Assembly: GCA_019058445.1 (NCBI GenBank)
Contig: JAHPZA010000004.1
Coordinates: 418,184 to 482,183 of the forward strand
Direction: 5' to 3'
Source of the DNA: Promethearchaeota archaeon
GTDB lineage: Archaea > Asgardarchaeota > Lokiarchaeia > Sigyniarchaeales > SOKP01
DNA length: 64,000 nt
In this document: positions 1-64,000 of the stretch, piece after piece
How the letters are laid out: each line of letters starts with the position of its first letter
How positions within the stretch are numbered: position 1 is the stretch's first letter
Made by a program: the position numbers and the translations under genes
Notes under the pieces: generated by a model
Told to the model about the DNA's origin: nothing
What the model saw: only the letters and a program-made list of their open reading frames with translations
Databases searched by the model: none

Positions 1-2398
1 TTTTTTTCTTCACAACAATCCATACAAAAAGATTTTTTATTATTAAGGCAGGAATGTATGCAATAATAACATAAATCATATTATTGAAATTCATCAATAA
101 AATAAGCAATAATATGGCTCTTAACATTTGTTCAATAATCCACGCTATTCCAGCATATAAAGTTTTTCCTGTGCCTTCAAAAGTAGCATCACCGATCCAA
201 GAATACGGACCAAAAAGTTGAAAGATTATGAGAAAGCCAAGATAATATGTTGCCCGAGCCCAAGTTGGTCCTGCTGCACCAAGAATAAATAAATCTCCAG
301 TAGCCAGCAGTACAGCCACTAAAAAGAATGCGAGATAGTTACACCACTTAAAACCCTGATAAATATAGAGTTTTACTAAATTTGGACGATTATGCTCATA
401 TGCCTCCGAAAATCCTCCTAAAAGACTATTGGCAAACAACGCAAGAAAAGAAATTATTATAACAAGGTTATATGCAAGGTTAAAATACCCAAATTCGTTT
501 GAATAATTAGGAACATATATAGCAATAAGGACCATCTGAAAAAGCCATACAGCAGGAACCCAAATATTACCAATCATCAATTTCACACCATAAGACAACG
601 CCTCATTCAGTTCTTGTTTGAAAAAATCAGCTCTAAAAATTCGTTTAACAGAAAACCCCTGCTTTTTAAAGAATATCATAGTAATAAAGAATGTACTCCA
701 CTCAGCAAAATATGCCCCAAAAGCATAACCTATCCCTGCACCTAATGCTTCACCGTAAATTGGGTTCATTCTACCCCATTCTCTGAAGATTAAAATAAAA
801 ATTATTTGACCAATTAGATTGAGAACTACTGCATATAAAATATACCCTACAAGCTGTAAATCTCCACGCTGTTGGCCTTGAAATATGTAGATAAATACTA
901 AAAAGAAACCTGGATACTGAACAAGCGAATATGAGATAAATATCCAAGTCATATGAGCCATATTAGTCTGTGGGAAAATTATCGAGCCAATAAGTGCAAT
1001 TAATATTATCTGCAGCATTCCCGTAAGGATCTGCCACCACACGAAAATTTGGATATAGTGAATCGCTTTATCGGGGTCTTTTACCCTATATTGGGCGAAA
1101 TATTTAGCCAGTGCAAATGAAGTTCCTACATCAAATACCATCCAAATGGCCTGAAAGAATTGATAAGCAAAATTATAATATCCAGATGCCTGTGGGTAAG
1201 GTTGAACGTAGCGTGGAATAATGAAAGTAGTAACAACTAATTGGGGCATGACTATCAATAATCCTAAAAAGAAACTGAAAAAAAATCCGGAAATCTGGCG
1301 ATGTGTTCCGATTTGTTCCCATTCATCTTTTAAATCTATTTTTGTTTTCTTTTCTAATTCCTCAATCTCTTTTTTTTCTAAGAGCTTTAATTCTTCAAGA
1401 GAGATTATTGGAGGAGGTTCTGTTGCCTCCATTTTTTCTGCTTCATCCTTCTTGTCTGGTGTGGATTTCTTATCTATAGGATTGAGTTTTGATCTTCTTC
1501 TAACGGTTAAAAATAGTAGAATAGCCACAATTGAGACAATAGAAACATACACTGATAATAATATCTGTTCAAACAGATGGGGAACCGGACTATATTCCCA
1601 TTGATGATATTCGGGGATAGGTTCATCTTGGCAATCTTGAATTACACTATATATGAAATAATTGAAATAAGGCCAAAGTTTAAACTCTTTATTATACGCA
1701 TCTTCCATTAAACCAGTGAAAATGGAAATTTTCCCCTTTCCTAGATCTCTCTCTCCAAATATTAGAGTTTTATACTTTTCTTGTTCTAGATTTTTAGAGA
1801 TGGGGTAGCCTTTAATAATTACATCTACAGAATCATTTAAGTCGTGCAATATTAGTATATCTTTTAAGTCTGGGGCGGAATTCCATTCGATTTTTTTGCT
1901 GATCTCATGATCCTCATCTTTAGGAGTGAGTACGTATTCTTCATCATTGTATCCCATATCAGCACTTTTTTCAAGAATATTTAACTTTTCTAAAAGATAA
2001 GATTCATCCTCCAAATTTGGGCCACATAGTAAAAACAGCCCACCTCCTTTTTTAATAAACGTCGTCAAATTATTTATTTCAAGATCGTTGAATTCATCTA
2101 CATCTGGATCCAAAAGTACTACTACATCATAGTCATCTGCATCCCTTAATTCGGAAATTCTATCGGTTTTGTCAATTTCGAATGAATCGTCAATTTTTAA
2201 GGATCTTATAAAATTATCGTAATCCCCGTTATATACCACTAAAATTTCAACATTGTTATCTTTATCAGTTGAACCTGCAGCTTTAATTGGATGTAATGCA
2301 AGTGCAAACACCATGACATATCCGATTAATAAAATAAGAGAAATTATGAGTATTTTAGGAGTTCTATCTTTTTTGTGAAAAATAAATTCTAATTTCAT
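1..2398 (-). CDS. Large membrane protein (partial, runs off window start): N-terminal TM + GATase-like extracellular domain + MOP/Wzx flippase-like multi-TM domain
   Basis: Absent from the ORF track. ATG at 2398 (MKLEFIFHKKDRTPKILIISL); frame checked at 2398, 1600 and the window edge (...FVWIVVKKK). YDVVVLLD...FIKKGGGLFLLCG motif, then many hydrophobic helices with a flippase-like FDVGTSFALAKYFAQY segment. Confidence 0.75.
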   Translation of the reverse strand, partial: MKLEFIFHKKDRTPKILIISLILLIGYVMVFALALHPIKAAGSTDKDNNVEILVVYNGDYDNFIRSLKIDDSFEIDKTDRISELRDADDYDVVVLLDPDVDEFNDLEINNLTTFIKKGGGLFLLCGPNLEDESYLLEKLNILEKSADMGYNDEEYVLTPKDEDHEISKKIEWNSAPDLKDILILHDLNDSVDVIIKGYPISKNLEQEKYKTLIFGERDLGKGKISIFTGLMEDAYNKEFKLWPYFNYFIYSVIQDCQDEPIPEYHQWEYSPVPHLFEQILLSVYVSIVSIVAILLFLTVRRRSKLNPIDKKSTPDKKDEAEKMEATEPPPIISLEELKLLEKKEIEELEKKTKIDLKDEWEQIGTHRQISGFFFSFFLGLLIVMPQLVVTTFIIPRYVQPYPQASGYYNFAYQFFQAIWMVFDVGTSFALAKYFAQYRVKDPDKAIHYIQIFVWWQILTGMLQIILIALIGSIIFPQTNMAHMTWIFISYSLVQYPGFFLVFIYIFQGQQRGDLQLVGYILYAVVLNLIGQIIFILIFREWGRMNPIYGEALGAGIGYAFGAYFAEWSTFFITMIFFKKQGFSVKRIFRADFFKQELNEALSYGVKLMIGNIWVPAVWLFQMVLIAIYVPNYSNEFGYFNLAYNLVIIISFLALFANSLLGGFSEAYEHNRPNLVKLYIYQGFKWCNYLAFFLVAVLLATGDLFILGAAGPTWARATYYLGFLIIFQLFGPYSWIGDATFEGTGKTLYAGIAWIIEQMLRAILLLILLMNFNNMIYVIIAYIPALIIKNLFVWIVVKKK

Positions 2399-2478
2399 AG
2401 ATTATAATTTTAATTTACTCTTTAAATAAGTATCTTAAAAATTACATAAATGTGGAAAAAAAATATTTTTTTTTAAGA

Positions 2479-3651
2479 TTACTCAAGTATTTCAATATCG
2501 AGTTGGTCCAAAATCTCAATTAAATCAAGCACTTCGAAACCCATATTGAATGTTTCATTGGCATCGCTTAAGTTTGTCTTACAAAAGGGGCACATAGAGG
2601 TCAATACGGCAGCCCCTGTTTCTTTAGCTTCTTCCAGCCTCTCTTTTGAAATTTCTAAAGCCCAATCAGGGTACCCAATTTTTACACCTCCGCCTGCACC
2701 ACAACACCATGCATTTTCTCTAATTCTTTCCATCTCAACGAACTTAATTCCCGGGATTTGTTTTATTACTTCCCTGGGAACTTCATACATATCCATATGT
2801 CTTCCAAGATGGCAAGGATCGTGATACGTTATTACTTTGTCATAATTTGAGGCAATTTTGATTTTTCCGTCATTTAGAAGTTTTTTAATCAGTTCCCCCG
2901 TATGATAAACTTCAAATCCTAAGTCTGCTCCGAATTTTTCATAATCTTTCAATAAAGTTCTATAGCATCCCGCACAAGAAGTTACCACTTTAGAAGCACC
3001 TGCATTTTTTATTCGTGCAATATTGTAGTTCATAAAATCGGATGCACAATCTACTTGTCCAGTTCTTAACATTGGACTTGTGCAGCAATGTTCATCAACT
3101 AAAGTAAAATCTATACCTGTTTTTTTAAGAAGTCTAAGTGTTGCATCCCTTAAATTTTGTTGACGATAATTTGAAGTACAACCTATGAAGTAAACCCATT
3201 CTGCTTCATCTGGTAAATCGTATTCTTTCTTTAATGCTTCATTATCAGAGTTTGGCTCTCCATAAGGATTCCACATCTCGGGATTAGTTGCCCGCTCTAC
3301 CAATACTTTTTGTTTTTCAGGGCAAAATCCGCTCTTTGTGGCTTCAGCGCGAGCTGCTTCAATCATATCCACAAGTAAGAAATTAAATTTTTCAAATCTG
3401 CAATTTTCCATACAATTCCCACAGGTTGGGCAGGAGTAGAGTACGTTTGCTAAATTCTCGCTCCATTGCAGATCTCCATTAATTACTCCATAGATAAGCC
3501 ATAGTCTTCCTCCCGTACTGTATGTTTCAAAGCGATGCTTTTTATAGCTAGGACAGTTAAAATCATTATAATCATAAGTGAATTTACAATATCCACATCG
3601 AAAGCATCTATGGATGATATCTTTCCAATCTAATTCTGCTTCACTTGTCAT
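2479..3651 (-). CDS. (Fe-S)-binding oxidoreductase, GlcF/HdrD-like (2x 4Fe-4S + two CCG domains)
   Basis: CxxCxxC motifs, YFIGC, HCC, TSCAGC, YHDPCHLGR, CCGAGGG, CPFC; starts 3 nt after the stop of the upstream FAD oxidoreductase. Confidence 0.92.
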   Translation of the reverse strand: MTSEAELDWKDIIHRCFRCGYCKFTYDYNDFNCPSYKKHRFETYSTGGRLWLIYGVINGDLQWSENLANVLYSCPTCGNCMENCRFEKFNFLLVDMIEAARAEATKSGFCPEKQKVLVERATNPEMWNPYGEPNSDNEALKKEYDLPDEAEWVYFIGCTSNYRQQNLRDATLRLLKKTGIDFTLVDEHCCTSPMLRTGQVDCASDFMNYNIARIKNAGASKVVTSCAGCYRTLLKDYEKFGADLGFEVYHTGELIKKLLNDGKIKIASNYDKVITYHDPCHLGRHMDMYEVPREVIKQIPGIKFVEMERIRENAWCCGAGGGVKIGYPDWALEISKERLEEAKETGAAVLTSMCPFCKTNLSDANETFNMGFEVLDLIEILDQLDIEILE

Positions 3652-3654
3652 TTT

Positions 3655-5037
3655 TTACACCTCCCAATTTCCAGGATTCATAATTCCATTAGGATCTACG
3701 ATATTACGGATGGTTTTTAAGAGCATTTTATAATTAGGATCCATTTTTTCAATCATTAATTTTTGACCACCCAATTCTGCTTTCCATGGGAGTCCTCCTA
3801 AATTTAACACCATTTCATTGGTTTCATGAAGTGCTTTTCTAGCTTTTTCCATATCCTCCGGATCAGCCCTATTAAATGAATATGAGGCAGCAAACATTAC
3901 GGCATGACCTCTTCCGATTATTCGAGAAACTTGCGTTGGGACAATCCCATACTTCAGAGAAATATCGCGCGCTATTTCGATAGCTTCTGGTATCTTTTCT
4001 AAAGGCATAAAGGAGCCGACATATTCGAAACCACCCCCTTTTCTAAAATCAGCAGCTTTTGCGGCAAATTGAGGTTGTTCTAAAAAAATATCATAATATT
4101 TAGGAGGCATTTTCATAAAAGTCGCTTTATTTTTACGATACATCTTTTTCAGTATTTTTGTTTTAGACGCTAGTTCTTCTTGAGTATCTCCATTTATATA
4201 AAGCATAAGAATTGCATATCCTTTCATAAAATCTGGCTTTTCTGCCAATGCAACCATTAGATCTTCAGGTATATCAGTTTTTGTAAGATTCAAAACCAAT
4301 TCTGGAATAGTGTCTAGATCTTTGATTAAGCCGATGACAATATCTCGAAATTTAGGCTTTGGGAATAATTTGATAGATAATTTTGTTACAATCCCCATCG
4401 TTCCGAAAGCACTAGTAAAAAGACCAACTAAGTCCGGTATGGGGCCTCTCGTAAACCAATATTTAGACATTGCACATGACCCAACTTTTAATACCTCTCC
4501 ATTTGCTAACACAACTTCTAATCCATTTATCATCGCTCCATGATCTCCGTACTTCTGTGATAAATAACCAGAACCGTGTATTAGCGCGTTTCCAGCTAAT
4601 GTTATTGATGGGGGCGCATCTGGAAATGGAGCTCGAAGATCTGGATATTTTTCATTTAAATAAGAAATGATTTGCCCGGAGGTTACCCCAGCTTCTACTA
4701 AAGCATATCGGCTTGTCTCATTTATTTCAATTATTTTATCCATTCGCTTCATGTCTAAAACGATGCCACCCTTAACCGGAATTACTAATCCACTTAAGGT
4801 CATTCCCCCTCCCATAGGGATGATTGGAATTTTTTCTTCGTTAGCTATCCTTACAATTTGTTGTACTTCTTCGACTGTTTCTGGCATAGCTACGAAGTCC
4901 ACAGGTCGAGGGTGAGAAACCCCTGGATCTTGGGAATAAATAAAGAGTTCTTCCGGACTATTTGATGCAAAATCTTTACCTACAATTTCTTCTAGTTTAC
5001 TTAACACTTCAACATTACTCATGGTATATACCACCAA
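3655..5037 (-). CDS. FAD-binding oxidoreductase (GlcD/VAO-PCMH family), paralog A
   Basis: P..VEEVQ.IV..AN, GGGMTLSG, GLEVVL.NGE, GTMGIVT, DPNGIMNPG; start may be the second Met (5022). Confidence 0.9.
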   Translation of the reverse strand: MVVYTMSNVEVLSKLEEIVGKDFASNSPEELFIYSQDPGVSHPRPVDFVAMPETVEEVQQIVRIANEEKIPIIPMGGGMTLSGLVIPVKGGIVLDMKRMDKIIEINETSRYALVEAGVTSGQIISYLNEKYPDLRAPFPDAPPSITLAGNALIHGSGYLSQKYGDHGAMINGLEVVLANGEVLKVGSCAMSKYWFTRGPIPDLVGLFTSAFGTMGIVTKLSIKLFPKPKFRDIVIGLIKDLDTIPELVLNLTKTDIPEDLMVALAEKPDFMKGYAILMLYINGDTQEELASKTKILKKMYRKNKATFMKMPPKYYDIFLEQPQFAAKAADFRKGGGFEYVGSFMPLEKIPEAIEIARDISLKYGIVPTQVSRIIGRGHAVMFAASYSFNRADPEDMEKARKALHETNEMVLNLGGLPWKAELGGQKLMIEKMDPNYKMLLKTIRNIVDPNGIMNPGNWEV

Positions 5038-5072
5038 TTTTAAAATATAACCTATTATTTACTTGATTTTAT

Positions 5073-5140
5073 AGATTTTTTTATCTTGATATGAATAAAT
5101 ATTATTCTCTTTTTATATTTTTAATAATTATTCATTTTAG
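5073..5140 (-). promoter_or_regulatory. Duplicated upstream region of paralog A (homologous to 6567-6635), containing a TTATC-TT-GATA dyad
   Basis: agatttttttatcttgata...tctctttttat...ataattattcattt is shared by both intergenic regions. Confidence 0.6.
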
Positions 5141-5147
5141 GATCTAA

Positions 5148-6518
5148 TCAAATAATTTCCCAATTCCCAGGATTCATTATTCCATTTGGATCTAGAGTAT
5201 TTCGTATGGTTTTTAGTAAATATTTATAATTCGGATCCATTTTCTCGAGAATTAATTTTTGTCCGTCTAATTCCGCTTTCCATGGAATACCACCAAGTTC
5301 TAAAGCAAGTTTATTCGTTTCATGGAGCGCATTGCGTGCATTTTCCATCTCCTTAGGATCAGCTCTATTGAACGAATAAGAGAAAAACATTACTATAGTG
5401 TGGGTTTCACCAATTAATCTTGATCCTAATGTAGGAGGAATTCCATATTTTCTTGAAACTTCAGCACCCTTTTTATATGCATCAGGAATTTTTTCCAATG
5501 GCATAAATGCTCCAACATATTCAAAACCACCGCCTTTTCTATAATCTGCAGCTCCTGCTGCAAAAATTGGTCTACCCAAATATAAATCATGCATCTTTTT
5601 GGGTGCTTTCATAAATCTTGCACCAGATTTACGATATAATTTCTTTAAGATTTTAACTTGTTCATCTAAAGTTTCTTGTGTTTCCCCAGTGATATATGTC
5701 ATAAGAAAAACATAGCCTTTCATCCATTCGGGTTTATCCTGCATACCTAGTAATACATCTTCAGCAATACCAATGGCAGTTAATTTATAAAGTAAATCTG
5801 GGATTTTTTCAGGATCTTCCATTAAACCAAATACGATATCCCTCTTTTTAGGTTTTGCAAATAATTGAATTGATAGCTTAGTGATTATTCCCATTGTTCC
5901 AAAAGCACTTATAAATAATCCTATAAAATCAGGTATAGGCCCTCTACCAAACCAATAATCTGATAAAGCACAAGATCCAAACTTAGCAATCTCTCCATTT
6001 GGAAGTATAACTTCTAAACCATTGATCAGACCTCCATAATCACCGTATCTTTGGGATAAATACCCAGAGCCATGGATTAATACGTTTCCTACTATTGTTG
6101 CTGAGGGCGGAGCGTCAGGAATGGGCGGTTGTAAATCAGGATAATTTTCTCTAAGATATGTCAGTAATTTGCCTGTAGTAACTCCTGCTTCTATTAGGGC
6201 ATAGCGACTAAATTTGTTAATCTCAAGTATTTCATCCATGCGTTTCATGTCTAAAACGATACCTCCTTTAACAGGGATTATAAGTCCAGAAAGAGTTAAT
6301 CCTCCACCCATAGGAACAATCGGGATCTTTTCGTTATTTGCTAATTGTACGATTTTCTGAACCTCTTCAGTTGTTTTGGGCATTACTACAAAATCAACTG
6401 GACGAGGAATTGACGCTCCAGGATCATGAGAATAAATAAAGAGGTCTTCCCGCTTATTTGAGGCAAAATCTTTTCCCACAATTTCTTTTAATTTACTTAA
6501 TACTTCAACACTATTCAT
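5148..6518 (-). CDS. FAD-binding oxidoreductase (GlcD/VAO-PCMH family), paralog B
   Basis: Same FAD_binding_4-type motifs and DPNGIMNPG C-terminus. Confidence 0.9.
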   Translation of the reverse strand: MNSVEVLSKLKEIVGKDFASNKREDLFIYSHDPGASIPRPVDFVVMPKTTEEVQKIVQLANNEKIPIVPMGGGLTLSGLIIPVKGGIVLDMKRMDEILEINKFSRYALIEAGVTTGKLLTYLRENYPDLQPPIPDAPPSATIVGNVLIHGSGYLSQRYGDYGGLINGLEVILPNGEIAKFGSCALSDYWFGRGPIPDFIGLFISAFGTMGIITKLSIQLFAKPKKRDIVFGLMEDPEKIPDLLYKLTAIGIAEDVLLGMQDKPEWMKGYVFLMTYITGETQETLDEQVKILKKLYRKSGARFMKAPKKMHDLYLGRPIFAAGAADYRKGGGFEYVGAFMPLEKIPDAYKKGAEVSRKYGIPPTLGSRLIGETHTIVMFFSYSFNRADPKEMENARNALHETNKLALELGGIPWKAELDGQKLILEKMDPNYKYLLKTIRNTLDPNGIMNPGNWEII

Positions 6519-6566
6519 TTTTGTTAGCCCCTAATTCAACAAAAAACAATTTATCTTTGAAATAAA

Positions 6567-6635
6567 AGATTTTTTTTATCTTGATAAGATTATATATTTG
6601 TCTCTTTTTATTCTTATAATAATTATTCATTTGAG
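6567..6635 (-). promoter_or_regulatory. Duplicated upstream region of paralog B (homologous to 5073-5140), with TTATCTTGATAA dyad
   Basis: Direct sequence similarity to 5073-5140. Confidence 0.6.
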
Positions 6636-6642
6636 CCGTAAA

Positions 6643-8028
6643 CTAACGAATTTCCCAATTCCCGGGATTCATAATCCCGTTAGGATCTACGACGTTGCGG
6701 ATAGCATTAAATAACTTTTTATAGTTCGGATCCATCTTCTCGAGAATTAACTTTTGACCGGTTAATTCTGATTTCCAGATTATTCCTCCTAAATCTAATA
6801 CCAATTTATTTGTCTCATGAAGAGCATTTCTAGCATTTTCTATATCTGCTGGGTCAGCTCTATTAAATGAAAAAGAAGCAGCAAACATTACATTATGTCC
6901 TTTTCCAATTACTCTACAAACTTGTGTGGGGGAAATTCCGTATTTTAATGAAATGTCACGCGCTTTTTCAATCGCCTCTGGAATTTTTCCAAGTGGCATA
7001 AAAGAGCCAACATATTCGAAACCGCCACCTTTTCTATAATCTGCTGCTGTTGAAATAAACATAGGCTTTTCTAAAAAGAATTTATTCAGTTCTTCTGGTA
7101 TTTTCATGTAGCTACCCTTCGTTTTACGATATAAGCGCTTTAATTTTTTTGTTTTGGAATCGATTTCTTCTTGCGTGTTTCCAGTTATGAATGTCATTAA
7201 GAATACATTACCCTTCATGAAGGCGGGTTTATCTTGTACGAAGAAAGTGATATCTTCGGCTAAATCTATCTGAGTAATTTTTGATATAGCAACCGGAATC
7301 ATCTTAGGATTCCCAAATACGCCAACAGCAAGATCTCTTAATTTGTCTTTCGGATATAGTTTAATAGAAAGTCTAGTCGCAATTCCCAAAGTGCCAAAAG
7401 AACTTATAAATAATCCGATAAGATCGGGGATAGGACCTCTGGTAAACCAATAATCGGATATACAACAAGAACCAAGCTTACAAATCTCACCGTTTGGCAA
7501 AACTATTTCTAATCCATTAATCATCTCCCCATGGTTCCCATACTTTTGGGATAAAAAGCCCGATCCATGAATTAACGCATTTCCAGTCACCGTTGCTGAA
7601 GGAGGAGCATCCGGGATTGAGACTTCTAAATCGGGATGATGTTTTTCAAGGTAAGCGGTGAGGATTCCCGTTGTTACTCCTGCTTCAATAAGAGCATATC
7701 GGCTTGTTTTGTTTATTTCAATGATTTGATCCATTCTTTTCATATCGACCACAATCCCCCCTTTAATAGGGATAGTCAATCCACTTAATGTCATCCCCGC
7801 ACCCATTGGAACCAAAGAAATTTTTTCTTTATTAGCTAATCGCACGATCTTTTGGACTTCCTCAACTGTTCTAGGCATAATCACATAATCCACAGGACGA
7901 GGAATTGAGGCTCCAGAATCCTGGGAATAAATAAAAAGATCTTCTGCTTTATTAGACGCAAAATCTTGACCAACGATGTCTTCTAACTTTCTCAAGATCG
8001 CTTCTTTATTCGTTATGGATAACTCCAA
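6643..8028 (-). CDS. FAD-binding oxidoreductase (GlcD/VAO-PCMH family), paralog C
   Basis: Same motifs; TTG start aligns with the ATG of paralog D. Confidence 0.9.
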   Translation of the reverse strand: MELSITNKEAILRKLEDIVGQDFASNKAEDLFIYSQDSGASIPRPVDYVIMPRTVEEVQKIVRLANKEKISLVPMGAGMTLSGLTIPIKGGIVVDMKRMDQIIEINKTSRYALIEAGVTTGILTAYLEKHHPDLEVSIPDAPPSATVTGNALIHGSGFLSQKYGNHGEMINGLEIVLPNGEICKLGSCCISDYWFTRGPIPDLIGLFISSFGTLGIATRLSIKLYPKDKLRDLAVGVFGNPKMIPVAISKITQIDLAEDITFFVQDKPAFMKGNVFLMTFITGNTQEEIDSKTKKLKRLYRKTKGSYMKIPEELNKFFLEKPMFISTAADYRKGGGFEYVGSFMPLGKIPEAIEKARDISLKYGISPTQVCRVIGKGHNVMFAASFSFNRADPADIENARNALHETNKLVLDLGGIIWKSELTGQKLILEKMDPNYKKLFNAIRNVVDPNGIMNPGNWEIR

Positions 8029-8033
8029 ATTTT

Positions 8034-8135
8034 AAATCAGCTCTTAAAAAAATACTAAAATTTTCCCTTAGTGTTTCATATTTGGATTAATAATTACTTA
8101 AACTTCTTCGTTTTAATACTTTTTTCACATTTAAG
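8034..8135 (-). promoter_or_regulatory. Duplicated upstream region of paralog C (homologous to 9531-9633)
   Basis: Shared aaatcagctc, ttggat and ttttaatactttttca blocks at similar spacing. Confidence 0.55.
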
Positions 8136-8139
8136 TCAA

Positions 8140-9525
8140 TTATCCTATTTCCCAATTGCCCGGATTCATTATTCCATTCGGATCCAAAGAACTTCTTATG
8201 CTTTTAAAGAGTTTTTTATATTTGTCGTCCAATTTATCTAGTATTAGTTTTTGAGCATTTAATTCTGCTTTCCAGGGAATGCCCCCCATGTCTAAAACAG
8301 CCTTATTTGTGTCTTCTAAAGCATTTCTCGCATTTTGTATGTCCTTAGGATCTGCCCTGTTAAAAGCATAAGATATAAAAAATAGGATGTTATGCCCTTT
8401 TCCAATAACTCTGCACCCCATGGTAGGAATAATACCATGCTTAGAAGATATTAAAGATCCTTTGGTTAAAGCTTCAGGTATCTTTTTCAGCGGCAACATT
8501 GCTCCTACGTATTCAAAACCACCTCCCTTTCGAAAGTCCGCCGTGGTTGAGTAGAAAATGGGTTTCTCTAAGAAAAAGTCTTTCATTCGTGGTGGTAATT
8601 TCATTTGGCGCCCTTTTACGCCCTGGTAAATCTTTTTTAACGCTTCATTTTTCCTGTTTAACTCTTCTTCAGTATTTCCATTTATGAATACAAGTGCGAA
8701 AATGTGACCTTTCATCCAGTTTGGCTTATCTTGGATGGCCAATAGAATGTCTTCTACTAACTCAGAGTGGGTGAGGTTTAGCACAAGGTCTGGAATTGCG
8801 TTTATATCATCAAAAACGCCCACAACTAGATCTCTCAATTTTGGTTTCGGATATAATTTTATGGACAATTTAGTGGCTATTCCTAGGGTACCAAAAGAAC
8901 TTACGAATAAGCCAATTAAGTCTGGTATGGGGCCTCTCGTAAACCAAAAATCAGAAACCGCACACGACCCTAATCTAGCTAATTCTCCATTTGGCAACAC
9001 GACTTCCAAGCCATTAATCGTGTCTCCATGATCTCCGTATTTTTGCGAAAGAAATCCCGACCCATGAATCAAGACGTTTCCCGCGATGGTAATTGATGGG
9101 GGCGCGTCGGGAATAGAGGCTTGTAAGTTAGGAAACTTACGTTGAAGGTAGGATTTCAACTTACCCGAAGTGACCCCCGCTTCGATAAGAGCATATCGAC
9201 TCATCTCGTTTATTTTAATGATTCGATCCATTCTTTTCATATCGACGACAATGCCCCCTTTAACTGGGATGGTTAGTCCGCTTAATGTCATCCCCCCACC
9301 CATAGGTACTATGGGGATTTTTTCTTCATTAGCTAAGCGCACGATGCTTTGGACTTGTTCTACCGTTCGAGGCATAATCACATAATCCAAAGGACGAGGA
9401 AGTGAGGTTCCAGAATCTTGGGAATAAATAAAAAGATCTTCTGGTTTATTAGATACAAAATCTTGACCAACAATATTTTCTAACTTGGTCAAAATTACTT
9501 CCTTTTTGGTCATAGACAACTCCAT
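8140..9525 (-). CDS. FAD-binding oxidoreductase (GlcD/VAO-PCMH family), paralog D
   Basis: Same motifs. Confidence 0.9.
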   Translation of the reverse strand: MELSMTKKEVILTKLENIVGQDFVSNKPEDLFIYSQDSGTSLPRPLDYVIMPRTVEQVQSIVRLANEEKIPIVPMGGGMTLSGLTIPVKGGIVVDMKRMDRIIKINEMSRYALIEAGVTSGKLKSYLQRKFPNLQASIPDAPPSITIAGNVLIHGSGFLSQKYGDHGDTINGLEVVLPNGELARLGSCAVSDFWFTRGPIPDLIGLFVSSFGTLGIATKLSIKLYPKPKLRDLVVGVFDDINAIPDLVLNLTHSELVEDILLAIQDKPNWMKGHIFALVFINGNTEEELNRKNEALKKIYQGVKGRQMKLPPRMKDFFLEKPIFYSTTADFRKGGGFEYVGAMLPLKKIPEALTKGSLISSKHGIIPTMGCRVIGKGHNILFFISYAFNRADPKDIQNARNALEDTNKAVLDMGGIPWKAELNAQKLILDKLDDKYKKLFKSIRSSLDPNGIMNPGNWEIG

Positions 9526-9530
9526 AATCC

Positions 9531-9633
9531 AAATCAGCTCCTAATTAGTAACTAAAGGTGGTTGTTAAATGTCTTATAGTTGGATAATATAATATTTTCA
9601 TTTCCTTATTTTAATACTTTTTTCAAGTTTAAA
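9531..9633 (-). promoter_or_regulatory. Duplicated upstream region of paralog D (homologous to 8034-8135)
   Basis: Same shared blocks as 8034-8135. Confidence 0.55.
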
Positions 9634-9757
9634 GAAGAATCTACAAAAAAATTATGTATCTTGATTTAAGAAGAATATGATATATACTATATGTATTTTA
9701 AGACTTACATCTAAAATGCTTGAATTTTAAATTTAAAAAAAAATTGAGAGGGTAATA

Positions 9758-10297
9758 TTACCAGGTTATATCAAATATAGCTTTATTTTGATCAATCATT
9801 TCAACTTTTCCGGTTTTAATACCCAACATTTCTAATATCCCTAAGTAAACACCTTTATATAACAGAGGATCATAACCGGGTGCTGGTGCCTCAATAACAA
9901 CATGACGATCCTCAGCAGTAAGAATTTTTCTGGGAATTACTGGAACACCCCCATCATCTTGATGATCCACGAGAAAATTCTCTGTTTCAAATAAAATCGC
10001 ATCCAACGGAGTCTTGATTTTATCAGGTGGTAAGCCAACAGTTCTATTCACTAGTGGATAAACATTCCTTCCCATGGTAACTATTGCTTTTCTACCTGTA
10101 GGTGAAGCATTAGCATAAGCTTTTAAAGCAAAATCAATTAATTCAGCACTATAATATTCTTCGGGTTCAAGTTCTTCGAAATGTTTTCCAGTTTTTGCAT
10201 AAATAGCCTCATCTGCTTTTTTTTTCTGTTCTTTATAAAGTGTCATTAATCTACCGATGAAAGTAATAAATTTACCTTTTACTTTAGCCATATACAT
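9758..10297 (-). CDS. Hypothetical protein, possibly V4R/H-NOX-like ligand-binding fold
   Basis: 179 aa ORF; MGRNVY, KGVYLGIL and terminal FDITW resemble V4R/H-NOX-like proteins (weak). Confidence 0.6.
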   Translation of the reverse strand: MYMAKVKGKFITFIGRLMTLYKEQKKKADEAIYAKTGKHFEELEPEEYYSAELIDFALKAYANASPTGRKAIVTMGRNVYPLVNRTVGLPPDKIKTPLDAILFETENFLVDHQDDGGVPVIPRKILTAEDRHVVIEAPAPGYDPLLYKGVYLGILEMLGIKTGKVEMIDQNKAIFDITW

Positions 10298-10363
10298 ATC
10301 CCCTTATTAAATGTAAGTAACTTATTAATTTTCTTTGATTATTTAAATTTTCTTTGAATATAA

Positions 10364-10443
10364 TTTTTCGAACGGATGTATGTCACATTTTTGTAATTTC
10401 CAAATCTTAAGAGAACATCCTAAATATCATCTAATATCTCTAA
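10364..10443. repeat. Repeat B, copy 2 (direct repeat of 11381-11460)
   Basis: Ungapped alignment, 64/80 identical by hand count; core atgtatgtcacat. Confidence 0.85.
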
Positions 10444-10476
10444 CTACTTAGAAAATATGAAATCTTAGATTAATCA

Positions 10477-10537
10477 TTAAATATGAAGTAGTTTTTTTAA
10501 AGAGAAATAAAGCGCCAATTTTATCTGAAGGTTCATT
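10477..10537 (-). pseudogene. Degenerate copy of the helicase 3' end (NEPSDKIGALFL / KKLLHI*, one frameshift)
   Basis: Matches the helicase C-terminus NEPLDKQGALFLLRKILDL* at 13070-13129. Confidence 0.75.
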
Positions 10538-10627
10538 GTGGACTTTAACATAGTGATGTAAGATTTTTTACAATTTTGTTAATAAGGCCATATATTTATA
10601 AATTAATATGATTTAATCCATTATACC

Positions 10628-11281
10628 TTGTTGAGTATCGCTATATTACTATTCACTATTTTTGGTATATGGACAATCAAATTTATTCTCCCTCCAATCA
10701 TTAAGCGAATTCGAGGAAATAATTTACCTAAGGGATGCATTATAATAGATAGAGATATTCCAATAAACAAAAAGCAAAGACCGGGAAATAGATTGTCGCA
10801 GATAGCTGTTGGATTCGGGATATTTTATTCATATGTTATTCTATTTGACTATGCAATTCGCTTAACAATATTAGGTTTTGGCGAGCATAATTTATTTTTC
10901 ATAATGGAACTTCCTGTTGCGGTGAATTGGATAGGTATTATTGGAATGTGGCTCCTAGGCGTTTGGGTATCATTAACTTTTACTTATAATGTTAATTATA
11001 CTTCCTGTACAAACAAAATGAAAGTAGAAAAATATGTATTAACTACAGGAGGACCATATAAATATGTCCGACATCCGGCATATATTGCGGGAATATTTGA
11101 GAATTTGTTTATATTTCTGGCAACCGGTATATGGGGAATATTATTTGGCTTAATTGGTTTTTTAGCACTCCCTTACCAAGCAAAAGAGGAGGAAAAGATG
11201 CTGAGCGAAATATATGGTGAGATATATACTAATTACATGTCTAAAACGGGACGATTCTTTCCGATATTTAAAAGAAAATAA
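10628..11281 (+). CDS. Isoprenylcysteine carboxyl methyltransferase / PEMT family membrane protein
   Basis: TM helices, LTTGGPYKYVRHPAY, EEEKML..YG..Y..Y...TGRFFP. Confidence 0.88.
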   Translation: MLSIAILLFTIFGIWTIKFILPPIIKRIRGNNLPKGCIIIDRDIPINKKQRPGNRLSQIAVGFGIFYSYVILFDYAIRLTILGFGEHNLFFIMELPVAVNWIGIIGMWLLGVWVSLTFTYNVNYTSCTNKMKVEKYVLTTGGPYKYVRHPAYIAGIFENLFIFLATGIWGILFGLIGFLALPYQAKEEEKMLSEIYGEIYTNYMSKTGRFFPIFKRK

Positions 11282-11314
11282 TAAAGTTTTATATAATTAA
11301 TTAGAAGAAAAAAT

Positions 11315-11377
11315 TTAATCTTTAATATTAAGAAGCTTCTTTATTAAGAGCAAAGCTCCCTTTTTGTCAAGTGGTTC
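11315..11377 (-). pseudogene. Degenerate copy of the helicase 3' end (EPLDKKGALLLIKKLLNIKD*)
   Basis: In-frame translation matches the helicase C-terminus; many differences are at third codon positions. Confidence 0.82.
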
Positions 11378-11380
11378 ACA

Positions 11381-11460
11381 TTTTTCTAACACATGTATGT
11401 CACATCCTTGAAATTCCCAAATATTAGGAGGATATCCTATATATTATCTAAACCCTCTAA
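11381..11460. repeat. Repeat B, copy 1 (direct repeat of 10364-10443)
   Basis: 64/80 ungapped identity. Confidence 0.85.
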
Positions 11461-11474
11461 ATTCTTTAATGTAA

Positions 11475-12245
11475 TTAAGAGTTATTTGAAGAACAAAACA
11501 AGATATCATGTTTAATTTTCTCAACTTTATTATAATTTTTAAAGACAAAACCTACAAAGATAAAAATAAATATAAAAACTAGAATTAAATCAATTATAAA
11601 TAAAATCGAACAAATATAAACGATTATTATAAACACAGGATAAACCTTAGCCAATAAAATATTGGCTAAACCAACTATTAGAATTAATGGTACTAAAAAA
11701 ACAAGAATTCCCGTTATATTTTCTATTTTTCTAATCTTCGATGAAAATATATTATATGGAGTAAGATCACCAGTAAATTTGCGAGACTTTGTTTCATTTA
11801 GCTTAAGAAATTCATTAGTCCAAACATTATTTTTCACGTAAATAATCGATTCAAACTTAAAAAATTCTAATTTAATATATTTTCTACTAGTTTTGGAGAA
11901 TCTTTCATAAAGACAAAAAATACTAATTAGGGATATAAACAATAAAAAAGAAATCCACCAGATAATTTGGATTATCATTAATAAAATAACAAGAAGAATC
12001 AATAAACCCCATAAATACAGACAAGGACTTATAGATGGTCTCCCTTTCAATTTGGAATGTCTTAAACAAGCCCACGCTTTAAAGTGTCTTTTATGATTTT
12101 TATCATACACATCAATTTTACTCTTAACCTCCTCACTACCACATATAGGACAGACTTTCGGAGGAATCAAATCAATTTCTTTATGCGATTCATCTTTAAA
12201 ATCATTTGTAATGAATAAAACATTAAATCCTGATATATCATCCAT
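11475..12245 (-). CDS. Hypothetical membrane protein with N-terminal Zn-ribbon
   Basis: CPICG...CLRH, about 4 TM helices. Confidence 0.75.
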   Translation of the reverse strand: MDDISGFNVLFITNDFKDESHKEIDLIPPKVCPICGSEEVKSKIDVYDKNHKRHFKAWACLRHSKLKGRPSISPCLYLWGLLILLVILLMIIQIIWWISFLLFISLISIFCLYERFSKTSRKYIKLEFFKFESIIYVKNNVWTNEFLKLNETKSRKFTGDLTPYNIFSSKIRKIENITGILVFLVPLILIVGLANILLAKVYPVFIIIVYICSILFIIDLILVFIFIFIFVGFVFKNYNKVEKIKHDILFCSSNNS

Positions 12246-12294
12246 AAATATTCCTTTATTTATATTTAAAGTTCCGATTTCAGCTGAATTTTAT

Positions 12295-12648
12295 TTAAAA
12301 GTCTAATTTTAATAAAAATTCAATAAAATTTAAATCAGTATTACAATTTGGACATGTTTCAGCTTTTTTCATTTCACTAATATCAGCTCCGCATTTATAA
12401 CAGTAATTTTGATATGCCCTAAGATGGTTTATATTGCTTTTTACATTATTTATTGCTGAATTAAAATATATAAATAAGACATAAGTGGCTCCTACTGGAA
12501 CTATACTAAATCCTAAAATAAGCCATATCCCACCACATTCAAAAAGTTCTGGTGAGGAGATGAATAGTATTACAGATAACCCACTTAAACTAATATAAGC
12601 AGATATAATTTCAATTAAGCCTATGATTTTTATAGTTTTTAATTTCAT
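12295..12648 (-). CDS. Small 2-TM protein with C-terminal zinc ribbon
   Basis: CYKCGA...CPNCNT after two hydrophobic helices. Confidence 0.75.
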   Translation of the reverse strand: MKLKTIKIIGLIEIISAYISLSGLSVILFISSPELFECGGIWLILGFSIVPVGATYVLFIYFNSAINNVKSNINHLRAYQNYCYKCGADISEMKKAETCPNCNTDLNFIEFLLKLDF

Positions 12649-12714
12649 ATTATTTACAACTTTTCTTAGAATTTCATTTTAAATAAAAAATCTTTAAATT
12701 AATTTAAGTATAAA

Positions 12715-13014
12715 ATGAAATTGTTTAATAAAATTCCTATCAATCATTCTTAATTAACAACTCTTCAAGAGGATTTAATTCAACCTTTCCCTTTTTCTGT
12801 TAATATTGAAGGTATAAATTTATCTACTAAGAAAATTGCTTTGATAAATTTCAGTTTTTTATATAAATTGTTAAATTTGGATATTCAAACAAAAAACACA
12901 TTAGCTAAAATAATTTTGTTTAATAGCTTAGAAGATGTTGAAAAATTAAAAAGTCTAATAAATAAATTAGACCGTAATCCTCGACTAAAAATCTATAGTA
13001 TTAATGAATTCTAA
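12715..13014 (+). pseudogene. Possible 100-codon gene remnant with one in-frame TAA at codon 13
   Basis: ATG 12715 MKLFNKIPINHS*LTTLQEDLIQPFP...IYSINEF*; long open stretch in very AT-rich DNA, no recognisable family. Confidence 0.3.
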
Positions 13015-13069
13015 ACCTATCTTCAAAAAACCGTATTAGACAAATAGACGAGAAATTATAAATAATACT

Positions 13070-15391
13070 TTAGAGGTCTAAAATCTTTCTAAGTAAAAAC
13101 AAAGCACCTTGCTTGTCTAAAGGTTCATTATTATTTCCGCATTTGGGGCTCATTATGCAACATGGACAACCGTTTGGCTCATCACAGCTACAAGAATCAA
13201 TTAATATGTGTGTCAGGACCAATAAATCTGTCAGACTATTGTAGAGCGATTCAGCGATCCCTATACCACCTCTGTATGCGTCATAAATATAGATAATTGG
13301 TTGCTGTTTAACTGGATCGAAATCTATGGAAAGCCCGCCAAGGTCCCATCTGGAAATTTGGGCTAACGCCGGCGCCATTGCTATCATGGCATGTTCAATC
13401 GCATGCACCGTCCCGCCAAGATCATGCCCTTCCATTTCTAGTTCTTTTTGAAATTCATAAGGAATTAAAAACCAAAGTGCTTGAGATTCAAATTCGATAA
13501 TAGGAATATCGTCTAAGGGAAATCTTGAACGAATTTCTTGAGTTAAAGTATCAATAACCTTGTAAGAATAATATTCATGTTCGACCTTCACATTTCCAAA
13601 ATGAGCTTTTATTTGATTTTTTGGTCCAGTTTCTTTTTCTAAAAGTATTTCTAAAGGAGTAATATCGGTATGTTTTAATGATTGTGTGTAAAAGTCAATG
13701 TTTGCTCTCGTAATGTATACTTTTCTCGCTTCAAAATCAAGTTCTTCTACAATATATGTCTCAGCCTCATAAAGATACACTGCCCCATGATGTAAGTCTC
13801 TAAAAACATAACTCTCATCTTCCACAGTTAAGTATTCTTCTTTAGTAGGAGTTCTTAAAATAATCTTATAACTTCGATCAGAGAGATTATTCAATCCATA
13901 TTTCTCATTTGGGAAAAAGTCACCTTTCCAATAATACTTATCACCCCGTTTCATAAGTAGTGATTCAGAAACTAATTCTTCAAGAGATTCTATAAAAATG
14001 GCTTTATCAGGCTTGCCGAATTTATAATAATCATTACTTTTTAGAGGAATTTCTTTCGCAGCACAACACAAATGATTTTTTAAAATATATTTATTATTTA
14101 AAGTAATCAAGACCTCTTCCTTGATTGGTCCAAATAAAATCTCTGGATTATGAATATAAAATAAATCTAGGGGATTTGGCATAGGAACTAAAGTAGATAA
14201 TGATAGTTCTTCCCCTCTACCAGAACGACCAATTTGCTGCCGAAAACTTGAAATGGTGCCCGGAAATCCAGAACTAATAGTGGCTTCCAATGAGCCAATA
14301 TCTATTCCTAATTCTAATGCATTTGTAGAACTGATCCCTAATATTTCTTTGCGTTTAAATCGCTGTTCAATTTCTCTTCTTTTATTTTTACTAATGCCTG
14401 CTCTATAACTAAAGATTTTGTCCCTTAGATTGGGTAACGCTTCTCTTGTCCAAATTGCTTGAAGTTCAGCCATTTTTCGTGATAATGTAAAGGTTAAGGT
14501 TTGAATTCCATTGTTGTATTTTAAATGACTTAAAAATAAATTTTTCGTTTCTTGATGAGCAGAACGGTATTTTCCAGTAATTTTATCATAAGGCAAATCC
14601 CACATAATAACTTTTTTTTTTCCCGAAGGTGAGTCATCCTTATCTATAACAACAAACTCTTCTCCCACTAACTTTTCAGCAAAATCTTTGGCATTATTAA
14701 TGGTGGCGCTAGATAAAATCCAAATGGGTTTTACATTATATAATTCAAGGATTCTTTTTAGCCGTCTTATCAATAAAGCGAAATTAGAACCAAAAATTCC
14801 CCGATATATATGAATTTCATCTAATACAACATATTTTAAGTTTTTACATATTCGCTGCCATTTCTGTTTAAACCAGGGCAAATAAAAGTGAAGCCCATAA
14901 GGATTAGTAATTATAATGTTAGCACTTGATAGTACTTGCCTTTTTTCATTAGGTTCAATATCGCCGTCATAAATTCCAAGTCTGGATTTTTTGATATTAG
15001 TATCTTCCATTAATTTTGAAAGCACATTAAATTGATCCCTTGCAAGAGCTTTCGTCGGAAAAATATAAATGGCAGTTGATTCTTCATCTTTAAAAATTGA
15101 CTGTAAAACGGGTAAATTGTAGCAGAGAGATTTTCCTGATGCTGTGGAAGTGACTATTACCGTATTATTCCCATTTAATATGCTATTAATAGCTTCAGTC
15201 TGGTGACCCCATAATTCTATCGAATTGTTATCTAACCAACGCTGTAATCTTTTTCTCAATGATTTCTCTAATTCACCATATTTAGCCTTTTTAGCGGGAA
15301 TATTTTGAATGTAAGAGATTTGTCCAGAATAATAATCTTGAGATTTAATATAGGCTAAAAATTCTTCAAAATCAACCATAGATTGTGTCAT
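13070..15391 (-). CDS. DEAD/DEAH-box helicase with DUF1998 Zn domain (Hrq1/YprA/MrfA type)
   Basis: TASGKS, PTKALARDQ, DEIH, SAT, TNALELGIDIG, QQIGRSGR, HAIEH, YDAYRGGIG, CSC...GCPCC...C. Confidence 0.95.
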   Translation of the reverse strand: MTQSMVDFEEFLAYIKSQDYYSGQISYIQNIPAKKAKYGELEKSLRKRLQRWLDNNSIELWGHQTEAINSILNGNNTVIVTSTASGKSLCYNLPVLQSIFKDEESTAIYIFPTKALARDQFNVLSKLMEDTNIKKSRLGIYDGDIEPNEKRQVLSSANIIITNPYGLHFYLPWFKQKWQRICKNLKYVVLDEIHIYRGIFGSNFALLIRRLKRILELYNVKPIWILSSATINNAKDFAEKLVGEEFVVIDKDDSPSGKKKVIMWDLPYDKITGKYRSAHQETKNLFLSHLKYNNGIQTLTFTLSRKMAELQAIWTREALPNLRDKIFSYRAGISKNKRREIEQRFKRKEILGISSTNALELGIDIGSLEATISSGFPGTISSFRQQIGRSGRGEELSLSTLVPMPNPLDLFYIHNPEILFGPIKEEVLITLNNKYILKNHLCCAAKEIPLKSNDYYKFGKPDKAIFIESLEELVSESLLMKRGDKYYWKGDFFPNEKYGLNNLSDRSYKIILRTPTKEEYLTVEDESYVFRDLHHGAVYLYEAETYIVEELDFEARKVYITRANIDFYTQSLKHTDITPLEILLEKETGPKNQIKAHFGNVKVEHEYYSYKVIDTLTQEIRSRFPLDDIPIIEFESQALWFLIPYEFQKELEMEGHDLGGTVHAIEHAMIAMAPALAQISRWDLGGLSIDFDPVKQQPIIYIYDAYRGGIGIAESLYNSLTDLLVLTHILIDSCSCDEPNGCPCCIMSPKCGNNNEPLDKQGALFLLRKILDL

Positions 15392-15574
15392 TATTTAAAA
15401 TGATTGTGGCTAATTAAAAATTTCAAAAGCTTGTAGATTTAATAATTTTTATTAAGAGTTAAAATTAAATTTCTAAACTCTTTTGTTTTTTAAAAGTATA
15501 AATATATATAGTTCATCTATAATTTATGATATTATAGAAAAGAAATGTATATACACAAATAATAGTGAATTAAA

Positions 15575-15904
15575 ATGGCTGGTGCTGCAAAAACCTGTTT
15601 AATATGTCTAGGGCTGATTCTGATTATAATAGGTCTCATAGCTTTGCGGAATGGAGGCATTATATTACTTATTACTGGCGCAGTATTATTTATCGTGGGG
15701 ATTTGTTCCTCCAGAAAAGCATCAAAAAGTCTTGATAAAACGCCCATTACGAAAACAACTCCTAAATCTGAAACGATCCCGCCTCCACAAGCTAGTCCGC
15801 AAAAAGTTCCAGAACCAAAAGTCGAAACTCCCAGGTATTGTTCGCTTTGTGGTGCTGAAGTTAAAGGAGAGTATTGCCCTGATTGTGGAACAAAGATTGA
15901 ATAA
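15575..15904 (+). CDS. Small 2-TM protein with Pro-rich linker and zinc ribbon
   Basis: CSLCGA...YCPDCG at the C-terminus. Confidence 0.8.
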   Translation: MAGAAKTCLICLGLILIIIGLIALRNGGIILLITGAVLFIVGICSSRKASKSLDKTPITKTTPKSETIPPPQASPQKVPEPKVETPRYCSLCGAEVKGEYCPDCGTKIE

Positions 15905-16055
15905 GACCAATTTGAGTAGTTTGCTCAATATTTTTTCATTAATTTTTTATTATTTTTTTTTAGATAAGAAGTTAAATTCATAAATTTCAAAATTATATGA
16001 TTTTTAATAAGTCTAAATAAATTAATAAAAATATTTAAAATTCTTTTAAAGGAAG

Positions 16056-17048
16056 ATGCTTACTTCCAAATGGGAAAAAGTAGATTTTCAGCAATTTGTA
16101 AATGATTTTGGCACTAAAATTATATTAGAAAATGCTCCAACTTTATTGTATTCCAACAAGGAAAAGGAACATGAAGCTTATAATTCCTTAATCGCGTTTT
16201 TTTTAGTTGGTGCGGGATTGTGTTTGTACGTATCAATTTCATTATTCTTAATGGAAGTTTATTTTAATATCTTCACTTTTATTATCATTACCATTTTATT
16301 AACCACTTTTGATATAGTGTTACTATTCAATTATATTAGATCTAAAGTGCATATTAAGCCTATAGAGTGTTGGATTGAGGTTTACAAATATTTAGATTTT
16401 TATTGCCTTTCTTATTATCCCATCTTTTCGGGGAAAAGTCTTCCCAATAAAGCGAAAGACGTCATTTATAAGCTGTACCAAAACGAAGTCTTACATCATA
16501 AAATTAATATTACTCAGATTGAAGTTTATTTAGAAATTTCTCAAGCTGATGATAGCAATTATAAAAAATTAGGTTTCTTTTTCCAATACGGGAGGGGAAA
16601 AGATTTTAAAGATGATGAGATCGAACGCAATTCTTGGAAATATTTTTCAGCTGATACATCATTGAATGAAAATTACTTAGCTGTTGCAAATTGGGATCAC
16701 CAATATGAGTGGCGTTTAGATCTAGAACAGGATTTTGACAAAATTAATGTGTTTTCCCCGTGGGTAATTAAAAAATGGGATCAAACCAACTTAAAACCTC
16801 TCACAGAAGATTTTAAAAAGAAGATCAAATGGCACCTTCTAAATTTAAAATCTGAACCCAAATTAAAACCTTGGAATGGAAATATTGAGGAACAAACATA
16901 TCAAAACAAGAATGCTTATAAAGATTTAGAAATAATAGATGAAGCGATTGAAAAAATCATCGGACCAAATGTAGAATTAAACAAACTTGGAGACCTTGAA
17001 AAACAGCTTTTAAAGTTTAAAATATATTTTAGAGATTTGAAATTGTAG
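16056..17048 (+). CDS. Hypothetical 2-TM membrane protein
   Basis: 330 aa ORF with two TM helices; no recognised motif. Confidence 0.75.
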   Translation: MLTSKWEKVDFQQFVNDFGTKIILENAPTLLYSNKEKEHEAYNSLIAFFLVGAGLCLYVSISLFLMEVYFNIFTFIIITILLTTFDIVLLFNYIRSKVHIKPIECWIEVYKYLDFYCLSYYPIFSGKSLPNKAKDVIYKLYQNEVLHHKINITQIEVYLEISQADDSNYKKLGFFFQYGRGKDFKDDEIERNSWKYFSADTSLNENYLAVANWDHQYEWRLDLEQDFDKINVFSPWVIKKWDQTNLKPLTEDFKKKIKWHLLNLKSEPKLKPWNGNIEEQTYQNKNAYKDLEIIDEAIEKIIGPNVELNKLGDLEKQLLKFKIYFRDLKL

Positions 17049-17095
17049 CCTTATTTTGGCTAGTTTATATAATATTTTTAAAAAAATTAGAAATA

Positions 17096-18529
17096 TTGAT
17101 AAAAGTAAAAGAACATAATTTGACTAATAATAACTTTTATTTTCCTAAAATACAAATTTTATGGAGTGAATTAATTTTGGAATCATCACAAACAGTATCA
17201 AAAATAGAAATTCCTGTAAATAAAATCTTTTATAGTAAAGATTCAAAGGTACTCTCTGTTGAAGTGCTCGGATTTACGTTTATAGGTCATTATAAAAAAT
17301 CTTCCACAATAGGGGAGATATTGGATGATATTTTTAACTCATTACGCCACATCCAAATAGAAAGGGGTAGTATTTTTATTATCGATGCTGCACATCTACA
17401 TATACCTGAAACAACGAAATTAAAGAATTTAAAAATAAAAGAGAAAATATTTATTGAAGAAAAGGAAAAAAAAGTAGAGGAGAAAGTAGAGAAAAAAAAA
17501 AGTAGGAAAAAAAGGTATACTAGTACTAAAGATATCGGCGAACCCATTGAAGAGGTCGCTGAAGAAGAAGAAATGGAAGAATCTTTTGATGATAGGGAAG
17601 CGAAACCTAAAGCAGATGAACTTGAACTACGAAAATCAATGGAGGAAGAATTATCTGGATTAAAACTAAGCAAACCCCAACCCGCAAAAAAAGAAAAAGA
17701 AGTATCACCCCCTCGAATCCCTAAAGCACCCCCAGCTGCAGGACCAGCTACTGGTGCTGCTCGAGATTCCTTAGTTTCCGACCTAAAGCGATCAGAAGAT
17801 CTTGAAACTGAAGCTGAAGAAGAACCCAAACCAACCAGATACGATATCAATATGGGGTTTCAATACTATTCAGTAATGATGGAAAATCAATCGTACTTCT
17901 TTTATGTTTACTTAAGTTTTAAAGAATTAATAATTCAAGATGAAGAGGGTAAGACAGTTTATAAAACTCGATTTTCTATAACCACGACTAAGGAAGAACC
18001 TCCCATATTAGATTTGAGAATTGAGGGAGAAGGTTTTGAAGTCCATCCTCTAAGCGGTAAAGTTGAAGTCAAAAAAGATTTCGTCAATCCTCCCGTAATG
18101 ATATTTTCAGTTCTTCCGATAAAATCAAAAAAGAAAAAAAAGAAAAAAGAAAGCGAGAAGAGATTCCTTAACGTATATGTTGATTTTGAAGGAAAAACGG
18201 TTAGTCATTCGATTTTATCAATAGTTGTTCAACCTAAACATTTTCATTTAGATGTTGGTCCCTTTCATTTCGACTTGACTAAAACCCAAGCCATGTTAAT
18301 ATCTTTTATCTCAATATTAATAACCATAGGATCGGTTGCGTATTCATTGTTAACCTTAGATATTTCAGGACCTACGACGGATGTAATAACTGGGTTCGTT
18401 CCAGGAATAGGATCTTTGATTTTCTTAGGCACGTTTCTCTATACCCTAATAAAAGAAGGAATATATCCCGTGCAACAACAATTAAATAGTCTCCTTAACT
18501 TCGATAAGGGTATTACTACGCTAAAGTAA
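17096..18529 (+). CDS. Hypothetical protein: N-terminal domain, charged/Pro-rich linker, beta-rich domain, two C-terminal TM helices
   Basis: Long ORF; true start probably downstream (TTG near 17178). Confidence 0.75.
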   Translation: MIKVKEHNLTNNNFYFPKIQILWSELILESSQTVSKIEIPVNKIFYSKDSKVLSVEVLGFTFIGHYKKSSTIGEILDDIFNSLRHIQIERGSIFIIDAAHLHIPETTKLKNLKIKEKIFIEEKEKKVEEKVEKKKSRKKRYTSTKDIGEPIEEVAEEEEMEESFDDREAKPKADELELRKSMEEELSGLKLSKPQPAKKEKEVSPPRIPKAPPAAGPATGAARDSLVSDLKRSEDLETEAEEEPKPTRYDINMGFQYYSVMMENQSYFFYVYLSFKELIIQDEEGKTVYKTRFSITTTKEEPPILDLRIEGEGFEVHPLSGKVEVKKDFVNPPVMIFSVLPIKSKKKKKKKESEKRFLNVYVDFEGKTVSHSILSIVVQPKHFHLDVGPFHFDLTKTQAMLISFISILITIGSVAYSLLTLDISGPTTDVITGFVPGIGSLIFLGTFLYTLIKEGIYPVQQQLNSLLNFDKGITTLK

Positions 18530-18535
18530 GTAAGC

Positions 18536-19447
18536 TCATTTTTTTATTTTTTTTAAATATTCCCAAAATTTTTTTTTTAAACCAGTCAACTCTAATTCTT
18601 TTAATTTGATAAAAAAGATTTCTCTCTTTGCAATAATAGGATATTGTTCAATTTCTAAAATTCTAATAAGACCAGCATCTGCCGCTTTTTTTGCTATGTG
18701 TTCACTTAATATTGAGATATAGTTTGACCCGCTTACCGCTGAAATAATAGAATCATTATCATTTATTTCTAAACCAATATTTAGCTCATGGTATTTATTA
18801 AATTGTTCTTCAAAAATATCTCGAGTCCCTGAACCTTTTTCTCTAGCGATGAAGGGAAATTTCACAAGTTCATTAAAAATAATTTGATCAGTATTACGCT
18901 TTAGTAATGTATGTTGAGTTGAGCATATAAATTTTAATTGATCTTGCCCTATTTGAATCACTTCAAAATCATTTTTATTATAACTCATAAAGCTACCTAT
19001 TCCTGCAAAATCTGCCATTTCCCGTTTTAGTAATTCAATAGATTTATGAGAATTATTAATAGATATTTTAAAATTTACAGAAGAATATTTTTCTCGGAAT
19101 TGGGCTATACTCTTGGGAAGTATATGAGAACCGGGGAGTGTTGAAGCAGTAATAATTATATCTTCAATTTGCTTTTGTGTGAATTGTGAAAGTTCTTGTT
19201 TACATGAATCAAATAAAGCTATAATTTTCTCAGCATAGTTCAGAAAAATTTCACCCTCTGGAGTGAGATTAAATTTTCTGGTTGTTCTATCTATTAACGT
19301 AACTCCCAACTCTTCTTCTAATTGAGATATCTGGTGAGATAACGTACTTTGGGATATGGAAAGATCTTTTGCTAAACCAGAAAAACTCTGATATTTTGTC
19401 AGACTTATAAAATTTCTTAAAAATTCAATATTCAAATTAAAAATCAA
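18536..19447 (-). CDS. LysR-family transcriptional regulator (CysL / selenium metabolism-associated type)
   Basis: SFSGLAKDLSISQSTLSHQISQLEEELGVTLIDRTTR HTH; ASTLPG; REKGSGTR. Confidence 0.93.
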   Translation of the reverse strand: MIFNLNIEFLRNFISLTKYQSFSGLAKDLSISQSTLSHQISQLEEELGVTLIDRTTRKFNLTPEGEIFLNYAEKIIALFDSCKQELSQFTQKQIEDIIITASTLPGSHILPKSIAQFREKYSSVNFKISINNSHKSIELLKREMADFAGIGSFMSYNKNDFEVIQIGQDQLKFICSTQHTLLKRNTDQIIFNELVKFPFIAREKGSGTRDIFEEQFNKYHELNIGLEINDNDSIISAVSGSNYISILSEHIAKKAADAGLIRILEIEQYPIIAKREIFFIKLKELELTGLKKKFWEYLKKIKK

Positions 19448-19599
19448 CTCAAAAATAGTATATGTTTATTAGAAACAACATCTAATATTACTTCAATAGT
19501 TCTTATATGTTTATCAATTCTATAAGCTTTAAAGTTAGAAAGTATTTAAATTTATAATTAAAATATTATCATCTTTTTAGAAATTCAAGGATTAGAATT

Positions 19600-21078
19600 A
19601 TGTCATCTCATTTTTTACATGATTTATTAAATCCGAAAAGTATCGCCTTTTATGGAGCAAGCAATAGTTACCAAAAATTTGGTAGTATGTTGTTCATGAG
19701 AGTTATAAACTCTGGATTTGAGGGGAACATATATCCAATCCACTTAGAATTGGACAATGTACAAGGTCTTAAGGCTTATAAAGAAATCGCAGATGTTCCA
19801 GAAATACCGGATCTCGCTGTTCTAGTTATACCGTCGAAAATCATACTTAAAATTCTTAGGGAATGTGCTGAAAAAGGCGTAAAATATTTCGTGATTGTTT
19901 CGGGAGGATTCAGAGAAATGACAGGAAACTACAAGAACACATTAACTGAGGAAATTATCAAAATCGCAGATAAATACGGGATTCGAATCATTGGACCTAA
20001 TTGCTTAGGAATTTATAATGGTTGGCTTGATCCGGACGAGAATAAATCATTTAATATGATGCTAACCCATCAAATTGGCCTTGGGAAATTTTCCTTAGTA
20101 AGCCACAGTGGAACAGTATCATCCCAATTATTTCGAGATCCTGCGAATATGGATTTGAAATTAGGCAAAACTTTATCTATCGGAAATGAAGCCAATATTG
20201 ATCTTGTGGATTTTTTAGAATATTTTAAAGACGATGACGAGACCGAAGTAATTGGATTATATATTGAAGAAATAAAAAGATCAAAAAAATTTATAGAATT
20301 AGCTAAAGAAATTACACTTAAAAAACCAATTATAGCAATGTATGGTGGCGGAACCAGAGCAGGAAATAGGGCAATAAGTAGCCATACAGGTTCTATGGCA
20401 GGAAACGCTAAGTTGTTTGATGCTATGGTTAATGAAACGGGTATTATTCAAACACATTATGTAGAAGAATTTTTAGACATTGCATCGATTTTATCCAAAC
20501 CAAGTTTTGTGTACCCTAAAGGAAATCGACTTGGAATCTTAACTACTTTTGGAGGCCCAGGAGCTTTAGTAGCAAATAACGCAGAGAGGCTAGGATTAGC
20601 GGTTCCCGAATTATCAGAATCCCTCCAACAAAAGTTTAAGAAATTTTTACCTCCTACTGCGAACTGTATGAATCCTGTTGACGCAACATTTGACCCAAAT
20701 ATCTTAAATTTTTATGTTAAATATCCAAAAATGCTAATGAAATCAGGTGAAATTGACGCGATAATATTAATCGGGGTCGCTGGATTCTTTTATGATATCT
20801 TGAGACTCCAAGAACAAGAAGGTTCAAAAGATATGGTTTCCCAGGAAGCTTTCATTGAACAATTAAAAGATCTGGAGAAAGTTCTAATCACTCCCACCAT
20901 TAAATTTTCACAGAAATATTCAATCCCTGTTATATATATTAATACTCAAAACTTAGCGAGTACATGGTCAAGCAAAATACGAGAGCAAGGGGGTATTGTT
21001 TTCAAATTCTGGGATCGTCCGGTGAAAGCGCTGATAAAAATATGTAAATATGTCGAATACAGAAAGTTGCACTCATAG
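19600..21078 (+). CDS. Acyl-CoA synthetase (NDP-forming) alpha subunit, CoA-binding
   Basis: PKSIAFYGAS, GPNCLG, GNEANID, SHTGSMAG phospho-His motif, NPVD. Confidence 0.92.
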   Translation: MSSHFLHDLLNPKSIAFYGASNSYQKFGSMLFMRVINSGFEGNIYPIHLELDNVQGLKAYKEIADVPEIPDLAVLVIPSKIILKILRECAEKGVKYFVIVSGGFREMTGNYKNTLTEEIIKIADKYGIRIIGPNCLGIYNGWLDPDENKSFNMMLTHQIGLGKFSLVSHSGTVSSQLFRDPANMDLKLGKTLSIGNEANIDLVDFLEYFKDDDETEVIGLYIEEIKRSKKFIELAKEITLKKPIIAMYGGGTRAGNRAISSHTGSMAGNAKLFDAMVNETGIIQTHYVEEFLDIASILSKPSFVYPKGNRLGILTTFGGPGALVANNAERLGLAVPELSESLQQKFKKFLPPTANCMNPVDATFDPNILNFYVKYPKMLMKSGEIDAIILIGVAGFFYDILRLQEQEGSKDMVSQEAFIEQLKDLEKVLITPTIKFSQKYSIPVIYINTQNLASTWSSKIREQGGIVFKFWDRPVKALIKICKYVEYRKLHS

Positions 21079-21226
21079 CTAATCCTAGATTTTTTAGGTA
21101 GTTTAGTAGCTCTCAAAAATGGATTTCTATGAGTTTATCAAATTTAATTAAGTTTTAAAGTTAAATCACTTTTTCCTATGTAGGATTAGGATATATATTT
21201 TTAATAGAAAAGTTTAAAAGTTAGAC

Positions 21227-22714
21227 ATGAGTGCACATTTTTTACATGATTTTTTACGTCCAAAAAGCATAGCTATTTATGGGGCAAATAATAGCTATGG
21301 TACTACAATGGGAACGATGCAGCTTATCAGAATTATCTCTTGCGGATATAAAGGCAAGATTTTTCCGATTCACCTAAGATTAGACAATGTGTTAGGTTTC
21401 AAGGCTTATAAATCGATTGCTGATGTTCCAGAGATTCCCGATCTCGTTATCATTGTATTACCCCCGAAAGTGGTCCCTCAAATATTTAGGGAATGTGGAG
21501 AAAAAGGAGTTAAAAAGATTGTGTTAATTTCCGGAGGATTTAGAGAAGTAAGCGGTGATCGCGCTAACACTCTTACTGAAGAAATAACAAAAATTGCAAA
21601 TCGCTATGGGATTAGGTTCACTGGGCCGAATTGTTTTGGATTTTATAATAGTTGGCTATATCCTGAGGATAATGGCATATTCAATATGATGGTATGGGGA
21701 GATGGATTGAAACGCGGGAAGTTTTCGGTAGCTTCACAAAGCGGAACTATGTCAAGTCATTGGGGAATGGACCCCGAATCTCTTGATGTTCGCGTTGGTA
21801 AATCAATTTCAGTCGGAAATGAAGCAAACATAGATCTTGTGAATTTCCTAGAATATTTCAAAGATGATGAAGAAACCGGCGTAATAGGATTATATATTGA
21901 AGAAATTAAAAGAGGACAAGAATTTATTCAATTAGCCAAAGAAATTTCCCGAACAAAACCGATAATTGCGATGTATGGGGGTGGTTCTGGAGCTGGAAAT
22001 CGCGCAATTAAAAGCCATACTGGTTCAATGGCAGGAAATATGAAGGTATTTGATGCAATGATTAAAGAGACGGGTATCATCAAAACGGATTATATCGAAG
22101 AGTTTTTAGATATTGCTTCGATTTTATCAAATCCAGATTTCTCCTATCCTAAAGGAAACCGTATGGGAATTATTACCAATTCAGGAGGACCGGGAGCGTT
22201 AATAGCCAACAACGCCGAAAGAAAAGGATTAACCGTTCCAGAATTATCGGACTCATTAAAATTAAAATTAGAAAAAATATTACCTCATACTGCCAGTTGG
22301 CTTAATCCGGTTGATGTAACCTTTGATATGAACATCTTTAACTTTTATACCTCAATTCCTAAAATGCTTATGAAGTCAGGCGAAATTGATGCTATAATAA
22401 TTTATGGCGCAATAGGTTTTCATGAGACAATGCCAGCATTGCAGCAAAATGAGAAAATAGCACCCTATATAGAACTCAGAGAAGATATGACTGAAAGAAT
22501 GGACGAGATGGACAAAATATTCATCGCACCAACAATGAAAGCCTCTCAAAAATTTGGAGTTCCCATTATTTACATAAATCCTCAAAATTACGCCTGCCAG
22601 TGGTCTAAAAAAATAAGAGAACAGGGGGGAATAGTATTTCAATACTGGGATCGTCCTGTTAATGCCTTGGCAAAGATAATTGAATATGTTGAATTTAGGA
22701 AAGATCATTCATAG
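21227..22714 (+). CDS. Acyl-CoA synthetase (NDP-forming) alpha subunit, tandem paralog
   Basis: GPNCFG, SQSG, SHTGSMAG, TNSGGPG, NPVD. Confidence 0.92.
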   Translation: MSAHFLHDFLRPKSIAIYGANNSYGTTMGTMQLIRIISCGYKGKIFPIHLRLDNVLGFKAYKSIADVPEIPDLVIIVLPPKVVPQIFRECGEKGVKKIVLISGGFREVSGDRANTLTEEITKIANRYGIRFTGPNCFGFYNSWLYPEDNGIFNMMVWGDGLKRGKFSVASQSGTMSSHWGMDPESLDVRVGKSISVGNEANIDLVNFLEYFKDDEETGVIGLYIEEIKRGQEFIQLAKEISRTKPIIAMYGGGSGAGNRAIKSHTGSMAGNMKVFDAMIKETGIIKTDYIEEFLDIASILSNPDFSYPKGNRMGIITNSGGPGALIANNAERKGLTVPELSDSLKLKLEKILPHTASWLNPVDVTFDMNIFNFYTSIPKMLMKSGEIDAIIIYGAIGFHETMPALQQNEKIAPYIELREDMTERMDEMDKIFIAPTMKASQKFGVPIIYINPQNYACQWSKKIREQGGIVFQYWDRPVNALAKIIEYVEFRKDHS

Positions 22715-22749
22715 AACTTAAAATTAAAATTATTCTTTTTAATTATAAA

Positions 22750-22770
22750 TTTATGAAAAAATTCGATAAA
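22750..22770 (+). promoter_or_regulatory. Putative LysR box TTTATG-N9-GATAAA upstream of dsrE-tusA
   Basis: T-N11-A dyad; TATA-like TATTAATA starts at 22783. Confidence 0.55.
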
Positions 22771-22847
22771 TTATTCTCAAAATATTAATATATTCTCTAA
22801 TCATATTCTACTTACTGAAATTATTCATTTTAGATTAGAGAAAAAAA

Positions 22848-23207
22848 ATGTCAGATAAAAAGAAAGTTTTCACAATTGCTATTGGTAGCGGTCAATATAC
22901 CAGGGAGAGACCTTACACACTTCTTAGATTTGCTTATACCGCTCTTTTAGAAGGGCATAAAATTAATATCTTTCTAGTAGAAGATGGTATTTGGGTGGGA
23001 AAGAAAGGACAAGATCCTGCCACTTATGATAATGTTGGAAAATGGCTAAAAGATGTTATTGAAGAAGGCGCGAGAGTGTTAGCATGTGGGGTTTGCATGA
23101 AAGCTCGCGGAATGTCTGAAGATGAGTTAATGGAAGGGATCAAAAAAACCACTATGAATGGATTTCTTGAAATGTGTGAGGAAGCTGATAATATAATGTT
23201 TACATAA
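22848..23207 (+). CDS. DsrE/TusD-like sulfur relay protein
   Basis: IFLVEDGIW, ACGVCMKARG. Confidence 0.9.
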   Translation: MSDKKKVFTIAIGSGQYTRERPYTLLRFAYTALLEGHKINIFLVEDGIWVGKKGQDPATYDNVGKWLKDVIEEGARVLACGVCMKARGMSEDELMEGIKKTTMNGFLEMCEEADNIMFT

Positions 23208-23226
23208 CGAAGGAGATGAAAAAATC

Positions 23227-23454
23227 ATGGGAGAAACATTAAAATTAGATTGTTCTGGTCTTGTTTGCCCAATGCCCGTGGCTAAAACAAAAAGAATGCT
23301 GAATAATATGAAAAGTGGAGATAAATTAGAAGTATCAGGAGATTTTTATGAGGCGGGAGAAAATATAAAGAGATTCGCAGAAAACCATGGGGGAAAGATT
23401 TTAGTTTTCAAATCTGAAGGAGATAATTACTATTTGGAAATAGAAAAACTATAA
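23227..23454 (+). CDS. tusA: TusA/SirA-family sulfurtransferase
   Basis: LDCSGLVCPMPV (CPxP motif). Confidence 0.9.
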   Translation: MGETLKLDCSGLVCPMPVAKTKRMLNNMKSGDKLEVSGDFYEAGENIKRFAENHGGKILVFKSEGDNYYLEIEKL

Positions 23455-23491
23455 TTCATTTTTTTAATTTCGCTTTTTTTATTTTTTTTGA

Positions 23492-23512
23492 TTTATCGAA
23501 ATCATCGATAAG
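23492..23512 (+). promoter_or_regulatory. Putative LysR box TTTATC-N9-GATAAG upstream of the double-cubane reductase gene
   Basis: ATC-N9-GAT dyad; TATA-like ATTTAATA starts at 23525. Confidence 0.6.
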
Positions 23513-23596
23513 TATGATCGATATATTTAATAATTGTAATTCATGTTTTCTATCATTAAAAAAATAGATTTGAAAAGAAAAAAGAGAAGAATTTAA

Positions 23597-24889
23597 ATGA
23601 CTGAAAGTGAAAAACCAAATTGGCGTCCTATGTGGAAGGAACTAGGCATTGACATGGAAAAGCATGATCAATTATTAAGTGTTCTTCCAGATGTTTTTAA
23701 GGAAATTTATATTGACGCACAAAAAAATCGACCAGAAGCTATTGGTTTTTGGGACTTTGTTGTAGGAGATATTCATGGAATACGAGTAAATGAACTAAAG
23801 AAGGCAAAAGACGAGGGTAAAAAAGTTGTAGGAACTTTCTGTTTATATGTACCCGATGAGATTATTTTTGCGTTAGGTGCAATTGGTGTTGGATTATGTG
23901 GAGGAACTAACTTCTCAAATTATGCAGCTGAAGATGTTCTGCCTGCTAACATTTGTGCTTTAATTAAATCAGCTATTGGTTTTGGAATAGGAAATATCTG
24001 TCCATATTATGCAATGACAGATATTCTCATAGGTGAAACTACATGTGATGGAAAAAAGAAAGCATGGGAAGTTTTGAGTGATTACAAACCGATATATGTA
24101 ATGGAAACACCTCAATGTAAATCTCGACCTCAAGCAAGAGAACATTTCATAACAGAACTTAAAGCACTAATAAAAAAATTAGAGGAAGTAACTGGAAACA
24201 AACTAACCGTCGAAAATTTAAAAGCTGCAATGGAAAAGATTTCCAAAAAACGAGCTCAAATGCGAAGGATATATGAAGCACGAAAAGCTAATCCACCGCC
24301 AATATCCGGTAAGGATGCTTTACTTATGTCTCAAGTTGCTTTTTATGATGATCCTGACAGAGAAATTGAAATGGTTGGCAAATTAGCTGATGAATTGGAA
24401 CAAAGAATTAAAGATGGAGTTGGAGTAGGCGATAAAAAAGCTAAACGAATTTTAATTAGTGGAACTCCAATGGCTATTCCGAACTGGAAAATGCATCATA
24501 TCATTGAAAAAAACGGAGCTATAGTCGTCGCAGAAGAAACATGTACCGGAACAAGATATTTTGATGCAGAATTTCCAGAAATTAAAGGAGATTCCATCAA
24601 TGACCTGTTGGAACTTATCGCTGACAGATATTTGAACATAAATTGCGCATGCTTTACCCCTAACGATACACGTTTATTAGACATTAAACAACTTGTAAAT
24701 GAATATAAAGTAGATGGAGTGGTACTATATACTCTTTCTTTCTGCCAAGCTTATGATATTGAAGCTGTAGCCTTTGAAAAGATACTTAAAAAAGAAGGTA
24801 TCCCCGTAATTTCAATTACAACAGATTATTCTTCAGAAGATGTGTCCCAATTAACCACGCGTATAGAAGCTTTTCTCGAAATGCTTTAA
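23597..24889 (+). CDS. Double-cubane-cluster anaerobic reductase (2-hydroxyacyl-CoA dehydratase subunit D family)
   Basis: W.ELGIDMEKHD.LL...Q.NRP, VGTFCLYVPDE, GLCGG, ETTCDGKKK, EETCTG, NCACFTPN, FCQAY, TRIEAFLEM. Confidence 0.85.
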   Translation: MTESEKPNWRPMWKELGIDMEKHDQLLSVLPDVFKEIYIDAQKNRPEAIGFWDFVVGDIHGIRVNELKKAKDEGKKVVGTFCLYVPDEIIFALGAIGVGLCGGTNFSNYAAEDVLPANICALIKSAIGFGIGNICPYYAMTDILIGETTCDGKKKAWEVLSDYKPIYVMETPQCKSRPQAREHFITELKALIKKLEEVTGNKLTVENLKAAMEKISKKRAQMRRIYEARKANPPPISGKDALLMSQVAFYDDPDREIEMVGKLADELEQRIKDGVGVGDKKAKRILISGTPMAIPNWKMHHIIEKNGAIVVAEETCTGTRYFDAEFPEIKGDSINDLLELIADRYLNINCACFTPNDTRLLDIKQLVNEYKVDGVVLYTLSFCQAYDIEAVAFEKILKKEGIPVISITTDYSSEDVSQLTTRIEAFLEML

Positions 24890-25006
24890 ATAATCGTATT
24901 TTGAGAAAATAATCTAGTTTTCATAATTATTTTTTGAGTTTCTTATTTTTTTATTCCCATCTCTTCAATAAAATTATTTATATAAAGAGGGAGTATATTA
25001 AAGTGT

Positions 25007-26161
25007 ATGATATACACAAAATTTCAAGAAATAGTTGGGACGAAATATCCGATAATTCAAGCCGGTATGGGACCATATAGTACCACCGACCTTTCAATAG
25101 CTGTAGCTAAGGAGGGCGCATTAGGATTAATATCTACTATTGGAATGGCTGCTGGAGGGGCCAGTTCCGCAGCGCCTGAAACAGCTAAAGAAATCTTTGG
25201 CAAAGGACGTCCAAAAACTATTGTAAAAAGGGTTATCCAATACGTTTTTGATAACCTTAAGGATTACCCAGATGCTAAGTTTGGAGTAAATATCCCGGTT
25301 GCAACAGATTTTACGTATGCAGCAACGAAGTTAATGAAGGGAACAATAGAAATTTGTAAGGAAAATCCAGAAATGCAAAAAAAATTGAAAGTTATTGTAA
25401 CTTCTGCAGGTGATCCTTTACCATGGGCGATAGATGCTTTAGCCAAAGGAGCGAAAAAGGCTAGAATTGCCATTAAAGAAGAATTACCTCATGTAGTATG
25501 GTGTCATGTATGCCCCAATGTAAGAGCGGCAAAAAGATGTGAAAAAGCTGGAGTAGATATCATCATCGCATCAGGCAGAGAAGGAGGAGCCCATTGTGCG
25601 TGGAGAGATGTATCTTCTATGGTATTACTACCTGAAGTAGTCAGAAATGTGAATAAACCTGTTGTTGGAGCCGGGGGTTTCGCAGATGGAGCTTCTTTAG
25701 CTGCTGCATTAGCATTAGGGGCTGCTGGCATCCAAATGGGTACCCGATTTATTGCCACTCAAGAGGCGGATTTTCAAGAAATGTGGAAAGAAGCAATCGT
25801 TAAACGAGCTGAAACAGATACTCTTATCGCAAGAGGATTATTTGGACCTATGAGATTTCTGAGAAACGATATGTCTTTAAAAGTTGTCGATGAAACAATT
25901 AAGGACGCATCGGATCTATTTCGAGGAATCCCTTGCTCTTCCAATGAAGCTATAATGAGAATAGAAATGACTGGGCTTGAAAAGCTTCTAGAGGAAAATG
26001 AGGATGAATCCATAATTTTAGGGGGAGTGGTTGCAGGTCGAATACATTCAATTCCTACTGTAAGAGAATTACTCGAGAATATTATGAAAGAGGCAGAACA
26101 AATTATTTCAAATTTACCATCCCTCATAAAAAAAGAAAAATTATTAGAAATTAAAAAATAA
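25007..26161 (+). CDS. Nitronate monooxygenase / FabK-like FMN oxidoreductase
   Basis: KYPIIQAGMG, GREGGAH, VGAGGFADG, GIQMGTRF. Confidence 0.9.
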   Translation: MIYTKFQEIVGTKYPIIQAGMGPYSTTDLSIAVAKEGALGLISTIGMAAGGASSAAPETAKEIFGKGRPKTIVKRVIQYVFDNLKDYPDAKFGVNIPVATDFTYAATKLMKGTIEICKENPEMQKKLKVIVTSAGDPLPWAIDALAKGAKKARIAIKEELPHVVWCHVCPNVRAAKRCEKAGVDIIIASGREGGAHCAWRDVSSMVLLPEVVRNVNKPVVGAGGFADGASLAAALALGAAGIQMGTRFIATQEADFQEMWKEAIVKRAETDTLIARGLFGPMRFLRNDMSLKVVDETIKDASDLFRGIPCSSNEAIMRIEMTGLEKLLEENEDESIILGGVVAGRIHSIPTVRELLENIMKEAEQIISNLPSLIKKEKLLEIKK

Positions 26162-26366
26162 AAAAATGACTTTTTTATAATTAATTTTTTTTCCTAATTT
26201 ATCTATAAACTAACTCAGTTTCTTTCCTTGGGGATAATGCAGAAGCGCAAACTAAAGTTTTGATGAAAAAAGGTTTCATCCCTGCTTCTAAAGAGTATTT
26301 AAAAATAAATATTTCACTTTCAGGCTATTATTTTCGTTGGATGGAATTTTTAAATAATTTTTAAAG

Positions 26367-26834
26367 TTAATGGATTGCGTTGACTGGACAAACTTCTTCA
26401 CAAATCCTACAGTTTCTACATTTTGTTGGATTAATTACTGCTTTATTGTTTACCATACTGATCGCATCATTGGGACATTGATTTATACATTCAGCGCAGC
26501 CAGTACACTTATTCTTATCTACAACAGGTAATATCATTTGTTGAATGTTATTTTGCAAGTTTGTGGAATAAACTTGATTTATCCCGGGATTTTGTACTGG
26601 AAACTGCAGATTTCTCGAAAAATTCTGATTTGGTATGGCTCTCATCATGGGAATACCACATTCTGGGCATATTATTTGATTGCATGGCACTCCAGGTCTA
26701 TGAAGTACTTCTCTACCGCATTTAATACATTTACAAATTCCCGAAGGTCCTAATCCCCTGCCTCCACCTCTTCTCCCCCCAGCTCTGCCTCTACCTCTAC
26801 CTCCAAATCGACCTCCTCCTCTATAGCTCATCAT
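26367..26834 (-). CDS. Gly/Arg-rich + Zn-ribbon + 2x[4Fe-4S] ferredoxin protein
   Basis: RGGGRFGGRG, CKCIKCG..H..G.PC...CPECG, CTGCAECINQCP, CRNCRICEEVCP. Confidence 0.85.
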   Translation of the reverse strand: MMSYRGGGRFGGRGRGRAGGRRGGGRGLGPSGICKCIKCGREVLHRPGVPCNQIICPECGIPMMRAIPNQNFSRNLQFPVQNPGINQVYSTNLQNNIQQMILPVVDKNKCTGCAECINQCPNDAISMVNNKAVINPTKCRNCRICEEVCPVNAIH

Positions 26835-27067
26835 TATGAATTTATTTAAAAATATTAAAAGATTTGGGCTTTACCAAAAAGTTTGCAATTAGAATTATGA
26901 AATATATTAATTTAAAATATGATCGAAACGATATTTAAACTATTCTTGAAAATTTAAATGAACTTGAAAAAAGTATAAAACTAAATTCATGTCTAATTTC
27001 TGACAGTATTATCATTATTTATGTTTTTAAATTAATGGAGAGAAACTTAAAGGTATAGGAGAAAAAA

Positions 27068-28789
27068 ATGGAAAAAAAAACCTATCCAGAATATAGCATT
27101 CATTACCCTTTACTTCTTACCACCTTTATGAAAAGGCCCGCAAGAGTTTATCCAAATGAAATTGGTGTTGTATACAGAAATCATATCACTGGAAAATATT
27201 ATCGTTTTACTTGGCTAGAATGGTATCATCGTACATGTCGGTTGGCAAATTTATTACAATCTCTGGGTATAAAACCTGGCAAACCAGGAGTCCTTGGTGA
27301 TCGTGTTGCTACTCTGGCACTGAACACCCACAGACATTTCGAGCTTTATTTTGCTGTGCCTTGCAGTGGAGCAGTTTTGCATCCAATCAATATAAGATTG
27401 GCACAAGATCATATAATTTATACAATTAACCATGCAGAAGACTCTGTCATCTTTTTTGATGATACTTTGCTTGAGCTAGTGGAAGGAATTTATGATAAGA
27501 TTAAAGATACCGTCAAGAAATTTGTATATATGTCAGATAACCCAGGACTTCCTACCACAAAAATTAAAAATCTATATGAATATGAAGTGCTACTTGCAAA
27601 GGAATCCGATGAATTTGAATGGCCGCATTTACATGAGGATAATTATGCTTCGCTTTGTTATACCACTGGTACGACAGGGTTGCCCAAAGGGGCTATGTTT
27701 ACTCACAGAGCGCTTTATCTTCAAACTTTACATTTAATCGCTCATGCCAGCTTTATTAATGACCCCTCCTATGCCCTTCTAGGTGAAAACATTGTTTTTC
27801 TGATGATTACGCCCTTATATCATGTCCATGCATGGTGTGCGCCTTTTATTTATGGTTTTTTGGCTGCGAAATTGGTATTACCTGGTACATTCACTGTGGA
27901 AGGTTTTTGTGAGTTAGTCCAGACTGAAAAAGTCACAGATACCGCCGTGGTTCCGACAATTTTGGCTTTACTCGTTGAATATGAAGAACTAGATCAATAT
28001 AATTTAAGCAGCCTTACTTATGTTAGGGTAGGCGGTGGAGCATTACCTTTAGGTTTAAAAGCTAAGGTTGAGAAGAAAATTCCTGGATTTTCGGCAACCT
28101 CGGGATATGGCATGACGGAAACTGCGCCAACTACAGTCAGATCCTTCGTAAAGAAATATATGATAGATTGGCCAAAAGAAAGACTGGATGAAGTAAGAGT
28201 TAAGACGGGGCTTCCTATTCCAGGAATCGAGGTAGAAGTAGTAGATGAAAATGGAAAATCAGTTCCCCATGACAATAAAACTCTAGGACAAATTGTTATC
28301 CGAGGTCCCTGGGTAATTGAAAAATATTTTAAAAACCCTGAAAAGACCGCTGAAGTGTGGTACGATGGATGGTTTCATACAGGAGATGTAGCCAAGGTTG
28401 ATGAGGATGATTTCATAATAATCGCGGATAGGATGAAAGATGTTATAAGAAGCGGTTCTGAAATGATTCCAACAGTACTTCTTGAAAATCTTGCAACTAT
28501 GGCTAATTTTGTCCTTGAAGCTGCCATCGTGGGAGTCCCCGATGAAGTTTGGGGCGAAAAACCACTCGCACTCATAAAATTAATCGCAAACTCTAACAAA
28601 ACGGAAGATGATTTTATTGAATTCCTTAAGGTCGAAGGGGTGGATAAAGGAAAAATTACAAAATGGATGCTTCCTAAATTAGTAGCTATCGTTGATGAGG
28701 TTCCTAAGACAAGCGTAGGAAAATATAATAAAAGGGAAATCAGGAGGAATATAAGAAATTATCTTGATATTGCTAAAAGTATAACATAA
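27068..28789 (+). CDS. AMP-forming fatty-acid--CoA ligase (FadD/DmdB-like)
   Basis: YTTGTTGLPKG, GYGMTET, WFHTGD, DRMKDVI, PKTSVGK. Confidence 0.93.
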   Translation: MEKKTYPEYSIHYPLLLTTFMKRPARVYPNEIGVVYRNHITGKYYRFTWLEWYHRTCRLANLLQSLGIKPGKPGVLGDRVATLALNTHRHFELYFAVPCSGAVLHPINIRLAQDHIIYTINHAEDSVIFFDDTLLELVEGIYDKIKDTVKKFVYMSDNPGLPTTKIKNLYEYEVLLAKESDEFEWPHLHEDNYASLCYTTGTTGLPKGAMFTHRALYLQTLHLIAHASFINDPSYALLGENIVFLMITPLYHVHAWCAPFIYGFLAAKLVLPGTFTVEGFCELVQTEKVTDTAVVPTILALLVEYEELDQYNLSSLTYVRVGGGALPLGLKAKVEKKIPGFSATSGYGMTETAPTTVRSFVKKYMIDWPKERLDEVRVKTGLPIPGIEVEVVDENGKSVPHDNKTLGQIVIRGPWVIEKYFKNPEKTAEVWYDGWFHTGDVAKVDEDDFIIIADRMKDVIRSGSEMIPTVLLENLATMANFVLEAAIVGVPDEVWGEKPLALIKLIANSNKTEDDFIEFLKVEGVDKGKITKWMLPKLVAIVDEVPKTSVGKYNKREIRRNIRNYLDIAKSIT

Positions 28790-28931
28790 AATACTTATTT
28801 TTATTAAATTGCATTCATATAATCTTCAAATATTTTAATTTGTTTAAGTATCATTTGGATTAGGAAAGAAGCTTTATATATTTTATAATAGAACTTATAA
28901 TTATAATATAATAAAGATATAGTGATTAAAT

Positions 28932-29678
28932 ATGCAAATGGGAATTGAAGAGTTTACTTCTTTAGATATAATACGCGCATTATTCGCATTAATATTTGTT
29001 GTAATTTCGCTCATTTCTGGTCTTAAAATCTTACAAAAATATTTTGAACATAAAAATAAAAGCTTTATTTCGGTTGGATTAACATGGATTTTTATTTCAA
29101 CTCCATGGTGGCCTTTACCTATTACCCTTATAACTGTTCTCTTGTTTAATTATGCACTTGAACCTTTAGTATATTTGTATCTCATGACAGCCTTCATTCC
29201 TTTAGCTTTAATATTTTGGATAATATCCTTCACAAATTTAATATATCCAACTTATAAAAAGCAAATCATTTTTCCCTATTTGGTTATCTGCGTATTTTAT
29301 TTCATAATATATCATATCTTATTGTTTATTAATATAGAATATATTAGTGTATACAAAGGACATTTTCAATACCAACATTCAATTTTTATTTATATTTTTT
29401 TAGTTTTCACTTTATTTTCTGCAATGATCACAGGATTTCTATTTGCATTAAAATCAACAAAATCAGAAGATCCAAGAATTCAGTGGAAAGGAAGATTTTT
29501 GTTTCTGGCAATTTTGTTTTTTATAATCGGAGTATTTTTAGACACTTTTAGTTTCGGAAGCGTAATAATGCAAACTACTGCTCGATTCATATTAATTTTT
29601 AGTGCAATTGAATACTATATGGGCTTTTTCTTACCTAAAAAAATAGAAAACTGGTTGATTAAAGATACTAAATCTTAA
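28932..29678 (+). CDS. 7-TM hypothetical membrane protein (paralog of 36365-37138)
   Basis: GLTWIFISTPWWP, KGRFL...G..LD, GFFLP pattern shared with 36365-37138. Confidence 0.8.
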   Translation: MQMGIEEFTSLDIIRALFALIFVVISLISGLKILQKYFEHKNKSFISVGLTWIFISTPWWPLPITLITVLLFNYALEPLVYLYLMTAFIPLALIFWIISFTNLIYPTYKKQIIFPYLVICVFYFIIYHILLFINIEYISVYKGHFQYQHSIFIYIFLVFTLFSAMITGFLFALKSTKSEDPRIQWKGRFLFLAILFFIIGVFLDTFSFGSVIMQTTARFILIFSAIEYYMGFFLPKKIENWLIKDTKS

Positions 29679-29816
29679 CAATTTATAAAGGAACTTAATT
29701 TAAATTTTTGTTTACTCAAGACGACTTGATTTAAAGTAAATTTATTGGATAGGGAAATAGAACTGAATTAGATTCTAAGGTGTGTTTAGAATATCAAGCA
29801 CGATTGATTAAATGAT

Positions 29817-29870
29817 ATATTTATGTGTATTTTGAAGTAAACCTTTAAAAAAAAGGAACAAAAAAATAAG
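29817..29870. repeat. Direct repeat / T-rich terminator region, copy downstream of the Gly-rich surface gene
   Basis: atatttatgtgtattttgaagtaaacctttaaaaaaaa matches 32579-32616 at 32/38. Confidence 0.6.
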
Positions 29871-29879
29871 GGATTTAAA

Positions 29880-32294
29880 TTATATTTCATGATTACGTAA
29901 CTTTGCTAATTTCTTCTTAGATTTGAGTTTATTTAACAGAAAAGCAATAGCTATTGTTGAGACAATAGAATAGACAGAGATAATAGAAAGAGTCGTAATT
30001 AGCATATTTCTATCAATTTCAGTTTTTTTTAATTCTGAATCATCATCATTATCATTTTCAATAATAGTTATTTGACTTTGAGAATATTCAGTGAGAATTG
30101 TAAGACTAGCTTGATAAGAATTATCATTTTCACCACTAGGATTTAATGAGCCGTCTTTATTACTATAAGTTTCATTCACGTTATTAAGTTGATCAATTAT
30201 AAGCTCCAATGTGTATTGCCCCGTCTTATTAATTAATGAATATTCTTCCTTGTAGTTAACAGTTTCATCAACATCAATATCAATTGGTGTATTTGAATTA
30301 TTATATAGAATTATATTCTCAGATTGGCATCGGATAATTATTATTACACCCTCAGCTTTCCAGATCCCATTATTTTGAATTGAGAACTCAAGGAAATATG
30401 ATGCGTTTTCATAGACAACAATATCTTTGAAAGTATTAACTCTTAAATTTGGCATTGGATACCACCATAGATCTAATGGATCCGTGTTGAGTCCAACTTC
30501 CAAGCCATCCCCGAATAAATCATCATCAGTATCATTATTTGCGGGATGGAGTAAATTATTAATTTCCCAGTTATCTAATAACCCATCATAATCAGTATCC
30601 GAATTCGTTGCATTGGTTAAAAATCCGTCATTTTCATAAGTAAATTCTTCAATATTGCTAATTCCATCATTGTCAAAATCACCATCAAACGGGAATATAA
30701 GAGGATACATTAGTGGTTTTGTATCATTCGCATTTGATATACCTAACAGAGTATAATTACTATCTCCAATTCCATAAAGTGGATTTTCATCAATGCCATC
30801 GTAATTACTCCAATAATTACCTATTGTTCCATTATCCCAGTGATTGTTATTACCAATGTCAAAATTCTCGTCAGCAAAAATGCTATTATAATGATTAGTG
30901 CTGAAATTCGTATTCTCCAAATTAAATCCAATAAATGGATTATTTGTACCATCAACCCCGAAAGGTCTATCTTGTCCAGGATTTCCGGAACCGAAACCTG
31001 GGCCTACTAGCCCTCCAAGACCACCCGCCCCACCAGTCCCGTAATTTCCATTCGAAAAATTAACTAACAGGTTAAAGGTAGTTGTAATATTTGAAGAACT
31101 TAGAAAATTCATGACAATGAAATCCCCGCTATCACCCCCATCACCAGCCCAACCTCCATCTCCACCATCTCCTGCAGAAATAGGATTAAATCCTATTCCT
31201 CCCTGTCCTCCCGTTCCTCCATCTCCACCTACCCCTCCGTTTCCGCTAGTAGAGTTATAAATTTTATTATTGCTAAATGAAACATTTATAGCATTTAAAA
31301 GAGAGTATCCTCCTATGAGGCCACCATCTCCACCATCCCCTCCATCCCCTCCATCAAATCCTTCACCCCCTATATCTAAAAAAGGACTACCATCTCCTCC
31401 GTTATTACCATTACCGCCATTACCGCTAATAAGTTTATATATAAGGGAATTATTTGATAAAACTTCAGATGAGTTATATATTAAAATTCCATAAGCATCG
31501 CCTCCATTCCCTCCTTTGCCACCATTCCCACCATAATAATTTTGTCCCCAGACTCCCAATCCTCCAAGACCTCCATTGCCACCATTTCCACTTTCAATAT
31601 TAAAAATTTCAATATCATTTAATAAGATAATATCAGAATTGATGATATTAACACCATATGTATCACTACCTTTTCCACCTTTAAGCCCATTATCTTGAGT
31701 AGTTGAACCATCAATACCGTTGGCACCATTCCCACCTTTCCCGCCTGAAATATAGTATATTATGATTTTAGAAATTTCAGAATTGGAACAATTTAAAATG
31801 GATATACCGGAACATATTTCAGCATTCGGTCCATCAGTATAGGAACCTGCATTTGGAGCATTTGGACCATTAATGTTAGAAATTGTTATATTGTAAAGCT
31901 TAAAATTTGTAGCATTTACAATTTTTATTCCTGCTTCTGCGTTTGTGATAGTGATATTTCTGAATTCAAAATATTCTCTTGTATTACAGATTAAAATACA
32001 ACATTCATTACCATTTCCATCTATAGTAACATTTTCTATTACATAAGGTTCGACTTTTGTACCTTTTCCATTGCACCATAAATTGGATGAATTAGTTTGC
32101 GTCCAATTACTATTAACATAAATAAAATTCTCCGTATAGAAAGCAGATATTTTCAAATTATTCTGAATCATTTCGCTTTTTTGAAGATTACTTTTCTTCA
32201 CTGGATCTTTATTAATTTGATTAGCTTGTTTGATTAATAGATTAGATGATAAAATAACAAAAATGCATAGAATTAGGATTATCTTCTTATTCAA
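29880..32294 (-). CDS. Membrane-anchored cell-surface protein: beta-helix with GGxGGx repeats, DxDxDG Ca-binding repeats, CARDB-like domain, C-terminal TM
   Basis: Signal peptide; GKGTKVEPYVIEN, WDNGTIGNYWSNY, DTDYDGLLD.WE, D..NNVNET; TM followed by a basic tail. Confidence 0.85.
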   Translation of the reverse strand: MNKKIILILCIFVILSSNLLIKQANQINKDPVKKSNLQKSEMIQNNLKISAFYTENFIYVNSNWTQTNSSNLWCNGKGTKVEPYVIENVTIDGNGNECCILICNTREYFEFRNITITNAEAGIKIVNATNFKLYNITISNINGPNAPNAGSYTDGPNAEICSGISILNCSNSEISKIIIYYISGGKGGNGANGIDGSTTQDNGLKGGKGSDTYGVNIINSDIILLNDIEIFNIESGNGGNGGLGGLGVWGQNYYGGNGGKGGNGGDAYGILIYNSSEVLSNNSLIYKLISGNGGNGNNGGDGSPFLDIGGEGFDGGDGGDGGDGGLIGGYSLLNAINVSFSNNKIYNSTSGNGGVGGDGGTGGQGGIGFNPISAGDGGDGGWAGDGGDSGDFIVMNFLSSSNITTTFNLLVNFSNGNYGTGGAGGLGGLVGPGFGSGNPGQDRPFGVDGTNNPFIGFNLENTNFSTNHYNSIFADENFDIGNNNHWDNGTIGNYWSNYDGIDENPLYGIGDSNYTLLGISNANDTKPLMYPLIFPFDGDFDNDGISNIEEFTYENDGFLTNATNSDTDYDGLLDNWEINNLLHPANNDTDDDLFGDGLEVGLNTDPLDLWWYPMPNLRVNTFKDIVVYENASYFLEFSIQNNGIWKAEGVIIIIRCQSENIILYNNSNTPIDIDVDETVNYKEEYSLINKTGQYTLELIIDQLNNVNETYSNKDGSLNPSGENDNSYQASLTILTEYSQSQITIIENDNDDDSELKKTEIDRNMLITTLSIISVYSIVSTIAIAFLLNKLKSKKKLAKLRNHEI

Positions 32295-32578
32295 ATTTTA
32301 CATCCTCTAAATATTTAATATAATTAATAGAATATCGCTATTATTAAAGAAAAAATACTTAATTGTATAAAAGTTTACTATATAATTTCAAGCAAATGCG
32401 CTTTTTTTTCACTTTAAATAAATCTATTTAATTTGTTATATCAGAGAGTATATCCTTTTTCTATTACAATTCTCAATCCAGATAGATTATAAAATTTGCC
32501 AGGATTAACTCTTTTAAATTAATGAGGATTCTCTCATTTAGTATATTTTTTGATTTTCTCTAAAAATATGTAAATAAA

Positions 32579-32633
32579 ATATCTATGCATATATTAAACT
32601 AAACCTTTAAAAAAAAAATAGAAAAAAAATTAA
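32579..32633. repeat. Direct repeat / T-rich terminator region downstream of cdhD
   Basis: Matches 29817-29870; poly-T on the minus strand just after the cdhD stop. Confidence 0.6.
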
Positions 32634-32646
32634 ACTAATTTAGCAA

Positions 32647-33801
32647 TTAGCGTTTCAAATTCGCGGAAGCCCAATCGTAATAGCCTTTCTCTTCCATCAC
32701 TTTTGGAATCTCAGCAAAGAATTGGGATGTTATATCTTTTACGTGTTTTGCGGCAACCGGATGGAACATCATAGCTAAGTCCAAACCAACTAATGTTAAA
32801 GAAAGCGCATTTAATACCTCCCATATAGGCCCTCGATATTGCCGTAGACCCCATTCGGGAACTTGCTTTTCGCTCATCCATGCCTCACGGGCACCCCACG
32901 CATTTGTAGTACCACCACTGATTGGATAAGCTAAATCTTCTTCACCCAGCAATCCCGCAATTCTCATTCTTTGATAGATACTGAAGCTGTACTCCATCCC
33001 ATAACCGAGTGTAGCACAGGTTGGATCCATCACAATCCTATTACGAGGTAATCCTAATTCTAAGGCATCTTTATTCATTTTGATTTGATTATTCAGATCT
33101 AAAGAAGTCCAGAGTAGGCAATTGTGGTCATATTTCACTGCGAGTGGAATAACCTCTTCCCAAGTAGCTTTATCTGCCGCCGATAACATTAATACATCAC
33201 TTTCAGCAACAGGTGCGGTAGCTTCAAATAATTCCATATCCTTCTTTTTATTCCCGGAGCAGCCAATTATCACCGGAACATCAACAGCCTGAAGAATATC
33301 CTCTAAATATTTGACAGATTGAGAGACTGGTGCGTCGCCCATTGCAGGATCTATTTCAAGACTATGAAAGGTAATGCAATCAGCACCAAATTTATCGACT
33401 GCAAATTTTGCCCAATCTGCAGGGTGGGCGAGAACGTCCCCATATTCTTGTTTTATTGGTTTAGGGAGCATCATTTTTGAGCCCATATCGAAAACGTCGT
33501 AGGTCACTAAAGGCGGATTCGGATTTCTTTTATCGAGTCCTAAGAAATTATAAAAAGGCGGAACAACTTCTCCACCAATTACAGCCCTCTTTCCATTTGC
33601 CCGTACAAACTCTATAGTTTCAATTTTTCCTGGAAAATCAATATCAACTTGAAATTTAGCGGGTGTCCATTCTGCTTTCCCAAGTGTGGGTATGCCTGCC
33701 GCTTGAGCTGCGGAGGCAATCATTCCTGGTAAAGCTTGAAATTCTAAATATTCAGCAAAGAGCTCTACATCAACTAATTCGAGTTCCTTTGTGTCTTTCA
33801 T
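32647..33801 (-). CDS. cdhD: CO dehydrogenase/acetyl-CoA synthase delta subunit (corrinoid Fe-S protein small subunit)
   Basis: IGGE..PPFY, VFD, WAK.AV.KFGAD, IIGCSGN, MDPTCATLGYGMEYS, R.AGL.G, RGPIWE, FHP; the frame also extends to an ATT at 33840. Confidence 0.93.
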   Translation of the reverse strand: MKDTKELELVDVELFAEYLEFQALPGMIASAAQAAGIPTLGKAEWTPAKFQVDIDFPGKIETIEFVRANGKRAVIGGEVVPPFYNFLGLDKRNPNPPLVTYDVFDMGSKMMLPKPIKQEYGDVLAHPADWAKFAVDKFGADCITFHSLEIDPAMGDAPVSQSVKYLEDILQAVDVPVIIGCSGNKKKDMELFEATAPVAESDVLMLSAADKATWEEVIPLAVKYDHNCLLWTSLDLNNQIKMNKDALELGLPRNRIVMDPTCATLGYGMEYSFSIYQRMRIAGLLGEEDLAYPISGGTTNAWGAREAWMSEKQVPEWGLRQYRGPIWEVLNALSLTLVGLDLAMMFHPVAAKHVKDITSQFFAEIPKVMEEKGYYDWASANLKR

Positions 33802-34146
33802 TAATTCTTCTAATTTTTTACTTAAATCCTCGAAAGAAATTTCAGATCACTTTTGTTTATGATTTTTAAGTTTTAATGATAGGTAGGAAATTGTTGAATT
33901 GAATTTAAAATTATTTGTAGGAAACCGATCAGGCGTGATTAATTACGTGGAAAAAAACCGAAAACATTCATAATATGAGTATAGAAAAGATCTCAATCGA
34001 TCATTACTTAAATATTGCTTGCGACGAAATTCGTCAGTGTTCTAGAAAAATAGAATCTAAACTCTTTTATAGCAATCAATAACTCAATATCTTAATATCT
34101 AGAATCTAAAGAAAATCAATTTAAATTATAAAAACACGGGGTTTTT

Positions 34147-35145
34147 ATTATTAAGAAAAGAGCTATAGCAATTATTATTATTTCATGTTTTAGTATAGCT
34201 GTTATTGCAGGAGTTGGAACTTATTATTGGACGTTGAATGTTGAAATTGATTCGGACGATGATGATGATAATGATGATACACATGATTCGGGACCAAAAA
34301 TCAATATTATAGACCATAATTGCGCTCATTTAGAAGATTTAAAAAGCATTCCGATTGGATGGATAAATGCTGCTAAGGCAAATTTAAATATAGCTTATGG
34401 TCATACATCCCATGGGAGTCAATTAACCACTGGAATGGATAATTTGGATCCTTTTATGGGGGGAAATGATGTTTATATTTATGGATCAGATGGAGGCGGA
34501 GATGATACGAAACTTGAATTTTACGATTATTATGGTGGATTCGGGGGTGCTTTAACAACAACCGAGGCTCATGATCTTGGCAATCCAAATGACGATGCAT
34601 GGGCGGCTGCTACTGAGGAGTATTTAGACCATCCTAGTAATCCCGGAACGAACGTTATAATGTGGTCATGGTGTAATATAGGAGGTCACAACATTAATGC
34701 CTATATTACACATATGGAATATCTTATTTCAGCCTATTCTGCGGGGGGTTCAAAAGGGAGGACGGTTGCAACGGAAGTTACATTCATATTCATGACTGGG
34801 CACGTAGATGGGCAAGGAATAGGAGGAACAAATAATTTACAGAATGAACTTATTCGGGATCATTGCAGGACCCACAATAGAATATTATTTGATTTTGCAG
34901 ATATAGAAAGCTATGATCCTGATGATAATTATTTTCTTGATAGAAATGTGAATGATGATTGCAGCTATGATGGGGGAAATTGGGCAATAGAATGGCAAAC
35001 CACTCATAATGGTGTTGATACTGAACCAAATGGTGGAAAATGGTATTCATGTTCTTCAGCTCATTCCCAACCTTTAAATGCCAACTTAAAAGCATATGCT
35101 TGTTGGTATTTATTTGCGATATTAGCAGGTTGGGATGGGAACTAA
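34147..35145 (+). CDS. Membrane-anchored secreted protein, possible SGNH-like hydrolase
   Basis: ORF track starts at TTG 34234; in-frame extension from ATT 34147 adds IIKKRAIAIIIISCFSIAVIAGVGTYYW (signal anchor). Motifs IAYGHTSHGSQ, MWSWC, FDFADIES. Confidence 0.75.
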   Translation: MIKKRAIAIIIISCFSIAVIAGVGTYYWTLNVEIDSDDDDDNDDTHDSGPKINIIDHNCAHLEDLKSIPIGWINAAKANLNIAYGHTSHGSQLTTGMDNLDPFMGGNDVYIYGSDGGGDDTKLEFYDYYGGFGGALTTTEAHDLGNPNDDAWAAATEEYLDHPSNPGTNVIMWSWCNIGGHNINAYITHMEYLISAYSAGGSKGRTVATEVTFIFMTGHVDGQGIGGTNNLQNELIRDHCRTHNRILFDFADIESYDPDDNYFLDRNVNDDCSYDGGNWAIEWQTTHNGVDTEPNGGKWYSCSSAHSQPLNANLKAYACWYLFAILAGWDGN

Positions 35146-35198
35146 TTAAAAATGAATTGAGGTTGCAAAAATTTCCGATATCCTAAAATATTTCGAGT

Positions 35199-36368
35199 TT
35201 AATTTAAAGGAGGTTTACTTTTAGCCTCTGTTTTCTTTTCCTTTTCAATCTTAAATGGTTTTACAGGTTTTGATTCGTCAAATGCTGAATTGCACACCCA
35301 GCATGCATTTTCTAAATTACTTAATGCGGTGGAACAATCTACGCAATAAATCGCCTCGCAATTCGGACAGATATAGGTAAGCCTTGATGTTTTACCTTTA
35401 CAAACTAAACATATCTTTTGTTCTTTATAAAATGTAATCTCTTCTTCAGTTAATTTTTTGGGTTTAATTTGAGTAATATGACTCATAAAATCCTGTAGTT
35501 TATCCATTTTCATTCTTTTTATTCCTAATAATTCTATTTCATGTGATTTTAATACATTTATTTCGCGAGAAATGGCATACAGAAGCATAAAAACATAGAG
35601 AGAAATAGCAACTAAAATATACATTAAGATAAAGAGGGATGGTTGATATGTAAAAATCACATATAAGAGAGCAATGATAACGATTGAAGATATAGCATTT
35701 AGGGCTTGCTCTATTATTCCTTTAGATATAGCAATAAGTGTTCCAAGAATAAAAAACAGTGCTGGAAATGAAGGAGATATAATTTTTAATTCTTTTACCA
35801 TAAAAGTAGCGAGAAAATATCCAATCCATAAGAGGAGGACTCCTATCAATGTATGGGCGGTAATTGTCTGAAAATCCCTCCTAGAGCGTTTAGAATATAA
35901 CAAAAATAAAGAAAAGAGAACTAAAATGATAATCCCTAGAGCAATCCAAAAGAAGCTCATTTCAATAATGATAATGACTAAAAAGAAAAAGCTTAAGAGG
36001 GTCATCAAATATTTATTCCGTCTTGTAGCTTTTTCAAATGTAAAAAAGAATAAAATAAATCCTATAAAAACGCTAATATATCCCCCATGAATTAAAATCT
36101 CATATGTACTGGTAGTATTAGTAAAATTACCGTAATATGAATGACCAGAATAACTTCCGCCTATAAAATAGCTACTAAAATATTCAAATATTCTTGCAGT
36201 TGCGAGTCCAAAAAAATTAAATGCAAATCCATGCATCATCAATCTTTCGCTTTTTGATTCCCTATAATATCCGCTATATAAGTAATATATGCCGCAAAAA
36301 ATTAGAATAGCTATTACTATCGACCAGATAAACCGATTAAACGGATCAAAAATTATATTCTCTGTTAT
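35199..36368 (-). CDS. Multi-TM membrane protein with C-terminal C4C4 RING-like zinc finger
   Basis: ORF track starts at 36242; extension to ATA 36368 adds the first TM helix. CLVC-x10-CPNC-x4-CVDC-x10-CWVC. Confidence 0.8.
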   Translation of the reverse strand: MTENIIFDPFNRFIWSIVIAILIFCGIYYLYSGYYRESKSERLMMHGFAFNFFGLATARIFEYFSSYFIGGSYSGHSYYGNFTNTTSTYEILIHGGYISVFIGFILFFFTFEKATRRNKYLMTLLSFFFLVIIIIEMSFFWIALGIIILVLFSLFLLYSKRSRRDFQTITAHTLIGVLLLWIGYFLATFMVKELKIISPSFPALFFILGTLIAISKGIIEQALNAISSIVIIALLYVIFTYQPSLFILMYILVAISLYVFMLLYAISREINVLKSHEIELLGIKRMKMDKLQDFMSHITQIKPKKLTEEEITFYKEQKICLVCKGKTSRLTYICPNCEAIYCVDCSTALSNLENACWVCNSAFDESKPVKPFKIEKEKKTEAKSKPPLN

Positions 36369-37138
36369 TTCAAATCCCTCATCATATTTTTTCTTTTTTC
36401 ATTATAGAATATTCCCACATGTGTTAAAAAAAGCTTCTTAGTCCATTCGGGTAAGACAAATCCTGCATAGAATTCAACTGAACTTAATATTAAAATCAAT
36501 CTAGTAATTGGTAAAGTGATGTAATTAAGCGGAACTGAAGCATCTAATAGGGCTCCAATAAGAAAAGATAATAATCCTATTAGAATTAATTTTCCTTTTA
36601 ATTTAAGTTCTGGATCGTCAGATTTTAACAGATCTAAACTAAAAAGCATTCCAGTAATTAAGAGAATAATAAACACAGAAAGAATATAAAAAATTAAAAA
36701 GGCTTTATATTGGACATCTACGATTCCTTGAAGTTCACCGAGTAGAGTGATATCTGTAAACAATAAATAAAAGAATATTATTTCGAATACAATTCCATAA
36801 ATTGAAGCGATAATTAAGATTGATTGTTGTTTGTTTTTATACATTAAGTCAGTGATCCCGGCAAGCCAAATAACTATGAGTAAAGGGATTAAAACATCTC
36901 CAAATATCAAATAGATTTGAATTCCAAGACCTTCACCTGTTGCGAGAGCCACTAAAAATGAAATACTGCTTGGATACCAAGGAGATGCGATTCCCATCCA
37001 AAATATTCCGATTAAAAGAAATTCTCTTTGTTTATATTGGAAATACTTCGAAGCAATATTGATCCCTACGATGATATTTGTGGTAACAATAATAATACTG
37101 AGGGTTCCATTTAAATAATCGAGGGGTTCTAGGATCAT
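36365..37138 (-). CDS. 7-TM hypothetical membrane protein (paralog of 28932-29678)
   Basis: GIFWMGIASPWYP, KGKL....G.LLD, GFVLP. Confidence 0.8.
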   Translation of the reverse strand: MILEPLDYLNGTLSIIIVTTNIIVGINIASKYFQYKQREFLLIGIFWMGIASPWYPSSISFLVALATGEGLGIQIYLIFGDVLIPLLIVIWLAGITDLMYKNKQQSILIIASIYGIVFEIIFFYLLFTDITLLGELQGIVDVQYKAFLIFYILSVFIILLITGMLFSLDLLKSDDPELKLKGKLILIGLLSFLIGALLDASVPLNYITLPITRLILILSSVEFYAGFVLPEWTKKLFLTHVGIFYNEKRKNMMRDLK

Positions 37139-37290
37139 GAACGGATTTCCTCTAGTGTACCTTCTTGTATAAATATCATTATATGAATCTGATATTTAAA
37201 TGTTAAAGTATTGTGAACAAGAATTTATGGAGAGGAAATAAAAGAAATAAAAGAGAAGTAATAATTAGAATATGTTTTTAAAATAATGTC

Positions 37291-37821
37291 TTATTGAGAA
37301 GAAGAAATGATCTTTTTCTTTTTTATTACATAAATTATGATTCCTATGGACAGCACTAACGAAAGCATCATAATTTCTACCTGATATCCGGGTATCTGGG
37401 GTAAATAATATCGTGAGAGTTTCTCATTTGCTTCCATTTTGAAGAAATCTGGACCATTTTTTTGGAGGATTACTTGTAGATAGTAGATTTGATCGTCTTC
37501 GGCAGTATAATTAATATGCGGTTTTGTACCGGCGTCATGAGCCACTTTATCCTTATTTATATCGCTGTCGATGGAATTATCCATGTTTACATGTGTTTCA
37601 GTTGGGCGTTCATCAAAAAGATAAAGATGAAAATAGCCATCTTCCCGTGCTTTTAAATCAACTTTAAGCTCATCATCTTCTTCTAGCTCCACTAAAAAAA
37701 AAAGAGAATTTCCATCATTCATTTGATCTTCAAACACAAATTTAGTTTTGGCAAGCGAATACGTAACTGGAAATAGCAGCAAGAATAGAATAGATGCTAA
37801 AAAAACCTTATAATAATTCAT
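37291..37821 (-). CDS. Surface protein with Loki-CTERM-like sorting signal
   Basis: Signal peptide; C-terminal IPGY + TM helix + KKKK. Confidence 0.8.
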   Translation of the reverse strand: MNYYKVFLASILFLLLFPVTYSLAKTKFVFEDQMNDGNSLFFLVELEEDDELKVDLKAREDGYFHLYLFDERPTETHVNMDNSIDSDINKDKVAHDAGTKPHINYTAEDDQIYYLQVILQKNGPDFFKMEANEKLSRYYLPQIPGYQVEIMMLSLVLSIGIIIYVIKKKKIISSSQ

Positions 37822-37881
37822 TATACCTTAAATAGAGTTTTTTTTTAAACTTAATATTAATTATAAAACCATTAACTTTTA

Positions 37882-38394
37882 TTAATTTTTTAAAATTTTA
37901 TTTCTAGCATAATTAATTAGCCCTTCAGCAGAAATAAGTTCTTGCAGGAATTCTGGCATCTTATTAATCCTATATAGTTTATTTGTAGTTATATTAGTAA
38001 TAATTCCCTTTTCATAATCAATTTCTAACTCATCTTGAGTGTTTATCTCCTCAATTTCTTTTAATTGAACTATCGGCAGTCCTATATTAATGGCATTTCT
38101 AAAAAAGATCCTAGCAAATGAAGGTGCTATAACACACTTAATTCCAGCAGCTTTAATAGCTAAAGGGGCTTGTTCCCTACTAGAACCACTTCCAAAATTA
38201 CTATTTGCAACAACAATTGAGATATACATTTCTTTTTTCTTCTGATGAAAATCAGGATCAAAATCCTCAAAACAGTGAGCAGCAAGATATTCTGGATCGG
38301 AACTGACTAAATGTCTTGCTGGAATTATTAAATCTGTATCTAAATTTTTTTTATTGTATTTTATTACTTTTCCTCTCATTTTTTTTAGCCTCAT
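37882..38394 (-). CDS. leuD: 3-isopropylmalate dehydratase small subunit
   Basis: NLDTDLIIPAR, NFGSGSSREQA, SFARIFFRNAINIG. Confidence 0.92.
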   Translation of the reverse strand: MRLKKMRGKVIKYNKKNLDTDLIIPARHLVSSDPEYLAAHCFEDFDPDFHQKKKEMYISIVVANSNFGSGSSREQAPLAIKAAGIKCVIAPSFARIFFRNAINIGLPIVQLKEIEEINTQDELEIDYEKGIITNITTNKLYRINKMPEFLQELISAEGLINYARNKILKN

Positions 38395-38399
38395 TAAGT

Positions 38400-39674
38400 T
38401 TATAAGTATTCTGGTGAAGTAATATAACCTCTAATAGCAGAAGCCGCAGCAACAGCCGGACTAGATAAATAAACTTCACTTTCTACATGACCCATTCTTC
38501 CGATAAAATTCCGATTAGTGGTTGAAACTGCTCTTTCTCCGGCAGCAAGAATACCCATATATCCGCCCAAACATGGTCCGCATGTTGGTGTTGATACTAC
38601 CGCTCCAGCATCAAGAAAAATTCCAATTAAACCTTCTTTTATGGCCATAAGAGATATCGCTTGAGTTCCAGGAATGATAATGCATCTTACTTTAGGATTT
38701 ACCTTTTGATTTCTCAAAATTTTAGCAGCGATTCTTAAATCTTCAATGCGGCCATTAGTGCATGAGCCAATGACACTTTGGTTTATTTCAATCTTCATGC
38801 CATCAACTTCAGAAATGGGCTTAGTATTTTCAGGTAAATGAGGAAATGAAACCTGTGGTTCTATTTTTCCACATTCAAACTCAATGATATCATCATATTC
38901 AGCATCTTTATCGCTTGCATACTTTTTATAACTAAATTTTCCAATATTTTCTAAGTAGGTTTCAGTAATTTTATCTGGAGCAATAATTCCATTTTTTCCG
39001 CCTGCTTCAACTGCCATATTACACATAGTAAATCGATTTGCCATTGATAGATTTTCTATAACTTGTCCAGTAAACTCCATGGCTTTATAGGTTGCGCCAT
39101 CTACACCTATTTTACCAATTGTATATAAGATTAAATCTTTTCCTGAGATCCATTCATTGAGCTTCCCTGTATAAATAAATTTGATTGAATTGGGAATTTT
39201 AAACCAACATTGCCCTAAAGCTAAGGCTACACCTAAATCAGTGGAACCTACCCCTGTAGAAAAAGCTCCAAGAGCGCCATAGGTACACGTGTGAGAATCT
39301 GCACCTATAAAAAGTTCTCCAGGTAATACTAAGCCTTGTTCTGGAATTAAACAATGTTCTATGCCAACGCGTCCTATTTCAAAATAATTTACGATCATTT
39401 TTTCATGTGCAAAATCTCTTAAAATTTTACATTGTTCTGCAGATGCTACATCCTTATTAGGGGTAAAATGGTCGGGTGTTAGTATAATTCGATTCTTATC
39501 GAACACGCCTTTTCCGGTTCCTTCTACGACTTCATTGAAAACTTCTATAGCTATAGGAGCTGTGATATCATTAGCTAGACATTTATCAACATTTGCAAGG
39601 ATAAAATCACCAGCAGAAGCATTTTTGTTATCGCAGTGATCACGTAGAATCTTTTCTGTAATTGTATATCCCAT
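38400..39674 (-). CDS. leuC: 3-isopropylmalate dehydratase large subunit
   Basis: [32 protein letters not shown]. Confidence 0.93.
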
Positions 39675-39829
39675 TTAATCCAAACCAATATAAAGTTAAA
39701 TTTAAGTTATGTTTTTAATCCTTATCAATAATACATTCTATAAATCTTTTATTCATTAAAATGAACAAGATTGAGATATTTCTATAAGATAAACAATTAA
39801 ATTGGTTTTATAGATTAGCTCTTCAATTT

Positions 39830-40270
39830 CTAGTAGAATTTTACATTGAAACGAGAGCGAATTTTTTTCTTATAAAAATGATCAAGATAGAATAGAATAC
39901 CTATAAAAAAACCTACAAACATCCAAGCAAGAAGTATAAGAATATAAAAATTTATTTGATAAAGAAAAAATGTTAAAATAAATAAATAAGATAATAATCC
40001 ACTTAAAAATATAAATAATAAAATTCTTCCAATTATCTTATTTAATTTAACGAAATATTTTTGATCATTATTGTTAAGTGAGTTAAAATGTCTTGGACAA
40101 AGTCTTGCCTTGATGATGCTTTTAGCGCATTTATTACAATACATCGTTTCACATATTATACATTTAACATATGATGGACGAGGATCCCTCCATCCTCTTG
40201 CCTTTAGTGTTTTCCCACATTTAGAGCATTTTCCTACCACTGTACCTGCGATGATAGCTGCAAATATCAT
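39830..40270 (-). CDS. Zn-finger (RING/B-box-like) 2-TM protein
   Basis: CSKC...CIIC-x4-CNKC...CPRH followed by two TM helices. Confidence 0.7.
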   Translation of the reverse strand: MIFAAIIAGTVVGKCSKCGKTLKARGWRDPRPSYVKCIICETMYCNKCAKSIIKARLCPRHFNSLNNNDQKYFVKLNKIIGRILLFIFLSGLLSYLFILTFFLYQINFYILILLAWMFVGFFIGILFYLDHFYKKKIRSRFNVKFY

Positions 40271-40537
40271 TGATTTTGCAAAATATACTTTAGAATTGTG
40301 ATTATAAGAAAGAAAAGAGTGTTTTGATATAAAATATTTTTACTATAAATAGGTTTCAAGTCTTATTAATTATTTGTATAGGAGTGTAGAAAGCTAAATT
40401 AAAAAATAAATTGTATTTTAAATTTTTATTCCTTTCTATTAATATCATAAAATATGCTCATTAATTTATTTAAACTACCGTAGAATGGAGTCTAAATTAA
40501 ACATAATCGGTAAATATTTAGAACTGGAGAAAAAAAT

Positions 40538-41704
40538 ATGCCATCAATAGCTCATTTGGTAATGGGAGGAATTATAGGGATTTGCTTGTATTATATTAGC
40601 GATAAAAAATTTTCGAAAACTCATGTGTTTATTCTATTTTTAGGAAATTATGTGGGACCAGATGTAGGATGGGTTCTAGGAATAGGGCGTTTTAGCCATT
40701 CCCTCGTGTTTTGGCCCGTTTTTGCGATTGGTTTAGCATATGTCTATCATTATTTTACCAGATTTACACTTAGAATTAATGGGATTAAAGACATTGAGAT
40801 TATTGATTTAGAACACTATAAACTTGATTATTTAAACACATACTTCTTAGTATTAGCTGGCGGTATTATGCATCTCTATTTGGATGGTATTATGAATAAA
40901 CAAGGTGAATTCCGTATTATCCCTCAAATGTCTTTCAATTCTGAAGAATATACATGGTTGTTAGAAGATTTTGTAAATTTTGGGTATTATGGCGTTATTC
41001 GGAGTAATTTATTAATTTCAATAATTATAGGAATCTCCTTGATTTTCGGATTTGTATTCGTTTTTATCTGGTTTTTAAAAAGAAATTCCAAAATAACAGG
41101 TTTAATTGTCACTTCCTATATAATCATATTCTTGATCTTTTTTTACCTAGTAGGCTCAATTTCCACAATGTTCCATCCCGATGGAGGAGCAATAATATAT
41201 GTCGCTATTTTTTGGGGAACACCAATGATATTATGTGTTTTATCAACTAAAGATTTCAGCATTCCGCAAGAAGAAAAACAAGAAAAAACAGAAAAAAGAG
41301 TAAGAGCCACTAATAAGGGAAAGCTAAAATTGGAATTCATAATTATATGGTTGCTTTTTTTGGGAGTAGTCACTCTAATTTTCTCAATATATGGCATTAT
41401 CTATAACAAGGAGATTTTAAATAGAATTTTTTCGAATTACGGTGACAGCATTTCAGAATACTTTACTTATAATGAAGTTCATTCCCTAATTATTGCTATA
41501 TCCATTTTCCATTTAATTGTAGCGATGTTTAGCTTTATCTGCGGTATCGGTCTCCTATTTAAAAACGAGAGTATATGGAAGTTCACCGTATATTATCATC
41601 TCGCCTTCTCTTGGACGGTAATAGGATTAGTCATAGCATGTGCATTGAATGAGAAATCTGTAAAAAAACGGATTTTTTCTAAACAGCTTCAATTTTTAGA
41701 ATAG
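40538..41704 (+). CDS. Membrane-bound metal-dependent hydrolase-like protein (YdjM-like)
   Basis: N-terminal H, PD, HS, HLYLD motifs; many TM helices. Confidence 0.7.
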   Translation: MPSIAHLVMGGIIGICLYYISDKKFSKTHVFILFLGNYVGPDVGWVLGIGRFSHSLVFWPVFAIGLAYVYHYFTRFTLRINGIKDIEIIDLEHYKLDYLNTYFLVLAGGIMHLYLDGIMNKQGEFRIIPQMSFNSEEYTWLLEDFVNFGYYGVIRSNLLISIIIGISLIFGFVFVFIWFLKRNSKITGLIVTSYIIIFLIFFYLVGSISTMFHPDGGAIIYVAIFWGTPMILCVLSTKDFSIPQEEKQEKTEKRVRATNKGKLKLEFIIIWLLFLGVVTLIFSIYGIIYNKEILNRIFSNYGDSISEYFTYNEVHSLIIAISIFHLIVAMFSFICGIGLLFKNESIWKFTVYYHLAFSWTVIGLVIACALNEKSVKKRIFSKQLQFLE

Positions 41705-42602
41705 GTTTAATCATTTCCTTAAGAATTTCTTCTGATTCTGCCCAAAGGTAAAAAATTTTCTCTTTAATCGGTAAAATAACTGCTTTTCCGATTTCATAAT
41801 ACTGATTTTTTCTCTCATATTCTTTAATTTCAATCACGATTTCAGTGAAATACTCTGAATTTTCCAGATCCTTTATTTTAATGAGCATGTTAAAACAATG
41901 AAGCTGCTTTTCAAAAACATTTAACTTATCGTCAGTCAGTTGGAACTGCTTAATGTCAAAAAAATATGATTTCATCTCTTTAGTTTTACGTTTAAGCCCC
42001 TGTTTAAAAAATTCTAAGGCATTAATATCCCGTTCGATATCATAATCAAAAATGAATAGATGAAAACTACAATCCTTTAAAAATCTCGCGTGTGGGGCGT
42101 GAAGCAAACAATCGTATGCTTGATAGTTAAACATCGCTAATTCTTTTCTTTCAATATACGACTGAATCCACCAGCCTCTATCTACTAATGGTTTGAAATA
42201 ATCTTTTAATTTAGAAGCTATATCATCTAAATTCACTTCAATTCCTTTTTTAAAAATAGTATGTAAAGATTTAGAATGAGTTTCTTTAACTTGCAGTAGG
42301 TTTTCAATCTCAGTTTTTTTTCGTTGAATGAGATGATCAAGAAACTTTACTGGATCTATAGCAATAAAGATCGTTGCATTTTTAGATTTTTCAGCTTGAC
42401 CGCCCTCCTTAATACATCCTATCTCAATCAGATCGCTTAAAATGGGGTATATATTTGTTCGTTTTATATCTAACGCATGATCTAATTCCCTTACAATACT
42501 TCCTTTCGTGCCAGCTTTTAGTAAAGCTAAATAGACAAGTGCTTGATTTCGTGTAAATCCAATATCTTTCAATAATTCAATAATTTCGTTTTCTTTTACC
42601 AT
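41679..42602 (-). CDS. TrmB-family HTH transcriptional regulator
   Basis: LKDIGFTRNQALVYLALL...RTNIYPILSDL...G...AIDP. Confidence 0.85.
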   Translation of the reverse strand: MVKENEIIELLKDIGFTRNQALVYLALLKAGTKGSIVRELDHALDIKRTNIYPILSDLIEIGCIKEGGQAEKSKNATIFIAIDPVKFLDHLIQRKKTEIENLLQVKETHSKSLHTIFKKGIEVNLDDIASKLKDYFKPLVDRGWWIQSYIERKELAMFNYQAYDCLLHAPHARFLKDCSFHLFIFDYDIERDINALEFFKQGLKRKTKEMKSYFFDIKQFQLTDDKLNVFEKQLHCFNMLIKIKDLENSEYFTEIVIEIKEYERKNQYYEIGKAVILPIKEKIFYLWAESEEILKEMIKPILKIEAV

Positions 42603-42722
42603 GATTACTTAATTTATTCATTTGTATATGTGTATATATACACAAATAAATTTAAATTATTTGAATTATAGTTTTAACTTACAAAGAGTTAATATTAATT
42701 TAATAAGTTCAAGCAAGCTGAA

Positions 42723-43610
42723 TTGAGTATGAATGAAATTTTAATAGAAAATTTAGGATTTGGAAAATACCACGGATTAGGGAATGATTACATAATAATA
42801 AATGATATTGAATTAGATATTCCTGAAGAAAAAAAGAGTCTTTTAGCAAAAAAATTATGCGAAGTCCATTTTTCTATTGGAGCCGATGGCTTAATATTTG
42901 TGTGTAATTCGGATAAAGCTGATATTCGAATGAGAATATTCAATGATGATGGTTCTGAAGCTGAAATGTGCGGAAACGGAATAAGATGTTTCTGTAAATA
43001 TATATATGAAAATAATATTGTAAAAAAGCAAAAAATCAATATTGAAACGTTAAAAGGTATTATGATTGGAGATTTAACGATTAATGATGATAAAGTAGAG
43101 GCTGTTAAAATTAATATGGGAGCTCCTTTACTTCAATGTGACGATATACCAGTGATTTCAACTAAAAATTCGGACAAATGTATAGAGGAGTCTATTGAGA
43201 TTTTGGATAAAAAATTCCAATTTACTGCTGTATCCATGGGAAATCCACATGCTATTATATTCGTGGAAAACCAGCTTGATGATAATGATTTAAATAAATA
43301 TGGTTCTGCTATAGAGCCTCATAAACGATTTCCAAAAAAAGTAAATGTGGAGTTTGTTAAAATAATTTCAAAAAATGAGGCAGTTCTCCGGGTTTATGAG
43401 CGAGGTGTGGGAGTAACTAAATCATGTGGAACGGGTACATGTGCCGCAGTTGTTGCAGGAACTTTACTTAATAAATTTGAAGAAAATTCACCCATAGTCG
43501 TTCATAATGACGGAGGAGATCTGATAATTACCTATACCGGAGAAACTGTTTTCATGGAAGGTCCGATAATAAAATCATTTGAAGGAGTTATAGATTTTAT
43601 AAAAATATAA
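42723..43610 (+). CDS. dapF: Diaminopimelate epimerase
   Basis: KYHGLGNDY, EMCGNGIRC, SMGNPH, ERGVG.T.SCGTG. Confidence 0.96.
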   Translation: MSMNEILIENLGFGKYHGLGNDYIIINDIELDIPEEKKSLLAKKLCEVHFSIGADGLIFVCNSDKADIRMRIFNDDGSEAEMCGNGIRCFCKYIYENNIVKKQKINIETLKGIMIGDLTINDDKVEAVKINMGAPLLQCDDIPVISTKNSDKCIEESIEILDKKFQFTAVSMGNPHAIIFVENQLDDNDLNKYGSAIEPHKRFPKKVNVEFVKIISKNEAVLRVYERGVGVTKSCGTGTCAAVVAGTLLNKFEENSPIVVHNDGGDLIITYTGETVFMEGPIIKSFEGVIDFIKI

Positions 43611-43624
43611 TAAAGGATAAAAAA

Positions 43625-44938
43625 ATGTCATATAAAGAATGGTTAAAAAATAAAGATTTAGAGTATCAAAGTGGCGTTCTCCATATTGCGGGGGTAAACA
43701 CTATTGATCTAGCTAAAAAGTTTGGAACACCGGTCTATATACTAAATGAGAGATTGATAAGAGCCCGATATAAAGCTCTTAAGGATATCTTAAATTCTGA
43801 AAATAAAAATAACCAAATTCATTTTGCTGTTAAGGCAAATACAAGTTTATCTATATTAAAAATCCTCTTATCAGAGGGGGCGGGTTTTGATTGTTCCTCT
43901 GTAGGAGAGGTGTTTACTTGTTTAAAAGTAGGGGCAAAACCAGAACAAATTATTTATACAGGAAATATGTTTACTAATGATGATTTTAAATTTGCTGTAG
44001 AACACGATATATTAGTTAATTTAGACTGTGTTAGCCAGTTAAAAAGATTAGCCAGAATTCATGATGAGTTAGGAAAAGAAAAGAAAATGATTTCTTTCAG
44101 AATTAATCCGGAGTTCGGAGCAGGTCACCACGCTCATACTATTACCGCAGGGAAAGAGATTAAATTTGGAATTTTGGATAATCAAGTTATTGAAGCGTAT
44201 TCAAAAGCTAAGGAATATGGTTTCGAACAATTTGGTACTCACATCCACATTGGCTCTGGTATTATTGATCCTCATGACTATGAAAAAGCCATTGAAAAAT
44301 ATCTAGGAATCATAATGAATCTGGCAGATACCTTAGATATTACATTTGATTTTGTTGATTTTGGAGGGGGATTAGGGATACCGTATCGTCCTGAGGAAGA
44401 ACCTTTAGATTTAGTATTATATAAAGAAATTGTTATTAAAAAATCTAAAGAAGCCTTAGAAAAGATGGGAATGGAAAAACTTTCATTTAAAGTTGAGCCA
44501 GGGCGTTATTTATCAGCTGAGGCAAGTATAATTTTAACTCAAATTAATACTATCAAAAATAACGGATATAAATTATTTGCTGGAGTAGACGCCGGTTTCA
44601 ATACCTTAATTCGCCCCACGATGTATGGATCTTATCATCACATCATTTCATGTCTACAAAACGAAGAAAGAGAAGAAATGAAATATGATATTGCCGGACC
44701 TATATGCGAATCCGGAGATATACTTGGGAGGGAAAGAATTTTACACGAGTTAGAGGAAGAAGAATATCTAGCAATATTAGATTCAGGAGCTTATGGTTTT
44801 ATAATGAGTAGCCCTTATAATTCTCGTCCAAGACCTGCGGAAGTTCTGATTAATAATAAAAAATCCTATTTAATCAGAAAAGCAGAAACCTATGATGATC
44901 TCATTCAGCATCAAGTCATTCCAGATCATTTAAAATAA
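43625..44938 (+). CDS. lysA: Diaminopimelate decarboxylase
   Basis: FAVKAN, HIHIGS, DFGGG, EPGR, GPICESGD, GAYG..M.S.YN.RP. Confidence 0.96.
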   Translation: MSYKEWLKNKDLEYQSGVLHIAGVNTIDLAKKFGTPVYILNERLIRARYKALKDILNSENKNNQIHFAVKANTSLSILKILLSEGAGFDCSSVGEVFTCLKVGAKPEQIIYTGNMFTNDDFKFAVEHDILVNLDCVSQLKRLARIHDELGKEKKMISFRINPEFGAGHHAHTITAGKEIKFGILDNQVIEAYSKAKEYGFEQFGTHIHIGSGIIDPHDYEKAIEKYLGIIMNLADTLDITFDFVDFGGGLGIPYRPEEEPLDLVLYKEIVIKKSKEALEKMGMEKLSFKVEPGRYLSAEASIILTQINTIKNNGYKLFAGVDAGFNTLIRPTMYGSYHHIISCLQNEEREEMKYDIAGPICESGDILGRERILHELEEEEYLAILDSGAYGFIMSSPYNSRPRPAEVLINNKKSYLIRKAETYDDLIQHQVIPDHLK

Positions 44939-45057
44939 TTTAAATTCTTTTTACCTGCTTAGTCAATCTAAATTGACATCATCAAGCAGATTTTCACAGA
45001 AATGTAGAAATTCTTAAAAATGATTATGGAAATCTAATACTTAAAAATTATAATTTT

Positions 45058-46194
45058 TTGGTGAGTTCAAATATTTCTTTTGATAAAGATGATGATGAAA
45101 TTTCGATAAAGGAACAAATAAAAAGATTAGTCATAAAGAACATGTATGGGTTCCAAACCGTTATTTTATATGGCTTGGGAAGACGTTTAGAAATTTTTGA
45201 TTACTTATACAATAAGAGTAAATATTTATCGGATAAAGATGAGGTTTCCATTATATCCTTTACACCTAAGGAATTATCTGAAAAATTATATTTGGATGAA
45301 AACTATTTAGATGCTTGGCTACACATGGCACTTGAATGCGGTATATTTGAAATAGATGATCCTGTCAAGAAAACTTTGAAAACCGGACCACATATATATG
45401 AGTTATTAATCAATCAAGATCACACCTTCTATGTTGGAAATATGATTTCGATGTTTTATTACATGGCACCATATAGTGAATTTATTTATAATAATTTTAA
45501 AACTGGAAAGATCGAAAATATTTTTGAATTTCCCGAAGAGATGAAAAAAGATGGTCATAGAATTGGTGCAAGACAGGCAACTTTTACTGAAAAACTATTT
45601 TCAAATCAGTATAAAGAGTTTAATAAAAGATTAAAAAAGAGTGGAATCATTCTTGATGTGGGATGCGGTTATGGTTTTAGTCTCGAATATTGGGCTAAAA
45701 AATACAAAAAGGCAAGATTTATAGCAATTGATATCAATCACAAAGCAGTTACATTCACAAAAGAATTAGTGGAACGAAATGGTTGGAGTAATAGAATTCG
45801 AATCTTTAATATCTCAATAGATGAATTTGCTCATACTTCTGATGTTAAATTTGATCTTATATTGTTAACCGATACTCTTCATGAAATGGATCCCGATGAA
45901 GAATACAGAAGAAAAGCTTTAGAGGATCTTTATATATTGTTAAAGGATGATGGGATTTTATTAGTTAGAGAAAGCATGATTTCTGACATATTTGCTCCAA
46001 AAAAAGAGTTTCAACTTTTTGATGTAATGCACAAATGGCTTGGAGTCGTATTTGGTTCTCGTTTTTATGATGAAGAGAGTTTTAAGAAATTAATTAATTC
46101 AACCTCCTTTAAAAGTGCTGAATTTATAAAAAAAGGTGGTGAGTATTTTTGGGCAATTAAGAAAGAAACACATGAAACTCATCTGTTAGTTTAA
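45058..46194 (+). CDS. Class I SAM-dependent methyltransferase with N-terminal wHTH
   Basis: ILDVGCGYG, IAIDIN, FDLI....LHE, LKDDG. Confidence 0.88.
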   Translation: MVSSNISFDKDDDEISIKEQIKRLVIKNMYGFQTVILYGLGRRLEIFDYLYNKSKYLSDKDEVSIISFTPKELSEKLYLDENYLDAWLHMALECGIFEIDDPVKKTLKTGPHIYELLINQDHTFYVGNMISMFYYMAPYSEFIYNNFKTGKIENIFEFPEEMKKDGHRIGARQATFTEKLFSNQYKEFNKRLKKSGIILDVGCGYGFSLEYWAKKYKKARFIAIDINHKAVTFTKELVERNGWSNRIRIFNISIDEFAHTSDVKFDLILLTDTLHEMDPDEEYRRKALEDLYILLKDDGILLVRESMISDIFAPKKEFQLFDVMHKWLGVVFGSRFYDEESFKKLINSTSFKSAEFIKKGGEYFWAIKKETHETHLLV

Positions 46195-46436
46195 TTAATT
46201 TGTTTCCTAAGTTTTATTTAAGAAGATTCATCCTTAATCGTTAAAAAAGAATAAATAAATTAGAATCCACTTGTTGATGTGGGAAATAGAAAATGGAAAG
46301 GTCGATGTGTCCATCTATGGACCAATGAACCAAATGTTTTTAATGATCTTCCTCAAGAATTCATTGATAATATCCCAGATTCTACTAAAAAAATCCTTAG
46401 AGAAAGAAATGTTCAAATTTAAGATAAAAGATACTA

Positions 46437-46468
46437 ATCATCCCCAATCACTTAACATAATTCAAATT
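46437..46468 (+). repeat. Degenerate copy of the lysA 3' end (IIPNHLT* vs VIPDHLK*)
   Basis: 25/32 nt identical to 44915-44946, including the stop codon and downstream bases. Confidence 0.5.
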
Positions 46469-46737
46469 AGTGTTCTTTTCCGTAAAAATTAAATTTTTTG
46501 ACTTTCTTTTTTATATTGAGATAAAATTATAAGAATGAGACATTTAAGGCTTGGATACCCTTTAATTGATCTCGATGAAGAGTTGGCGTTATGAAATCTT
46601 AACGAAGATTGATGATAATACAGATCTGCTCTGATATTTTTTATAATTTTATCTTATAATTCCTTATTTTCAATAAATAAAAAATAAATAAGAATTGAAA
46701 TATTAAAATAAATCTGTTTCTAAAAGAAATAAAATAT

Positions 46738-47568
46738 TTATAGATCTAAAACTTCACGAGTACTGTATATCTTATTCTCTTGAGCGTTTGCAATAAATTT
46801 AATAGCTGTTATAGCTCCGCTTGCAAAACAATTCCTACTATGAGCTTGATGTTTAAATTCAATTCTTTCTCCTGGGCCTGCATATAATACAATATGATCA
46901 CCAACGATATCACCTGCTCTTATTGAATGAACTCCAATTTCATTTTTAGCACCGACCGCTCTCTTATTTGGGCCAAGAGATCTGCCAAATTTAGCTACTT
47001 CATTAAAGTCTGTACCTAATGTATCAGCTATAATCTGTCCAATAGTCAAACATGTCCCACTTGGCGCATCGACTTTGCGATGGTGATGAGTCTCCAGAAT
47101 TTCTATATCCCAATCTTCTAAATATGCCGTTAAAATTGAGACCATTTTAAAAAAGATGTTCACTCCAGTGGCCATATTTGATGATATTACTGCCGGAGAT
47201 TCATTTTCTACAATTTGTTTTTCAAATTCGTCTAAAAATTCCTGAGTTAGGGCTGTGGTACCAATAATACACCTAATTCTATTTTTTACACAAATCATAC
47301 AATTTTTTTCTGTAGCCTTAGCTATGGAAAAATCAACAGCTACATCGGGAGCTGTATCGCTAATAATTTTTTGAAGATCCTTAATATCACTAATTTTTAA
47401 TTTGTCGGGATCAATAGTACCCGCTAAGTTTTCAAGGGGTTGTCCGATATTACTTACATCGCATGCAGCAACCACTTGAATTTCCTTATCTTCTACGGCT
47501 AATTTACTAATTAATCGTCCCATGGAGCCACTTGCTCCTAGTATTAACAATTTTATCAAAATCATCAC
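46738..47568 (-). CDS. dapB: 4-hydroxy-tetrahydrodipicolinate reductase
   Basis: GASGSMG, DFS, IGTT, ETHHHRKVDAPSGT, RAGDIVGDH. Confidence 0.96.
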   Translation of the reverse strand: MMILIKLLILGASGSMGRLISKLAVEDKEIQVVAACDVSNIGQPLENLAGTIDPDKLKISDIKDLQKIISDTAPDVAVDFSIAKATEKNCMICVKNRIRCIIGTTALTQEFLDEFEKQIVENESPAVISSNMATGVNIFFKMVSILTAYLEDWDIEILETHHHRKVDAPSGTCLTIGQIIADTLGTDFNEVAKFGRSLGPNKRAVGAKNEIGVHSIRAGDIVGDHIVLYAGPGERIEFKHQAHSRNCFASGAITAIKFIANAQENKIYSTREVLDL

Positions 47569-47585
47569 CCAAATAAAAATATTAA

Positions 47586-48500
47586 TTATAATAATTTTAA
47601 ACTTTCTAGTACAGTTTTGATTTTTGTCTGATTTTGTTCTAATGGTGGTGTCATTGGTAACCTCAAGCGTTTATTCATAATTCCCATTAATTCTGCTGCA
47701 TATTTCACTGGACCGGGATTAGTCTCAATAAATAACACGTTGAAAAGTTCATAAAGTTCTAATTGCATTTGCCTAGCTTTATCCCAATCTCCTGCATTCA
47801 TTGTTTTAGTAAATTCGAATATTTTCGCAGGAACGATATTTGAAGCAACGCTGATAACTCCTACGCCACCTAATGCCATAAGATGATAAGTCATACTATC
47901 ATCTCCGCTTAATACGATGAAATCATCTGGGGTTTTTTTAATTATTTGAGTGATTTGATCTAAGTTACCACTTGCTTCTTTAATTCCAACTATATTATCT
48001 TTTTTATTCGCCAAAGTTGCAACTGTGTCGGGATCTATATTCCGTACGGTACGGCTTGGTACATTATATATTATTATGGGAAACGAAACAGCATCCGCGA
48101 TGGCCGAATAATGATCAATTAAAGAATGTTGAACTGGCTTATTATAATAGGGAACAACAATAAGGCAACCGTCGGCACCCGCTTTCTCAGCATACTGGGA
48201 TAGTGAGATAGCCTCTTTGGTGGAATTACTACCAGTTCCTGCTAACACAAATGGATCCTTACCACTCTTTTTTGCCTCATCAACAGTAATATCTATTGCA
48301 TAATGGTGTTCCTCATGAGATAGGGTTGCACTCTCTCCAGTTGTTCCCATGGTTAAGGGCTGGCAACCGTTCTCTATCTGGAACCGTATGAACTCGCGAT
48401 ATTTGTCTTCATCAATACTAAGATCTTCATGAAACGGTGTAATCATAGCGGTTATAACATTTTTCAATTTATCCAGTTTTGACATAACGATCTCAACCAA
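47586..48500 (-). CDS. dapA: 4-hydroxy-tetrahydrodipicolinate synthase
   Basis: GTTGES, PYYNKP, YNVPSRT, GIKEASG, SGDD, ETNPGPVK; likely start ATG 48485. Confidence 0.96.
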   Translation of the reverse strand: MVEIVMSKLDKLKNVITAMITPFHEDLSIDEDKYREFIRFQIENGCQPLTMGTTGESATLSHEEHHYAIDITVDEAKKSGKDPFVLAGTGSNSTKEAISLSQYAEKAGADGCLIVVPYYNKPVQHSLIDHYSAIADAVSFPIIIYNVPSRTVRNIDPDTVATLANKKDNIVGIKEASGNLDQITQIIKKTPDDFIVLSGDDSMTYHLMALGGVGVISVASNIVPAKIFEFTKTMNAGDWDKARQMQLELYELFNVLFIETNPGPVKYAAELMGIMNKRLRLPMTPPLEQNQTKIKTVLESLKLL

Positions 48501-48599
48501 TTAAATTTAATCTGTTGATTAACATATTATTTGTATAGAATCCTTTATAAGCCTTATTAAAAATCTTATAAAAGAGAATGAAAATAATATAAAGGAATT

Positions 48600-49835
48600 T
48601 TATTTCTTTTCTTCTTTCAATTTTTTTTTTATTAAAAAGCCCATTTTGCTCTGTAAGCCGAAAAGAGGTATAAATCCATAACTTAATCTCTGATTGAAGG
48701 TACTATCGGTGTCATATGTTGCCAAATTTAAGTCATATATTCCGTTAGGAGATTCTCTGGCAACGACTTCTGCGCTTCCTTTAAATAGCTTCACTTTCGC
48801 ACTGCCGGTTACCTTTTTATTTACTTCATTTATGAACGCATCTAAGGCATCTTTTAAGGGATCTACCCATAGCCCTTCATAAGCCAATTCAGTCCACCTC
48901 TGATCCACAATCGTTTTGAAAGAATTTTCATTTTTGGTACATACATATTTTTCAATATCTTTGTGAGCTTTAATTAAAATTAATGCAGCAGGAACTTCAT
49001 AAGTTTCTCTGGATTTTAATCCAATAGCACGATCCTCCATATGTTCTATTCTTCCAACTCCATGTTTACATCCAATATTATGTAGTGATCGGATCAATTC
49101 CACTGAATTCATTTTTTCTCCATTTAATCCTACAGGGACCCCCTCTTCAAAATTAATAGTAATATATTCAGGTTCATTAGGTGCTTCTTCGGGAGCAGTA
49201 GTCCATTCCTTAGAATCCTCGGGCGGTTCCACACTTGGATTTTCTAGTATATCACATTCAGCACTTCTTCCAAAAAGATTCTCATCTATGCTATATTTCT
49301 TATATCTGTTGACTGGAATTCCATGTCTCTCTGCATACTTGACTTCCTCATCCCGTCCCATGTTCCATTCAATTAATGGTTGTAGAACCTCGATTTCAGG
49401 AGCATAAGCATTTGCGGTTATATTAATCCTAATTTGATCGTTTCCTTTTCCCGTACAGCCATGAGCTACAACCGAGATTCCCTCTTTTTTAGCAATTTTA
49501 ATAGCTTCAATCGCAATTAGGGGTCTGCCTACAGCAGTGCTTAATGGATAGATACCTTGATATAGCCCATTTGCTTTAATAGTCGGGAAAACATAATCAT
49601 TCACAAATTTTTCCTTACAGTCTATAGTAAAATGTTTTACCGCACCAAGTTTATATGCTTTCTCTTCTATTTCCTTGAATCTGGTAGGATCGGCAAATTC
49701 TTGTCCCAAATCAGCAGTGAATGTATAAACTTCAGCATCATAGGTTTCTTGCAGCCATTTTATCATACAACTAGTATCCAAGCCACCTGAATACATAAGT
49801 AAAATTTTATCGTATCTCTCTTTCTTTGGTCCCAA
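48600..49835 (-). CDS. argG: Argininosuccinate synthase
   Basis: YSGGLDTS, HGCTGKGNDQ, YSIDENL, KSRE.YE.P. Confidence 0.97.
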   Translation of the reverse strand: MGPKKERYDKILLMYSGGLDTSCMIKWLQETYDAEVYTFTADLGQEFADPTRFKEIEEKAYKLGAVKHFTIDCKEKFVNDYVFPTIKANGLYQGIYPLSTAVGRPLIAIEAIKIAKKEGISVVAHGCTGKGNDQIRINITANAYAPEIEVLQPLIEWNMGRDEEVKYAERHGIPVNRYKKYSIDENLFGRSAECDILENPSVEPPEDSKEWTTAPEEAPNEPEYITINFEEGVPVGLNGEKMNSVELIRSLHNIGCKHGVGRIEHMEDRAIGLKSRETYEVPAALILIKAHKDIEKYVCTKNENSFKTIVDQRWTELAYEGLWVDPLKDALDAFINEVNKKVTGSAKVKLFKGSAEVVARESPNGIYDLNLATYDTDSTFNQRLSYGFIPLFGLQSKMGFLIKKKLKEEKK

Positions 49836-50051
49836 ATTGCTAATAATTCCATCACATCTCTTTTTAATAAATAAATAAAGAATAGCTACAATTTATCTTT
49901 TCTTATTATTCTATACTAATCTAAGCTATCCAGAGCTAGAGGTTATAATTTAGATTAGACCAAATCTTAAATACTAATTCGTTTACTTTTTTCTCAAGAA
50001 AATTTTATTATAATATTGTGAGGCCTTACAAAATTAGGGCGGTGGATTTTA

Positions 50052-53000
50052 TTGAGCGAAAAAGGGAATAATTTAAGCTTATCTAGAGAAAATTATAAAT
50101 CTATTTTTAAACTACTCCCGCATACATCATATATTTGGCAAAAACTTGAAGATGATTTAATTTTAATTGAATATAATAGAGCAGCAGAAAAATTTACTGA
50201 AGGAAAAATCAAATCTTTAATAGGTATCAAAGCATCAGAACTATACAAGGAAAGACCTATAGTTCTCGAGGACTTAAAACGTTGTGTAAGAAATCAAACG
50301 GTAGTTTCTAGAGAAATAGTTCATAAATCAGTTACTACAGGTAAGGAAAGAAATCTTATCAGATTTTATAAATTTATTGAACCAGATTTAGTGCTTGTTC
50401 ATTCAGAAGATATAACTAAACAAAGATTAGCTGAAGCATCTTTAAAAAAAGAGGAAAAAGAAAAGTCAATGATATTGGAAGCCGTATCAGATCATATTAT
50501 TTATTACAATACTGATCAAGACATTATCTGGGCAAATCAAGCAGCCATTGATTCAGTAAATTTATCATATAAAGAAGTAGTTAGTAAAAAATGTTATGAA
50601 ATTTGGCAGAATAGAAATGAACCATGCGAATTTTGTCCTGTTTTAAGAGCTTTAAAGACTGGAAAAACTCAGACTAGTGAAGCAAGGACTCCAGATGGGA
50701 GGGTATGGTTCGTAAGTGGATTTCCTGTATGGGATGATGATGGGAATATAATAGGTATGGTCGAAATTACAAGAGATATTACCGCCCAAAAATATGTGGA
50801 AGAAAATTTACGTCGGGAACGAGACATTTTAGGTCGGCTGACAGATACAAGCCCAGTTGGAATTACTTTAGTAAATAAAGATGGGAAAATAATTTTTGCC
50901 AATGTACAAGCAGAAAAGATATTGGGATTAACTAAAAATGAGATTACTCAGCTTAGATATAATGCTCCAAGTTGGAAAATTACAGATTATGATGGAAATC
51001 CTTTTCCTGATGAAAAATTACCTTTCCAAAAGGTGAAGTCTACAAGAGAGTCTGTATTTGATGTGAGGCATGCAATTGAATGGCCCAATGGCAAAAAATG
51101 TTATCTTTCTATTAATGCATCGCCTATATTCGATGAAAACAAAAATCTTGAGGGAATGGTTGCAACTATTGAAGATATTACTGAAAAATGGGTAATAGAA
51201 CAAAATCTAAAAGAATCTGAAGAAAGTTTTAGGACGATTACAGAACAGTCCTTAATGGGAATATGCATTATACAAGATTTTGAAATAAAATATATAAATC
51301 AACAGATGGCAGATATTTATGGATATTCTTTGGAAGAAGTATATAGCTGGCAAGCTAAAGATTTTTTTAAAGTACTGGTGAATGAATCCAGAGAATATAT
51401 TATTGAACAAATAAAAAAAAAACAACAAAGTGCTAAAGATGTAGAAACACGTTATATCTCTAAAGCAATTAGAAAAGACGGTAGCTTAATTTGGGTAGAA
51501 AATTATTCAAAATCAATAATTTATCAGGGAAAATCAGCAGATCTGCTTACACAAATCGACATTACTGACAAAATGAAAGCGGAACAGAGATTAATTGAAT
51601 CGGAAGGAAAATATAGAGATATGGCAGAACTTCTACCGGATGTTATTTTTGAAGCAGATTTAGAAATGAATCTTAAATATGTGAATCCTGCAGGATTTGC
51701 TATGTTTGGATATTCACTTCAAGAAATGGAGAATGGAATAAATCTTAAGCAACTATTAACAACTGATTCATTGAAAAAAGCTATAAAAAGAGTTAAAGAT
51801 ATTTCATTAGGAATATCTACTTCTCCGAATGAATACGAATTAGTCAAAAAAGATGGAAGTAAATTTTATGGAAGGGTTCATTCAAGATCCGTAATTAAAG
51901 ATGATAGAATAGTTGGATTCAGAGGTACAGTTACAGATATTACGGATATAAAGTTAGCAGAACAAAAATTAAAAGAATCAGAGGAAAAATATCGAATTCT
52001 TATAGAAAAATCATTGCAGGGGATATGCATTCTCCAAGATGTTAGAATTATTTTTGCAAATGAGGCTTTATCTGAAATCTTAGGATATAGTATTAACGAA
52101 TTATTATCATTTTCCAACGAGGAAATAATAAATCTAATACATCCAGATGATAGAAAATTAGTTTTTAATCGTCATATGGCACGTTTAGAAGGAAAATCAG
52201 TTCCTGCACGTTATGAATTTCGAGTTCTTAGAAAGGATGGAGTTGTTAGAATCGTTGAAATGTACGCTTCACGCATTAATCTTAATAATAAAACTGCTGT
52301 TCAAGAAGTTTTTATAGATATTACAGAACGTAAGAAGATTGAAGAAAAATTAAAAAAATCCGAGGAAAAATATCGTGAAGCATACAATCGAATTAACTTA
52401 TATAAGGACTTATTTACCCATGATATCAATAATATTTTCCAAAACATTTTATCCTCTAACGAGCTTGCCATGTTATATTCTAATATTCCAGAAAAATTAC
52501 AGGATTACGTTGAAGTTGCCAATCTTATAAAAGAACAAGTTTCAAGAGGATCAAAATTAGTATCAAATGTCCAAAAACTATCTGAACTTGAAGACGTTGA
52601 TAAGCCATTATATACTTTAGAAGTGTATAGTGTTTTAAATAATGTAATAAATTCAATTAAAAAGAGTTTTCTTCACAAAAAAATAGAAATCAATATTTAT
52701 TCTTCTGAAAATCAGTATCTTGTTAAGGCAAATGAGTTATTTTTTGATGTTTTTGATAACATTTTGATGAATGCTGTAAAACATAATAAAAATCTGACAA
52801 TTGAAATTCAAATTAAAATCTCACAAAATTTAATCGATGATATAAACTACGTGAGAATTGAATTTAGTGATAACGGTGTTGGCATACCAGACATTATGAA
52901 AGATGTTATTTTCCAGAGAGATGTAAAGAAAGAAAAAGCAAGTGGAATTGGATTAGGACTATTGTTAGTAAAGAGAATAGTGGAAAGTTATAAAGGATCG

Positions 53001-53075
53001 GTAAAAGTGGAAGATAGAGTTCTCGGAGATTGCTCAAAAGGAAGTAATTTTATAGTATTAATTCCAGGGTCATAA
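50052..53075 (+). CDS. Multi-PAS sensor histidine kinase
   Basis: About six PAS/PAC repeats (DIT..K..E), H-box HDINN, NAVKH, DNGVGI, GIGLGL; no TM helix. Confidence 0.94.
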   Translation: MSEKGNNLSLSRENYKSIFKLLPHTSYIWQKLEDDLILIEYNRAAEKFTEGKIKSLIGIKASELYKERPIVLEDLKRCVRNQTVVSREIVHKSVTTGKERNLIRFYKFIEPDLVLVHSEDITKQRLAEASLKKEEKEKSMILEAVSDHIIYYNTDQDIIWANQAAIDSVNLSYKEVVSKKCYEIWQNRNEPCEFCPVLRALKTGKTQTSEARTPDGRVWFVSGFPVWDDDGNIIGMVEITRDITAQKYVEENLRRERDILGRLTDTSPVGITLVNKDGKIIFANVQAEKILGLTKNEITQLRYNAPSWKITDYDGNPFPDEKLPFQKVKSTRESVFDVRHAIEWPNGKKCYLSINASPIFDENKNLEGMVATIEDITEKWVIEQNLKESEESFRTITEQSLMGICIIQDFEIKYINQQMADIYGYSLEEVYSWQAKDFFKVLVNESREYIIEQIKKKQQSAKDVETRYISKAIRKDGSLIWVENYSKSIIYQGKSADLLTQIDITDKMKAEQRLIESEGKYRDMAELLPDVIFEADLEMNLKYVNPAGFAMFGYSLQEMENGINLKQLLTTDSLKKAIKRVKDISLGISTSPNEYELVKKDGSKFYGRVHSRSVIKDDRIVGFRGTVTDITDIKLAEQKLKESEEKYRILIEKSLQGICILQDVRIIFANEALSEILGYSINELLSFSNEEIINLIHPDDRKLVFNRHMARLEGKSVPARYEFRVLRKDGVVRIVEMYASRINLNNKTAVQEVFIDITERKKIEEKLKKSEEKYREAYNRINLYKDLFTHDINNIFQNILSSNELAMLYSNIPEKLQDYVEVANLIKEQVSRGSKLVSNVQKLSELEDVDKPLYTLEVYSVLNNVINSIKKSFLHKKIEINIYSSENQYLVKANELFFDVFDNILMNAVKHNKNLTIEIQIKISQNLIDDINYVRIEFSDNGVGIPDIMKDVIFQRDVKKEKASGIGLGLLLVKRIVESYKGSVKVEDRVLGDCSKGSNFIVLIPGS

Positions 53076-53339
53076 TTAGGCAATATTACAATTAAATTCT
53101 GAGAAAAATTTATTTAGTCTGGATGAAAAGAAGGATAATATAAGCCAAATTTATTTTTTATTTTAAAAAAGTTTTTAGGCATACAAAATTATAAAAGTAT
53201 CGATCTACAAATTCTTAAATATAAAATTTTTTTCAGTATATTCATACGACAATTTTACCTTTATTAATATAAAAAATAATGGGGCTTCTCTGTTATTTCA
53301 AGTAGGTGTAATATTATTTAAGTCCGGAGGTGTCATAAT

Positions 53340-53723
53340 ATAGCAGCAAATATACTCATTGTTGAAGATGACCTATCATTACAGAGGCTATATGAGATGA
53401 TTTTGAAAACTTCTGGATTTAATGTAATAGGAAAAGCAAACAACGGGGAAGAAGCGGTACACTTTTATGAAACCAATTCATCAAGTTTGGATGTGATACT
53501 AATGGATCATAGAATGCCAATTAAAAATGGGATTGAAGCAACAAAAGAAATTCTTGAAAGGAATAATAAGACAAAAATTATTTTTACAAGTGCGGATAAA
53601 AGTATAAAAAAAACAGCTTTATTAACGGGAGCGATTAGTTTTTTAGAAAAACCTTTTAGTTTTGCTGATTTAGTAAAAGAAATTGAAAAAGTTCTAAAAG
53701 CAACTAACCTCTCCGCTAATTAA
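53340..53723 (+). CDS. Stand-alone response regulator (CheY-like receiver)
   Basis: ILIVEDD lies upstream of the track ATG (53397); ATA 53340 follows GGAGGTG. MDHRMP..NG, TS, KPF. Confidence 0.92.
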   Translation: MAANILIVEDDLSLQRLYEMILKTSGFNVIGKANNGEEAVHFYETNSSSLDVILMDHRMPIKNGIEATKEILERNNKTKIIFTSADKSIKKTALLTGAISFLEKPFSFADLVKEIEKVLKATNLSAN

Positions 53724-53774
53724 TATTTAGAAAATTATAATTTTATTAAACCAGTTTGTCATTTTAAAAAAGTA

Positions 53775-54770
53775 ATGGATATCTTAGACAAATTTCAAGG
53801 CTCTTTGATGGGAGTAGCAATAGGAGACACACTTGGACGTCCCTTTGAAGGCAAATTAAGAACAGAAATCTATTCTATTTTCACTAATTTTGAAGATTTT
53901 ATTCAAAATAAAAAAAATTTATTCAAAACATATACCGATGATACACAACTTACATTACATACAGCAGAGGCTTTAATTAGGGGTAATGGATTTAATCTTA
54001 ACAATTTTATTTCAGAATATGTAAAGTGGTTAGATGATCCTCCAATTGGAGCGGGTTATGGCTGTATTTCTTCGATTAATAAGTTAAGATATGGTGTACC
54101 ATGGGAAAAGGCAGCTTCCAATTCTGGTGGAAACGGTACTGCTATGCGAATAGCACCCGTCGGATTATTTTATTATAAAGACTTAAAAGGATTAAAATCT
54201 GCGGCCATAAAATCGAGCGTTCTAACACATTCACATCCTGCAGCCTCAGCAGCTTCAATAGTTATAGCTAGAGCTATTGCATATTTAATTGATAAGGATC
54301 CAAAGATTAGGTTTTCTGTGGACCAATTTTTTGATGTAATCATATCTTCTATAGCTAGTTCTCAAGAGGAAATATGGGAAGAATTTATTGAATCATTAAA
54401 CAAATTAAAATCAAATTTACATGTTTCAATTGAAGCTGGTTTGATTAAGTTTTCTCAAATTGGAGTAAAATCACCGTTCTTTATCGAAGATTATTTAGGA
54501 CATGCTTTTGTCCATCCATATGCTATTAGCACAGTTATTTGTTCAATATTCCTTTTTTTGAAAAAGTTAACTTCATTTAAGGATTGTATTTTCGAACTTG
54601 CTACCGCTGGAGGAGATAGTGATACCGTAGGGGCTATTGGTGGTGCTTTAGCAGGAGCATATTTTGGTTTAAAAAATATCCCTAATGATTTAATAAAACT
54701 AGTTAAAAATTATAAGAAAATCTTAAAAATTAGTGAAGAGCTTTATAATACTTTTAATGTGCGATATTAA
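53775..54770 (+). CDS. ADP-ribosylglycohydrolase (DraG/ARH family)
   Basis: G.AIGD.LG, YTDDTQ, GNGTAMR, THSH, GGDSDT.GAI.G. Confidence 0.93.
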   Translation: MDILDKFQGSLMGVAIGDTLGRPFEGKLRTEIYSIFTNFEDFIQNKKNLFKTYTDDTQLTLHTAEALIRGNGFNLNNFISEYVKWLDDPPIGAGYGCISSINKLRYGVPWEKAASNSGGNGTAMRIAPVGLFYYKDLKGLKSAAIKSSVLTHSHPAASAASIVIARAIAYLIDKDPKIRFSVDQFFDVIISSIASSQEEIWEEFIESLNKLKSNLHVSIEAGLIKFSQIGVKSPFFIEDYLGHAFVHPYAISTVICSIFLFLKKLTSFKDCIFELATAGGDSDTVGAIGGALAGAYFGLKNIPNDLIKLVKNYKKILKISEELYNTFNVRY

Positions 54771-54771
54771 T

Positions 54772-55422
54772 CTAATTTAGTTTTTTGTTTATATAATTTT
54801 TCAATTTAATTAAATAAACTGTCTCAAATTTTGAGGATTTAATTACATTAAAGAATATATTTAACTCTTTTTGGCATGCTTTGCAAAATTTAGAGGGTTT
54901 TTTATCAACATAATAGACGCTACTTGAAAATTGCATAACACAGTCATTATCACAGTGATGTAGGCCTAAAGTGTGTCCGATTTCATGTATCGCCTCTTTC
55001 AATATTCTTTTTTGTTCCCTCTTCTTCTTTGTTCTTCTATTGTAAAATTGTTCTCTAAGCCGTGTAATGGACACTATTGACACTCCGGGGGAATCTAAAT
55101 CCTTTCTTGTTCTCGCAAGTCCAAAAACAAAATGATAAGGTTTCTTATTTTTGCTTATAGAGAAGATATCTTTATCTAATATCCCAAGGGTACAAAATAA
55201 CTTGTTGCTTTTTACATAATATTCCAATTTTCTTAAAATAGATTTTCCATAATACTGTTGTCTTTCCAGAATGTAATCAGTTTCATCTAAAGGAAACATT
55301 TTAGGTAGAATATCTACTGATACAATGAAATTTTTAAAGAATCTATTTAAGTGCTTCTGTAAATATTGCAAGATTTTACCATCTAAATCTCCTATTTGCA
55401 CCAAATAGACCTTTTTTTCCAA
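54772..55422 (-). CDS. amzA: Archaemetzincin (peptidase M54)
   Basis: FVFGLA, KEAIHEIGHTLGLHHC...CVM.FS, FCKAC. Confidence 0.88.
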   Translation of the reverse strand: MEKKVYLVQIGDLDGKILQYLQKHLNRFFKNFIVSVDILPKMFPLDETDYILERQQYYGKSILRKLEYYVKSNKLFCTLGILDKDIFSISKNKKPYHFVFGLARTRKDLDSPGVSIVSITRLREQFYNRRTKKKREQKRILKEAIHEIGHTLGLHHCDNDCVMQFSSSVYYVDKKPSKFCKACQKELNIFFNVIKSSKFETVYLIKLKNYINKKLN

Positions 55423-55607
55423 ATTTCAACCTCAAAAAAATTCATTTTATTCTGCTCTAGAGATATAAATGAAATGTTAAACATATTATTACCGCTTTTG
55501 ATTCATAAAAAAATAAAATTGATAAAATATCATTAATTCTCTTAAAAATAAATTAAAATTTAGAATTAAAAATTTTTATTTAGTTTAACATTTCCCTCTA
55601 TAATAAT

Positions 55608-55710
55608 GGGAGGGTGGTCTAGCCTGGTATGATTCTTAAAAGAAAAACGCTTTAAGTATAAATCTTGGTTTGGGACCAAGGGGCCGGGGGTTCGAATCCC
55701 CCCTCTCCCA
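55608..55710 (+). tRNA. tRNA-Pro(UGG) with a 29-nt non-canonical intron (55634-55662, position 25/26)
   Basis: Acceptor GGGAGGG/CTCTCCC, anticodon arm CTTGG-TTTGGGA-CCAAG, T arm GGGGG-TTCGAAT-CCCCC; BHB motif at the intron ends; CCA not encoded. Confidence 0.93.
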
Positions 55711-55783
55711 TTCTTCTTTCTTATTATTCTCTTTTCCGCAGATTGAGTTGATTTAATGAACCCATTATCAATAGAAGACTATT

Positions 55784-56083
55784 TTATACATTCTCAACGT
55801 TTACCAACACCTCTTCCTCAATAGTGTTTTCAGACTTAAAGTAAATTTCTGGTATAAGCTCATTAATAGTAGAAACAAGTGAAAGTAGAATTGCAGGACT
55901 TTTGGATGTTATCTTATAATATTTATGCAATCTAATTCGTTCTGAAACTTGAATATTTATTTTGAAAAATTCGAATAATTGGATTAGGTCATCTTTAATT
56001 TCCTTTTTTTTTTGGATCCATACGGATATTGTTTTATTCTTTTTATCTAGTTTCTTATTTTGAATCTTTATTTTTAAAATCAT
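55784..56083 (-). CDS. Hypothetical protein
   Basis: 99 aa ORF filling the intergenic space. Confidence 0.65.
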   Translation of the reverse strand: MILKIKIQNKKLDKKNKTISVWIQKKKEIKDDLIQLFEFFKINIQVSERIRLHKYYKITSKSPAILLSLVSTINELIPEIYFKSENTIEEEVLVNVENV

Positions 56084-56220
56084 AATAATACATTATCTGG
56101 ATATAATTTGAAATCAAATAAGAGATTAAATTATTTATTTAAGAAATTATAAAAACAAGGAGTATTTTTCTAAGTTTAAAAAAAATGCTAAAAAAGCTAT
56201 TTTTAATTTAATTTTTAGAA

Positions 56221-56793
56221 TTATTTAGCAGGCTTATTCTTCAGTTTTCTAATTAATAGAGTCAAAACAGCTAAAATTATCCAAATAAAAATTATACCCA
56301 TTAATATAAATTTTACAAGAGCAAAACAACTGTGAGTTATTGCCCATGTGTCAGGAAACCCTTGAGGATCGGTGAGCATTAATAAAATAAATACATTTTC
56401 CGTAGCATCACAGCACGCAGAAATAACTCCAAAAATGGCACTAATATATCCCATTTTTCTCCATCCTGAATCTTCATCGAATTTCCGAGAGATATAAAGT
56501 GACAAACTGAAATATAAAGTTCCATATGCAAGCATATAAGGGTAATCTAGTAGCTGAGCAATTCGATAAAGATCTATTTCTGCTGAACTCATTGTTCTAA
56601 GATGTGATTTTATAGTCGCTCCTGAGAATGAGAGTTGACTTTCAAAGACACTCACGGGATAATTAGAAATTATGTAATAATAATTGAGAATCGGATATAC
56701 AATTAGATATAAAATAATACTGCTAATTAGCAATATTTTAGTTTTTTTAGGGGAAGGTTTATCGGATAATTTTTCAAGCAAAATAATAATCAA
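56221..56793 (-). CDS. 4-TM hypothetical membrane protein (tandem paralog 1)
   Basis: YPV..FESQLSFSG, LDY, CD..EN, HSCFAL.KF shared with the next ORF. Confidence 0.82.
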   Translation of the reverse strand: MIIILLEKLSDKPSPKKTKILLISSIILYLIVYPILNYYYIISNYPVSVFESQLSFSGATIKSHLRTMSSAEIDLYRIAQLLDYPYMLAYGTLYFSLSLYISRKFDEDSGWRKMGYISAIFGVISACCDATENVFILLMLTDPQGFPDTWAITHSCFALVKFILMGIIFIWIILAVLTLLIRKLKNKPAK

Positions 56794-56943
56794 CTATGAT
56801 ATGATTTGTATAAATGTAAAACACTAGGACAATCTTATTAATAAATATTATTAATGTCTTTGGATCCTTTTTACTAAGATCTTATGAGAATATCTGATAT
56901 GAAAAATAGTACAAATAAAAAAAATGAATTTTGGTATAATACG

Positions 56944-57501
56944 CTATTTCTTAGTGGATCGTTTATTTACAAGGAGACTAATGAGTGCTAAAATTATCCA
57001 TATAAACACCATTCCAAACAAGATGAATTTGGCCAGAGCAAAGCAGCTGTGAATTATAGCCCAAATATCAGGAAATTCCTGAGGATCTGTAAGCATTAGC
57101 AAGATAAATAAATTTTCAAGTCCATCACATATCGCAGCTGTAATTCCAAAAATAGCAACAATATAACCAGAATTTCTCCAACTTGTGTTTTCTTCAAAAT
57201 TTCTTGCGATTGTTAAAGCTAAAGAAAAATATAAAGATCCATAGCCGACCATAAGGCCATAATCGAGAATTGTCCAGATTAAATAATAATTTAATTGCTC
57301 AGTATTCATTGTGCGAAAGTGAGACTTAATAATTGCGCCACTAAATGACAATTGACTCTCGTAAAAACCTACGGGATACTTAGATAATTCATAAAAATAG
57401 TTCATGAGTATCATAAAAAAGAAATATAGTATGAGTCCTAAAATTATCATTATTTTAGTATTTTTTTTAGAAGGCTTTTCTGATAACATTTCCAATACCA
57501 T
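56944..57501 (-). CDS. 4-TM hypothetical membrane protein (tandem paralog 2)
   Basis: Same motifs as 56221-56793. Confidence 0.82.
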   Translation of the reverse strand: MVLEMLSEKPSKKNTKIMIILGLILYFFFMILMNYFYELSKYPVGFYESQLSFSGAIIKSHFRTMNTEQLNYYLIWTILDYGLMVGYGSLYFSLALTIARNFEENTSWRNSGYIVAIFGITAAICDGLENLFILLMLTDPQEFPDIWAIIHSCFALAKFILFGMVFIWIILALISLLVNKRSTKK

Positions 57502-57574
57502 ATAATCATCCCTCTTATTGTTAAATTTTTTTAGACTAGAATATAAAAAAATTTTTGGTGATATAAATTAATTT

Positions 57575-57844
57575 TTACTTTCTCATCCGTTTTAATTCCA
57601 TTGTAATTGCATTCATCCTATCCGGGCATTCTACTTGAATTACATCAGTATCAGGTCCCCAAGGAAAATTACCGCCAAATTGAAGTGTACTTATCGTTGG
57701 AAAAATATCATGATAAAAAATACCACATAATCCATTTGCTTTGTGAACACTTAATTCTATTTCATCGCCCACTTTATGATGCGCACTGCAACGTCCTTTA
57801 ATATCTTTAACAGTTCCTACAATTTTAAATATTTTTTGAGAAAT
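57575..57844 (-). CDS. TIGR04076-family small Cys protein
   Basis: Extension beyond the track start (57772) gives KIVGTVKDIKGRCSAHHKVGDEI...LC..FYH.IFP...GG.FPW...CPD; ATT 57844 or ATA 57847 follows GGTGA. Confidence 0.8.
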   Translation of the reverse strand: MSQKIFKIVGTVKDIKGRCSAHHKVGDEIELSVHKANGLCGIFYHDIFPTISTLQFGGNFPWGPDTDVIQVECPDRMNAITMELKRMRK

Positions 57845-57879
57845 TATTTTTCACCTTTGATAATTTTTTTTTCAAACAT

Positions 57880-57896
57880 TCAAACGATTTGTTTGA
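57880..57896. promoter_or_regulatory. Inverted repeat TCAAAC-N5-GTTTGA, candidate TetR operator
   Basis: Perfect 6-bp dyad just upstream of the TIGR04076 gene, next to a TetR gene. Confidence 0.45.
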
Positions 57897-57979
57897 TATT
57901 ACGAAAAATAATTGAATTAACTTTATAAATTTTATGAAAAATGAATAGATGCTAAATAAATATATCAAGTTATTGGAAA

Positions 57980-58579
57980 TTATTTCTTCATTCCTTTAAG
58001 TATTAGAGAAACAGTGAAGACTATTTCCTCGTTTATCTTAGAAAAATCAATATCCGTAATTTTAAAAACATTGAGATTTCTAACTGCCTTCATTTTAATC
58101 GCATCAGCAATAGCTAATATACCTTTTGCTATGCGATATGAATCACATTCTTGAAATACCCCTTTATTAACACATTCATCTATTATCCCACCAAGAAAAT
58201 CTACTTCTAACTTAGCCAAAAATTCACCTAATTGTTTGAAGATGGGTTGCTTTATTTGAATTATTTCTACTGTAATTGATGCTAAAACTGGAACATTTAA
58301 AAAAAAATATAATCGCTCTTCTAAAAATGTTAAAATTTTCTCTTCGCAACCCTTTAATCTCTTTAGTTTAGATTGAATGGCATCAAAATAATCTGCTTTT
58401 TCTTTAAGTACAACTTCATTGAAAATTTTGTCTTTATTTTTAAAATAATGGTAAAGCGACGTTTTATTTAACCCAACTTGCCTCCCTATATCTTCCATAG
58501 TCGTTTTTTCATAGCCAAAACGTGCAAAACATAGTCTAGCAGCATCGATAATTTTTTTCTTTTGTTCTTTTCTTTTCAT
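57980..58579 (-). CDS. TetR/AcrR-family regulator
   Basis: IIDAARLCFARFGYEKTTMEDIGRQVGLNKTSLYHYFKNKD. Confidence 0.93.
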   Translation of the reverse strand: MKRKEQKKKIIDAARLCFARFGYEKTTMEDIGRQVGLNKTSLYHYFKNKDKIFNEVVLKEKADYFDAIQSKLKRLKGCEEKILTFLEERLYFFLNVPVLASITVEIIQIKQPIFKQLGEFLAKLEVDFLGGIIDECVNKGVFQECDSYRIAKGILAIADAIKMKAVRNLNVFKITDIDFSKINEEIVFTVSLILKGMKK

Positions 58580-58739
58580 TTTATTAGGATCGATGTTATC
58601 TGAACAATTCGATTTAATTTTATATTTCTTATGAAAAATAAATATTCAATCTTTTTAATAAATTGTTTGATAATTTGAAATAATTCTTAGAATATTAAGT
58701 AGAAAAAAATATTGTTTTAAAAAAGAATAAAAAAGTCTC

Positions 58740-59924
58740 TTACTTTTTAAATCCTAAATTACCGAAGTATATTTTTTTAAGCATTTTTATGGATGATTTC
58801 GACAAATTTCTCTTCGTCTTCTCGATTTTTAAGGTTAAAATCATACTTATGATCCCGATTAACGTTTTCACTGCAATTTTAGCCTGATATTTTTTATAGA
58901 GCATTCTAAGAACGAGCCCTATAACAACAAAGATTGGAATAAAAAAGAACCAAAAGTTTATCACGTTAAATTGATGACGTATTGGAACGAAAAATAAGAG
59001 ATAATGTGCTAAATATATTGTTAAAGAATAGTAAGAGAAGTAAAACAGAAATCGATAATTTTTTTCGGTTTTTATGTGTTCTTCAAGATAAATACCGATT
59101 GAGAATATTACAAGTTGAACTCCACAAGAAAAGATTGCCCAATAAAAATTAGTGGGATGGATTAATACCTTAATATCATAGTTCGGATACCACACCCACA
59201 ATCCAAAAATTATAAGTATCGAACCTATAGATAACGAAGGATATAAAAGTTTTTTACATATTTGTTCTTTCCTTTCAATTGGGTTTTTAGTCTCGCTAAC
59301 TTCCAATAGTATATCTCCAACAACTGTCCCATAAAGAAGAAATGGAAAGAATCCTAAAATTACATCTTGATCAGACGAGTGGAATAAGATATGATACAAT
59401 ACACCGTAAATATTTAACTGCCCTGCATAAATAGCCAAATAAGAGAATAATATATGATTAGCAATCCAAGATATTCCCGAAATGCAAATTCTTGTCAATT
59501 TAGATGTGTTTAGGAGTGGAACAGTTAATAATAGTGAGATTCCAATTGTGAACAAAACAAACCAAGTCCATATATACCCGGGATCCATCAAAGCAATAGC
59601 GATGCACGTATTGAAGATGAGCCCGATTAATACTATTAACAAAGCACGAAAGATAAATCCATTTTTTACCATTTCTAAAGAAAAAGCATCTGATTTTTCT
59701 GCCATCATTATTCCCTTTCTATATGATATAATACCGCTTACTCCTGAAACAAACAAGAATCCTGCTGCCCCCACCCATGAAAAAAGAAAAATTAGAAAAT
59801 ACCATAACCATCTGCTATTTGGGTGAATCCACCAGTCCATAAGATGTCCACCAATCATGTAAAACATAGCAAGTCCCCGAAATATATCAATTGTCTTAAA
59901 TCTTTTCTGCGCCATAAAAATCAT
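58740..59924 (-). CDS. HGSNAT/DUF1624-like membrane acyltransferase domain protein
   Basis: RFKTIDIFRGLAM....H, FLFVSGVS, SLTIYLAH. Confidence 0.82.
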   Translation of the reverse strand: MIFMAQKRFKTIDIFRGLAMFYMIGGHLMDWWIHPNSRWLWYFLIFLFSWVGAAGFLFVSGVSGIISYRKGIMMAEKSDAFSLEMVKNGFIFRALLIVLIGLIFNTCIAIALMDPGYIWTWFVLFTIGISLLLTVPLLNTSKLTRICISGISWIANHILFSYLAIYAGQLNIYGVLYHILFHSSDQDVILGFFPFLLYGTVVGDILLEVSETKNPIERKEQICKKLLYPSLSIGSILIIFGLWVWYPNYDIKVLIHPTNFYWAIFSCGVQLVIFSIGIYLEEHIKTEKNYRFLFYFSYYSLTIYLAHYLLFFVPIRHQFNVINFWFFFIPIFVVIGLVLRMLYKKYQAKIAVKTLIGIISMILTLKIEKTKRNLSKSSIKMLKKIYFGNLGFKK

Positions 59925-60019
59925 TTAATCTTAATTTGATGAAAAATAAAAGCAGTTTATGATATAAATAGCTATTGAATTTAATAAGATTTAAAAATAG
60001 AATATGATTGATTAATTAA

Positions 60020-61093
60020 TTAGTTTAATTGCTTTTTTACTTCTTTAGCAATTTTTTCTGTCTTTTTATCCTTGATCCAATATCGAATCTTCTTGGTTCT
60101 GAGTAAATTTTGAATTTTTTCATTTAATTCATTTAGTTTCTTTCGATCTTGATCAGATAATTGTGGAACTTCTTCTAAAATCTTTTCTTTTACTTTTTCA
60201 ATTTCTTGTTCAATAATTGGAATATCTATAGGTTCCTTTTCTCTTTGAGTTATTCTTTTTCTCAAAATCTCTTTTATATTTTTTATCCATCCCTCAATCC
60301 AGGGAAAGGCCCCTTCTTTTTTTGGATCAATTATCTCGATATCTTTCCGATCTACAATTATTAAATCGTCAGGACAGCTGTTTTCACAAGCACCGCAATA
60401 AAAACAAGCATCTTCATTACACGCAATTTTCCCAAATTTAGCTATTTCCTCCGCACTTTCGGGTATAAACCATGATTCAACAGGACAAATATTTACGCAT
60501 GCTTTGCAACCCAGAGGATCGCATTTATGGAGCATATTCTTTTTGATGATGACTTCGCCTTCTATTGGAGAATCGACTTGGAAGCATTTTGTAGGGCATT
60601 CTTTTTGGATTTTATAAAATTCTTCGACATGATTTCTCTCTCGGACCTTTAAGCATAACTGACAGATTTCATTATTCAGATCTTCTTCACATTTTTGAAA
60701 ATCAATTTTATAGAACTTTCCAATGGAAGGAAACTCATCCAGATTAATATGCCCTTCAGGTTCTATATTTTCATGAAACGCGTCTGTAGGGCATACTATA
60801 GCACATAACATACAGTAACAACATTTTTCATGATCAATTAAGAGTTTTGGATTAGACTCGTCTAATATATTTTGGGCGATTTCAGGAATTGGACCGAGTT
60901 CAATCGCATCAACCGGACATACCATTTTACATAAACTGCATCCTATACATTTTTTAATGTCGTATGTGAGTTTTTTATTTACATCTTTATATTTCCAGTT
61001 GAGAATGAATTGATCTGGGCTAATATCTAACCCTTTTTCGATTTCTTCTTCAATTTCCTTGTGGGCTGTATCTTCTGAAGATGTTTGCGTAAT
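60020..61093 (-). CDS. Polyferredoxin, FwdF-like
   Basis: The first cluster motif CIGCSLCKMVCP is cut by the track start (60925); extends to ATT 61093. Further CxxCxxCxxxCP motifs follow. Confidence 0.82.
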   Translation of the reverse strand: MTQTSSEDTAHKEIEEEIEKGLDISPDQFILNWKYKDVNKKLTYDIKKCIGCSLCKMVCPVDAIELGPIPEIAQNILDESNPKLLIDHEKCCYCMLCAIVCPTDAFHENIEPEGHINLDEFPSIGKFYKIDFQKCEEDLNNEICQLCLKVRERNHVEEFYKIQKECPTKCFQVDSPIEGEVIIKKNMLHKCDPLGCKACVNICPVESWFIPESAEEIAKFGKIACNEDACFYCGACENSCPDDLIIVDRKDIEIIDPKKEGAFPWIEGWIKNIKEILRKRITQREKEPIDIPIIEQEIEKVKEKILEEVPQLSDQDRKKLNELNEKIQNLLRTKKIRYWIKDKKTEKIAKEVKKQLN

Positions 61094-61216
61094 TTTTTGT
61101 CAACCACTAAATTAGTTTTCCTACTCTTAAGTAATCTATATTGTTCTTGGTAATTAATTTTAATGATATAGAAAAATAATTAATTATAAGAAATATATAA
61201 TAAGATTTGATTTTAG

Positions 61217-61558
61217 ATGTATGAATATATTGACGGAAACGGGAATAAATATCTCATTACAAACGAGGGCAAAAAAATTATAGAATATATCCCTATGAAG
61301 CCTCATCTTAGTTCAAGTGGAGTTTATGATGGTGGGGAGTATATGAAAAAAGAATTAAGCAACCAAGAATGGGATATTCTGATTTTAAATCTTAATCAGG
61401 CAGTAAGAAATTCAGAAAGTCATATCAAAAATAGGATAAAAAAGTCAGGGATGGTAATAATCGACGATAAAAATGTGAAAAAATCATGTATTCTTGATCC
61501 AAACTCAAAAAAACTATTAGAAATTGAAAAATTATTACACTCTATTTTTGATAAATAA
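61217..61558 (+). CDS. Hypothetical protein
   Basis: 113 aa ORF; Y.DGNGN.Y, SSG.YDGG. Confidence 0.7.
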   Translation: MYEYIDGNGNKYLITNEGKKIIEYIPMKPHLSSSGVYDGGEYMKKELSNQEWDILILNLNQAVRNSESHIKNRIKKSGMVIIDDKNVKKSCILDPNSKKLLEIEKLLHSIFDK

Positions 61559-61616
61559 ATGCAGCTTTATACCAGAGATATCTTTTATCCTTTCTTATGA
61601 GAGATAATCTAGTTAA

Positions 61617-61901
61617 TCACTGACTAAGATAATATTCAGCATTTTCTAAAATCAACTGATTCCCGTATGCTCCAGTACTGATAACAGCATCCTCATCGAT
61701 CAAAGGATCGGGGATTAATTTTTCTTCCTTGAGCAATCCACTTACTGATATTTTTTTATCCAAAAATTCTGATGGCCAAAATTCGAGTCCTTTAATGAAT
61801 ATAACATTTCCTTCTGGAGTGAGCAATACAGCCCCGCCTTTGGCATCCTTAGCAGTACCATTTAAGTTTACTTTTTGACCTATTTGCTTCTCTACTTTCA
61901 T
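61617..61901 (-). CDS. Hypothetical protein (possible OB-like fold)
   Basis: 94 aa ORF; G.A.DAKGGAVL. Confidence 0.68.
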   Translation of the reverse strand: MKVEKQIGQKVNLNGTAKDAKGGAVLLTPEGNVIFIKGLEFWPSEFLDKKISVSGLLKEEKLIPDPLIDEDAVISTGAYGNQLILENAEYYLSQ

Positions 61902-61939
61902 TTCACATATAATATTTAATATTTTTGAAATTTAAATTA

Positions 61940-62407
61940 TTATTCTTCAATAAATTTTGGCGGTAAATTTTCTAATCCAGGGAAGGAAAGAGGAGGTTTA
62001 ACCATAACAGTCACGGTGCCATGGGCCAGGAGGTTATCTTTCTCATCTTTTATTGAAGCCTCTGCCAGTCCAATGCTTTTAGTGAGTTTTATACAACGCC
62101 CATAGGCAAGTAATTTGCCACTTCTGATGCTTGAAAGATAGTTTATTTTCATTTCAATGGTGGCAGCGCTATTATTCCCCTCGACTTGAGAATAGACCGC
62201 AAAAAATCCGGTTCCATCCGCCAATGCGGCATAGACACCACCGTGAACCATACCATAGGGTTGGAGATGTTTGCGCTTAATTTCTACTTCAAGAATCGAT
62301 TCCCCATACTTTAGGTCAATCAATTTCATATTTTGATTCTTAAAAAAGGGGCTATTATTGATTACAGGAAGTGCAAAACCAACCCATTTCGGATTTAACT
62401 GTTTCAT
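61940..62407 (-). CDS. PaaI-family thioesterase
   Basis: HLQPYGMVHGGVYAALAD, TIEMKINYL. Confidence 0.93.
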   Translation of the reverse strand: MKQLNPKWVGFALPVINNSPFFKNQNMKLIDLKYGESILEVEIKRKHLQPYGMVHGGVYAALADGTGFFAVYSQVEGNNSAATIEMKINYLSSIRSGKLLAYGRCIKLTKSIGLAEASIKDEKDNLLAHGTVTVMVKPPLSFPGLENLPPKFIEE

Positions 62408-62488
62408 ATTAAATTTAACTCATTATTCTTATCAATTAATTGTAATTCCTAACAATTATAAAAATATTAATTTTTACAAGAAGGAGAG

Positions 62489-63859
62489 CTATATCTGTTT
62501 TTGAAGTTTTGCAATTTTTTTTTCTAGTTTTTTAATTCTTGAGTCGCTTTCGTTAAGAATTGAATAGTCTTCAAGCACTTTCAGCGCGATTTTATAATTA
62601 CGTATAGCATTGATATAGTCATTATTTTTCTCAAATTTATCTCCCGCGTCTTCAGCATAATCTATTTCCATTTTCTTTATTTTTTTATCTAGTTCTAAAA
62701 CCATAAATGAAATTTTGCCAATATCTTCTTGAAATTCGAACCCAGTTGCTAAATATAGTGCTTTTTCATATTCTTTTTGAGCCTCTTTATATACTAAAGC
62801 TTTTTCGGCAGTTTGACCTTTCTTAATAAATGATGTCATTAATTTTTGTGCTTCTTCTGGATTTAAACTTTCAGCAGTATTTTTCAATTCATAAATCGCA
62901 TTATTATTAGCAATTATAGGGGAGATTAATTTATTATTTGCCAATCGCATGGCATGAGATTCACGAAAGGATTTAACATTTTTCTCGGCAGTTTCAAGGG
63001 TGGTTGGAATTATGGCTTCCATCAATAATAGCTGATAAATCTCATAAAGGATTACCTTCGCTTCAATATCTACAATTTTTTTTACTTCATTTAATATATT
63101 ATAAATAAAAAAGAACTGCTTAGTGGCTAAATAATCTTTCGCAAATTTAATCACTGCCCTTTGAATATAATTATTATTAATTGAATCTAAAACACTAGGG
63201 ATAAGTGTATGTGAAAGTACCATGGGAAAAACTAATTTAACATTAAAAAATTCAGTAATAAAATCATTTGTGTTATCCGATTCGAGAGCTCCTGAAGAAA
63301 TAACTTTAATAATATTATCTTTATATCTGATTTCGTAATTTTGTAAAAATTCGATTATCAGAGATTTTAAACTCTCAGATGCCTTATGATCCAGAACTAG
63401 GCAGATTCTAATATATTTTCCATTTCTTAAGATCACATTAAATGTTTTATATTGCAATTCGTAGAATTGGTGATTCGCTACCTGATTTGAATAATTTGAA
63501 CTCTCTCCCGATTCCGAAAAGGTTATATTCGCCTGTAAGAATCCTGATAATAATTCTGTATCTACTCCAGCTCCTGAAATTGGGTAATTGGCAATTAATA
63601 ATCCAGAATCTTTAGCCATTAATAAAATATGCTTTATATTTAATACGTCTAAAAATTTCTGCCAGATTAAATCGCGGAACATTTGGATACGTTTCTCTTC
63701 AGAATCCATTTCTTCGATTTTTATGTTATGATCTGCTTTTAAACCGAGTTTCTCCATTTGGGATTTAATGCATTCAGCACAATATTCAGGATATTTAATA
63801 CACTCCTTTTTATCATATCCACAATTAAACCCTACACGACTTATCTGAAAATAAACCAT
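62489..63859 (-). CDS. Longin-like domain protein with C-terminal TPR-like helices (Asgard-type)
   Basis: HILLMAKDSGLLI...DTELLSGFLQANITFS; A.KEYEKAL and AIRNYKIAL helices; N-terminal Cys cluster. Confidence 0.7.
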   Translation of the reverse strand: MVYFQISRVGFNCGYDKKECIKYPEYCAECIKSQMEKLGLKADHNIKIEEMDSEEKRIQMFRDLIWQKFLDVLNIKHILLMAKDSGLLIANYPISGAGVDTELLSGFLQANITFSESGESSNYSNQVANHQFYELQYKTFNVILRNGKYIRICLVLDHKASESLKSLIIEFLQNYEIRYKDNIIKVISSGALESDNTNDFITEFFNVKLVFPMVLSHTLIPSVLDSINNNYIQRAVIKFAKDYLATKQFFFIYNILNEVKKIVDIEAKVILYEIYQLLLMEAIIPTTLETAEKNVKSFRESHAMRLANNKLISPIIANNNAIYELKNTAESLNPEEAQKLMTSFIKKGQTAEKALVYKEAQKEYEKALYLATGFEFQEDIGKISFMVLELDKKIKKMEIDYAEDAGDKFEKNNDYINAIRNYKIALKVLEDYSILNESDSRIKKLEKKIAKLQKQI

Positions 63860-64000
63860 CTAAAGCACAAATTTAAAATTAGAGTTTTGTAATGAATTCT
63901 TATTTTTCTTATATAATTTGATTAAATTTGGGTTATAAAAATCTTTAGAAATTACCAAGTTTTGCGACGTAGCAACGAAAAATTTAAAAATTTCATTATA

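Follow-up and report, generated by a model that had tools for sequence, protein, structure and literature searches.

Initiation at near-cognate codons behind a Shine-Dalgarno (SD) sequence has been described for individual bacterial genes, i.e., infC and pcnB of E. coli (AUU) and infC, ccpN, citZ (AUA) and cvfC1 (AUU) of S. aureus (PMC4705826, PMC13009471), and eukaryotic eIF1 autoregulates through an AUG in poor context (PMC4705826). Among Asgard archaea, the deposited protein of the tubulin AtubA (Kariarchaeaceae) is too short, and an upstream ATT at ribosome-binding-site distance restores its first β-strand (PMC13394414). This single-gene remark was the only one found in the literature, where we encountered no genome-wide report of such starts.

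The window (i.e., the whole 64,000-nt stretch of Lokiarchaeia DNA analysed here) contains six genes that, as do at least about 80 genes genome-wide, very probably start at ATT or ATA behind a ribosome-binding site. We hold with considerable confidence that such SD-placed initiation at AUU or AUA (occasionally AUC) is regular and conserved in this Lokiarchaeia (Promethearchaeota) family. As in the bacterial cases, the SD in front of AUU or AUA is strong and suitably spaced, relatives share the codon, and a fidelity-factor gene is included. Unlike in bacteria, at least about 80 genes, as predicted by computation from sequence, appear to be involved rather than the two to four of the E. coli and S. 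aureus genomes, and the fidelity factor is aIF1 (the eIF1 homologue) instead of IF3. As with eIF1, synthesis of the homologous factor would begin at a site disfavoured by the factor itself, with feedback as a possible corollary, but the eukaryotic system relies on the Kozak context of an AUG in scanning, whereas here a near-cognate codon is positioned by an SD. AtubA, in turn, is a single gene from another Asgard lineage, with a start termed "rare" and no genome-wide claim, whereas the present pattern is genome-wide.

Six genes with candidate ATT or ATA starts

Upon re-reading the sequence, all six sites proposed in the initial annotation were found in place and laid out as it had described (Table 1). 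An in-frame stop lies 0–10 codons 5′ of the ATH codon (i.e., ATT, ATC or ATA) at every site (0–6 codons at five of the six, 10 at TM-RING), and the SD motifs are complementary to the 3′ end of the 16S rRNA of this genome (GGATCACCTCCT). The duplex energy amounts to −15.2 kcal/mol for the receiver SD and to −6 to −8.5 kcal/mol at four other sites, the polyferredoxin GGTTGA being weaker than −6. At TM-RING, the ATA shares bases with an upstream TAA (36367–36365), and the aligned spacing of its GAGGG is 8.

Table 1. Positions of the six genes and of their candidate start regions in the window (nt, nucleotides between motif and start)
Gene	Span	Strand	In-frame stop upstream	SD or SD-like motif	Spacer	Candidate start	Earliest canonical codon	End	Length
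CheY-like receiver	53326..53723	+	TAA 53319–53321	GGAGGTG 53326–53332	7 nt	ATA 53340	ATG 53397	stop 53721–53723	127 aa
Polyferredoxin	60020..61105	-	TGA within GGTTGA	GGTTGA 61105–61100	6 nt	ATT 61093	ATG 60925	60020	357 aa
TIGR04076 family	57575..57855	-		GGTGA 57855–57851	AAA ATA	ATT 57844 (or ATA 57847)	GTG 57772	57575	89 aa
Membrane-anchored secreted protein	34138..35145	+		GGGGT 34138–34142		ATT 34150 (ATT 34147 less likely)	TTG 34234	35145	
TM-RING (multi-pass membrane protein, C-terminal Cys-rich, RING-like domain)	35199..36380	-		GAGGG 36380–36376	7 nt	ATA 36368		35199	
cdhD (acetyl-CoA decarbonylase/synthase delta subunit)	32647..33850	-		GTGA 33850–33847	6 nt	ATT 33840		32647	397 aa

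If the true starts were instead the first downstream ATG, GTG or TTG, as used in the public annotation, the upstream in-frame stretches would be untranslated leaders, and cdhD would lose merely 13 residues. From its earliest canonical codon, however, the receiver would lack β1 and the DD pocket (Pfam Response_reg 1–110 aligns from residue 5, counting from the ATA), and the polyferredoxin, of which the first ATG falls within the CxxCxxCxxxCP of the first Fe-S motif, would lack three cysteines of this 4Fe-4S motif. Likewise, the TIGR04076 protein would lose its conserved Cys region (positions 7–90 of the NCBIfam TIGR04076 profile align from residue 11, with the profile start near residue 5), and the secreted protein its signal anchor, as the TTG lies past the membrane anchor. 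Canonical starts thereby truncate a domain in three of the six proteins (receiver, polyferredoxin and TIGR04076). Moreover, the internal canonical codons of these genes lack a preceding SD, and the extensions show conservation at the protein level along with synonymous changes (e.g., in the 13 codons 5′ of the cdhD ATG). Genome-wide, the stretches between ATH and canonical codons score as coding (median of 0.376 vs. 0.387 for coding N-termini), as opposed to open non-coding stretches (median of 0.148; p = 2e-5). We regard downstream starts as very improbable. Elsewhere in the genome, FAD_binding_3 and Usp domains (Pfam) open at residues 2–3 at loci with candidate ATH starts. A Pfam analysis of 20 further ATH candidates yielded two decisive cases, this low number arising because most domains begin 3′ of the first canonical start.

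NCBI translation table 11 allows ATT, ATC, ATA and CTG as alternative initiators, and common gene finders weigh ATG, GTG and TTG alone. The expectation that gene callers would shorten such proteins was borne out on the same contig, where five of the six public calls are cut, i.e., those of the receiver (108 aa), cdhD (384 aa), the secreted protein (303 aa, from its TTG), the TIGR04076 protein (65 aa, from its GTG) and the polyferredoxin (301 aa, opening with MVCPVD). A 127-aa JGI protein call with MAANILIVEDD as N-terminus exists as well.

Orthologous start codons and genome-wide frequency

At all six sites, the same codon in orthologues was ATH or AUG/GUG/UUG, in support of ATH initiation at each of them, although the related genomes compared are not independent samples. 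In relatives, ATG occupies this codon for every gene except the polyferredoxin, in which the aligned codon is ATT or ATA in 14 of 14 orthologues and ATG in none. For the receiver, the codon behind the SD is ATA in G003, G002, G012, G019 and probably G016, ATC in G008, and ATG in G009, G006, G004, G022 and G024; three cases in the receiver and polyferredoxin comparisons are ambiguous, with an in-frame GTG or TTG within the SD. The TIGR04076 homologues show an SD with embedded stop, followed by two codons and then ATG. The secreted protein had been assigned a start at either ATT 34147 or ATT 34150; an ATT start held up, and the orthologues point to 34150 as the probable position, since this codon aligns with ATG (G015), with an ATT right after TAG (G011) and with TTG (G008). 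The TM-RING N-terminus ITENIIFDP aligns with MTEVMIWDP (ATG; paralogues in G006 and G009) and ITTVLVFDP (ATT; orthologue in G003), and every member of this family has the DP..R motif N-terminally. For cdhD, put forward earlier as a possible sixth case, 12 of 13 listed orthologues from family f1 retain GTGA-N6-ATT; the same codon is ATG in the remaining one (G014) and in G030, and TTG in G029. As regards a reassignment of AUA to Met, known from mitochondria, internal ATA and ATT codons noted in the alignments occupy Ile, Val or Leu positions (e.g., in ILIVEDD of the receiver).

A genome-wide search allowing ATH starts likewise produced the signal that the initial annotation had led one to expect. 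At SD spacings of 8–10, ATT and ATA displayed by far the strongest SD peak of the 61 sense codons (41 observed vs. 14 expected and 36 vs. 12, respectively; each p ~ 1e-8). Among 5′ extensions at an aligned spacing of 9, there were 24 ATT and 21 ATA cases vs. about 3 per position, and five other A/T-only sense codons pooled as a control (13 cases in 5762) gave no SD peak. An in-frame [AG]GTGA delimits 161 ORFs, of which 57 have a canonical start at codon 3; 23 of the 36 without a nearby canonical start carry ATT or ATA there. Based on duplex energies, the excess of ATH sites was estimated at about 80–90 vs. about 510 SD-led canonical starts, i.e., 2% or more of the genes and about 14% (one in seven) of SD-led starts, numbers that depend on the SD definition chosen and refer to ORFs of at least 100 codons. 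To our knowledge, this frequency is far above that reported for bacteria. The signal was weak in an 800-kb sample of a closed genome (G032) from another family. These data support ATH use as a lineage-level habit rather than a set of isolated oddities. The relaxed third-position discrimination proposed earlier is supported by this lineage-level ATT/ATA signal, but the relaxation may not be confined to the third position, given the weak enrichment of ACG and CTG and the occurrence of ATC at some sites in orthologues.

SD spacing, aIF1 and the initiator tRNA

As the probable mechanism, the SD duplex with the 16S 3′ end (...GGAUCACCUCCU) would set AUU or AUA in the P site at a narrowly optimal distance, where initiator Met-tRNA would presumably read it via a third-position mismatch. 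Ribosomes would then initiate at these ATH codons with methionine as the first residue, probably less efficiently than at AUG. ATH starts indeed have a narrower range of SD spacing than ATG starts, with a genome-wide peak at 8–9. In the [AG]GTGA class, 28 ATH codons lie at spacing 9, compared with five each at 7 and 10 and three at 12, while ATG is spread across 7–12 (Fisher p = 9e-5).

Inspection of aIF1, as suggested in the initial annotation, revealed that this gene appears to start at ATT itself. In G000 (C10:8794-9123), the ATT is the fourth codon after the stop, and the first canonical codon lies within the CVC of the zinc knuckle, with none earlier. Orthologues have ATT or ATC in most of about 36 aligned family-f1 genomes and never ATG within the family. 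In other families, ATA was found in f5, f7 and one f2 genome, and TTG or ATG in f6 and in genus g14 of f2. Like infC, aIF1 is thus a fidelity-factor gene with a conserved near-cognate start, and in-vitro work on Sulfolobus showed that its aIF1 rejects AUU (PMC4705826). By analogy, aIF1, the start-codon proofreading factor, may be autoregulated through its own start codon, which would result in an infC-like feedback on initiation stringency.

The frequency and conservation of ATH starts could also be accounted for by a dedicated or modified initiator tRNA that pairs fully with AUA and AUU, comparable to mitochondrial tRNA-Met, which decodes both through f5C34 (PMC5048346), and these codons would then not be weak. 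Nevertheless, ATH demands a narrower SD spacing than ATG, and aIF1 of family f1 keeps ATH but never ATG, both of which fit a weak, regulated codon; a search by aragorn (introns allowed or disallowed), the Rfam tRNA family and anticodon-arm patterns moreover gave no clear candidate among the 16–23 tRNAs, few as these are, detectable in the assembly. We therefore give a fully pairing initiator a slim chance.

Alternatively, initiation might occur at the GTG inside GGTGA followed by a +1 shift, or the in-frame TGA might itself be mechanistic (termination-reinitiation), as ATH of the [AG]GTGA class is almost confined to the third codon after an in-frame TGA. However, the preference recurs where the SD contains neither GTG nor TGA (ATH at spacings 8–9 in 12 and 11 cases vs. 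4 and 5), so that optimal spacing alone explains the pattern, and a required TGA or GTG shift was rejected. Furthermore, the ATG of orthologues aligns with the ATH codon rather than the GTG, the frame opened by GTG closes at once, and at most sites the TGA does not terminate an upstream gene, making this option very improbable. Reading TGA as sense to lengthen the ORFs upstream was rejected as well, another stop following a few codons on.

Errors in assembly or base calling (ATG misread as ATA or ATT, or a homopolymer indel shifting a real GTG or TTG, as a one-base change beside an A-run would bring an out-of-frame GTG or TTG into frame at the polyferredoxin and TIGR04076 genes) are scarcely credible, since orthologues in independent assemblies, including other species and genera, keep ATT or ATA at the same codon amid different surrounding sequence or show ATG or TTG there, which rules out base-call errors and indels alike, and since the 6-nt spacers at ATH sites genome-wide are diverse and non-homopolymeric.

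Beyond SD-placed AUU/AUA initiation as such, near-cognate initiation could constitute a regulated layer of expression in this Lokiarchaeia family, a scenario that we put forward only tentatively and consider rather doubtful. In this scenario, aIF1, made from a conserved AUU at sub-optimal SD distance, would set stringency by feedback, some hundred AUU/AUA genes (metabolic enzymes, regulators and membrane proteins) would respond jointly to the aIF1 level, and the trait would vary between families along with the aIF1 start codon.

Consequences for Asgard archaeal proteins

If SD-placed AUU/AUA initiation is correct, this genome would use AUU/AUA starts far more than any other cellular (non-organellar) genome covered by the reports that we found. 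Asgard archaea are known mostly via predicted proteins, and if a few per cent of these start at ATT or ATA, then N-terminal strands, metal sites and signal anchors are lost from them. Callers limited to ATG, GTG and TTG would cut these N-termini and thereby distort predictions of domains, structure and localisation, including those for eukaryote-like proteins. Finally, with the trait present in prokaryotes closely related to eukaryotes and coupled to an eIF1 homologue, the evolution of start-codon stringency would become directly testable.

ATT and ATA codons at six genes of the window

The initial annotation held that ATT or ATA behind a Shine-Dalgarno (SD)-like motif starts five genes of the window, with cdhD as a possible sixth, and its site details were all borne out in the stop-to-stop frames and raw sequence of the six genes. 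In each of them an SD-like motif precedes the ATT or ATA codon and an in-frame stop lies 0–10 codons upstream of it (0–6 codons at five genes, 10 at TM-RING), with no canonical start (ATG, GTG or TTG) from that stop to a point 13–56 codons downstream. Numbered from its ATA, the receiver aligns from residue 5 with positions 1–110 of Pfam Response_reg, and the ATT-started TIGR04076 protein aligns from residue 11 with positions 7–90 of its NCBIfam profile, while the first ATG of the polyferredoxin lies downstream of the beginning of the first Fe-S motif.

Coordinates of probable ATT/ATA-started genes and other features (window positions unless a contig is given)
Feature	Position	Strand	Start codon	Public call (aa)
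Secreted protein	34147/34150		ATT	303
cdhD	33840 (start)	-	ATT	384
TM-RING	35199-36368	-	ATA 36368	
Multi-PAS histidine kinase	50022-53075	+		
Receiver	53340 (start)		ATA	108
tRNA-like element	55607-55711	+		
Membrane protein, tandem paralogue	56221-56793	-		
Membrane protein, tandem paralogue	56944-57501	-		
TIGR04076	57844 (start)	-	ATT	65
Polyferredoxin	61093 (start)	-	ATT	301
SUI1/aIF1 gene	G000:C10:8794-9123		ATT	
Further ATT/ATA/ATC-started gene (example)	G000:C9:353497	+		

Each stop-to-stop protein was compared with up to 40 related genomes, and the DNA at the aligned N-termini was inspected. For the receiver, the aligned codon was ATA in two same-genus genomes and three other genera, ATC in G008 and ATG in five genomes, with a GGAGG-like motif 6–9 nt upstream in each orthologue; between two close relatives, the sole difference at the start was TCA-ATA versus TTG-ATG. 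TIGR04076 homologues carry an SD with an embedded stop, then two codons, then ATG, a layout to which the window gene is identical save for its ATT. The ATT of the cdhD GTGA-N6-ATT recurs in 12 of 13 family orthologues, the exception being G014 with ATG; in G008 the ATT follows AAGTGT in place of GTGA. The codon is also ATG in G030, whereas G029 has TTG there, and the 13 codons before the first ATG show protein-level conservation with synonymous changes. Opposite ATT 34150 of the secreted protein, G015 has ATG, G008 has TTG and G011 has an ATT immediately behind a TAG. The ATA of TM-RING (ITENIIFDP) aligns with the ATG of paralogues (MTEVMIWDP) and the ATT of the G003 orthologue. For the polyferredoxin, the codon aligned with the window's ATT is ATT or ATA in each of 14 orthologues from at least seven genera, and in no case ATG; two of the 14 are ambiguous, with an in-frame GTG within the SD. 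Sequencing error is ruled out as the source of these codons, since they were seen in independent assemblies.

The truncated gene calls predicted from such starts are present in public annotation: exact look-ups on this 498,135-bp contig returned shortened forms for five of the six genes, the polyferredoxin call beginning MVCPVD. Among 120 public polyferredoxin homologues, 3 to 84 residues precede the first Cys motif (mode 49–50), a scatter as expected if callers take whatever canonical codon is next. A 127-aa JGI call, at least 90% identical to the receiver, opens with MAANILIVEDD, as predicted for the N-terminus of the window receiver.

The kinase directly upstream of the receiver has 1000 aa, and at orthologous loci a kinase-like ORF likewise ends just 5′ of the receiver SD; judged from this arrangement, kinase and receiver probably belong to one operon. 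TM-RING, with its C-terminal Cys-rich domain, belongs to a paralogue family with seven other loci in the window's genome (G000); the family has 8 matches in G000 and 10 in G003, and is genus-restricted, with no match outside the genus at E ≤ 1e-20. The tandem membrane proteins (~185–190 aa) have a common motif, SQLSFSGA.IKSH.RTM. The tRNA-like element scored 31.7 bits with Rfam tRNA (model positions 10–63) and was read by aragorn as an intron-containing tRNA whose anticodon makes no sense. Because only 16–23 tRNAs are detectable in the entire 4.6-Mb assembly, the tRNA genes of G000 are suggested to be multi-intron or split and overlooked by standard tools.

Genome-wide SD signal and coding character

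The window is C4:418184-482183 of G000 (4.61 Mb, 10 contigs, ~31% G+C). The 16S rRNA of G000 has the 3′ end ...GGATCACCTCCT, and the expected SD is therefore part of AGGAGGTGATCC. Genome-wide, each in-frame codon preceding the first canonical start in a stop-to-stop ORF was counted, provided that at least 100 open codons followed and no canonical start came within the next 6–10 codons; perfect 5-mers of AGGAGGTGAT were matched upstream at each distance, the final G of GGAGG being the reference for spacing. The SD peak of first ATGs spanned spacings 7–12, and ATT and ATA had a sharp one at spacing 9 (24 and 21 cases versus a background of ~3); the five other A/T-only sense codons showed none (13 cases in 5762). 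When the 61 sense codons were compared, ATT (41 observed versus 14 expected) and ATA (36 versus 12) were enriched at p≈1e-8 each, ACG (5 versus 1.0) and CTG (4 versus 1.0) weakly and ATC marginally. The third codon of ORFs bounded by in-frame [AG]GTGA was canonical in 57/161, and ATT or ATA in 23 of the 36 lacking a nearby canonical start. When exact 5-mers were replaced by the energy of the duplex with the 16S tail, ATT/ATA exceeded control codons by ~80–90 sites, beside ~510 SD-led canonical starts. This excess corresponds to at least 2% of ORFs of at least 100 codons and ~14% of SD-led starts, and is a floor because short genes and weak SDs are missed, two of the six window genes themselves failing the filters.

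The SD distance was narrower for ATH (ATT, ATA or ATC) than for ATG starts. At spacings 7, 8, 9 and 10 from SDs without TGA, ATG was flat (27, 32, 27 and 32) and ATH concentrated at 8–9 (4, 12, 11 and 5). Behind [AG]GTGA SDs, where spacing 8 would bring the GTG into frame, nearly all ATH lay at spacing 9 (28, versus 5, 5 and 3 at 7, 10 and 12), ATG giving 54 versus 24, 42 and 34 (ATH versus ATG, Fisher p=9e-5). Such narrow spacing fits a weak codon requiring exact placement, resembling the exact placement reported for S. aureus, where extended SDs accompany AUU and AUA starts (PMC13009471). The in-frame TGA then need play no special part; ATH at 8–9 also occurs with SDs lacking it.

Across the 70 stretches from an SD-led ATH to the first canonical start, codon usage was that of true N-terminal coding sequence: the median log-odds was 0.376, versus 0.387 in coding N-termini (p=0.51) and 0.148 in open stretches of non-coding sequence (n=17, p=2e-5). 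Pfam, run on a sample of 20 further candidate loci, placed the beginning of FAD_binding_3/DAO and Usp domains at residues 2–4 from the ATH at two of them, 98 and 42 codons before the first canonical start. The observation of ATT/ATA at these sites is real, and orthologues, the SD peak and the codon usage of the extensions support their reading as initiation codons; as judged from sequence, the mechanism would be of a known kind, SD-led near-cognate initiation.

Other clear cases of ATH-started genes in G000 include those for a succinyl-CoA synthetase beta subunit (IRLLEYESKEVF), a GPN-loop GTPase, a Gfo/Idh/MocA-type oxidoreductase and a universal stress protein, together with two paralogues that begin ISIDW/IIDW at their ATH.

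aIF1 and the spread among families

The gene for aIF1, the archaeal eIF1 homologue in start-codon proofreading, lies outside the window and has ATT as the fourth codon after a stop (TGTGA). No canonical start occurs 5′ of its N-terminal zinc knuckle, the first canonical codon being a GTG within the second Cys pair (CVC); the aligned SD spacing of 12 is worse than in other ATH genes. The layout AGGTTGTGA ... ATT is almost invariant in the family of G000 (f1): most of ~36 aligned same-family genomes carry ATT there (ATC in two) and lack ATG altogether, and a few are ambiguous, with an in-frame GTG in G013 and in genus g8, which has ATA. The aligned codon is ATA in f5, in f7 and in a single f2 genome, while genus g14 of f2 and family f6 have TTG or ATG. 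In vitro, the aIF1 of Sulfolobus rejects AUU; autoregulation through a weak start of their own is described for bacterial IF3, on AUU, and for eukaryotic eIF1, on an AUG in poor context (PMC4705826). By analogy, aIF1 may be autoregulated in this lineage.

An identical SD test on equal-sized samples compared ATH at spacing 8–10 with background, and with ATG at the same spacing for scale. It gave 15 ATH (background 3.5; ATG 33) in 793 kb of G000 contig C9, 8 (3.6; 38) in 795 kb of G046 (family f7, aIF1 on ATA) and 4 (2.4; 37) in 800 kb of the closed genome G032 (f2; aIF1 on TTG). In these small numbers from three genomes, the trait seems strongest in the family of G000 and weak in G032, three genomes being too few to establish a correlation of ATH use with the aIF1 start codon.

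Precedents and annotation

No genome-wide report of ATH starts for Asgard archaea turned up in full-text searches. The sole remark on the subject in a 2020 review is that few SDs are apparent in the MK-D1 genome as annotated (PMC7531240), and a 2026 paper revised the start of a single tubulin gene from an Asgard archaeon to 'a rare ATT start codon' lying at RBS distance (PMC13394414). The frequency and conservation of ATH starts suggested here appear not to have been described for any cellular genome in the literature found, and such starts would have practical consequences for Asgard annotation.
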